A stretch of 64,000 bases of DNA, taken from the NCBI GenBank assembly GCA_002269645.1, contig NIVC01002079.1, positions 62,001 through 126,000 on the forward strand. The letters are read 5' to 3'. How positions within the stretch are numbered: position 1 is the first letter of the stretch; every line of letters starts with the position of its first letter. The position numbers and the translations under genes are program-made. Source of the DNA: Macrostomum lignano (taxonomy: Eukaryota). This document shows, in pieces, positions 1-64,000 of this stretch. The notes beneath the pieces were generated by a model, which ran no database searches, was not told the DNA's origin, and saw only the letters and a program-made list of their open reading frames with translations.

Positions 1-60
1 CTGTACGAACGACTGGCAAGATGGGTGAGGGAGATGTTAGCTAGGGTATAGAGGATTTGG

Positions 61-1432
61 AAGTTGGTCACTGAAATTGAGGATCTGGGTGGTTGGTCAC
101 TGAAATTGAGGATCTGGGTGGTTGGTCACTGAAATTGAAGATTTGGGAGGTTGGTCACTGAAACTAAGGATCTGGGTGGTTGGTCACTGAAATTGAAGAT
201 TTGGGAGGTTGGTCACTGAAATTGAAGATTTAGGAGGTTGGTCACTGAAATTGAAGATCTGGGTGGTTGGTCACTGAAACTGAGGATTTGGGAGGTTGGT
301 CACTGAAACTGAGGATTTGGGAGGTTGGTCACTGAAACTGAGGATTTGGGAGGTTGGTCACTGAAACTGAGGATCTGGGTGGTTGGTCACTGAAACTGAG
401 GATCTGGGAGGTTGGTCACTGAAACTGAGGATTTGGGAGGTTGGTCACTGAAACTAAGGATCTGAGAGGTTGGTGACCAAGATTCAGGTCTGAGAGAGAT
501 TGGTCACTGAAACTGAGGATCTGAGAGGTTGGTGACCAAGATTCAGGTCTGAGAGAGATTGGTCACTGAAACTGAGGATCTGGGAGGTTGGTCACTGAAA
601 TTGAGGATCTGGGAGGTTGGTCACTGAAACTGAGGATCTGGGAGGTTGGTCACTGAAACTGAGTATCTGGGAGGTTGGTGACCAAGATTTAGATCTGGGT
701 GGTTGGTCACTGAAACTGAGGATTTGGGAGGTTGGTCACTGAAACTGAGGATCTGGGAGGTTGGTCACTGAAATTGAGGATCTGGGAGGTTGGTCACTGA
801 AACTGAGGATTTGGGAGGTTGGTCACTGAAAATAAGGATCTGAGAGGTTGGTGACCAAGATTCAGGTCTGAGAGAGATTGGTCACTGAAACTGAGGATCT
901 GGGTGGTTGGTCACTGAAATTGAAGATTTGGGAGGTTGGTCACTGAAATTGAAGATTTGGGAGGTTGGTCACTGAAACTGAGGATCTGGGAAGTTGGTCA
1001 CTGAAACTAAGGATCTGAGAGGTTGGTGACCAAGATTCAGGTCTGGGAGATTGGTCACTAAAACTGAGGATCTGGGAGGTTGGTCACTGAAATTGAGGAT
1101 CTGGGAGTTTGGTCACTGAAATTGAGGATCTGGGAGGTTGGTGACCAAGATTTAGGTCTGGGAGATTGGTCACTAAAACTGAGGATCTGGGTGGTTGGTC
1201 ACTGAAACTGAGGATCTGGGAGGTTGGTCACTGAAACTGAGGATTTGGGAGGTTGGTCACTGAAACTAAGGATCTGAGAGGTTGGTGACCAAGATTCAGG
1301 TCTGGGAGATTGGTCACTAAAACTGAGGATCTGGGAGGTTGGTCACTGAAATTGAGGATCTGGGAGGTTGGTGACCAAGATTCAGGTCTGGGAGATTGGT
1401 CACTGAAACTGAGGATCTGGGAGGTTGGTCCC
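61..1432. repeat. 29-bp minisatellite (GGTTGGTCACTGAAACTGAGGATCTGGGA, with a GACCAAGATTCAGGTCTG variant) filling aldolase intron 3
   Basis: Directly visible tandem units from ~61 to ~1432, ending about 8 nt from the exon-3 donor (GTGAGA on the - strand at 1441). Confidence 0.95.
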
Positions 1433-1441
1433 AATTCTCAC

Positions 1442-4400
1442 CTGCAGCACCTCCGGCTCAACAATGGGCACGAGACCATTCTGCTGGCAGATGGAAGCGT
1501 AACGAGCCAGCACGTTGGCGTTCTCCAGCATGGCCTGGTAGGACGGCGTGTTTGGCCCGATCTTCAGCACGCAGCGCCACTTGGCGAACTGGGCGCCGTC
1601 TTTCTTGTACTGGGCGCAGCGCTCCGACAGGCCGTCCAAGCCCTGCAGTGTGTCGGGTTGGGCAGCCATTCTCTAGGGGCGATTCTTTAGGTGATGGATC
1701 TCTAAGTTGCGATTCTCTGAGCGGCGATTTTCTAAGAAGCGATTCTCTGAGTGGCGATTTTCTAAGAAGCGATTCTCTGAGTGGCGATTTTCTAAGAAGC
1801 GATTCTCTGAGTGGCGATTTTCTAAGAAGCGATTCTCTGAGTGGCGATTTTCTAAGAAGCGATTCTCTGAGTGGCGATTTTCTAAGAAGCGATTCTCTGA
1901 GTGGCGATTTTCTAAGAAGCGATTCTCTGAGCGGCGATTTTCTAAGAAGCGATTCTCTGAGTGGCGATTTTCTAAGAAGCGATTCTCTGAGTGGCGATTT
2001 TCTAAGAAGCGATTCTCTGAGTGGCGATTTTCTAAGAAGCGATTCTCTGAGTGGCGATTTTCTAAGAAGCGATTCTCTGAGTGGCGATTTTCTAAGAAGC
2101 GATTCTCTGAGCGGCGATTTTCTAAGAAGCGATTCTCTGAGTGGCGATTTTCTAAGAAGCGATTCTCTGAGTGGCGATTTTCTAAGAAGCGATTCTCTGA
2201 GTGGCGATTTTCTAAGAAGCGATTCTCTGAGTGGCGATTTTCTAAGAAGCGATTCTCTGAGTGGCGATTTTCTAAGAAGCGATTCTCTGAGTGGCGATTT
2301 TCTAAGAAGCGATTCTCTGAGTGGCGATTTTCTAAGAAGCGATTCTCTGAGCGGCGATTTTCTAAGAAGCGATTCTCTGAGTGGCGATTTTCTAAGAAGC
2401 GATTCTCTGAGTGGCGATTTTCTAAGAAGCGATTCTCTGAGTGGCGATTTTCTAAGAAGCGATTCTCTGAGTGGCGATTTTCTAAGAAGCGATTCTCTGA
2501 GTGGCGATTTTCTAAGAAGCGATTCTCTGAGTGGCGATTTTCTAAGAAGCGATTCTCTGAGCGGCGATTTTCTAAGAAGCGATTCTCTGAGTGGCGATTT
2601 TCTAAGAAGCGATTCTCTGAGTGGCGATTTTCTAAGAAGCGATTCTCTGAGTGGCGATTTTCTAAGAAGCGATTCTCTGAGCGGCGATTTTCTAAGAAGC
2701 GATTCTCTGAGTGGCGATTTTCTAAGAAGCGATTCTCTGAGTGGCGATTTTCTAAGAAGCGATTCTCTGAGTGGCGATTTTCTAAGAAGCGATTCTCTGA
2801 GTGGCGATTTTCTAAGAAGCGATTCTCTGAGTGGCGATTTTCTAAGAAGCGATTCTCTGAGTGGCGATTTTCTAAGAAGCGATTCTCTGAGTGGCGATTT
2901 TCTAAGAAGCGATTCTCTGAGTGGCGATTTTCTAAGAAGCGATTCTCTGAGCGGCGATTTTCTAAGAAGCGATTCTCTGAGTGGCGATTTTCTAAGAAGC
3001 GATTCTCTGAGTGGCGATTTTCTAAGAAGCGATTCTCTGAGCGGCGATTTTCTAAGAAGCGATTCTCTGAGTGGCGATTTTCTAAGAAGCGATTCTCTGA
3101 GTGGCGATTTTCTAAGAAGCGATTCTCTGAGTGGCGATTTTCTAAGAAGCGATTCTCTGAGTGGCGATTTTCTAAGAAGCGATTCTCTGAGTGGCGATTT
3201 TCTAAGAAGCGATTCTCTGAGTGGCGATTTTCTAAGAAGCGATTCTCTGAGTGGCGATTTTCTAAGAAGCGATTCTCTGAGCGGCGATTTTCTAAGAAGC
3301 GATTCTCTGAGTGGCGATTTTCTAAGAAGCGATTCTCTGAGTGGCGATTTTCTAAGAAGCGATTCTCTGAGTGGCGATTTTCTAAGAAGCGATTCTCTGA
3401 GCGGCGATTTTCTAAGAAGCGATTCTCTGAGTGGCGATTTTCTAAGAAGCGATTCTCTGAGTGGCGATTTTCTAAGAAGCGATTCTCTGAGTGGCGATTT
3501 TCTAAGAAGCGATTCTCTGAGCGGCGATTTTCTAAGAAGCGATTCTCTGAGTGGCGATTTTCTAAGAAGCGATTCTCTGAGTGGCGATTTTCTAAGAAGC
3601 GATTCTCTGAGTGGCGATTTTCTAAGAAGCGATTCTCTGAGTGGCGATTTTCTAAGAAGCGATTCTCTGAGTGGCGATTTTCTAAGAAGAAATGATCTAA
3701 GTGGCGATTCACAAAAGGAAATCAATAGGGAGAAAGAAACCAGGGCCAATTAACTTCATCAATAACAGACTCTCCAAGGCCCTCACCTGGGTGGTGCACT
3801 CGTCATGGGAGCCGGCCAGCGGCACGACGCCCTTGTCCACCTTGATCCCGGGAATGATGCCGCGCTTCTGCAGCACCTGCGGGAACGGAGTGCCACAGTC
3901 GGCCTTCTGGTAGAAGGTCTCGTGGAACAGAATCACGCCGGAGATATAGTTGGACACTTCGGCATCGGCGGTGAACAGCAGCTGACGGTACAGGCGTCTG
4001 TTCTCCTCGGTGTTCTCAACGTTGATGCCCTGGAAGCGCTTGGCGCAGGTGCCTTGGCGAAAAGGAGAAATTGACAGGTTGGAACAATTTATGATTTATG
4101 AGTTGATTACATTCTGCGTAATACACATTAGGCATGTTGGTGTTAACCCCTCCCTGATTCTTCAGTGGGTACTGCTACTCAGTCATCAGGTATTTCATTA
4201 GGTACTGCTACTCAGTCATCAGGTATTTCATTAGGTACTGCTACTCAGTCATCAGGTATTTCATTAGGTACTGCTACTCAGTCATCAGGTATTTCATTAG
4301 GTACTGCTACTCACTCATCAGGTATTTCATTAGGTACTGCTACTCACTCATCAGGTATTTCATCCCCACTTCTCATCCACTATTCATGCTCTTCAAGCAC

Positions 4401-6065
4401 CAATGCTTATGCTGTGCGGTTCCATTTAATTCCAGTCTTGCCCAAAGCTTTAGCCTATCCATATTAAAAGTACAAAGGGACGGAAATGCTAATGCATCCG
4501 AAGCCCGTTTGGTCCCGTTCCAGTACAAATAATGGACACAAACAACACCAGACCAACTTGTGTGTTTATAGAAAAAATGTAACTTCTAATACATATAGAA
4601 GTTAATGCACAATTTATACTACTGACTACTAGCTGGAAAATGTAATAAACTGACTGGAATGCTTTACCAAGATTGCACTGTACTTTATTACTCTTTAAGG
4701 CCCCTTGTCAAACACAAACGCTCGCACAGGCTCTCTCTCTGTCTGTCTCTTTCTCTCTCCCCTTCTCGTCTCGCTCGGAAGGAGATCAATAAAAACCAGT
4801 CGAAACCTGCCGACCCGTCTGGCGCAGAAGTGTACACTCCTGCTGTACACCTTTCCCTGCGCCCGTCTACAGAGGCTGGAATCTCGCGCAGAGAGAGGGG
4901 AGAGAGAGGAAAGGAGGCTAGGAGTGCGTATGGGGGCAAAATACAAGCCCAGATACGGAGGACGCTTCTCTAATCTAGCCAACGGTCTTTCTGACTATAC
5001 TTGTAGATGGAGTGAGCCGTTACTATATGCTAAGTTCACTGGAAGGTCAATTAAACTTATAAACAGAATTTTCACTAATATCTAAACTAAACAAAGTAGT
5101 ACAGGCACAGCGTGCTAAATGAACTTTGAAGAGTAAAAAACAATGGAATTTTGAGCGAGTCACAGAAAAGCAAACAAATGACTTAATATTCGATAAAACA
5201 AGTTTCTTTTCAAAACACAAAACTTTATGGATTGAAACATTTCCGAACTTAAATTAAAACAGGACTGAAATTAATAAGTTCCACTGTTTGAAAATACAGC
5301 TATGACCCTCATAGAAAAGACAGCTATGGCTCTCATTGGGAATACAGCTGACTCTCATTGGGAAGACAGCTATGAGTCTCATTGGAAAGACAGCTGACTC
5401 TCATTGGAAAGACAGCTATGACTCTCATTGGGAAGACAGCTATGACTCTCATTGGAAAGACAGCTATGACTCTCATTGGGAAGACAGCAGACTCATTGGA
5501 AAGACAGATGACTCTCATTGGGAAGACAGCTATGACCCTCATTGGAAAGACAGCTATGACTCTCATTGGGAAGACAGCTATGACTCTCATTGGGAAGAAA
5601 GCTATGACTCTCATTGGAAAGACAGCTATGACTCTCATTGAGAAGACAGCAATGACTCTCATTGGAAAGACAGCTATGACCCTCATTGGAAAGACAGCAA
5701 TGACTCATTGGAAAGACAGCTATGACTCTCATAGGAAAGACAGCTATGACCCTCATTGGAAAGATAGCAATGACTCATTAGAAAGACAGATATGACTCTT
5801 ATTGGGAAGACAGCAATGACCCTCATTGGGAAGACAGCTATGACCCTCATTGAGAAAACAACCTTGAACATCATCAAAAAGACAGCTATAAAAGTACAGT
5901 GACCAAAATTAAAAAGACAAAATGAGCACTCCTAAAATGCAACTAAAGCTTACCAGTGCTTTCATCAGCAGCCAAAATGCCTTTGCCAGGAGCAGCAATA
6001 GCATTGGCAATATCGCGCAGCTCCTTCTGCTTCTCAGCACTCAGATATTCAGCATAGGAAGGCAT
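1442..6065 (-). CDS. ALDO: Class I fructose-bisphosphate aldolase, 5' three coding exons; remainder lies left of the window
   Basis: Exons 5954-6065 (MPSYAEYL...[10 protein letters not shown]), 3787-4052 (GTCAKRFQ...GVILFHET...[11 protein letters not shown]...TTQ) and 1442-1642 ([27 protein letters not shown]...PIVEPEVLQ). All introns GT-AG, phases 1,0,0 consistent. Hallmark aldolase motifs AADES, AKWR and VEPE are present. Confidence 0.97.
1700..3690. repeat. Near-perfect 30-bp minisatellite (GATTCTCTGAGTGGCGATTTTCTAAGAAGC), ~66 copies, aldolase intron 2
   Basis: Exact 30-nt period visible line by line. The only variation is a T/C site (GTGGCG/GCGGCG). The unit is a dimer of related 15-mers. 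Confidence 0.98.
4169..4363. repeat. 33-bp tandem repeat x6, aldolase intron 1
   Basis: GTACTGCTACTCAGTCATCAGGTATTTCATTAG starting at 4169, 4202, 4235, 4268, 4301, 4334. Confidence 0.92.
5295..5860. repeat. ~24-bp minisatellite (GACAGCTATGACTCTCATTGGAAA), aldolase intron 1
   Basis: About 23 imperfect units with occasional deletions, ending ~90 nt from the exon-1 donor. Confidence 0.92.
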
Positions 6066-6427
6066 GATGATTCAGGTAGTTTAAATTGATTATTAAGGGC
6101 TATAGCCAAAAAGCTGGAATGTGAATTTTTGTTAATATCAAATAAGTATACCTAATAACTACAAGAATTATGATAGATATATCAGTTAAAAAATTAAAGG
6201 AAAACAAAAGTAAAACAAAGAAAAATAGTTTCTAGAAAAAAATAGATGCTTTAAAATTAACTTAAAAAACAAAAATATATCTTTAAGTTTTTTAAAATTT
6301 GTATTGACAAAATTAAAAACTAAATTTTCATACCAGCATATGCCTGTCATGATCTTTATTAATAGATAAGGCCTCAACTAAATAAGGTTGCTAGTCAGAT
6401 TATCATATTCTATTTAGTATTTTATCA

Positions 6428-9300
6428 CTGGGTTTTTTTTTTTGCCAGAGATAAGGTGCGAAATCGCACCTTGTGCCAAATTTCAAGGTGCGATTTTAAG
6501 GCTCAGAGTGCAATTTCTCTTGAGTCTTGTTTAGAATGTGAGGGTTTCACGAGAGATATTCAGACAGACATTCGAAACGATCGTCTGTAACTTTAAACAA
6601 AATTGACCCGCTTCAACCATCTTTTTGGCAAATACTTACGCAAGTGTTGGGCATCAAATAAGCTTTAATTTATTAACTGAAGTAAAAATCCTTCTGACAT
6701 ACATTGATTTAAAAATTGCTTAGCAACACTAGCTCTGATTAGAAATCGCTTTACTGTTGACTAAAATTGTTTTGATCGTAGCAGCCTAAAAGCAGATACT
6801 GGATTTAAAAATGCTTCGATTTACTCTATACGCATGTCTCAGCTTTAAAATAACACCTCAGGCGTCGCAAAAGACAGCTTTGATGCTGAGATATTCGACA
6901 CTAAACATGCATTGCTTTGCGCAATCTCACATTCAGAAATTTCACTGATTTTTTGTCGATATTTGTGCAGTTGCCATGTCCTTGTTTTTCATCAGAAACT
7001 TGTCAAATTCTAGTCATGTCCAGTTTAAACCTGGACTTCTCTTAAACTGTCTTAAGTATTTGATTTTTAATGATTCCTGCCTTTATATTGCATAGATTGT
7101 ACCTGAGTCAGTGAGTCTGTGAGTGTACATTTGTACATTTGGCAACCAATCATGACTTTTTCACCGCTTTGCGGTTCAAATAAATATACGAGTGTACAAG
7201 AAACATGTTCCAACTGTTATTGAGAGAAATTGACGTCGCGTTTATTAACAGTCAGTGGCAATTAATATGAAGCAAATAGTTTATTGTTATGTTTTTACTT
7301 TTTTTGCGTGGCAATTCTGCTATCCAAATCGGAATGAGGTAAGCGGTGGGAATAAAATAAAAAGGAAGAATTTTTTCTACTGTTGTTGCAACCCAATAGC
7401 TATATGTACTTCAAACTTTTTAGATTGAACAGGCGATTTCTAATGTACTGCTAAGCTTTCCAATCCCTACGGACTACAGTAGCAGTTCTTAACTTTTTTT
7501 CTGTCTTGACTTCTAGACTCGGAATTCGGAACAACCTAAGGAGCCGCATGAAAATATTTAATTGGATAAAAATATTTTTTAAAAACAGCTCAAGTCGTGA
7601 CACATCTTCTTCTCACCTCAGTCCATCAACTGCTGCTCCTTCTGAGACCAAAGCGATCGTGAAAGTAAAACAGATCAGTTTAGATCCCATGGCCATGAAT
7701 ACAACCATTTCAATTGTGAACCTGCTTCGCTTACAAGTACGAGCACTAGCCTTCCATTTGATGCCATTAGCTCACTTAACTCTGAAATAGTTCAAGGACG
7801 GTTCCAAATGTTGAGATCTGACGTAGAAGCAGTCCAATTTGTGGAAATTTATCAACTGGACTCCATGAATCACTCCAATGAAAGGCGGCGAATAGCTGTA
7901 GAATGCGTAAACAAGTTTAAGTGAGTCACAAAAACCCCATTTACTGTAACTACATACACTTGTACGTTAGCAAGGCTCCATGCGATGGTTAATAAATGGA
8001 GAAGTAGACAAGCATCTGAACAAATATTGAATAAAAATCAGTGAAGTTTCCGAATGTGAGTTTGAGCAAAGCAATGTTTAGTGTCGAATATCTCAGCATC
8101 AAAGCTGTCTTTTGCAATGCCTGAGGTGTCATTTTAAAGCTGAGACATGCGTATAGACATGACTAGAATTTGACAAGATTCTGATGAAAAACAAGGACAT
8201 GGCAACTGCACAAATATCAACAAAAAATCAGTGAAATTTCTGAATGTGAGATTGCGCAAAGCAATGCATGTTTAGTGTCGAATATCTCAGCATCAAAGCT
8301 GTCTTTTGCGACGCCTGAGGTGTCATTTTAAAGCTGAGACATGCGTATAGAGTAAATCGAAGCATTTTTAAATCCAGTATCTGCTTTTAGGCTGCTACGA
8401 TCAAAACAATTTTAGTCAACAGTAAAGCGATTTCTAATCAGAGCTAGTGTTGCTAAGCAATTTTTAAATCAATGTATGTCAGAAGGATTTTTACTTCAGT
8501 TAATAAATTAAAGCTTATTTGACGCCCAACACTTGCGTAAGTATTTGCCAAAAAGATGGTTGAAGCGGGTCAATTTTGTTTGAAGTTACAGACAATCATT
8601 TTGAATGTCTGTCTGAATGGGTCTCCCTAAAACATGCCCCGCACCGCCCTGCAGCGCTACACATTAAAACAAATTGGACTATAACTAAAGACACTTCAGA
8701 ATGCGTTTTCTATTAAGCTTCAAGTTTTTATTAAATTTAGTTTTTTTTACTTTGAAATATAAAATTCGGTGAACAATAAGTGATATTAATAATAATATTA
8801 ATAAAATGATAATATTATAATTTAATAATGAAAATGAGAATATAAAAAAATAATAATATTTAAAAAAATAAATAAAGATATTTATTTTCAATTACTATTT
8901 TAACTTTTCCTTGCAATCAAATACTGCATTGACAAAAAATGTTATAATGTGTAGCAGTTCGGGGCCCAGTGCGGGGCGTGTTTTAGGGAGCCTTTGTCTG
9001 AATATCTCTCGTGAAACCCTCACATTGCTCACATTTCAGACAACTGGGAATGTATATTTTAATATCTTACATAAGGCTATAGCTATAGGCTATATCGCCT
9101 ATATGACTTAATAGGATTTAAAGAGTTATTTTGTTTCATATTTTAAGGCAGTGCATAAAAAATAGCTTAAGCATGGTTAAGCCTTTAAAGAAAAATGGTT
9201 ATAAGACCGCACCTAAACCGCACCTACTTTTTTAATTTCAGGGTGCGATTTTAAAATTTAGGGTGCATACGCACACTCTGCGCACAAAAAAAAAACCCTG
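6428..9300. mobile_element. Non-autonomous hAT-type DNA transposon (2.87 kb) with nested inverted repeats
   Basis: Termini CTGGGTTTTTTT... (6428) and ...AAAAAAACCCTG (9300) are imperfect TIRs of the CAGGG type. They are flanked by an exact 8-bp direct repeat TTTTATCA (6420-6427 and 9301-9308). No transposase ORF. An 8-bp TSD is the established hAT signature. Confidence 0.8.
6558..8618. mobile_element. Foldback-like unit: ~460-bp inverted arms (6558-7020 / 8157-8618) around a ~1.1-kb spacer
   Basis: The arm ATTCAGACAGACATT...AAATTCTAGTCATGTC is the reverse complement of GACATGACTAGAATTT...AATGTCTGTCTGAAT, with only ~8 substitutions that I could find. 8030-8156 is a partial extra copy of the right arm. 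Confidence 0.85.
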
Positions 9301-12300
9301 TTTTATCATATTTATATAATAAAGTGAATAGGAATAAAGTAGCCTTGTAAATTAATATGACAAAGTGATCAATATTTCAATAATAACTGGGACCTTGGGT
9401 TCTCAATGCTTTATACTAGCCAGTCAGTAAAATGGTAAGACAATATTGCAATGCACATCATAGTGCATAACTCCATAAGTAACAAAATGCATATAAACTA
9501 AATTGGAAATTTGGATAGTTATCCTTCTAGTGAGAGGGCCAAATAATCCGTGCTGTGCACCACTCAGACTTTCACACCGCTTTGGTGCTTTCGCCGCGCA
9601 CAAGTGAAACGCTAGAGTCTGTATGTACTATAAAATAGACCTACTAAGACAAGTAAACCAATTCATCTAGGCATAACTTTTAAAAACACAAATACTGATC
9701 TGAAGCTAAGAGAAAATAGATGTCAGTTAGTTTTCAGTAATCATGGTAACTGCAGAATATTTAATTCAGTTTTACAAAACAATAAACGTTTAATTTACTA
9801 TTGCAAATTAGTTTACTGAAAATTTACTGCACTATGTTTTTACATTTGATTTTTGTGTCCAGATATTAACGAAAACTACTTAAAGCTAAAATACAATGAA
9901 AGTATTTAATAAGTATTTAACGCTAAAGTAAATGTTTTCTTAGTATCGCATTTAGACGTTATTAAACTTTTTGTTGCGTACATTTTGTTATTGTAATATA
10001 TACTTCAATGATAACATCACGCAGTGAGCACACAGCAAAGATTTTTTCGTCTCACTTCTTTTTGATGCAAAATAGAGCAATAAATTAATTCCTTGCAGTC
10101 TGAATGGAACGTGCAAGTGTATCATCATCAGTGGTGACTGTTGATTTTTTTGTATTATCCTATTTGTACAAGAACAATACAATACACAGTAAATGTTTCA
10201 TAAACGTAAAGCTAAACGTCCCATCATGCTTTCCACTCCTCATGACGTGGAAAAACGATTAATTGTTTCATTTATATGCCCAGCTATTCCATGAAATTTA
10301 AATGTTTACTTTTTTGTTCAGAAGTAGAAACAAGCTAAATACCATTTTTAAGCTTGCTTACAATTCCAGAACAAAACAATTTATATTTTCACGTTTTGGC
10401 TTTCAAAAATATATAGAAGTGTTAGATATAAGTCAAGTCCTTCATTTTCAAAAATTAAATGCATGTTTTTTAACTTTCAAACTAAATGCCTTGTTTTTCA
10501 GTTCGAAAACAGACGAAACAAAATGTCAAAGCTTCTGGAAGCAGGTGGAAAATCAAGAAATATGCGGAATGCAGCTTAACCCTATCGAACCCGGCCGCTG
10601 CAGAGCAGCTAGTCATTTGCTCCCATATTCCCATTGACATTTGCTCAAATTCTGCCGTCTATGGCCCAATTGTAAGTCCCATGAGAAGTCTTCGACTTTG
10701 TCTACAGGGTCATATCGGGTAGGCTCGGGGTGAGTTAATCTGGTGTTAGAATTGTCTATGGCCGCTCTGCAGCCAGTGGGTTTTTTCGATGTGCTTTGGA
10801 TTTCCGGCGGAGCTTAAGTGGTATGTTAATATCTTCAAATTCGTTCTCACGATCTTGTTGTGACCGGGAATCTATAGTTCAGGGCTAGGTGGGACCGGCC
10901 CTGCACTTTCTTGCCGTTCCCCCACTGTGTCTTGTTTCGCCCCCCCCCCTAGCCGCACCCACCTCCCCATTTTTCTTCCCGGGCCATTTGCGGGCCAAAT
11001 TCTGATTGGTGGCCCCACCTCCCTGCTCTGTACCCCTTTGTTACTCCGTTGTTGTCTATGGCCAATATCGTTAGCGAGCTTACCTGACCCTAGAAATAAC
11101 CCAAACAAATGAATAAAATTGCGTAAACTACGGGAATTAGCCTACAGACGCCTCGCCTTGCCAATCTTTTCGGAACAGGGGTTTAAATATATACGCTACG
11201 AGAGTTAGTAGAATGTACTGCATGAACCCACTTCAAGTTCCGAATTGTCAGTTCGACCTACGTGCTGACCTGCCTCGCTCGTCCTCTGGGGGAGCTTTAA
11301 TTTTCAGCTAGTGATCGAAGATCGCTGCGATCACGTCATGTCGTCCCTGCAATCTCAACTGATTATACCAGCAAACTGCAGGTAATTCGCGTTATCGTTT
11401 CCGATCTTCGATTATTGGCAAGACACGCAAGCTTCCTAGCTACCCACGTCAATTTCTTAATTCCCAGTGGCATCCTCTTATTCTCAAAGCCTTCCATTAT
11501 AAGCTGTAGGCGTCATCTCCTTAATTGGTTATCATCAATTTAAGCACTAGTGACAATGTGACGGCTAAATTGAATATCCTCTATTTCGTGACTTGGTCCA
11601 CAGCACAGTGTGAACCAATAAGTATGTTTTGTTTATATTTTTATATCCTATATTATATATCATATTTTATAAATACTTTAGTTATACGAGTTTATCTAGC
11701 GCAAAGAGACGAAAAACACATACTGCAGATAGTCGAATTTCTCGAAAACAAAACTGATCATCGTTACCAAGGGCAACGCGCGCTGTGAACAGCAGTTAGC
11801 AGAAACAGAAACACGACGTGACATTGAAAAAGCCGGCTAAGATTAAACTCTGGTTAGACATCCAATAAGCATCCGGTTAAAGTGATTAAGCATTGTTAGT
11901 GTAACAAATCCACGTGCTTTTACAATTATTGTGCGTTTAGGGAGTAGAATATAGAATAATGTTGTGCCAACAAGCTAAAATAGGACAACAAAACCTTGGG
12001 ATTTATTGCATGGGATAAGATATTTTCACAATGATTGACACAAGCTGAGTAAAACACGATTTAAATTCTCTCTATTATGATTATTTTGAACAAGAGACAG
12101 TTTTGGATAAAAGTTTAAAGAGCTGATGCCATACGGCTGGCATGAGCACACATAACCAACAACATAATAAGCATATTACCAGAGGCATTAGTTTGTACTG
12201 TCCGCAAACCGGCACGACAAACAAAGGTCAATGTTTTTTTTTCGCGGATAAGCAGATGCTATCGAATTGTCGAATCATTCTTTAAGATTTGCAGTACTCC

Positions 12301-12439
12301 TCTCAACTCGATATTGCATCTGCTAGGTGATAGACTAGCCAAAATTGACCAATGGGTAGCATGAGAATTGATTGATGCAGCAGGCGTTCTGCCTCAAATT
12401 GACTTCTGGCGATTCAGTTAAAGGCGAGTGACGGACCAG

Positions 12440-13020
12440 GGGTTGGGATTAGTGTTAGGGATTATAGTGTTAGGGCGGGGATTAGTGTTAGGGCTGGAAT
12501 TAGTGTTTGAGATTAGTGTTAGGGTTGCGATTAGTGTTAGGGCTGCGATTAGTGTTAGGGTTGCGATTAGTGTTAGGGCTGCGATTAGTGTTAGGGTTGC
12601 GATTAGTGTTAGGGTTGCGATTAGTGTTAGGGTTGCGATTAGTGTTAGGGATTTGTGTTAGGGTTGGGATTAGTGTTAGGGTTGGGATTAGTGTTAGGGA
12701 TTAGTGTTAGGATTGGGATTAGTGTTAGGGATTTGTGTTAGGGTTGCGATTAGTGTTAGGGTTGGGATTAGTGTTAGGGATTAGTGTTAGGGTTGCGATT
12801 AGTGTTAGGGCTGCGATTAGTGTTAGGGTTGCGATTAGTGTTAGAGATTAGTGTTAGGGATTTGTGTTAGGGTTGGGATTAGTGTTAGGGTTGGGATTAG
12901 TGTTAGGGTTGGGATTTGTGTTAGGGTTGGGATTTGTGTTAGGGTTGGGATTAGTGTTAGGGTTGGGATTAGTGTTAGGGTTGGGATTAGTGTTAGGGTT
13001 GGGATTAGTGTTAGGGTTGG
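12440..13020. repeat. 18-bp telomere-like minisatellite (TTAGGGTTGGGATTAGTG and TTAGGGTTGCGATTAGTG variants)
   Basis: About 30 units, each one canonical TTAGGG plus two variant hexamers; ends ~250 bp downstream of the GPCR stop codon. Confidence 0.92.
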
Positions 13021-13275
13021 GAATGGTAGGAGATAAAGACATGAGAGAGAGTGTGTGGAACCCCGTCACACAGGTTGGAACCAGAGAAGGCTGAGGGAGG
13101 AGAAGAGAGAAGTGCTCAAACCTGGTGATGAGCCAGGAAAAAACTCCAGTAGAGACCAGTCAGCCCGCATGGGACCACCTACCATCCCAAGAGGTTGGAA
13201 GGAGAAGGAAAACTACAAGGGGAAAATTCAGCTTCGTCGGAGACCCTCATGATCAACGACTTTCTAAAGTGCAGA

Positions 13276-21189
<7,914 letters not shown>

Positions 21190-21679
21190 GCCTCATCAGG
21201 GGTGCTGATTGAAACTGTGTGGAGCAATTGGCAGACAGGTTTTTTCAGAGCCTCTCCTCGCTGAGCTGCAGCAACAAAAATTAATCAAGGCTAATAATGA
21301 ACGAGCGCGTCTTTTCGTCTCAGGTTCGAACCGGAATGAATCCAGTTTTGATGGCTAGCGATGAATGCAAAGTACTTTTGCTGCCAAGCAGATGAGAGGC
21401 GCAAGGGTAAGCAGGTAAAATGCTTTTGGCGCTGCTTTTAGACTTGATTTGCTCTGGGGATTGTCACGGATCGCCTAGCAGTTGAACTGAGGCTGGGAGA
21501 GCGCAGGATCTGACAACTGAGCAGGAGCAGAGTCGAGTACCTGGCAGCGGCTTTAAATTGGTTGCTAGGGGGGGGGTGCAAGACAGGATCTGCGCGGTTG
21601 TCGAATGAAATTCGAGACCGTCAGCACCATCAGCCAATGGCGATTCAAGTCAGGGGGAGATTTTAAAAATGGGAGTCTG

Positions 21680-22190
21680 ATTGGGGATCTGGAAGTAATA
21701 TTGAGGACCTGAGAGTGAGATTGGGAATCTGAGAGTGAGATTGGGGATCTGAGAGTGAGATTGGGGATCTTAGAGTGAGATTAGGGATCTGAGAGTGAGA
21801 TTAGGGATCTGAGAGTGAGATTGGGGATCTGGGAGTGAGATTGGGGATCTGGGAGTGAGATTGGGGATCTGAGAGTGGGATTGGGGATCTGAGAGTGAGA
21901 TTGGGGATCTTAGAGTGAGATTAGGGATCTGAGAGTGAGATTAGGGATCTGAGAGTGAGATTAGGGTCTGGCAGTGAGATTGGGGATCTGAGAGTGAGAT
22001 TAAGGATCTGGGGGTGAGATTGAGGATCTGAGAGTGAGATTGGGGATCTGAGAGTGAGGTTATGGATCTGAGAGTGAGATTAGGGATCTGAGAGTGAGAT
22101 TGGGGATCTGAGAGTGAGATTGAGGATCTGGAAGTGAGATTGGGGATCTAAGAGTGAGATTGGGATCTGAGGGTGAGATTCAGGAGCTGG
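21680..22190. repeat. 20-bp minisatellite (TTGGGGATCTGAGAGTGAGA), same family as 20058-21128
   Basis: About 25 units upstream of the GPCR start codon. Confidence 0.93.
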
Positions 22191-22911
22191 ACGATTGAGG
22201 ATCTGGTAGATAGGGGCTCTAATGGTGCAGTTAGGGATCTGTGAGAAACCAGGACATTGGGTGTTATCGCAGGATCTGCTTTCCTTACACACTGCTGATA
22301 ATGGGTTAATAATTGAATGAAAATCAATGTGCATTTCTCACGAATTTCAGTAAAATTGTTTACAATAACACGGTCGTTTTAATTTTCTTTCACAATTCCA
22401 ATCCAGTGAATGTTTTAAAGAACTCTTGGCAGAAAAAACCTGTTTTTATCTTTTCAGCTTCTCAAAGACTGGAAGGAAACGTTATTTATTAAACTGAGTC
22501 TTCACTACAAGCAACTGCAATTTAGAAACTGTCTGCATTTTTAACAAGCAAGTTTTTATGTAGTTATTTTTTAATTGTAGAATTTCATTTTTCATTTTTC
22601 TTTCATAATCCTTCTTCTATTTTATCTTAAGCCGCTTTTGTTTGCTTTCTCCTTGAGCAGTCTGAGTGCAATAAAAGAGTTTTATTTAAAGCAGAAAATT
22701 TAATTAGACAGACACGTCAGTGGCGAGCGTCACAGAAACAGTACAGCAAAAGGTCGAAAAATTATTTCTTTCCAGTTTTAGTTCGTTCGTTCCTATCAAC
22801 TACTGTTAGTAGAGATGTGACATTTTATGCTTAACACATGAATTTTTAACTCAAGAGAATTGATGAGCCGCTTGCAGCTCGCCGTGTCTTTATGCACACA
22901 GACGATTCATC

Positions 22912-23397
22912 CTTCCCATCTCGTCCCCAATCAGTAAGTACACTGATGACTCATCATTCCCATCTCGTCCCCAATCAGTAAGTACACTGATGACTCATCA
23001 TTCCCATCTCGTCCCCAATCAGTAAGTACACTGATGACTCATCATTCCCATCTCGTCCCCATTCAGTAAGTACACTGATGACTCATCATTCCCATCTCGT
23101 CCCTTTTCTGCATGTACACTGATGACTCATCATTCCCATCTCGTTCCTTTTCTGCATGTACACTGATGACTCACCATTCCCATCTCGTCCCTTTTCTGCA
23201 TGTACACTGATGACTCACCATTCCCATCTCGTCCCTTTTCTGCATGTACACTGATGACTCATCGTTCCCATCTCGTCCCTTTTCTGCATGTACACTGATG
23301 ACTCATCGTTCCCATCTCGTCCCCTATCTGCATGTACACTGATGACTCACCATTCGCATCTCGTCCCTTATCTGCATGTACGCTGATGACTCATCGC
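22912..23397. repeat. 44/43-bp minisatellite, ~11 copies
   Basis: TTCCCATCTCGTCCCCAATCAGTAAGTACACTGATGACTCATCA switching to a ...CTTTTCTGCATGTACAC... variant. Confidence 0.93.
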
Positions 23398-23839
23398 TCA
23401 AACTTCTAATAATTTTGCCTCAAATGGTACTACCATTTATCCACTAAAAATCAGTACCTTATGTTCTCTCCAACAGCTTAGTAAATTTAAATGTAAATGT
23501 AATTACGAAGTAAGGAAATTATTTTGTTCTGCAAGGTTTCGCATTAACAGTTGCATAAAATGCTAAAATGATACTTTTCGATCTGTCAACAACCAGTCCC
23601 AGCCGGTTGGTCAGTAAGAGTGAACTGCCGAAATATTCGGAGACCTGGAAATACGCAATATTCACGAAGGTAAAATTTTACTGCGCTATTGTCGACACAT
23701 AAAATAAATGAAAAAACGGGTCTCAGAGTTTTCATTGCCACATTAACAGCTGGCAAGAAAGTGAAAGCAACTGCTTAAAAAATCTCAAGTTCAACAAGTT
23801 GATTTCAATTGCAAATTTTCTGCAAGCGGAGCATGGAAA

Positions 23840-24031
23840 ATCAGAGCGCTGCTGCAGCGGTGGCTGGTGAGTGCTTTGTGATGCAGATCTATCAAAATAA
23901 ATAAACTTTTACACTTTATCAAAAATCAACTTCCATTTGTAATCGAAATTCTGCCTTGAACTTGTCTTTCAGATCAAGAAGACCGTACGAAAAAGTTCTG
24001 CAAGAAAAGTGCTGCAGATTCAGCGAACCAG
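23840..24031 (+). other. Candidate non-coding 5'-UTR exons of the SLC26 gene
   Basis: Donor GGCTG|GTGAGT at ~23866, acceptor TCTTTCAG|ATC at 23972, donor CCAG|GTGAGC at 24031. Good consensus sites, but no transcript evidence is available here. Confidence 0.35.
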
Positions 24032-24089
24032 GTGAGCAGTCGGTCATGAGGAACTAAATTATAAATATGCTGTCAGATACTCAGTCAAA

Positions 24090-25720
24090 TGTGTGTCTGA
24101 CTTGATATCTATTGTGTCTGACTTGATATCTATAGTGTCTGACTTGATATCTATTGTGTCTGTCTTGATATCTATTGTGTCTGACTTGATATCTATTGTG
24201 TCTGTCTTGATATCTATTGTGTCTGTCTTGATATCTATTGTGTCTGACTTGATATCTATTGTGTCTGTCTTGATATCTATTGTGTCTGACTTGATATCTA
24301 TTGTGTCTGTCTTGATATCTATTGTGTCTGACTTGATATCTATAGTGTCTGACTTGATATCTATTGTGTCTGTCTTGATATCTATTGTGTCTAACTTGAT
24401 ATCTATTGTGTCTGTCTTGATATCTATTGTGTCTGACTTGATATCTATAGTGTCTGACTTGATATCTATTGTGTCTGTCTTGATATCTATAGTGTCTGAC
24501 TTGATATCTATTGTGTCTGTCTTGATATCTATTGTGTCTGTCTTGATATCTATTGTGTCTGTCTTGTTATCTATAGTGTCTGTCTTGATATCTATTGTGT
24601 CTGTCTTGATATCTATTGTGTCTGACTTGATCCCTATAGTGTCTGTCTTGATATCTATAGTGTCTGACTTGATCCATATAGTGTCTGACTTAATCCCTAT
24701 AGTGTCTCTCTTGATCCCTATAGTGTCTCTCTTGATCCCTATAGTGTCTGACTTGATCCCTATAGTGTCTGACTTGATCCCTATAGTGTCTGTCTTGATC
24801 TCTATAGTGTCTGACTTGATATCTATTGTGTCTGTCTTGATATCTATTGTATCTGTCTTGATATCTATAGTGTCTGACTTGATCCCTATAGTGTCTGTCT
24901 TGATCTCTATAGTGTCTGACTTGATCCCTATAGTGTCTGACTTAATCCCTATAGTGTCTGTCTTGATCCCTATAGTGTCTGTCTTGATATCTATAGTGTC
25001 TGTCTTGATCTGTCTGTCTTGATCCCTATAGTGTCTGTCTTGATCTCTATAGTGTCTGACTTGATATCTATAGTGTCTGTCTTGATATCTATAGTGTCTG
25101 TCTTGATCTGTCTGTCTTGATCCCTATAGTGTCTGTCTTGATCTCTATAGTGTCTGACTTGATATCTATTGTGTCTGTCTTGATATCTATTGTATCTGTC
25201 TTGATATCTATAGTGTCTGACTTGATCCCTATAGTGTCTGTCTTGATCTCTATAGTGTCTGACTTGATCCCTATAGTGTCTGACTTAATCCCTATAGTGT
25301 CTGTCTTGATCCCTATAGTGTCTGTCTTGATATCTATAGTGTCTGTCTTGATCTGTCTGTCTTGATCCCTATAGTGTCTGTCTTGATCTCTATAGTGTCT
25401 GACTTGATATCTATAGTGTCTGTCTTGATATCTATAGTGTCTGTCTTGATCTGTCTGTCTTGATCCCTATAGTGTCTGTCTTGATCTCTATAGTGTCTGA
25501 CTTGATATCTATTGTGTCTGTCTTGATATCTATTGTATCTGTCTTGATGTCTATAGTGTCTGACTTAATCCCTATAGTGTCTGTCTTGATCCCTATAGTG
25601 TCTGTCTTGATATCTATAGTGTCTGTCTTGATCTGTCTGTCTTGATCCCTATAGTGTCTGTCTTGATCTCTATAGTGTCTGTCTTGATCCTTATAGTGCC
25701 TGTCTTGATCCCTATAATGT
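24090..25720. repeat. 21-bp minisatellite (GTGTCTGTCTTGATATCTATA family) with a 343-bp higher-order repeat in its 3' half
   Basis: About 77 units. Identical translated blocks recur at a 343-nt offset (ORF ends 25022 and 25365; ORF starts 25117 and 25460). Confidence 0.94.
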
Positions 25721-26383
25721 CTGTTTTGCCCTAAACAGTCAAGCTAGCCTGCAAGCTGGTGATCACACACTGTAATTCACATGTACATGAAAGTAGGGAT
25801 TGGATTAAGAAATCGAATTTCTCGTCATAAAAATGTTCTGCATATGCAGTGTCAATTCCCGCTCTGATCAAACAGTGGATGCCACAGTGGCTTCAGGTGC
25901 ACTCTACAGAGAGCTCCGGCCCCCGTGTTGTCCTGCCGCCCCCCTGCACAGCCCTACTGACAATGCGATTGGTTGGCTAGTGCGGGAGCAGAGCGGGAGA
26001 GGAGAGAGGGAGACAGTGGGGTAGGGTAGGGAGCCAAGAGAAGTGGGCGGTGGAGAACAACTGCAGGTCCAAGCAGGCGAAGGCTCCCCCCTCTATCCCA
26101 CATGTGTGGGAGAGCAGCTGTTATGGAGCAAAGAAATGGAGTTTTGAATTTTTTAAACTTTACTACCGCAACCTTGAACTCTTGCCGTTTGCTCGATCTA
26201 TACATTCTGCATAGTGGAAACCTTTCCCTCCTAGGAGAAATTCATAATTTAGAAGAAAATAAATTCAACTGCAACACGGACAGGCACAGAGAGAGGCCGT
26301 GACCTGAGAGCCATAGCCCGGGATTAGATATAAGAGTGACCGTTTAATCCTGTCTGTTTCAGTGCTCCAGCGACAGCAGGGAG

Positions 26384-29300
26384 ATGAGCGCCAAGAAGGT
26401 GGATTACACTGCTCTGGTCGGTGAGTAGGGCTGCATTGCCGACATTGTGAACCAAAAGTAATATGAGAATGAGACACTATCAGTCTAGGGACAGATTGTT
26501 TCTGAGATAATCAGTGAGATTAGATCTCAGAGGAAAGATTCTCACCGTTCACACACTTTGTGAGATTAGATCTCTGAGAGAAGATTCTCACCGTTCACAC
26601 ACTTTGTGAGATTAGATCTCAGAGAGAAGATTCTCCCCTACTTACACACTACGTGAGATTAGATCTGAGAGAGAAGATTCTCACCGTTCACACACTTTGT
26701 GAGATTAGATCTGAGAGAGAAGATTCTCACCGTTCACACACTTTGTGAGATTAGATCTCAGAGAGAAGATTCTCACCGTTCATGCACTTTGTGAGATTAG
26801 ATCTCAGAGAGAAGAATCTCACCGTTCACACACTTTGTGAGATTAGATCTGAGAGAAAAGATTCCCCCGTTCACACACTACGTGAGATTAGATCTCAGAG
26901 AAGATTCTCACCGCTCACAACAAGATGAGCTCTCAAGGATTACTGATACGCACAAAAATCCTATCACAAGCCATCGTGTTTCTAGGAAAACTACCAAATT
27001 GTTAATAATAAAACTGACGAATTCTCGGCAGGAGCGGCTGACTCTGCACCAGCACAGACTGCGGAGGCTGGGGAGACCATCTCCTCGGCTGCACCAGCTT
27101 TCCTGATGGCTTCGCCGCCTTCGCAGCACCAACACCAGCACCAGCACCAGCACCAGCGCCTGGCCGAGCTGGTGCCAGCTGGAGAGGCCGGTGCGGTCAT
27201 CGAAGGCGACGACATCGAACTGTTCGCGGCTGACGACGACGACGACGACAGCTTGGCGCCGAGCGACGCCGAGACGGAGCGAAGTGTCCGAGTTCTGAGG
27301 CCGGTGTCCACCCAGCAGCAGTTCGACGATCGACACGGCGGTCGGCTGGTTCGACGGCCGCTGCTGCACCGGCTGCGGGACAGGCTGAAGTCGGCCAAGA
27401 CCGGCTGTCCACCCGATCGGGGGCGCCTGTGCGGAGCTCTCGTGCAGCTGCTGCCGTTTTTGGGCATCATGCGAGAGTACAACCTGCGGGAGTGGCTGCT
27501 GCCCGACCTCATTTCGGGTGAGCCCAGCTGAGGCCGGAGGGTTGAAGGGGCAACGGGTTTCACTTCCGATGGGTCTATGAGTCAGTAGGTTGATGAATGA
27601 GTCAGTAGGTTGATGAATGAGTCTGTAGGTTGATGATTGAGTCAGTAGGTCGATGATTGAGTCAGTAGGTTGATGATTGAGTCAGTAGGTTGATGATTGA
27701 GTCAGTAGGTTGATGAATGAGTCTGTAGGTTGATGATTGAGTCAGTAGGTTGATGATTGAGTCAGTAGGTTGATGATTGAGTCAGTAGGTAGATGAATGA
27801 GTCCTTGATGAAAGAGTCAGTACTTTTTCTCATGAGACTGGATTACTGAATATTACAGTAAAAAATAATGCCTGAATAAAACAATTTGTACGCCTCACTT
27901 GATCAGTATAAACGTAACTTGCATGACTAACAAACTACAATGGCTTAGTTGATTTAAAACAAATGAATTTCTGCTTTCAAGTCAGTCTGCAGTACAGTAT
28001 TCTTCCCTTTGCAATTAATTTTCGCCTGATTAATTACGCGCGAAAGACGTCATGCTCAGTCGATCAAAATTTTGGCCTAATTATTACATATCTATTTTAT
28101 CCGGAGTTCGCTCGAGAGACCAATGTACATTGGCTGTGACGGCTGGGGGCAGAGATGTAATGGCTAACTGAAAGGCTCCTGCAATGTACATTGGCTGTGA
28201 CGGCTGGGGGCAGAGATGTAATGGCTAACTGAAAGGCTCCTGCAATGTACATTGGCTGTGACGGCTGGGGGCAGAGATGTAATGGCTAACTGAAAGGCTC
28301 CTGCAATGTACATTGGCTGTGACGGCTGGGGGCAGAGATGCAATGGCTAACTGAAAGGCTCCTGTAATGTACATTGGCTGTGACGGCTGGGGGCAGAGAT
28401 GTAATGGCTAACTGAAAGGCTCCTGCAATGTACATTGGCTGTGACGGCTGGGGGCAGAGATGTAATGGCTAACTGAAAGGCTCCTGCAATGTACATTGGC
28501 TGTGACGGCTGGGGGCAGAGATGTAATGGCTAACTGAAAGGCTCCTGCAATGTACATTGGCTGTGACGGCTGGGGCAGAGATGTAATGGCTAACTGAAAG
28601 GCTCCTGCAATGTACATTGGCTGTGACGGCTGGGGGCAGAGATGCAATGGCTAACTGAAAGGCTCCTGTAATGTACATTGGCTGTGACGGCTGGGGGCAG
28701 AGATGTAATGGCTAACTGAAAGGCTCCTGCAATGTACATTGGCTGTGACGGCTGGGGCAGAGATGTAATGGCTAACTGAAAGGCTCCTGCAATGTACATT
28801 GGCTGTGACGGCTGGGGGCAGAGATGTAATGGCTAACTGAAAGGCTCCTGCAATGTACATTGGCTGTGACGGCTGGGGGCAGAGATGTAATGGCTAACTG
28901 AAAGGCTCCTGCAATGTACATTGGCTGTGACGGCTGGGGGCAGAGATCCCTACGATGTCGAGGCTTGCAGGGAATCGCTATAATGCTGTAGTAGTGCTAT
29001 AATGACTCAGAATTACTGAAATTTCAATGGATTAGGGTTAGGTTAGAGTTAGGGTTAGGGTTAGGGTTAGGCTAGGGTTAGGGTTAGGGTTAGGCTAAGG
29101 TTAGGGTACGTTAGAAGGTTGACAGATTTTTTTTAGATTTCAAGGCTTATTGGGGGCATCGCTGAGATGTCAAGGGGGGAAGTTGATATGTTAAAGCTTG
29201 TGGGGGGGGGAATTACTGACATGTCAAGGCTTACAAGGGACTTCTGAGATATATTGCAGAGATGCTACATGTAGTTTATTACAAAACTTGTACTGCATTT

Positions 29301-32300
29301 TTGGCTCCCAACGCTAAGATACTAAGCTAAAAATACTACTAGCGCTTCACAAACTTATGCAGATGTCAGGCTGTAGGGTTAGTGTTAGGGTTGGTATTAG
29401 GGTTTAGGTTTAGGGTTAGGTTCAGGGTTATTGCGTTAAGATTCGGGTTAGGGTTAGGGTTAGGGTAGCTTATAACTTAGCTCATGTAGCTTATTAAAAT
29501 GTTTATCATGGAAGCATCATGCAAAAATAATGGAAGCGTCATGTAAAAATCATAGAAGCATCATGCAAAAACTCATGGACAAAATATTGAATTTAGGGTT
29601 TTGTTTAGGGTTAGGGTTAGGGTTAGAAGTTTGACAGGAGATTTTTTAAGATTTCAAGGCTACATGTAGCTTATTAAAAAAACGTGTATTGCATTTCTTT
29701 GGCTTCCCAACGGGGGTCGTAGATTGCTAGTGGCTAACTGAAAGGCTCCTGCAATGTACCTTGGCCGTGACGGCTGGGGGCAGAGATGTAATGGGTAACT
29801 GAAAGGCCCCTGCAATGTACCTTGGCTGTGACGGCTGGGGGGCAGAGAAGTAATGGCTAACTGAAAGGCTCCTGCAATGTACCTTGGCTGTGACGGCTGG
29901 GGGCAGAGATGCAATGGCTAACTGAAAGGCCCCTGCTTATTTCAAACTTTTGCACACCCTTACTGAGCAAAACATTCTCAATCCACAATTTTTTCAGGCC
30001 TGACGGTGGGCATCATGCACATCCCCCAGGGCATGGCGTACGCCTTCCTGGCCGAGCTGCCGCCCTACCTGGGCCTGTACACCTCCTTCTTCCCTCCTCT
30101 GATCTACTTCTTCTTCGGCACATCGCGTCAGATCTCCATGGGCACCTTGGCGATCGTCTCGCTGCTGATTGGCAGTCTGGTCAGGAAGAACCTGCCGGCG
30201 GTTGCTATGCAGGTGACCCCAGCTGGCGATAATGTGACTGCGGAAGCTTTCATAGTCAATGCCACCTCGATGGCGGCTGACCAGTCGTGGGGATCAGACC
30301 CGCTGATACGGAGCAGAGTCTCCCTGGCCTGCGCCACCTGCCTTTGCGTGGGGCTGATTCAGGTGAGCGACGCGGCAGGTTGGACTTTGGACTCCCAGAT
30401 CCTCAGTTGCTGGGCCAGCTTCCCAGATCCTCAGTTGCTGGGCCAGCTTCCCAGATCCTCAGTTGCTGGGCCAGCTTCCCAGATCCTCAGTTGCTGGGCC
30501 AGCTTCCCAGATCCTCAGTTGCTGGGCCAGCTTCCCAGATCCTCAGTTGCTGGGCCAGCTTCCCAGATCCTCAGTTGCTGGGCCAGCTTCCCAGATCCTC
30601 AGTTGCTGGGCCAGCTTCCCAGATCCTCAGTTGCTGGGCCAGCTTCCCAGATCCTCAGTTGCTGGGTTAGCCTCCCAGATCTTTAGTTTCTGGAGCACCC
30701 TCATCCCAGATGCTCAGTTTCCGGAGCACCCTCATCCCAGATCCTCAGTTTCTGGAGCACCCTCATCCCAGATCCTCAGTTTCTGGAGCACCCTCATCCC
30801 AGATCCTCAGTTTCTGGAGCACCCTCATCCCAGATCCTCAGTTTCTGGAGCACCCTCATCCCAGATCCTCAGTTTCTGGAGCACCCTCATCCCAGATCCT
30901 CAGTTTCTGGAGCACCCTCATCCCAGATCCTCAGTTTCTGGAGCACCCTCATCCCAGATCCTCAGTTTCTGGAGCACCCTCATCCCAGATCCTCAGTTTC
31001 TGGAGCACCCTCATCCCAGATCCTCAGTTTCTGGAGCACCCTCATCCCAGATCCTCAGTTTCTGGAGCACCCTCATCCCAGATCCTCAGTTTCTGGAGCA
31101 CCCTCATCCCAGATTCTCAGTTGTTGAAAAAAGCAGAGCAGCACAGCTTCGCCTGACTCTGTTGAGCCTGTTGGATTTTGCAGTGCGCGGCCGAATTCAT
31201 TCGGGGCTGGTGCGCACGACCATCACCCTACCAGATTCCAAAAACTTCAATTTGACCCGCAACTCTCGATAATTCTCCCAACAACCAGCTGCTCATGGGC
31301 ATCTTGCGACTCGGCTTTCTAACTCGCTACCTGAGCGACCCGCTAATCTCCGGGTTCACCATGGGCGTCGCGGTGCACGTTTTCAGCAGCCAGATCAAGT
31401 ACGTGCTGGGCATCAGTGTGCCAGGCAGGAATGGCCTGGCAAGTTTGCCCCTGGTGAGTCTGGGCTGCAAATCTTTGAAGCTTTCATTGATAATGAGCAG
31501 TTAAATAGAATGCAAAGCACCCACTGACCTCTCCGGATCGCCAGCACTACTACGATCTGGCCTGCAACATTGGTCAGACCAATTTTGTCACCCTGGGCAT
31601 CGCGGCCTTTGCCGTAGTGATCCTGTACGTCACCAAGGAATTCGTTAATCCGCGAGTTCGCAAGAAGATTAAAGCGCCTCTGCCGACCGAACTGATCATT
31701 GTAAGAATCCGAGTGCTTGCTCAAACAGCTGTCTTTTTTAGGCAAATTTTCTCATGTCTGACTTAATCTCTACCAGGTAACTCTTGGGACAGTGATCTCC
31801 TATGCGTTCGATCTTAAGAAGAATTACAACGTTAAAATCGTTGGCACCATTCCGACTGGGTAAGGATGCCGATAGATCAGTTTCCTTGCGTTGACTCTCT
31901 GCACCCACCTCACTCCCTGCACCTACCTCACTCCCTGCACCCACCTCACTCCCTGCACCCACCTCACTCCCTGCATCCACCTCACTCCCTGCACTCACCT
32001 CACTGCCTGCACCCACCTCACTCCCTGCACCCACCTCACTCCCTGCACCCACCTCACTCCCTGCACCCACCTCACTCCCTGCACCCACCTCACTGCCTGC
32101 ACTTACCTTACTCCCTGCACCCACCTCACTCCCTGCACCCACATCACTCCCTGCACCCACCTCACTCCCTGCACCCACCTCACTCCCTGCATCCACCTCA
32201 CTCCCTGCACCCACCTCACTGCCTGCACTCACCTCACTCCCTGTGCCCCCTCAATAAGCAACAGCACAAGTGAATGAAGCAGTTGGCAACAAATCGAAAT

Positions 32301-35258
32301 CCATCAGAATTCCTCCGCCTGAGTTTCCGGACCTCAGCGTTCTGCAGCCCTCGATGGCAGTTGAAATCATCACTGTGGCCATCATTGCTTTCTCGGTTTG
32401 CGTTTCTTTGGCTAAAATATTTGGCAAAAAGTACAACTACGAAGTGGCGCCCAGTCAGGTGAGTTCAAGCTGTACTTTGGCTTGAGTTGGCGCGGTGAGT
32501 TGGGTATATTACATTGTCTGTATCGCCAACCATGAACCACAGCTTGCATAGATGGAATTGAGAATGTCGAATGTCCTGAGCACAATACTCAGGCACAGCA
32601 CTCATGCACACGCTCTCACAGGGTGTACAGCGGGCTGACTTTCTAATCGTCAGGCATGTACACTCTCTGTGCCTTCGGGGGTTGTCCCTCATGGCTGTGA
32701 ATCGACAACCCCTGGCCAATTTTCGTGCGCACCAGCCCCAAATGAATGTGGCCGCGTAATGGAATCGAACCAGGGGTCGTGGCGCGAGTCAGACGCGTTA
32801 ACCGCAGATCCATACCTCTGAAAGGCACGAATTGAAGCACACCTGACTGCACACCCACCACCAGGAGCTCATAGCCTACGGCATCTGCAACACCGTCGGT
32901 GCCTTCTTCCACTGCTGGCCAGCCGGCTCCTCCCTGTCCCGCTCCGCTGTCCAGGACAGCATGGGCGGCAAGACCCAGGTGGCCGCTCTGGTCTCCTCAA
33001 CGCTGCTGCTGCTCGTGCTGCTGTTTGTTGGCAAATATTTCGAGACCGTGCCCAACTGCTGCCTGTCCGCCATCATCCTGGTTGCCATCAAGGGCATGCT
33101 GGAGCAGGTCAAGGAGGCGCCGATCCTGTGGCGCCTGTCGCCCTACGACTTCTGGACTTGGATTGTCACCTGCCTGGGCGTGGTGCTGCTATCAGTTGAC
33201 TACGGCCTCATCATGGGCCTGGCCTTCTCTGTGTTCAGTATCATCGTACGAACTCAATCGCCAACCTCGTCAATTTTGGGTAGAATTACTGGGACGGATC
33301 TGTACAAAAATGTGCACGCGTACGATGATGTGAGTGGCTAATTGCGAATTCAGTGTTTCATATCAGTGTAATATCCCTGCACCCACCTCACTCCCTACAC
33401 CCACCTCACTCCCTGCACTCACCTCACTCCCTGCACCCACCTCACTCCCTACACCCACCTCACTCCCTGCACTCACCTCACTCCCTGCACCCACCTCACT
33501 CCCTACACCCACCTCACTCCCTGCACCCACCTCACTCCCTACACCCACCTCACTCCCTGCACTCACCTCACTCCCTGCACCCACCTCACTCCCTGCACCC
33601 ACCTCACTCCCTACACCCACCTCACTCCCTGCACTCACCTCACTCCCTACACCCACCTCACTCCCTGCACCCACCTCACTCCCTACACCCACCTCACTTC
33701 CTGCAGCCATCGCACTCCCTACACCCACATCACTCCCTGCACCCACATCACTCCCTGCACCTACATCACTCCCTGCATCCACCTCACTCCCCGCATCACC
33801 TCACTCCATACACCCACATCACTCCCTGCACCTACATCACTCCCTGCATCCACCTCACTCCCCGCATCACCTCACTCCCTACACCCACATCACTCCCTGC
33901 ACCCACATCACTCCCTGCACCTACATCACTCCCTGCATCCACCTCACTCTCCGCACCACCTCACTTCTGCATTCACCAGATTGAAGAGGTCGCCGGCCTC
34001 AAGATCTTCCGTTTCGAGGGCTCCCTGTACTTTGCCTGCGCCGAGAACTTCCGCGAAAGCCTCTACCGCAAAACCGGCGTCAATCCGCGTCGTATCGTTC
34101 AGCAACGCCGTCGTCTAGGGGAAAAGTACGCTCGGGTAACCGCCACCTCCGACGCGTCTACGGCGACTGTCAAGCGGACCTTCACCCGCATGAGCGAGTC
34201 GGAGAAGGCCGAAGCGGCCAAGGCGGTGGGCCTGGACTGGCCACGCGTACCTGTTCAGCACGTGATTCTTGACGCCTCCACCTGGGGCTACATCGACTAT
34301 GTTGGAGTCCGGGCGCTCAGCCAGGCCATTCAGGAGTACCGGGATATTGGGGTGGCAGTTTATATCGCTAATCCCAAGTGTGAGTTCGGGTTTATCTGGC
34401 AAATGCAGGAATTCATATGCCATAGATTTATGCCATAGTCAGGCTTCCATTTATTGCCATTAAATCAAACCAATTACAGCGTAATTGCATAAGGCTTGAG
34501 CCATCTTTTGTCGCTATTTCGCTATTTTGTCGCTTTGAACATGTATACAGTATCAAGCGTGTGATTTGATTGCGCAATAAATGAGGGCGTCAACCAGCTT
34601 AAAAAGCACAAAACGTTTAACCACTCACCCAGACCCAACCCCTCACCATGCAAGCCTGCAGCCCCTCCGAGCCCAACCCGTCACCCGGCCCAACCCCTCA
34701 CCCAATCCAACCCCTCACCCAGCCCAACCCCTCACCAAGCCCAACTCCTCACCCAGCCCAACCCCTCACCCAGCCCAACCCCTCACCCAGCCCAACCCCC
34801 ACCCAGCCCGATCCCTCACCCAGCCCAACCCTCAACCAGCCCAACCCCCCACCCAGCCCGACCCCTCACCCAGCCCAACCCCTCACCCAGCCCAACCCCC
34901 CACCCAGCCCAACCCCTCACCCAGCCCAAACCCTCACCCAGCCCAAACCTCACCCAGCCCGACCCCTCACTCAATTTCAGGTGGCATCCGTGCCTGTCTG
35001 GAGCGCTCCGATTTCTACGAGAAGAACCGGTACGACATAATTTACGTGTCGGTGCACGACGCGGTCCTGGCCGCACAGTTCGACCAGCGCGCCGCTCTAA
35101 GAAAATCCGAGCAGCAGCTGCTCTCGGCTTCATCGGCTGCTATTAAAGTCTCGTCACCAACTGACGGCGAGACTAGCGCCGCTGCCCAACTGAGGAAGAG
35201 AGCTGAAGCGAACGGAGCTGAGCAGGATGATTCAGCCAAGGCCGTCACCAAAGTTTAG
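26384..35258 (+). CDS. SLC26: SLC26/SulP anion transporter with C-terminal STAS domain (prestin/pendrin/SLC26A6-like), 861 aa
   Basis: Exons 26384-26420, 27032-27517, 29998-30362, 31289-31453, 31545-31700, 31777-31859, 32308-32458, 32865-33329, 33980-34379, 34981-35258. All GT-AG, 2586 nt in frame. Motifs GLTVGIMHIPQGMAYA, YFFFGTSRQISMG, SSLSRSAVQ, FRFEGSLYFA, VILDAS..YIDYVG. The first coding exon is slightly less certain. Confidence 0.95.
26514..26915. repeat. 46-bp minisatellite (GTGAGATTAGATCTCAGAGAGAAGATTCTCACCGTTCACACACTTT), ~9 copies
   Basis: Directly visible in the first coding-region intron of SLC26. Confidence 0.92.
27578..27805. repeat. 20-bp minisatellite (GAGTCAGTAGGTTGATGATT), ~11 copies
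   Basis: Directly visible, ~60 nt after the donor at 27518. Confidence 0.92.
28123..29935. repeat. 61-bp minisatellite in two blocks (28123-28947, ~13 copies; ~29720-29935, ~4 copies) split by a ~770-bp insertion
   Basis: Unit ATGTACATTGGCTGTGACGGCTGGGGGCAGAGATGTAATGGCTAACTGAAAGGCTCCTGCA. The right block carries GTACCTTGG instead of GTACATTGG. Confidence 0.94.
29031..29627. repeat. Interstitial (TTAGGG)n tracts within the insertion interrupting the 61-mer array
   Basis: Three degenerate TTAGGG runs at ~29031-29110, ~29375-29465 and ~29595-29627. Runs 1 and 3 are followed by similar sequence (TTAGAAG.TTGACAG..ATTTTTT.AGATTTCAAGGCT). Confidence 0.85.
30393..31120. repeat. Two adjoining minisatellites sharing a CCCAGATCCTCAGTT core: 28-bp (x~10) then 31-bp (x~14)
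   Basis: CCCAGATCCTCAGTTGCTGGGCCAGCTT (30393-30680), then CCCAGATCCTCAGTTTCTGGAGCACCCTCAT (30680-31120). Starts ~30 nt after the donor at 30363. Confidence 0.95.
31150..31220 (+). mobile_element. Degenerate fragment of the same tRNA-derived SINE family as 32480-32818
   Basis: GCGGCCGAATTCATTCGGGGCTGGTGCGCACGA matches the reverse complement of 32722-32755 (GCGGCCACATTCATTTGGGGCTGGTGCGCACGA). It is preceded by a decayed CG.CTGACTC head. Confidence 0.55.
31900..32245. repeat. 18-bp minisatellite (CCTCACTCCCTGCACCCA), SLC26 intron 31860-32307
   Basis: About 19 units, directly visible. Confidence 0.94.
32480..32818 (-). mobile_element. tRNA-derived SINE in SLC26 intron 32459-32864
   Basis: The minus strand reads GGTATGGATCTGCGGTTAACGCGTCTGACTCGCGCCACGACCCCTGGTTCGATTCC: an A-box-like element plus a canonical Pol III B box (GGTTCGATTCC, 32761-32771), followed by a non-tRNA body. 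A related copy lies at 31150. The 3' boundary is approximate. Confidence 0.6.
33377..33965. repeat. 18-bp minisatellite (CCTCACTCCCT(G/A)CACCCA), SLC26 intron 33330-33979
   Basis: About 32 units, same family as 31900-32245. Ends ~14 nt from the acceptor at 33979. Confidence 0.94.
34625..34970. repeat. 17-bp C-rich minisatellite (CCCAGCCCAACCCCTCA), last SLC26 intron
   Basis: About 20 units, ending ~10 nt from the acceptor at 34980. Confidence 0.93.
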
Positions 35259-36196
35259 GCAAAACAATGCCGGATTTCAGAGACGTTGATTCGGTTGATA
35301 ACTGCTTAAAAGTTTATCTTTGAAAAAATTATCAAGAGCTACTTTTTAGAAAATAAAACAAAACAGAAATTCAAATTTATGATCAAATTAAAATGGTTAT
35401 AAAATTAACTCTTGGTATTTATTACTGAAATCAAGTTGATTAATGTCATGAATTTTTTTTCATCACAAAAAATCAAATTCTGATTGTTTTTAGGTTTAAA
35501 CTGTCGATTTTAACTCGAGAGAGTCGAAATGTTTCATTTCGTGCCACTTCGATTAGTTGCGAATAACAACTAAGCTTTTTAATTCAGACACTACCACATA
35601 AAATTAAAATCTCTTTTTGGCGCGAATATTTGAATATTTGATTATTTCGAGGTAATTTTTTTCAGCAAAAATATAATTTTCCGATTTTTCGTCATACTCA
35701 TGCTAGTATTTGTTAATATTGGTTGATTTCATTTAAGCGGTTGATTTTCTTCTTTTTATTCAGTTTGAAATCCAATCAATAGCTAAACTATTTACAAAAA
35801 TGTATTTATGCAGGCACCTTTAATCAAAATAAGTAGCACATTTATATTTATTGCACAAGATATCAATTAAGAGAAAAAATAAACACATCGTGGCTAGCTG
35901 CGAGCTTTCCAAAATCTTTTCAAACTGGGAATCTTAGTTTTCCTGAATTTTGTCGTTCATTATTTTTCCCATCAACCATCCATTAAAACAAAATTCTAAA
36001 TCATGGTTGCCAAAACAAACAGACGCAATCGAAAATATTAAACATAGCCATGATTCAATGAGGAATTCAACATACTCATAAAGTTAGTCGTAGAACGAAC
36101 TGTTAAACCGGTTTGCAAGCGTTTGTTAATGATAAATGGTTCGCTTCCTTTGATTATTGACTCCTTACAATCAAGGCAGCAAACGAATTACGTCAG

Positions 36197-38239
36197 TCAC
36201 CCATGCAGCATCCCAGGCTGCCAGCCTTCCGGGTTCTTATCGAACGCGTCCGTGTGCTTGTTGTGGTTGACGATCTCCCATTTCTTCATCCACGGACCGG
36301 AGATCACTGCGCTGAACTCATCAGCTGCGGATTCGTCCCTGGCCATGGACTCCAGCTGGGCTCTGTTCCGGTCCACAGAGTCGAAGCTGTCCCAGTCTGG
36401 CCGGAAGTCCGGCTCCCCGTCGCGGCGCACCTCACAGGTGGGCTTGAGGCCGAACAAGCCAGCCGGGGTGCCCGTGCGCTGCCAGCGGAAGTCGATGGAC
36501 CAGCGCACCACGTCCGAGCGGTTGTTGAGGCTCCGGTGCGGTGTGAAGTTGTTGAACAGCAGGAAAGAGCCGTACGGCACGTCAAGAGTCACGGGGTCCT
36601 TGGCCATGTCCACGCCAAACTCCTTCTCGATGATGTCCTCGTCCAGGTCAATGTACCAGGTGGGCCCGGCGCAGCAGGTGTGCTTGGCGATGTAGCCGTC
36701 CCGGTGGCAGCCCGGCACCATCTGCAGGGTGCCGTTCTGCTCGTTGGTGTCCAGCAGTGGCACCCAGGCGGTGACGATAAGCGTGTTGTAGGACTCCACG
36801 TCGAAGTAGCCGCTGTCCTGATGCCAGGGAACCGTGCTGGCGGCGTTGTTTGGCGTCTTGGTGCGCAGGTTCCACACCGGGTTGAAAGAGATGTTCGGGC
36901 CGACGATGTCCTCGAGGAGGTTCAGCATTCGCTCGTGAGCGGCAATGGCCCGGAACGAGGGCGGCAAGGTGGACAGTTTGTGAAGCACTATGTTGGCACC
37001 GGGGAAGTCACGCTCGATGGCGCAAAGGCGGTGGTAGAATCCGAGGCCCTCGTGCTTGTCTGGCGTGAAGTTTTCAGTGTTAAGTCAGTAAAGTAAAAAA
37101 TAATTAGCTAGAATATGTGCCGCATGGTGCAGTGCTACATCTCAGAAAGTGTCGAATTCAATGAGCTCTGTTCTTACTGACATCACGCTTACATTAAGCT
37201 CAGATATTACATTACTGACATAGTGTTTACACCAAGCTTTGATCTTGCTGACATCATGTTAACACCAAGCTCTAATATTTACTGACATCGTGTTTACACC
37301 AAGCACTGTTCTTACTGATATCGTGTTTGCCCCAAGCTCTGATCTTTACTGACATCGCATTTGCACCAAGCTCTGATTTTTACTGACATCGCATTTGCAC
37401 CAAGCTCTGATCTTTACTGACATCGCATTTGCACCAAGCTCTGATCTTTACTGACATCGCATTTGCACCAAGCTCTGATCTTTACTGACATCGCATTTGC
37501 ACCAAGCTCAGATCTTGCTGACATCGTGATAACACCAAGCTTTGATCTTATACTGACATTGCGTTTCCCCAAGCTCTGATCTTACTGACATTGCGTTTGC
37601 ACCAAGCTCTGATCTTACTGACATTGCGTTTGCCCCAAGCTCTGATCTTACTGACATTGCGTTTGCACCAAGCTCTGATCTCGCTGACATCGTGTTTACA
37701 CCAAGCTCTGATCTTTACTTACATTGCGTTTGCACCAAGCTCTGATCTTACTGACATCGTGTTTACACCAAGCTCTTACTGACGTACCAGCAGCTTCAAG
37801 CCAGCACTCACAGTTCACCACATCTTACTGACGCCAAGCCCTCAAGACTGGAATTTCCGGGCCCGTCCGCAGGGCGACCTTACTATTTTGGTGAAGTACG
37901 TTGGCACAGACCTTGTGTGATTTAGACTCAAAAGGGACAGTCACGAGAGCACAGAAGTCAGGGCAATATAAAGTCACATAATTAACAATCACCTTTGATC
38001 TTGCCGGCATTATACAGTTTATCCGCCAGCTCAGAGACTTTCACCGTAATGTCAGCTTTAACAGCGTCCAGCTCCTCTTTGGTGAAGAAGTCTCGCACCA
38101 GGGTGAAGCCTCGGGTGTAGAATTCGTCCAGCTGTGCCCGACTCAGCTGGCCCGGCTTGTTGCCTTTGGCCGGCCGCTCCTTGAACAGCTCGGGGTGCCG
38201 CTCGCCAGTGTAGCCTGGATTGGAGGCGCTGCTCGTCAT
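36197..38239 (-). CDS. Phytanoyl-CoA dioxygenase (PhyH) family 2OG-Fe(II) oxygenase, 369 aa
   Basis: Exons 37993-38239 and 36197-37059 (phase 1, GT-AG), 1110 nt in frame. LSRAQLDEFYTRGFTLV N-terminal motif, PWHQD (HxD), TAWVPLLD..EQNGTL, distal His in FTPHRS, and RWSIDFR. Confidence 0.93.
37170..37780. repeat. 33/34-bp minisatellite (TTTACTGACATCGCATTTGCACCAAGCTCTGATC), PhyH intron
   Basis: About 18 imperfect units, directly visible. Confidence 0.92.
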
Positions 38240-39308
38240 TGCAAAATTTCTGTAAAAATTTTCGCTAACTCAACTTAACTTGGAAGTTGGGTTCGTGCGA
38301 TAAAAAGGCACAAAACTGTCTGTGTCTGTTTTTATACAGCACAGTTGTATAACAAGTTGATAACAAGTCTTGTGAAAATAAACTAAACAGAATACACGAT
38401 TGAGGGTGTACGACATGATATAACAGATAAGCAAATTCTCGGAGGTCTGTCATATGTTGTCACATAGGTGAGGTTTTATAATATTAAGCCACAAGTTGTG
38501 CTGCACGATAGAAGCTTCCTATTAGGGTTAGGCGTGATTCCTTATCTCTGTAGTATATAAAGTATTTACCACTGCAATTATTTTAGCTTAAATTCTCAAT
38601 CGGCAATAAATATGAGTTTACAAATTTCTGGCACTGTATCATTATTTCTTAGTTAGTCTACTACTATTGCTTCAAATTAAAACTAAATAAGGTTTATGCA
38701 TTTCTAGCTATTTTTGGATCACTAGTATGACTATTTAGTTATCTTCTATTTATTATAGATTAAAACAATACTTAACAGACACAAGAAATGTAATACAACA
38801 ATATATTATAGCAAATTTAGCTATAGAATATTAAGAATAAAATTAAACTTTAATTTCCTGTGATTCATGTAATTGCTTGTTAATATTAATAAAACAAAAG
38901 CCAAAAAGCCTAAAAAATATGAAAAAATTACCAAATTGATGTTAAATTTAACATCAATTAATATCAGTCCTATAACACAAAGAAATTTCTGATCAATACA
39001 ATAATTTTCAAGATTAAAAACTTATCTAACAAACTTTAATGGCATAGGTGAAAATTAACCATCAAAACGTGAAACACACAGTAATTAAGAACTAAAATCG
39101 TAAAATCTATTTTTTTGCTTGAAAAAGAGGGCTAAATGTCACCAAAAAAAGTTTGTTTAGGATTGTAAAACAATTATTTCGAATTTCTTCTACGAGTATT
39201 ATCTACGACCAGCGTCTTGAGCTGTTCTGCATACTCTTTCTGAGAAAATCCCGATAGTTAAAGAATTCTGAAGAATTGCATTTTCATAGGGTAATTTTCA
39301 TAAATTCA

Positions 39309-39560
39309 CAGTGGCAGATTTAGGGGGGGGGCGGGAGGCGGAGAATATTAGGGTAGAAAAGGTCCTCACCGCCCTCAGTTTGTTAAGTATGGCGCCCCTT
39401 TAGTGTATTATGGGGCCCTCTAATGTATATTATGGCGCCCTTGTAGAGCATTATGGCGCCCATGTAGTGAATTATGGCGTCCCTCTATAGTGTATATTAT
39501 GACGCCCCCACTAATGTTTAAAATCCACCCCATCATTTTATATTTCTAAATCCGCCTCTG
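39309..39560. mobile_element. 252-bp hAT-type MITE
   Basis: TIRs CAGTGGCAGATTTAG / CTAAATCCGCCTCTG (13/15 match). Exact 8-bp TSD TAAATTCA at 39301-39308 and 39561-39568. Internal TATTATGGCGCCC subrepeats. Confidence 0.85.
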
Positions 39561-40948
39561 TAAATTCATTTAAATATTAAAAAATGTTGCTCCTGCTCCC
39601 AAGCGCGAGTTATACTTTCTATTAAATAACTAGACGATTCATAGAATTTTTAGCATTCAAAATTATCTATATTGGGATTATCACACCAACAAGGCAAATA
39701 ATTATATCACTTACTACCTAGAGGAGTTATCGATCTATATTTTATTGATATTTAAATTGATCACTTTCTGATCTTATGAATAGACAGTTTTTTTGCAAAC
39801 ACTTGTTTTATTAACGTCTTAAAATTATGCTCGTACAACACACGACGCAAGAGATTGCATACTCGCATGAGACCGAATAGCTATTGCCGTAGATATGAAG
39901 CACACGTGACGTTGTCAGTTTAAGTAGCCCCGCCAAGGGCCGTTTTAGCATACGGTACCAATCTATAATATTGTTGGTTCGTACTCTCACGTCTGCTTAA
40001 AGTATAATGCCCAAAGAATTTTAATCAGCTTGCGTACATTTGTAAAGCCTGCGTACAGTGCGCGATCAATAATTTCTGTTTTCTGTTTTTTTCCAGCCGG
40101 CCAATAGAAAAGCCGCGCATTAATTATGTTAAGTTCTCCGCGCGCACCCACCCGCAGCCCGCTCTTTATCAGTCCTGTCTGGCTGGGGCGCTCGGGGCCT
40201 TTACCCCGTTCCTGTTTTTCTGCCCCGTTAGCCAGCCTTAGGCTCCTTAGACTCTCGCCGCCCCGGCACTCCGTGTTTGCTTGCCTTCTCTCCGCCTCAC
40301 TCCGCCACGGTTCTTAATCACGCCTCTGCCAAGCCTCAGTCACGCCACTTCTACTGTCTGTTCGAGCTCTCACTACCGAGCACCGTCTGCACCGCACGTT
40401 CACCGCCATCACTTCGTCACCATTGCCTCAAATTCATCGACCCACTCTGCCTTCTACCATCTAACTTATTGTTGTGTAACCGCCAGTGCATCGTTTACGA
40501 ATCCAACTAGTACTTTAACCTCTGTTGGCCGCCCAGACGGAATTAATAATAGCAAGCCTAACTGTCCTCTCATACGCTACAATAAACAAAGTCTGCGGTC
40601 ATTGCCCGCATTAGACGCCATTATTGCCAAGTGCTACCGCTACAAAAATTGCCTCGGCCGTATTGTCTTCGTTGATTATTTCCGGGGCCGCCACATTATC
40701 GTCACACAGACTCAAAGAAAATGGGTTTTATATTGTTACATTTATTTCCCTCTGTTTTTTAAGTTTAACAAAAAGTGTTTTTATTCATGCAATATACTCG
40801 TAACTATAATATACCTTCAGCGTAACTATAAGGTACATCCAGCATGTTTTAACAACTAAATTTAGCACGGAATGAGTGTAAAAAGCACCATTAAGATACA
40901 AAATCATCCCGATCCGCGGTCCTTAACCCAGGAAGAAACAGATAGCAG

Positions 40949-42430
40949 CTAAGTGAGCCAAACCGAGCCATCATCTCTCAGCGCCAGTAGGCCGGATGTC
41001 CGATTTGCCAGGCGTTTGCGAATCTCATTGGCTGGCTTTGCGTCCGCTGGAATGGGCTGAAACCGGGCGCACAGCTGCCCTAGCCAGCCGGTTGGTACGT
41101 AGCCGTCTTCAGCCGACACCGGCACCACCAGTTTCATCATGTCGGCGGCTCGCTCCGCGTGCATCCGGCACGAGTTCGTCTCCTTGAACCGGCGCGACAG
41201 ACAGACAACTACTAGGCGACATGAGTCAACAGCGTCGCGCGTTGCTCGAAGACTGTCAGTTAGCGATGCAGCATCCTTGAAGTCGACCCACACGCTGACG
41301 CCCAATTGAAGCAGATCTTCCCGCAGCTTGCGCACGAAGTCCTTCTGCTCAGTGTGGTAGGTCAACACGACATCAGCACTTGACTGCGACGGCTTCGGCT
41401 CCGACGGAGCCCCCGCTGATGCTTGTGACGCTGGCCTCTTCTTTTTCTGATCCGCGGATTCGTCCAGTGCAGCGAACGCCCGGCTGCTGGGCCCGAGCAC
41501 CTTCATCGTGAACTTCTCGCCCATGTTGAACAGCAGTCCTTGCAGCGTCTGCGACATCTCCCAGTCCTTGGCGGTGGCCAGACGCCTCAGACAGTCGCAG
41601 ATCTCGGCACCCATGGCCAGCTTCAGCTGCCGGTCCTTCTCAAACGACAGAGTGAACGCAAGCTCGAGCCCGGCGCCGACGTCCTGCGACTCGGCGGCCT
41701 CCAGCATCGCCTTGACGGCCGGCAGCACGCCGAGCTTCATCAGCAGGGCCTTGTTGACGTCGTTGAGGGCGAGGCGCTGCGTGCACCTGGCCAGCTCCGG
41801 CAGGCTGTACACCATGTTGCCAGTCTCGAAGCTCCGCTCGCTGCAGCTCAGCGACGCCCGGAGGCCGTCCACCAGGTGCCCGATGATGTCGCTCTCGCCG
41901 AGGAACAGATCCGCCTGGCTCTCATCCAGCGCGAATGCCATCAGCAGCAGCGCCTGCAGGGACCTTGCTGGCTCCGGCGACTTCAGCAGAGGCTGCACCG
42001 GCCCGACCAGGTCGAACTTGGCCAGGTTGGAGTTCACGAAGCTGTCATTCTTGAACAGGCAGTTGTACATGATGGTGACCAGCTGGAACATGAGGTTGGA
42101 GCACAGGTCGCTCAGGTTCCCGCCGAGGTACTCCGGGCTCCATGACTTCAGCATGTCGCAGAAGACGCCGCTGACGAAGCCCTCCGAGGTGGCCAGCAAC
42201 TGGCAGAACTCCGTGGACTCGTCGCTCCGATCCTGGATGCGGCTGAGCAGCGAGCCCAGCATCCGCTGCTCCATCCGGCGCTGCTTCCCCGTTGACGGAT
42301 CGGCAAACTTTGAGTCCCGGTTTCGGCGGTACACGTGCTCGGCCAGCGCCAGGGCGTTTGGCGCCGCCTCCCGCACCAGCGACTCGCTGAGCGACTCCAG
42401 CTCTTCCTCGCTGCGAGAGCTTCTGTACAT
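40949..42430 (-). CDS. Single-exon ARM-repeat + C-terminal TIR (TIR_2-type) domain protein, 493 aa
   Basis: ATG at 42430, GC-rich non-repetitive ORF. Helical leucine-rich ARM-like N-terminal region (LALNDVNKALLMKLGVLP; LELAFTLSF). TIR: DVVLTYH...LREDLLQLGVSVWVD...AVDSCRLVVVCLS..F..T.SCR.HAE.A....VVPV....YVPTGWLG. Confidence 0.85.
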   Translation of the reverse strand: MYRSSRSEEELESLSESLVREAAPNALALAEHVYRRNRDSKFADPSTGKQRRMEQRMLGSLLSRIQDRSDESTEFCQLLATSEGFVSGVFCDMLKSWSPEYLGGNLSDLCSNLMFQLVTIMYNCLFKNDSFVNSNLAKFDLVGPVQPLLKSPEPARSLQALLLMAFALDESQADLFLGESDIIGHLVDGLRASLSCSERSFETGNMVYSLPELARCTQRLALNDVNKALLMKLGVLPAVKAMLEAAESQDVGAGLELAFTLSFEKDRQLKLAMGAEICDCLRRLATAKDWEMSQTLQGLLFNMGEKFTMKVLGPSSRAFAALDESADQKKKRPASQASAGAPSEPKPSQSSADVVLTYHTEQKDFVRKLREDLLQLGVSVWVDFKDAASLTDSLRATRDAVDSCRLVVVCLSRRFKETNSCRMHAERAADMMKLVVPVSAEDGYVPTGWLGQLCARFQPIPADAKPANEIRKRLANRTSGLLALRDDGSVWLT

Positions 42431-42695
42431 TCGGCTTCTCTTCTAGATTTGAAAACTTTCTGGGGGACTCAGTTGTGCTTGAGAAAGAAAACTGGCTGCC
42501 CATGTGAGCTGGAAAAGCTTTAAGTCCTATTCTGCAGCCAGAGCGAGTGAGTACACTGAGTGCACGCTGAAATGCAGAGTACACTGACACACAGAAAGCT
42601 GGTAGTGTAAAGCTTGTCAATGAAACTCACTGCCTGTGTCAGAGTACAGAATGGAGTGGGTTTGCTCAGTTAAGCAGGAAAAAAGACAGTTGAAA

Positions 42696-43270
<575 letters not shown>

Positions 43271-43699
43271 GAGGCTACAAAGAGAATCAGTAGACGGTAA
43301 TTATTTCTAAGTGCTCAAATAATTATGCACAAAGGCAGCCACAGCCTGTATCTGCTTAAGCAATGGCAACGCAGATCCCATGATTCTAACCTTTAATTCT
43401 GCTGTCAGTCTTCAGCTGACAGTATTGATTTCATTAGCGGCTAGAGAGGAAGCCTCAGTGACACTGATGCGTGCAGGTGAGGCAGTTAATTGCCGATGCA
43501 ACTGTAGTTGCAGTTTCACTATGAGTTATTAGAAAAGTGCCCTCCCTGCAGTCCTTCATCTTTCAAAAAAGCAAATTCCTATAATTATAAAGGACAGTTT
43601 GACACTCATCAAAAATGTTTTTGTCTTTCTGGATTAAATGGGAATATAGACGATATAATTAACATAGTAAACTCCCCAAAACCTCACTAATACACAAAC

Positions 43700-44050
43700 C
43701 CACACTCACAACCACACATCCACAACCCCAGACCCACAACCCCACACCCACAACCCCACATCCACAACCCCAGACCCACAACCCCACACCCACAACCCCA
43801 CACCCACAACCCCACACCCACAACCCCACATCCTCAACCCCAGATCCACAACCCCACACCCACAACCCCACATCCACAACCCCACACCCACAACCCCACA
43901 CCCACAACCCCACACCCACAACCCCACACCCACAACCCCACATCCACAACCCCACACCCACAACCCCACATCTACAACCCCAGACCCACAACCCCACACT
44001 CACAACCCCACACCCACAACCCCATACCCACAACCCCACACCCACAACCC
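43700..44050. repeat. 14-bp C/A-rich minisatellite (CCCACACCCACAAC)
   Basis: About 24 units, directly visible. Confidence 0.92.
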
Positions 44051-44685
44051 ATGCTTAGAAACCACAGTTCCAATCCAGCTACTTAAAAGTACATTCGCGG
44101 TAAAAATTTGTTGCCCCAAAACTTCAATTGGAGGACACTGCAGATGTTGCAGACACTGAGAGACCAACGCAACCGGAAGCCATGCCCTCTCCACTCAGCA
44201 CCTACCGCAGTGTTTATCATAAAATATGCTGTCCAGTTCACAGCACATGCACACAGCTGGCGAAATCAACTGCAGGTAGGCCAGCCTCTATCTGGAAATT
44301 GAACGCTCGTGCGGGCTAACGCAGTCAGTCAACAAGACTGTGCGCTTTGAGACAAAAGAGAGACGGACCAATGACAGACTTACCTGCTCCTTTCCTGCCC
44401 TTCATCAATTCTGCCCGCCCAAATCTCATTAGTATATTATTGGTTTTGGACGGGAAAGCAGAGTGGGAGGATTGGAGAGCCACTAAAAAAGGACAGCAGA
44501 GCGGAGAAGCAGGGAAAGACGTCGGAATTGACCGTGAGTACTGTGGTACACCTTCTGCATATTGGTGAGTAGGGCGAGCCTGAATACTCCTGATAGTCAA
44601 GCCAACCAAGTTAATAATTACCAGTATGATTTTGGTTTCATGAAATTCAATGTTTAAGTATGATTTCTGAGCTAAAAAACTTCAA

Positions 44686-45105
44686 AACCAACTCAAACTC
44701 CTCAGACACTACCCAACTCAAACTACTCAGGCACTACCCAACTCAAACTTCTCAGACACTACCCAACTCAAACTCCTCAGACACTACCCAACTCAAACTT
44801 CTCAGACACTACCCAACTCAAACTTCTCAGACACTACCCAACTCAAACTTCTCAGACCCTACCCAACTCAAACTTCTCAGTGACTACCCAACTCAAACTA
44901 CTCAGGCACTACCCAACTCAAACTTCTCAGACACTACCCAACTCAAACTCCTCAGACCCTACCCAACTCAAACTTCTCAGACACTACCCAACTCAAACTC
45001 CTCAGACCCTACCCAACTCAAACTTCTCAGACACTACCCAACTCAAACTCCTCAGACCCTATCCAACTCAAACTCCTCAGACCCTACCCAACTCAAACTC
45101 CTCAG
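44686..45105. repeat. 25-bp minisatellite (CTACCCAACTCAAACTTCTCAGACA), ~17 copies, abutting the GT32 first coding exon
   Basis: The last unit ends CTCCTCAG at 45105, 22 nt before the ATG at 45128. Confidence 0.93.
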
Positions 45106-45127
45106 CGTCGGCAACAACAGCACCAGG

Positions 45128-47424
<2,297 letters not shown>

Positions 47425-47770
47425 TTAATAATTAGTCATTATTTTGATCTTTGAGAACACTTAATTGTAAAAAATCATACTAAAGTCCGAAGGCCACTTG
47501 ATAACTGTTGTCTCATTTTTGTGCAACTGTTTTTCCATTTTTTGTGTTTCTTTTTAGTCCTTAACTTTGTCTGTTTATATGTAGGACTGCTATGTTAGTC
47601 ATAAAAACTCTTTAATCAATTTAATCAATCAGAGAGCTCAAAAGTAAAATACAAGTAAAATCACCTTCAAGGTGCCCAGGTGATGGCTGCCGGGTGAGGG
47701 ACCGCAACAGTCACCCTGTTTCTATACAACAGCTCACACCTGCTAACCTATCACGGCAGGGTACTAACCG

Positions 47771-48296
<526 letters not shown>

Positions 48297-48729
48297 GATT
48301 GCGAGCTCCATTTAAGTAAACAATAAGACAGGCTTTTAAGTTTCCAAATTCACTGTCAACCAGAGTGAAACTCAAAAAGTACCATTTTTTATTGAATTAA
48401 ATGGAGGACAACGGTATAAGTTTAAGTTCGGAAGAATATTTGTAATTTGTAATCCTTCTAACAGTTTTTCCACCACTCAATGACAACAATCCTATAAGTG
48501 TCAGTACAATATCACATGTCATTGTCTTAAGGGAAGCAAAGTCAATGCAATCCTGCTAATTTTCCTTTCCACTACTTTCAAACGCAGATTGACCAGGGAT
48601 CTGGACACACGATAAGTAGCGAACTCATTTCTACGTGTGTGACACTTGAGAGCATTGATAATGGGGGCTGGGGTTTACTCCCGAGAGAAGTAAAACGCTA
48701 CAAGCTCTGTTGCGCATTTGATTGCTCAC

Positions 48730-48917
48730 ACTTTCATCCGTATTCACATCTTCATTCACACCTTCATTCACATCTTCATTCACAGCTTCATTCACAGCTT
48801 CATTCACACCTTCATTCACTTCTTCATTCACATCTTCATTCACATCTTCATTCACAGCTTCATTCACAGCTTCATTCACAGCTTCATTCACAGCTTCATT
48901 CACAGCTTCATTCACAT
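48730..48917. repeat. 12-bp minisatellite (TTCATTCACAGC), just downstream of the CRAL-TRIO stop codon
   Basis: About 15 units, directly visible. Confidence 0.9.
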
Positions 48918-49001
48918 CCTCATCGACGCGCAAACAAAGCAAGCCAGAAGAGAATTCAACGGGAAGACCAGAAGGAACAATTCAGAGGTGCAGGCGGGCT
49001 C

Positions 49002-52000
49002 TCAGTTGGTCATGACTTCCGCTCCCTCGGGTATGGCGAACTCCTCGGGAATTTCTAAAGCCGCCGCCGCCGCGGCCCCGTTCAACTCCAGCTGCTCCTC
49101 GTCGTCGAAGTCGGCAGCGGCGCCGCTGGCAGCCGACTGAAGCGACGCGGCCGATGAAGAGCTCGGCATCGGAGGCGGCGCAGCGACCGGCTGCTGCAGT
49201 CGACCCTCTCGGTGCGCGACGATGTTCGGATGCGGCAGGTGGCCGCTCGGGTGGGCGGCCTCGACGTACTTCGTCACGTACTCGGCGCAGCCGCGCGGAT
49301 CGTGCTCGTCTGGCGCTTCGCCTGGCGCCGATCCGCGCCAAAACTGGCGCTGCCTGGGCAGGTGCTTCCGGCTGCGATTGAGCCGCATCTCCTCGAGCAG
49401 CCAGTCGGCCAGGTCGGCCGGGAACCAGGCCTCGAAGGTGTCACGAATTTTCGACTTGCCCCGCAGCATCTTCATCTTGGCGGCGGTGGCCGGGTGCAGA
49501 AAGCGCTGGATTGCGCACCAGACGCCGTGGAAGAGGCCGCTGTGATTGACGCAGAACACCTTGCCGAGACGCTCCGGGTAGAAGTTGCTGAACACCTGCG
49601 TGACTGAGTAGCCGAGGCGCGGGTTGCAGGCTGGCAGGCTGATGCCTGCGGGCGAGTTGAGGATGGCACTGACGGGACTGAGGGGGAATGTCACTGAGCG
49701 GGACTGAGGGTGGATGGAACTGAGCGGGACTGAGGGTGGATGGAACTGAGCGGGACTGAGGGGGAATGGAACTGAGCGGGACTGAGGGTGGATGGAACTG
49801 ATCGGGACTGAGGGTGGATGGAACTGAGCGGGACTGAGGGTGGATGGAACTGAGCGGGACTGAGGGGGATGGAACTGAGCGGGACTGAGGGGGATGGAAC
49901 TGAGCGGGACTGAGGGGGATGGAACTGAGCGGGACTGAGGGGGGATGGAACTGAGCGGGACTGAGGGGGATGGAACTGAGCGGGACTGAGGGGGGATGGA
50001 ACTGAGCGGGACTGAGGGGGGATGGAACTGAGCGGGACTGAGGGGGATGGAACTGAGCGGGACTGAGGGGGATGGAACTGAGCGGGACTGAGGGGAATTG
50101 TCAAAGTTGATTTCAATTCGCAGAAGTGATTGCTCTATAGTGGATTTTAAGGAGCAGAATCCTTTCGATCTGCTTGCTTAATAAGCGTACAAAGAATCAA
50201 AGAAGAAATATTCTGGATACAGTAATTTGGTAAACACGCGCAAACTGCCATACAAAGCTACCCCCGTTACATTTTAGAGTGGGAAATTGCTTTCTCTCCG
50301 CTTTACCTCTTGAATTTCATTCTCTCTACGCTAATAATTTCCTAACTGCCTGAATCGCTCCGAGGCTTCGGCTAGCTTGAGAGCTGCTTCAAAGCGCAGT
50401 CTCTGCTGCATTGTTAGAATTTGCACTTCTAGTACACTGCAAAAACCCCGTCGCCTCTCTTCTCGATTCAGGCCGACCCAGAAAAACTATTGATTTCGTC
50501 AATGCCTATTATTTATGCAGAATTTCACCAACAGCTTGCAGTCCCTTTCAAAACAATGATGAGAGTAAAACTGCCTGCAGAGCCTTTAATTAAGAGAATA
50601 ATAAAGAGGGGCAACTTTCTTGCTACTTAAAGTAGTAGTCTAACGGAACTACCGTAATTTTTAATAGACGGAAAACTAGCGATTCAGATTTGCATGAGTT
50701 GCGTGATTTTCAAAATCAAGCAGCTCTTTCAACTGCCAGATAAAGTATCCAGATCATTGCTGCGGGCCAGATAAGAGAGGACGAGGGAATAGAGGAGAGA
50801 GAAGAGAATAGAGGATATGAGAGATGAGAGAAGAAGTAAGAGAGAAGATAATAGAAAATAATAGAGGAGGGAGATGTGAGGAGAGGAGAGAGGTGTGAGG
50901 AGAGGAGAGAGGTGTGAGGAGAGGAGAGAGATGAGAGGAGAGGGGAGAGATGAGAGGAGAGGAGAGAGATGGGAGGAGAGGAGAGAGATGTGAGGAGAGG
51001 GGAGAGATGAGAAGAGAGATGAGAGGAGAGGGGAGAGATGAGAGGAGAGGGGAGAGATGAGAGGAGAGAAGAGAGATGAGAGGAGAGAATAGAGATGAGA
51101 AAGTAGAGAAGAGAGATGAGAGGAGGGAAGAGAGATGAGAAAGCAGAGAAGAGAGATGAGAGGAGGGAAGAGAGATGAGAAAGCAGAGAAGAGAGATGAG
51201 AGGAGAGAAGAGAGATGAGAAAGTAGAGAAGAGAGAGGGGAGAGAGAAGAGGGCAGATGAAATCTGAGAAGAGACACAAACCCTGAGCGGGCCGACAGGC
51301 TATTGTGAAGTTTCAAAGGACCCGAAGGCCGGATAGAGAGGCCGACCCCTGATCTACACTGCGAATTTATGACGCAGAATCTCAGCAATGCAATTCAACA
51401 ATAACGTACCCGTACAGTCGATAACGAAAATCCAGGTGGTCACACCCGGCCGCATAGTCCGTTTAGCATTCTCAATCAGGTAGGTGCAGTGCGCGATTGA
51501 CTCCTCCACGCCGTTGCTGCTGGCGCTGGCCTGGGCAAAGCAGGAGTAAATCACAGGCCGGCCGAACTCATCGAACCCAACCTGACGCTACAGGTGCGAA
51601 AGTTGATGAGGGTGTGCAAAAACACAGGTGATTCAGACATATGTTTCTAGTTTTGGGTGAATAATTTCAAACCAAAAACTATTTCTGAACAGTTTTAACA
51701 CATTAGTTGCGCTAATTATAATTAAATCGATAAAAATGCTGTTTTGCTGCCACATTTAGAAATTTTTGTTTCTTCATTTTTCTTTCAAGCGTCTGTCCTT
51801 AGTGAACTTTATTAAGCTTTAAGGAGTTGATCTTGATTGTTCTAGCTATTGGTACAGATGCTAAATCTGCTGCATTCGATATTGAATCTACTGCATTCTA
51901 CACTGAACCTACTGCATTCTACATTGAATCTACACCATTCTACATGGAATCTACTGCATTCTACACTGAATCTACACCATTCTACATTGAATCTACACCA

Positions 52001-53583
52001 TTCTACATTGAATCTACACCATTCTACATTGAATCTACACCATTCTACATTGAATCTACACCATTCTACATGGAATCTACTGCATTCTAATGACCACCCT
52101 CCATGATCGGCCTCCATAATGCAGATCACCCTCCAATAGAGCTCAATCTCGTGTGTTTTTCTGGTAGCTTAACTAAGCTGGGTTTCTTCCCCTAGCGGAG
52201 GAACAACGGTGATTTCCGTTCCGCCCTTCTTGCTGCCTTTTTCTCTACTACCTCCTGTCTTCCTTATACGATATTAGGTATAGATAGGCATTTTTGGTCA
52301 CGCCACATTGACATGGGTCTATCGGGAATTTTTTAGCATAATTCTCTGCCCGTTTCAAAGTGTGGGTGGACTTCGGCATGAGAAACAGCTGCTGCAACTG
52401 CTGCTTGGTAAAAAAGGCTTTGTAGACTCTGCAGCGGGATTCTAGAATCGAGAGCTGATTGAATTTTGCGAGTCAAGCGGGTTTGAGTTTCCCAGCACGA
52501 GCGTCTCTCCCCAACACTGGACAGTCTTTGAGAAGAAGAGGGAGACGCGGAAAGAAGTTTTCAGAGAAAATTGCCAAGGTGCTCTGAAAACTTCTTGCCG
52601 AGTGGGGTCGCTTCTGCGTCTGCCTTGGAGAGAAATGAGAAAAGTTTTTCGATTTTTAGAATGATAGTCCCAAATTTAACTTTAGACATTCATTCAGTTA
52701 GCTGCATTTGACCTTGAATCTCTAAAAAATTAATAAAAATATCACTTAAAGCACCTTTGTCAATATGTTTGCTTTAAAAATGAAGTGTTTTGGGGAGTTG
52801 CTGAGATGCCATGGCTCAATGGGGAGTTGCTGAGATGCCAAGACTCAATGGAGAGTTGCTGAGATGCCAGGACTCAATGGAGAGTTGCTGAGATGCCAAT
52901 TGACTCAATGGAGAGTTGCTGAGATGCCAATTGACTCAATGGAGAGTTGCTGAGATGCCAATTGACTCAATGGGGAGTTGCTGAGATGCCAATTGACTCA
53001 ATGGGGAGTTGCTGAGATGCCAGGACTCAATGGAGAGTTGCTGAGATGCCAATTGACTCAATGGGGAGTTGCTGAGATGCTCAATGGGGAGTTGTTGAAA
53101 TGCCATGGCTCAATGGGGAAGGTGCTGAGATGCCACGACTCAGTAGGGAGTTGCTCGAATCGCGCAGCCAACTTGCTTACCATGCTGTGACAGCCAGGCT
53201 GCTGCTGGCACCAGCGACAGTCGGCAGTCAGTGGCCTGTAGGACCGTCTCCAAGCGATGGCGTCGCGCAGCTGCTTCTCGGCGGCGTCGATGTTCCATTC
53301 ACGGGCTTTGAGAAATCGCAGTAATCTGTTCGGACATTGGGCAATGGGAAATTGCTGATGCCATGACTAATCTAGGGATTTGGCTACATAATGCTAGGGG
53401 GATTTTTCTGCATGATCATGAGGATGGAATTGACTAATTTTGGCTTCATTAAGAGACAAACAGTGGGGCAACTCTGCCACGCACTCACGTTTCATCCTCC
53501 TGAATGTAGTTTTCGTCTGGCAGCGGTTCCTCGTTTGCAATTCTGATGCGCAGCTCTTTCAGTAGCTGGTCGTGATTGCTCAT
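49002..53583 (-). CDS. CRAL-TRIO / SEC14-like lipid-binding domain protein, ~353 aa
   Basis: Exons 53489-53583, 53181-53325, 51410-51587 and 49002-49645, GT-AG, phases 2,0,1, 1062 nt. Motifs DETLLRFLKAREWNIDAAEKQL, GFDEFGRPVIY, WIFVIDCTG, FSNFYPERLG, FLHPATAAKM. Confidence 0.92.
49673..50097. repeat. 25-bp minisatellite (GGGACTGAGGGGGATGGAACTGAGC), ~17 copies
   Basis: Directly visible. Ends ~27 nt from the CRAL-TRIO last-exon acceptor (49646). Confidence 0.93.
50765..51260. repeat. GA-rich low-complexity repeat (GAGATGAGAGGAGAG-like)
   Basis: Purine-only tract with recurring GAGAGATGAGAGGAG units. Confidence 0.88.
51870..52090. repeat. 21-bp minisatellite (TACATTGAATCTACACCATTC), ~10 copies
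   Basis: Directly visible. Confidence 0.9.
52790..53150. repeat. ~29-32-bp minisatellite (GGGGAGTTGCTGAGATGCCAATTGACTCAAT)
   Basis: About 12 imperfect units, ending ~30 nt from the donor at 53180. Confidence 0.88.
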
Positions 53584-55495
53584 TTCTGTACCTGCACAGT
53601 TGAATAAACCAGCTCAGCTCTGGTGGTTGCTAGAAGGTAGACCACGATTTTCTGTTGAGGTGTGCTCGTGTAGATTGTGGAATAGTTTTATGTGAGTCGC
53701 CAATCTGTTGTTCTGTGTGAGCTCAGTGAGCTCCGCTCACTGCACGAGTTTGAGAACTCCGGACGAATTTGAAAAAATCGATTGACTTGGATTGTAATAG
53801 TGGGCAGAGCTAGAGGGAACAGAGAGAGAAGAGAGGAGTGTAAGTCGCGTACACACAGCACATTGTGCGTATGTGCATTGTGTGAAATCCGCGAAGCTCC
53901 GTTGGTCAGGGACTGCAGTGGCATGAAACTGTGGTTCGTATTGACGTACATATGACGCTCGTAATTTTGACTTTCAAACTTTTTGATAATTTATAAAGAA
54001 CAATTTTTGAAGTATATTAAAGAAAGCGGCTATATTTAACTTTAGTCGTTCCTAGCTATAATTAACGCGCCTGATCAGTCAAAATGATTGTCTGCAATGT
54101 GCTATAGCTATAGATTGCTATAGATTCGAGCTGTGCTATACAATTGTTTTAATGATAAATGGAAATACACACATTTATATTGCATGGCTCTTACTGTAGC
54201 GTAAAAATTCTCTAAATCAATTAATATAGTAGCGTGTTATACATGTATAACAATTCGATGCTAAAATCTCATGGTTACCTGTAACTGCAAATGTATGGTT
54301 CAGAATGATAAGGAAAGCACGCCCAAATGAGAAGAAAATACATGCTAACGAGCTCGTAAAATAATTCTTTATTAAGCTTAAGGCTATCAAATTTATGCGG
54401 TGACTGATTGAGCCGTTTTCTCTATATCAGATCCTGTTTTCCTGACCTCATGCACTATTTGGAACGGAAATTGGAGAATAATTGCACCATCCGAATGGTC
54501 TCAGGGGAACGAAAAATCGCCATTATGGGCTCAGAATCAATTGAATAAGAGCTGAAAAAAGCTGACATGTTTATTGTTTAAGTTGGTCGTAGTTAAAGTA
54601 TGTAAATGCACCGGACTTTCGGATTTTGAGGCACACTTTTAAACAAAAGCATTGTACATTTTTCAAGTTCAACTCTATTTTAAAGGAAATTAGATGTTTT
54701 AAATTTATCTTTTAAAATTACAAGTAGCATATTGTCTAAACTTTAAAGAAACGCTCGAAAAATTCACACGAATTTCCACTGTACATCTACTGCGCAATTT
54801 TAAATCCCATACAATTGACTGTTGACTTAACCATCGTCACCGTGCCACTTATTTATTTATTTGCTCGTAAGCTATCGCAAGTTGGTTTTAACGCTCAGGT
54901 AAGTTTTTCTTAATAAAAAACTTAACGTAATAGCTTGCTTTTTTAGCCATTTAAGAAATATCGGTGATTTTTTAAAATCTAATTTATGTAATAAATCGAA
55001 ATAAGTACATACCAACTTTAAAATAAATAATGAGCTAGTTTTGTTGATTTAGTAGTCATTTTGTCAATGTAATCAAATAATTTGTATATCAAAATGCATT
55101 CAGTTTAAATATCTTTTCAAATATTGAAACTGAAAGTTATAAAATATTTTATATTATTATAAATAAATTTGTAGAAATTCATATCATATTAATAAATGAT
55201 TGCAGGTAATTTAGATTCTGCTTGGAAAAAATGCAATGTTCCCACTTCGATCTAACGCATCTAGGCTATTTATCACATTTTATCCAGAAACAAAGAAAAG
55301 TAGTAGTGATAATATTGTAAAAAAAATTGAATTCGAAATATTTGCATACTATTGTTCAATTTTAAATAGCATTCATTTTTATAGGATTTTCTTTCATCTA
55401 ACCTAGACTTCCCATTAATATTAATAAGAGATTAGAGCCTTTAAGTTTGATGGATTTCCATTATAACACTTGAATGTGATGAACTGACTTTCAGA

Positions 55496-58400
55496 ATGAG
55501 CAGCACTAACAATCAGCAGCAGAAGGATGCAAGCAGCAGCAACAGCACGCAGCCCTCGCTGTCCAGCGCAGCCTCGGGTAGCAACAACTGCGCCAAGACG
55601 GAGGACAAGACAAGCCAAGGCAAGAAGCCTCGCGGTCCCCGAGCTGGGAGCAAGCGGCACCAGCACGAAGCTGGTCAGAGACATCAGCAGCGACAGCTGA
55701 TCCGCTACAACCGGGACACGCTCCTGCAGATGCGCGACTCTCGCCTGTCATCAGCCTGGCCCAGGGCTCTGAACAGAGCGTACGTGGGCGACGGAGGTCT
55801 GTGGGACCCTGTGAAACTCTTCGAGGGAGAGCGGAAGAGCGCCTTCGATGGCAAGACGAAGATTGAGCGAGTCAGGAACGGTGAGACTTTCTGCCATTTT
55901 TCTCCCATCTTGCCTGATAATTAAACTATGTTGATGCTGCAACTCGCTGATCATCATCGCACCAAACTGAAATTTCAGTTCGTGGTGCCGCCATGGTGCA
56001 GCCATCTTACAGCAGCGGGCCCAGCGCCGAAGACAGCCAGTCGTTTGGAAGGTCATCGAGACGAAGAAGTGAGTTGCTGGCTGCTGCAAAAAAAATTTCG
56101 TATGGATCATCAATTAATTTTTTATGTAGGCTCTTCTGTCATCACTTTTGTGCTAGCGTTAATTTTAACCCACATTCCGCATAAGTTCGAAAAGAAATTG
56201 TTTTTACACCTATTTTTTATTTGAAATTATCCAAAAAAACTTTACGTCATAGCAAGTGCTTTCATGTGCTATGATGCCTTTCCTATTACTGAGTATTTTA
56301 GCTGTGAGAGAGGGGCTTAAGCCAGTTTGCTGAATCAGGAGAGGTGTGAACAGTTTGCCTGATGCGGTAAACCCCCTTTCCCTTAAAAACTGCCCCACAA
56401 CTGCCGATTGGTTATATGTGCAGCCACTTTGCCTTTTTATTATCGATTGTTGAATGTACATATACAAATGTACATTTATCAGGCTGAAGGGTTTGAATTT
56501 GGGGGGAGGGGTTGTAGGGGGGGGTAAGAAAAACTGCATTGGTCCGCCTGGACCTGGACCTAGCCAATCGATTAGATTAGTCTCCTGCTGTGCCTGCGGC
56601 TCGCCTACGCTTTTACGCGACCCTCCCTCTCCTTTCTCTCTGGGTCTGCAATAAAACTATATTGTAGTTTTACGACCATGGCATTCGCGATTACATAATG
56701 ACATCAAACTCAGTTAAGTTGACCATTGGCGGTCTGTACAGTATACAATTTAAGGCTCGCTTACTCGCAATCATCTGAATGTGCTCAATTCAGATCTTTG
56801 CCGCGATCGCTTAAAATATACTCAACAACATTAAAAAGTCGCCACCTTTGTGCGCAGTAAATTCTAGCTCAGTATTGACTTTTGACTGGCGCATCTTGCA
56901 CGACGCGACGCAGAGTTTTGGTCTGGGTGAGGAGGGATTGGGAAGAGCGAAGGGCAAAGACTGGACGGATTGAAGCTTCCTCCCGGTTTTCATAGTTTTT
57001 TTCCTAGCATTTTTTATATCAAAATGATTGGCCAGGTGATAGAAGCTGGTCGAAAGACACTGCTCACTGAGACAAAGAATGGCGACTTTTCCATTTTGCT
57101 GAGTATAATTTTAAGCTTAGCCAGAAAACCTACAAAGACCAGTGGATGGATCAAGCAAAACGTTATGTAACTGATGACAATTTTTTCATTCTTTATTTAT
57201 CAAAAAATCAAGGAAAGTGAGATCCAAAACGACTTAATAGATTCACTAAAAAGTCCTAAAAACCATCTAAACCGCTGTAACTCCGCAGAACGCACCAAAG
57301 AGGAGGCGGCGTCTCCCGCGGCGTCTTCAACGCAAAGGCAACGCGGGTGGCCGCCTGGCAACGCAGCGGAGACCCAGCAGGCGGCCAAGTCTGCAGAGCC
57401 GGCGGCGGACGGCAGGAAGGAGCCGCGGGACGACGTCGCCAGGGGCTTCGGACCGTCTCGGCTTGGCGGCGGAGGCTCCGCCGGAGGCTTCGTTCGCCGG
57501 TCGGACCGGCCAGCGACCGCTGGGGGCGTCGGCGGAGGCGGCTTTGGCAGCGGCCGAGGAGGTCCGGGCGTCTCCGGCCGGTGGGAGCGAAGCCAAGGCC
57601 TACGCGATCCTCAAGGCCTCCGCGGCGGCTTCCAGCCTCCGCGACATCGGCCCGCCGAGGAGGAGGAGCTGCCCGCCTGGTTCGATGAGGGACCGCTGGA
57701 CAAGATGGAGAAGCTGGAGTTGACGGGCCTCCCGGAAGACATGGAGGCGGCCGAGGGCGACGGCGGCTCCAAGAAGACGGAGGCCACCCAGCAGCAGCAG
57801 CAGCAGAAGCAGCAGCCTCTCGACGGACTCGGTCTAGGCAGCAGCAGCTTCGAGAGCGGCGGAAGTTCCTCGTCGCGCTTCGCCAAGTGGCTGGCAGTGG
57901 ACGAGCCGTCGCAGCCGCAGCCGCAGCCACCTACAGCAGAGGCTGGGCAGCGAGATGGCGCTCAGCAGCAGCTTGAGCGAATCTTCCAGGACATGCGCGG
58001 CAGGCACGGACATGAGACCAATCAGCAGCCGCAGACTGCACCGAACGTTGGACCGTCGCTGATGCACCTGCTCCGCCCGCCGCAGCCGCCGCCGCCTCCA
58101 CCACCACAAAGGCCGCTGCACGCTCAGGAGGTCGAGGCGAACCTCAAGTCGATGCTGTTCGGCTCTGAGGCGGCCGCTCCGCCACCACCGCCGCCCGCCG
58201 CAGTCGCCGCTGCATCTTCTGAAGGCTCCGCCATGCCGGTTCTGCCACCGAACGGGCAGGCGCGGACGCTCGAAGAAATCGAGAGCAGCCTGGGCGCAGC
58301 TTCCAGCGGCTCGGACCGCAGCTCCCGAGGCAGCAAGGACAGCCGTGCTATCTACAAGCTGATTGGCGACCTGCAGGTGCAAATGCACGACGCTGCTTCT

Positions 58401-61400
58401 GCCAGTTCTGCCGGAGGTCGCCAGGCTTCTGTGCCGCCTTTGTTTCCGGGCGGCCGCCAGGCCCCGCCGCAACATCAGCAGCCGCCACAACAGCAGCAGC
58501 CGCCGCAGCCGCCGCCGCAGCAGCCACCGCAATCAAAGCCACTTCAGCCCACAGCTGCCCCCTTCATCGCTCAGCATCCGCTTCCGCCTCGTTCGCAGCC
58601 CCCGCCACAGCCGCCGACGGCTCAGCCCATGTTCTCCTCTGGAGCTTCGTCGCAGGCAGCAGCCGCCGCCGCCGCTGCAGCCGCTCAGCGCCGTCTGCCG
58701 ATGCCCATGCAGGCTCAGCAGCTGCAGCAACTGCAGGCCATGCTGCTGTCGAATCTGCAGATGCAGGCTCAGATGATGCACAGCAGCCAGATTTCTGGAG
58801 GGCCAGGAAACAAGGCTCACACGCTCAACAAGCTTCTGCCTCAGGTTTGAGCACACTTGCATTTTGGTTCTCTGATGTTGTCATTTTGGTTGTCACTTGA
58901 GTGTTTTGCACCATTTCTTAGTGTTTACTGTGACATGAGTGTGTCCGCTGTGACATGAGTGTGTCTGCTGTGACATATGTGTCTGCTGTGTCATAAATGT
59001 GTCTGCTGTGGCATGAGTGTGTCTGCTGTGACATGAGTGTGTCTGCTGTGACATGAGTGTGTCTGCTGTGACATGAGTGTGTCTTCTGTGGCATGAGTGT
59101 GTCTGCTGTGGCATGAGTGTGTCTGCTGTGACATGAGTGTGTCTGCTGTGACATGAGTGTGTCTGCTGTGACATGAGTGTGTCTGCTGTGACATGAGTGT
59201 GTCTGCTGTGGCATGAGTGTGTCTGCTGTGGCATGAGTGTGTCTGCTGTGGCATGAGTGTGTCTGCTGTGGCATGAGTGTGTCTGCTGTGGCATGAGTGT
59301 GTCTGCTGTGACATGAGTGTGTCTGCTGTGACATGAGTGTGTCTGCTGTGACATGAGTGTGTCTGCTGTGGCATGAGTGTGTCTGCACCATCCCTTGCAG
59401 TGTCTGCACCATGCCTTGCAGTGTCTGCACCATGCCTTGCAGTGTCTGCACCATGCCTTGCAGTGTCTGCACCATGCCTTGCAGTGTCTGCACCATGCCT
59501 TGCAGTGTCTGCACCATGCCTTGCAGTGTCTGCACCATGCCTTGCTGTGTCTGCACCATGCCTTGCTGTGTCTGCACCATGCCTTGCTGTGTCTGCACCA
59601 TGCCTTGCAGTGTCTGCACCATGCCTTGCAGTGTGTCTGCACCATGCCTTGCAGTGTTCTCACCGTTAGCTCATCAGCTACCATTTGCACCCATTGTTGA
59701 AATCTCAAATCGCAGTTCAGAATCCCTCACTGCATCAGAGACCCAGCACTTCATCAGCTCCCACTCGGCAATTTCAGCAGCTGTTTCACAGACCGCCATA
59801 TCCGTACCTGCTCAGAGTAAGTCCGGCAAGCAACCAGAGCTGCAGCTTGCCGATGGGTTTTTATTCAGCCATTTTAATCCTTAGCGGGAAATGATTTTGT
59901 GCCTCCTGCTGCACCATCTGGAAAAGATGCGTGTTGTCCAGCTTCTGTAATGTTTTTTCCACTCCTCTTAAACCCATTGCAGACATTTCGCTGGTACAGA
60001 GCCATGGTATGTGAGGCTGCTAATGCCAGCAGTTTTTTCTGGCCGCCTTCGAATTGAGTTCGCATTAACTCTCTGTTTCTGTTAATTGGGTACTAAAAAG
60101 CTTGAGATGCAGTAAATTCAGAAGAATTCAAGTCGTTGGTTGTAGTTTTAATTTGTGTTTTTTTCGTTCTTTTTTATGCTGCACCAACCACAGAACTTTC
60201 CTGTGCACCTGGTTGACTTGCCTGCATTACACGTCTCGACTTTAGCATTGTATCTGTACCAAAACCCGCAGCCCCTGTACTCAAAACCCACAGCCCCTGT
60301 ACTCAAACCCACATCCCCTGTACTCAAACCCACAGCCCCTGTACTCAAACCCACATCCCCTGTACTCAAACCCACAGCCCCTGTACTCAAACTCACAGCC
60401 CCTGTACTCTAACCCACAGTTACTGTACTCTAACCCACAGTTACTGTACTCAAACCCAGAGTCCCTGTACTCAAACCCACAGTTACTGTACTCAAACCCA
60501 CAGCCCCTGTACTCAAACCCACAGCCCCTGTACTCAAACCCACAGCCTCTGTACTCAAACCCATGCACAGCCTCTGTACTCAAACCCACAGTCCCTGTAC
60601 TCAAACCCACAGTCCCTTTACTCAAACCCACAGCCCCTGTACTCAAAACCCACAGCCCCTGTACTCAAACTCACAGCCCCTGTACTCAAACCCAGAGCCC
60701 CTGTACTCTAACCCACAGTTACTGTACTCAAACCCACAGACCCTGTACTCAAACCCACATCCCCTGTACTCAAACCCACAGCCCCTGTACTCAAACCCAC
60801 AGTCCCTGTACTCAAACCCACAGCCCCTGTACTCAAACCCACAGTCCCTGTACTCAAACCCTCAGCCCCTGTATTAAAACCCTCAGCCCCTGTATTAAAA
60901 CCCACAGCCCCTGTACTCAAACCCTCAGCCCCTGTACTCAAACCCTCAGCCCCTGTATTAAAACCCACAGCCACTGTACTCAAACCCAGCCTCCCTGCCG
61001 CATCTCGCAGAACAACGCCCTGCAAGGCACCCGGCTGCTCAACCAGCACTTCAACCAGGCCGGAGCTGCTGCCGACTTTGCCGGACTCGAGACTGCTGCC
61101 GGTGCCGACGCCGCCTTCCGCCGCCCGGCCACCTCTGCGGCCGCCGCCGCCGCCTCGGCGAACCTGTCGACGGGCTCCGCCAGCCAGCAGACGATCGCCC
61201 AGCCCGCGATGCCCATCGTGCCGCCGATGCTGCTGCCGCCAAAGACTTCGTCGGCGGCGACCTCGGCCACCGCGGCCGCTGCGGGTCTCCAGGGCTGGGG
61301 CGGCGCCCACAACTCGCAGCTCAGCGCCATGCTGTGGAACGCCACCAGGCTCGCCGCCAGCGTCAAGTCGGCCAACACCTCGACTGGCTGGTCGTCTCTG

Positions 61401-61487
61401 CACCGCAGTCCGCCCGTTGACTCCGGGGTCGGGCAGCCGCACCGGCCTCCGACCAAGCAGCCGGTGGACGAGATGCCGTCCGCTTGA
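55496..61487 (+). CDS. EIF4ENIF1: eIF4E transporter 4E-T (EIF4ENIF1/Cup family), ~884 aa
   Basis: Exons 55496-55880, 55979-56068, 57289-58844, 59670-59816 (boundaries least certain) and 61011-61487; 2655 nt in frame. Canonical eIF4E-binding YxxxxL-phi (IRYNRDTLL) followed by GLWDP. Cup-homology motif EEELPAWFDEGP....LELTG; SSRFAKW; EVEANLK and TLEEIE motifs; P/Q-rich C-terminal half. Confidence 0.87.
58925..59385. repeat. 20-bp minisatellite (TGTGACATGAGTGTGTCTGC), ~23 copies
   Basis: Directly visible in 4E-T intron 3. Confidence 0.94.
59380..59655. repeat. 21-bp minisatellite (TGTCTGCACCATGCCTTGCAG), ~13 copies
   Basis: Fused directly to the 20-mer array through a shared GTGTCTGC. Ends 15 nt before the inferred exon start at 59670. 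Confidence 0.94.
60255..60990. repeat. 21-bp minisatellite (CTGTACTCAAACCCACAGCCC), ~35 copies
   Basis: Directly visible. Ends ~20 nt from the acceptor at 61010. Confidence 0.94.
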
Positions 61488-62099
61488 CCGCTTGAGCACT
61501 GCTCAGCTGAGCTCACTCGGCCCACAGACACTGCCGAACTCGTTAATGCCCCAACAATTGTTGCTAGCGACTCTTCAGCACCCCGAGTTTCCTCTCCGAC
61601 TGACCTTGAATTGTCCCCGCCTTCTCGCCTGCTGCCATCTCGCTGTCTCCCTCTTGTCTGCGGTGTTTTTGCAGTTGCAGTCCGCGCCAAATGGCTTTTG
61701 GAATTCGAACTCGCGTATAATTTTCTTCGTCATTGAGCAATATTTTAGTTCTCTCCTGTTTTACAATGCACTCCTGGTGACAGATTATCCCAGCAACTCG
61801 ATGATGTCGCTGGAATTTCATTTCGCTTCGATCATTAATTTTCTATTTGATTTTCCTGTAAATTTTGGCCCTCCGCCCGCGCCGGCGACTCCGCCCGTTT
61901 AGCGCAGCGATTTTCTTTGCCTGTTCGACTGGCTTTGCTTGCGACTTTGCATTGTGAGTAGCTTTGGTTCCAACTCTATTTTTGCTAGGCTTTCTCGCTA
62001 AGGCTATTGTGAGTTTTTTTTCGCATTTTGCTTTGTCCGCCTGCCCGTGAGCTGTGGAATCGCTAATCCCAGCTCATCAGGCGGAGATTATGCCGTAGC

Positions 62100-62870
62100 T
62101 TTATCCCGTCAGTCTTTGTTGAGCTTTGTAGAAGCAGTTTAGTTACTCGCACCGCAGCAGCACCTCCTCCTTTTGGAGTCTCATTTTCAGCGTGCTTTTT
62201 TCTGTCACATTCTGTACTGAGTCTGCAGCACAGACTCCGCCGCTCTCCATCTGAGCTCTGCGCTTCTCCAGCATGCCGGCCGGCGCTCCCTGATGAAGTG
62301 TCCCGGCCATGCATGCTGCTCCGCCTTTCCCCGGTTGATTTTTGCACAATGTTCTTCCTGTCTACTTTTTGTCAGTAGTTTATCCCGCTCGTGCAGCAGA
62401 CTCAAGCGCTAAACTAAGATTTGCATTGCGGTTCCACAGTTTCCAGCTTGACAGCAGCAGCTCCGGTCTCTTCCGCATGAATTTGTTGTCACCTGTGCGA
62501 GCTGCCGTCTCCCTACCTGCACCGGTGCCCCTCATCAGTACTTCTCTAAGCCAGACCGTATCGCTACTTTCTGTCTCTCCCCCCCCCACACTCCTTCCAA
62601 ACAGTCTGAAATACATCGAATATGCAGACTTGCAGTTGGCCGAAATTCTGCCTGTTCCTTTTCAACCGCACTTTGCTGTCCGCGTTCGATGTGCTCTCGT
62701 TTTGCTTTTCAGAATCCTGATGAGGATCTGCTTTCCAATTGGCTGCAGACTGTTGACGCACCGTCCTGGCTGGGATGTGGCATTTTGCTCCAAGTGACTG
62801 CAGTTTTCGAGCTTTCTGTCGTCACGCCGATAATTCTTAGTATGATTGTCCTCTTTCAAAATCCTGAGGA
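62100..62870 (-). mobile_element. Decayed non-LTR retrotransposon (RTE/CR1-like) reverse-transcriptase fragment
   Basis: Minus-strand frames give TKNYR...IGKQILIRILKSK and, after a frameshift, VEKEQAEFRP. These resemble the NYRGI..L....KIL.RIL...EEQAGFR stretch that precedes LINE RT domains. Broken by stops and frameshifts; boundaries are approximate. Confidence 0.4.
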
Positions 62871-63161
62871 GTTTCCCTCGCAGCAGTGCATGCTGTATTG
62901 CTATTTATCGATATATTAGTAGCCGCGCCTTCCAAGTTCAACGAGACCGAAGCACCGAAGAGCCTCTGAGACTACTCGTATTCGTAAAGCACAAAGCAAA
63001 TTATTGGTTTTTAATCAAAGAGGAACAGCCTGTTTTGACATGGGGGACGGTAAAATAGACCGCTTAAGTAGTAAAAGGCAAATCAAGGTCAGAGCCAACA
63101 TTTGTAGAGAGCCGATGCATTTAGACCAAAGCGGTCATCGTCAGGACAATGTATTTTTTTA

Positions 63162-63988
63162 CACCATTTTACCCTCGATTTTGAACAAGGAGAACTTCGA
63201 AACTGACAAACTCCTCTTCAATATTGACACTCTATGGTCGGGCACTCAAAATCTACAATCAATATTGACAGATCAAGCTTCATTTTTGACAAACTCTGGT
63301 TCAATTTTGACAATGCACGTTTAGTCAACTTCTCCTGGGAGAATTCGGTAACAAAGTAATCCAATGAAAGCCTGAACGGGGCTGAAGTGAGCTGTGCAAA
63401 ATCAGCTTATTCTGACTTTGCTTTTTGGATCTACAAGTATTGATAAAATTTATTTTTCTCTATCCTTTACACACAGACTAAAATAGCCTGACTGGTTGGG
63501 CTGCAAAGTCTGATTCTATTTTGACAGAGTTGCTTTAAAACTGACACTATGGTTTGTGTACCCAAAAAGTCCGCTTCATTTTTGACAACTCCGAATCAAT
63601 ATTGAACAGTTAACAATCGATTTTGACCAAGACATTTTTTGAAATAGATTTTGACAATTTTTACTAAGATTTCTCTCTTGAGGGGGGGTACTTGCTATTT
63701 GGGAGAGGGGGTACTGGCTGCATGTATCTACGAGTCAGAATAAGCTGATTTTGCACAGCTCACTTCAGCCCCGTTCAGGCTTTCATTGGATTACTTTGTT
63801 ACCGAATTCTCCCAGGAGAAGTTGACTAAACGTGCATTGTCAAAATTGAACCAGAGTTTGTCAAAAATGAAGCTTGATCTGTCAATATTGATTGTAGATT
63901 TTGAGTGCCCGACCATAGAGTGTCAATATTGAAGAGGAGTTTGTCAGTTTCGAAGTTCTCCTTGTTCAAAATCGAGGGTAAAATGGTG
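63162..63988. mobile_element. 827-bp non-autonomous TIR element (Tc1/mariner-like MITE, TA target)
   Basis: 63160-63417 is the apparently perfect reverse complement of 63733-63990 (258 bp including the terminal TA). TA|CACCATTTTACCC ... GGGTAAAATGGTG|TA. No ORF of transposase size. Confidence 0.85.
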
Positions 63989-64000
63989 TATTAACTAGCG

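Follow-up and report, generated by a model that had tools for sequence, protein, structure and literature searches.

Why should introns of three unrelated genes carry tandem arrays with one and the same short core, on the strand that is read into the pre-mRNA? The question is raised by a stretch of 64,000 nucleotides of the flatworm Macrostomum lignano (assembly Mlig_3_7, GCA_002269645.1, contig NIVC01002079.1, positions 62001-126000), hereafter the window; the M. lignano sequence compared here amounts to roughly 120 kb once redundant copies are discounted. Simple and tandem repeats make up 15% of the M. lignano genome (PMC5730564). Within the window, tandem arrays account for 33.7% of the sequence (36 arrays of at least 150 bp, detected with TRF), and most of the larger introns are filled by them. 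SLC26 introns with arrays consist of array sequence over 51-91% of their length, and the three SLC26 introns without an array measure 76, 91 and 406 nt. Scans of the window for tRNAs and against Rfam 15 at the gathering threshold yielded no tRNA and no match, respectively.

The core motif, its arrays and their host genes

The exact 11-mer CCAGATCCTCA occurs 61 times in the window, with 0.01 occurrences expected from shuffles, and all copies are confined to the four arrays in which the preliminary description of this DNA had placed a common core (A1 to A4, Table 1). There are 19 copies on the minus strand in 51-1430, 18 (-) in 20054-21126, two (-) in 21679-22206 and 22 on the plus strand in 30393-31122. 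Allowing one or two mismatches adds, outside these arrays, almost exclusively scattered chance matches. The strands and the unit lengths of 29, 20, 20 and 28/31 bp concur with that description. Across the whole family, including a more distant member described below, TRF reported periods of 29, 20, 20, 28/31 and 46 bp, 9-54 copies and 84-96% matches. The units of A3 carry the variant core CAGATCCCCAA; degenerate units of this array run on to about position 22290 and are also found in the spacer between A2 and A3.

Table 1 Arrays of the CCAGATCCTCA family and exons of their host genes (positions in the window)
Feature	Position	Strand	Description
Aldolase class I exon 3	1442..1642	-	PF00274 profile positions 113-178, 1.9e-36
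Aldolase class I, further exon sequence	within 3712-4095	-	PF00274 positions 23-112
GPCR exon 2	19578..20006 or 20029	-	PF00001 positions 1-82; TM1-TM3, ends in DR
SLC26 exon 2	29998..30362	+	ends ...CVGLIQ; donor CAG/GTGAGC opens the A4 intron
SLC26 exon 3	31289..31453	+	starts LLMGILRLGF...; directly follows the A4 intron
A1	51..1432	-	~47 units of 29 bp, sense CAGATCCTCAGTTTCAGTGACCAACCTCC; variant units of 28-30 bp CAGACCTGAATCTTGGTCACCAACCTCT; aldolase intron 3
A2	20054..21128	-	~54 units of 20 bp, CAGATCCTCAATCTCATTTC and CAGATCCTCAATCTCACTCT; upstream of GPCR exon 2
A3	21679..22206	-	~26 units of 20 bp, CAGATCCCCAATCTCACTCT; upstream of the putative GPCR first exon
A4a	30393..30672	+	10 units of 28 bp, CAGATCCTCAGTTGCTGGGCCAGCTTCC; SLC26 intron 2
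A4b	30673..31122	+	14 near-identical units of 31 bp, CAGATCCTCAGTTTCTGGAGCACCCTCATCC; SLC26 intron 2
A5	intron 5 of paralogous SLC26 gene	sense	31-bp units; 23/31 nt identical to A4b, P < 0.003
A6	26514..26919	-	8.9 units of 46 bp; A2-like stretch of ~29 nt, AATCTTCTCTCTGAGATCTAATCTCAC

Pfam confirmed the host genes named earlier, i.e. an aldolase (-), a GPCR (-) and an SLC26 transporter (+). Aldolase exon 3 ends in the donor CAG/GTGAGA at 1442/1441, and since the aldolase exons lie at 1442-1642 and within 3712-4095 on the minus strand, the intron with its first base at 1441 is the one occupied by A1; the repeat begins 9 nt past the 5' splice site of this intron 3. The plus-strand exons flanking 30363-31288 cover profile positions 9-95 and 95-140 of PF00916, and A4 is exactly intronic within this SLC26 intron. 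The family arrays begin 9-52 nt after the donor site. Exon 2 of the GPCR gene lies immediately downstream of A2 and has two acceptor candidates, one at 20006 (cis) and one at 20029. The latter is in frame with the ATG that ends the M. lignano spliced leader (PMC8629364). A2 is GPCR intron 1 provided that ATGGATGAAGA (21189-21179) is a true exon, and an outron otherwise. Because A2 and A3 are only 550 bp apart on the same strand and their units differ by 1 nt, the two arrays are not independent. The agreement in orientation had been counted over four cases with a chance of 1/8; it concerns three independent loci in the window, for which the chance of agreement is 1/4.

The rebuilt gene models comprise 474, 478 and 423 aa for the GPCR and 824 and 864 aa for SLC26. 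A protein homology search with the genes of the window returned only UniRef fragments or paralogs.

Homology and turnover of the arrays

The similarity between the arrays is not restricted to the core. The units of A1 and A4 have an exact 18-mer in common, and the comparison of units within the window also revealed an exact 13-mer shared among the family arrays. Outside the core, the units of A1 align with those of A4b (P = 0.001) and A4a (P = 0.0005), and the A2 unit agrees with the A1b unit at 16 of 17 nt, after which it lacks 9 nt. The arrays are hence homologous over their units. When the units of A1 were anchored on the core, core positions departed from the consensus with a frequency of 0.058 and the other positions with one of 0.051. 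Other long unit matches in the window occur only within one gene or locus, apart from (CTGT)n-type repeats.

Two further members were identified. A5 is retained in three homeologs of the SLC26 paralog, with 18.5, 16.5 and 27.5 copies, and carries a T inserted in its core. A6 is the most diverged member, with alignment scores of 27 (window) and 32 (L071), where shuffles reached at most 22 (P < 0.003). It lies inside the annotated range of the SLC26 (+) gene, where the family core strand is antisense, a call that rests on the annotated 5'-extended SLC26 model and not on exon-by-exon rebuilding. A protein search with translated repeat periods detected two UniRef gene models whose translations run through A4a-type arrays, both in sense; such a search finds sense copies only, because antisense frames carry stop codons, and these two loci were left out of the orientation tally. 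The paralogous GPCR locus (31 kb) contains seven intronic arrays, all unrelated, and a search of it for family members gave none. A metagenome scan for two cores spaced 9-20 nt apart returned 65 stretches, all of them unrelated arrays or coding repeats, and the extended 16-mer was present in none of the 65. The closest of these stretches was a 15-bp unit, TCTCCAGATCCTCAA, on L053.

In the homeologous regions, which correspond to about 24-52 kb of the window and exclude A1-A3, every array examined has kept its place and orientation; the DNA there shows 93-98% identity, and the array copy numbers differ up to 5-fold. Position is conserved and turnover is rapid. SLC26 intron 2 measures 926 nt in the window and 451 and 230 nt in two homeologs, with 22, 5 and 0 exact cores, respectively; the homeologous units read CAGATCATCAG, CAGACTCTCAG and CAGATCCCCAG, and the homeologous SLC26 genes are intact (898-aa models). 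The A4a type is found in both homeologous copies too, and the 31-bp sub-array A4b is missing from both and thus private to the window copy. Dozens of unrelated arrays occupy neighbouring introns in the same manner as the CCAGATCCTCA-family arrays.

Taken together, the arrays form one homologous minisatellite family, which probably fills introns without a function or under weak selection at most; this neutrality is inferred. All family units probably derive from an ancestral unit of about 29-31 bp, of which the 20-bp form would be the 29-bp form minus 9 nt, and the 28- and 31-bp forms would have arisen through small indels. The core CCAGATCCTCA would then be the longest stretch still identical among the most recently amplified copies. 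Slippage or unequal exchange probably drives growth and shrinkage of the arrays together with fast homogenisation of new variants. Daughter arrays appear to be mostly local and in direct orientation (A2, A3 and A6), with presumed occasional seeding elsewhere, as in the genes for the aldolase, SLC26, the SLC26 paralog, an ARL3-like protein and a PID/PDZ protein. We would guess that new introns are seeded via ectopic repair synthesis or template switching. That the arrays are intronic follows from the fact that nearly all non-coding DNA near genes in M. lignano is minisatellite.

Orientation and alternative explanations

The core had been reported as always in sense. With the additional members, four independent loci are sense (aldolase, GPCR, SLC26 and the SLC26 paralog) and one is antisense (A6), a distribution compatible with chance. 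The earlier proposal of a 'seed' minisatellite with an orientation bias is therefore retained in its first half, a dispersed family with whole-unit homology, no shared flanks and further host genes, and not borne out in its second, as 4/5 is compatible with chance and A6 is antisense.

A bias could nonetheless arise if transcription filtered otherwise neutral DNA, so that arrays survived in introns mainly when the C-rich strand becomes the RNA. A flipped array would be G-rich and more structured, and its 20-bp units would have one consensus donor AGA/GTGAGA each. We consider such a filter unlikely, albeit the most serious alternative. All four well-preserved independent members (A1, A2/A3, A4 and A5) are in sense (one-sided P = 1/16). 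In each of the arrays tested, the antisense RNA forms the more stable fold, with sense/antisense values of -22/-47, -8/-31, -56/-67 and -36/-50 kcal/mol and z-scores of -2.1 to -3.3 for the antisense folds. Among the 20 confirmed intronic arrays, the sense strand has more C than G in 14 (P = 0.12) and the weaker folding of the sense RNA gives a Wilcoxon P of 0.16. Six intronic arrays, A2 among them, have one copy of GT[AG]AG, a motif enriched at donors in M. lignano (PMC8629364), in each unit of their antisense strand; only two have it on the sense strand. Precedent comes from other systems, in which repeats are established to do harm when the G-rich strand is the non-template one (PMC4256205; PMC12038398).

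Against the filter, none of these counts reaches significance (14/20, P = 0.12; 6 vs 2; 4/4, P = 0.06 one-sided), A6 lies antisense inside SLC26, the array in a PhyH intron presents 11 donor-like GTAAG motifs on its sense strand, and three G-rich arrays are in sense within SLC26 intron 1. Furthermore, the antisense strands of A1 and A4 are devoid of GTRAG, which limits the donor argument to A2 and A3. Neither a general rule that equates the C-rich with the sense strand (14/20, P = 0.12) nor donor-motif avoidance (6 vs 2 arrays, not significant) was adopted. There is only a small chance that intronic minisatellites are filtered genome-wide such that the C-rich, weakly folding and donor-free strand is transcribed. 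It is just as doubtful that the 4/4 sense arrays are the local trace of such a filter, under which repeat-stuffed introns would be spliceable in one orientation only. On present evidence, the orientation of the arrays relative to their host genes is a historical accident.

The arrays were also proposed to be multimerised RNA elements, in which CCAGAUCCUCA in the pre-mRNA would bind a splicing, export or snRNP factor and would have been amplified as additional copies help processing. In line with this proposal, the well-preserved arrays are in sense, their C/U-rich, weakly structured sense RNA would be accessible, and the arrays are located near 5' splice sites. The only similarity to the spliced leader (PMC8629364) is the 8-mer CTCAATTT, which is at about chance level by our own estimate. 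Several observations speak against the proposal: homeologous SLC26 introns have 0 or 5 exact cores versus 22 and their genes are intact, the core is kept no better than the remainder of the unit and is interrupted by a T in A5, unrelated arrays occupy neighbouring introns of the same genes, and no Rfam match was obtained. An RNA element is thus very improbable.

Many animal minisatellite families originate within transposons. Dispersal over at least five unrelated genes would also suit arrays that reached the introns as tandem repeats inside an inserted mobile element (a MITE, Helitron or similar). In a self-BLAST of the array-masked window, however, no two family arrays had homologous flanks, and transposon ends were not found around the family arrays in the window. 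Moreover, the arrays abut splice signals and leave no space for element ends; the shortest homeologous intron (230 nt) is repeat except for about 50 nt after the donor and 45 nt ahead of the acceptor. We therefore give a transposon-borne origin very little credence. Least probable of all is a convergent origin, in which arrays born in place would resemble each other through intron composition or YnCAG splice-like motifs: the units do include the acceptor-like CCCAG, CTCAG and TTTCAG and, by eye, the left edge of A1 looks like an exon-intron junction, but an exact 18-mer across unrelated genes and the significant similarity of the rest of the unit lie far above composition, and other long unit matches, simple (CTGT)n-type repeats aside, stay within one gene or locus.

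Significance and comparison with known systems

The CCAGATCCTCA arrays are ordinary repeat DNA, a related and fast-changing intron padding. The finding documents one minisatellite family among many in a repeat-rich, gene-dense region and has little significance as it stands. It bears on genome annotation, as several public M. lignano gene models treat these arrays as coding sequence. Where introns differ in length among the duplicated copies of the locus, this is mainly due to growth and shrinkage of arrays. A genome-wide sense bias, if true, would inform how a genome tolerates introns that are almost wholly tandem repeat.

Intronic CA repeats bound by hnRNP L regulate splicing. They provide the model for reading the arrays as RNA elements, i.e. 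a multimerised intron motif that recruits a factor. The hnRNP L motifs are conserved at their locus and their length matters, whereas CCAGATCCTCA decays to zero exact copies in homeologs.

The parallel with transcribed G-rich repeats (PMC4256205; PMC12038398) is that in the sense members of the family the G-rich strand is the template strand, the less harmful arrangement in those systems. In contrast to those repeats, the G-rich strands of the CCAGATCCTCA family have only GG/GGG runs and a weak G4 potential; three G-rich arrays, moreover, are in sense in SLC26 intron 1. Mammalian introns show an antisense excess of L1 and LTR elements (reviewed in PMC10030826). The idea in common is that selection acts against splice or processing signals and so determines which strand of an intronic repeat may be transcribed. 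That bias, however, is documented across whole genomes for mobile elements that carry poly(A) and splice signals, whereas the CCAGATCCTCA family comprises five loci that are not mobile elements.

The Y-linked fertility genes of Drosophila have giant introns filled with satellite. Similar to these, the introns described here are almost wholly tandem repeat, which must be transcribed and spliced out. The Drosophila introns contain megabase simple satellites in few testis genes with dedicated processing factors; the CCAGATCCTCA arrays, in contrast, measure 0.2-2 kb and reside in ordinary genes all over a gene-dense region.

The core minisatellites of the Jeffreys type, detected in 1985 with the human probes 33.6 and 33.15, form dispersed arrays with varied unit lengths and a core of 10-18 bp. 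The CCAGATCCTCA core is unrelated to theirs, its units are homologous over their full length and its arrays nearly fill short flatworm introns. In both systems, nonetheless, dispersed arrays of varied unit length have a common core and one G-rich strand, and copy number is hypervariable between copies of one locus.

Host genes and the shared repeat unit

Pfam profiles confirmed the host genes and strands named in the preliminary description, a class I aldolase (PF00274, -), a GPCR (PF00001, -) and an SLC26 gene (PF00916, +). One SLC26 exon has 100% identity to an M. lignano UniRef fragment, and an exact match of the TIR-domain protein encoded at 40952-42430 falls on contig NIVC01002079.1 of GCA_002269645.1, which by coordinate arithmetic puts the window at 62001-126000. 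From the positions of the aldolase exons (see table), the 29-bp array A1 fills intron 3, starting 9 nt past the aldolase donor CAG/GTGAGA (slashes mark splice junctions). The SLC26 intron 2 (30363-31288, +), which holds sub-arrays A4a and A4b, is bounded by exons whose PF00916 positions 9-95 and 95-140 join across it, and every junction of the nine-exon SLC26 model is GT-AG. GPCR exon 2 (TM1-3, -; PF00001 positions 1-82) lies directly downstream of the 20-bp array A2, which occupies either GPCR intron 1 or an outron. The 35-nt M. lignano spliced leader (PMC8629364) ends in an ATG whose frame one GPCR acceptor would continue, and an alternative acceptor is compatible with a tiny candidate exon, upstream of which lies the second 20-bp array, A3. 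An acceptor upstream of SLC26 exon 1 likewise matches the frame of the spliced-leader ATG. Judged by these frames, the start codons of both genes may be supplied by the spliced leader.

Coordinates of features in the window
Feature	Position	Strand	Details
Aldolase class I exon	1442-1642	-	PF00274 profile positions 113-178
Aldolase class I exon	inside 3712-4095	-	PF00274 profile positions 23-112
Aldolase first exon	near 5975	-	
CCAGATCCTCA copies, A1	51-1430	-	n=19; period 29 bp
CCAGATCCTCA copies, A2	20054-21126	-	n=18; period 20 bp
CCAGATCCTCA copies, A3	21679-22206	-	n=2; period 20 bp
CCAGATCCTCA copies, A4	30393-31122	+	n=22; periods 28/31 bp
Array A6	26514-26919	-	46-bp units
GPCR acceptor	20029	-	CCTAAAG/CAATCC
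Alternative GPCR acceptor	20006		
Tiny candidate GPCR exon	21189-21179		ATGGATGAAGA
Acceptor upstream of SLC26 exon 1	26986	+	GTTTCTAG/GAAAAC
PhyH intron array	37164-37839		- strand gene; 34-bp units
TIR protein gene	40952-42430	-	single exon, 493 aa; C-terminal TIR domain (PF13676)
Blocks of 61-bp array	28121-28947, 29731-29936		SLC26 intron 1
(TTAGGG)n tracts	29032-29107, 29374-29466, ~29605		SLC26 intron 1
Fold-back	6558-7020 / 8156-8618		inverted repeats 463 bp, 98% identical, 1.1 kb apart
Fold-back	63160-63417 / 63733-63990		inverted repeats 258 bp, 100% identical, 0.3 kb apart
Tetranucleotide array	17188-17835		in intron of - strand GPCR
Tetranucleotide array	47771-48295		near other - strand genes

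The common core reported for the four arrays was recovered: the window contains 61 copies of the 11-mer CCAGATCCTCA, where dinucleotide-preserving shuffles predict 0.01. With one or two mismatches permitted, a scan of the window found only scattered chance matches outside the arrays. Tandem Repeats Finder returned the differing unit lengths already described. Alignments of the units show that the four arrays are homologous beyond a shared motif. The aldolase and SLC26 units have 18 exact bases in common, TCCCAGATCCTCAGTTTC, the longest match between arrays of separate genes, simple (CTGT)n-type repeats excepted. Units deprived of their first 10 nt still align (A1/A4b, P = 0.001; A1/A4a, P = 0.0005, against shuffles), and 16 of 17 nt in the 20-bp A2 unit agree with the 29-bp variant unit of aldolase, after which 9 nt are missing. 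Within A1 the non-consensus frequency is 0.058 in the core and 0.051 in the rest of the unit, despite anchoring of the units on the core. Self-comparison of the array-masked window revealed neither flank homology between any two family arrays nor transposon ends. Hence the core is the best-preserved stretch of a common ancestral unit, not a module placed within unrelated repeats. Every few units, A1 (51-1432) carries a variant, CAGACCTGAATCTTGGTCACCAACCTCT, in which GTGACCAA is swapped for its reverse complement TTGGTCAC, creating 8-bp inverted repeats between adjacent units.

The reading as a dispersed minisatellite family is further supported by additional members, most of them in other genes. 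An SLC26 exon used as query led to the paralog PAA59271 (contig NIVC01002283.1); the 31-bp unit CAGATCCTTCAGTGGCTGCTGCCCCTCCCCT is repeated 18.5 times, in sense, in its intron 5 (array A5; 23/31 nt identical to A4b, P < 0.003); the array is retained in both duplicates of the paralog (16.5 and 27.5 copies). The - strand of A6 includes roughly 29 nt that resemble A2, with likeness scores of 27 for the window array and 32 for its counterpart in a homeolog; shuffles reached 22 at most (P < 0.003). Since the C-rich strand of family arrays is open in all three frames, the protein database was searched with translated repeat periods. Two UniRef M. lignano models of genes outside the window, an ARL3-like protein and a PID/PDZ protein, read into A4a-type arrays, showing that the family is dispersed. 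Among older public UniRef models, P0003, P0004 and P0010 contain A4a-type arrays translated as protein, P0010 also with long stretches resembling translation of the reverse strand. These models seem to be annotation artefacts produced by arrays open in all three frames. A metagenome scan returned unrelated arrays only. Metagenome contig Ga0105106_10321811 (14-99) carries a 15-bp tandem unit, TCTCCAGATCCTCAA, resembling the A2 unit minus 5 nt, which could be from a related flatworm or a chance likeness.

Orientation of the arrays in their host genes

The claim that the arrays always lie in the sense orientation was weakened. A spacer of 550 bp that itself holds degenerate units separates A2 from A3, and their units differ at 1 nt; the two therefore count as one event, leaving three independent cases in the window, not the four proposed. 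Together with A5, four independent loci (A1, A2/A3, A4, A5) are in sense (one-sided P = 1/16). The ARL3-like and PID/PDZ arrays were excluded from this tally because stop codons in antisense copies make those undetectable by protein search. Against the rule stands A6, the most diverged member. The annotated SLC26 range (+) continues beyond window position 26197, where the retrieved locus ends, and those of both homeologs also run past the A6 equivalents, so A6 falls within the SLC26 model of the + strand while its own family strand is -. This antisense call is based on the annotated 899-aa SLC26 model; our own model, of 824 aa, falls short of its 5' exons. Since A1, A2, A3 and A6 are all on - and only A4 is on +, the supposed flipping of strand with the host gene reduces to one flip, which falls inside the SLC26 transcription unit and not at a gene boundary. 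Closely spaced related arrays on one strand are frequent in this window (A2/A3, 31894/33374, 28121/29731, 17188/18611), which is enough to explain the - strand cluster. Shared repeats are not all on one strand, as the two tetranucleotide arrays show: one reads (CTGT)n, the second the complementary (CAGA)n.

A transcription-linked filter on array orientation is reasonable, given published effects of orientation on transcribed G-rich repeats (PMC4256205, PMC12038398), but is not demonstrated. For each family array RNA folding is weaker on the sense than on the antisense strand (the G-rich strand of A1 folds with z = -2.9), and the antisense of the 20-bp units presents the consensus donor AGA/GTGAGA in every unit, the enriched M. 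lignano donor motif being GT[G/A]AG (PMC8629364). The sense strand is C-rich in 14 of the 20 confirmed intronic arrays; in six of the 20 each unit has one GTRAG confined to the antisense strand, versus two with it in sense. None of these counts reaches significance (14/20: P = 0.12), and the inclusion of related arrays raises them. An exception to plain cryptic-donor avoidance is the PhyH intron array: GTAAG occurs 11 times on its sense strand, many units offer a good donor-like CA/GTAAGA, and the gene model nevertheless splices past the array. Three arrays of SLC26 intron 1 are moreover G-rich in sense.

Homeologous copies and array turnover

Chromosomal material is duplicated in M. lignano, and the most informative test is the comparison with the two homeologs of the SLC26/PhyH/TIR locus. 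These were reached via protein clusters of the TIR protein (493, 509 and 355 aa in the three copies) and a rebuilt 360-aa PhyH protein; the comparison covers about 24-52 kb of the window (24000-52400), leaving out copies of A1-A3. Unique DNA is 93-98% identical among the three copies. Every array examined in this region has an identical site and orientation in the homeologs, while copy numbers differ up to 5-fold, with 17, 90 and 19 copies of the PhyH intron array and 17, 73 and 52 of a 25-bp array. One homeolog (L067) has two additional arrays, at 4773-5843 and 13302-13642.

The preliminary description had alternatively proposed a multimerised RNA element, a reading which is unsupported. SLC26 intron 2 measures 926 nt in the window copy (10 A4a and 14 A4b units, 22 exact cores), 451 nt in the second (A4a-type units alone, 5 exact cores) and 230 nt in the third, where about six degenerate units (CAGATCCCCAG, CAGACTCTCAG, CAGATCATCAG, CATATCCTCAG) include no exact core. 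The SLC26 models are intact in all three (898-899 aa). This series fits poorly with a pre-mRNA that needs many CCAGAUCCUCA sites, and Rfam families and tRNAs had no match anywhere in the window. Sub-array A4b, which bears the best match to the aldolase unit, is confined to the window copy. The pattern looks like that of a neutral minisatellite with fast turnover.

Repeat background of the window

Minisatellite content largely determines intron size in the window. Among the SLC26 introns in 27518-34980, the three array-free ones measure 76, 91 and 406 nt, and those with arrays 448-2480 nt, 51-91% of it array. In SLC26 intron 1, interstitial telomere-type (TTAGGG)n tracts sit between blocks of one 61-bp array; neither homeolog has them, intron 1 being about 1.0-1.4 kb shorter there, and they look like an insertion or repair scar specific to the window copy. 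The two inverted-repeat structures listed in the table could be transposons of the fold-back or terminal-inverted-repeat type. Seven arrays occupy introns of a paralogous GPCR locus on another contig, and none of them belongs to the A1-A6 family.

In a full-text literature search for Macrostomum and minisatellite the family was not described, the terms co-occurring, once each, in one paper, a survey of G-quadruplex motifs in 37 species, on another subject. The family thus appears undescribed so far, but sequences of this kind are ordinary. According to the genome paper, 15% of M. lignano DNA consists of simple and tandem repeats (PMC5730564); this gene-dense window is far denser, its 36 arrays of at least 150 bp covering 33.7%. 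Introns thus normally contain an array here, and any explanation must be judged with this in view.
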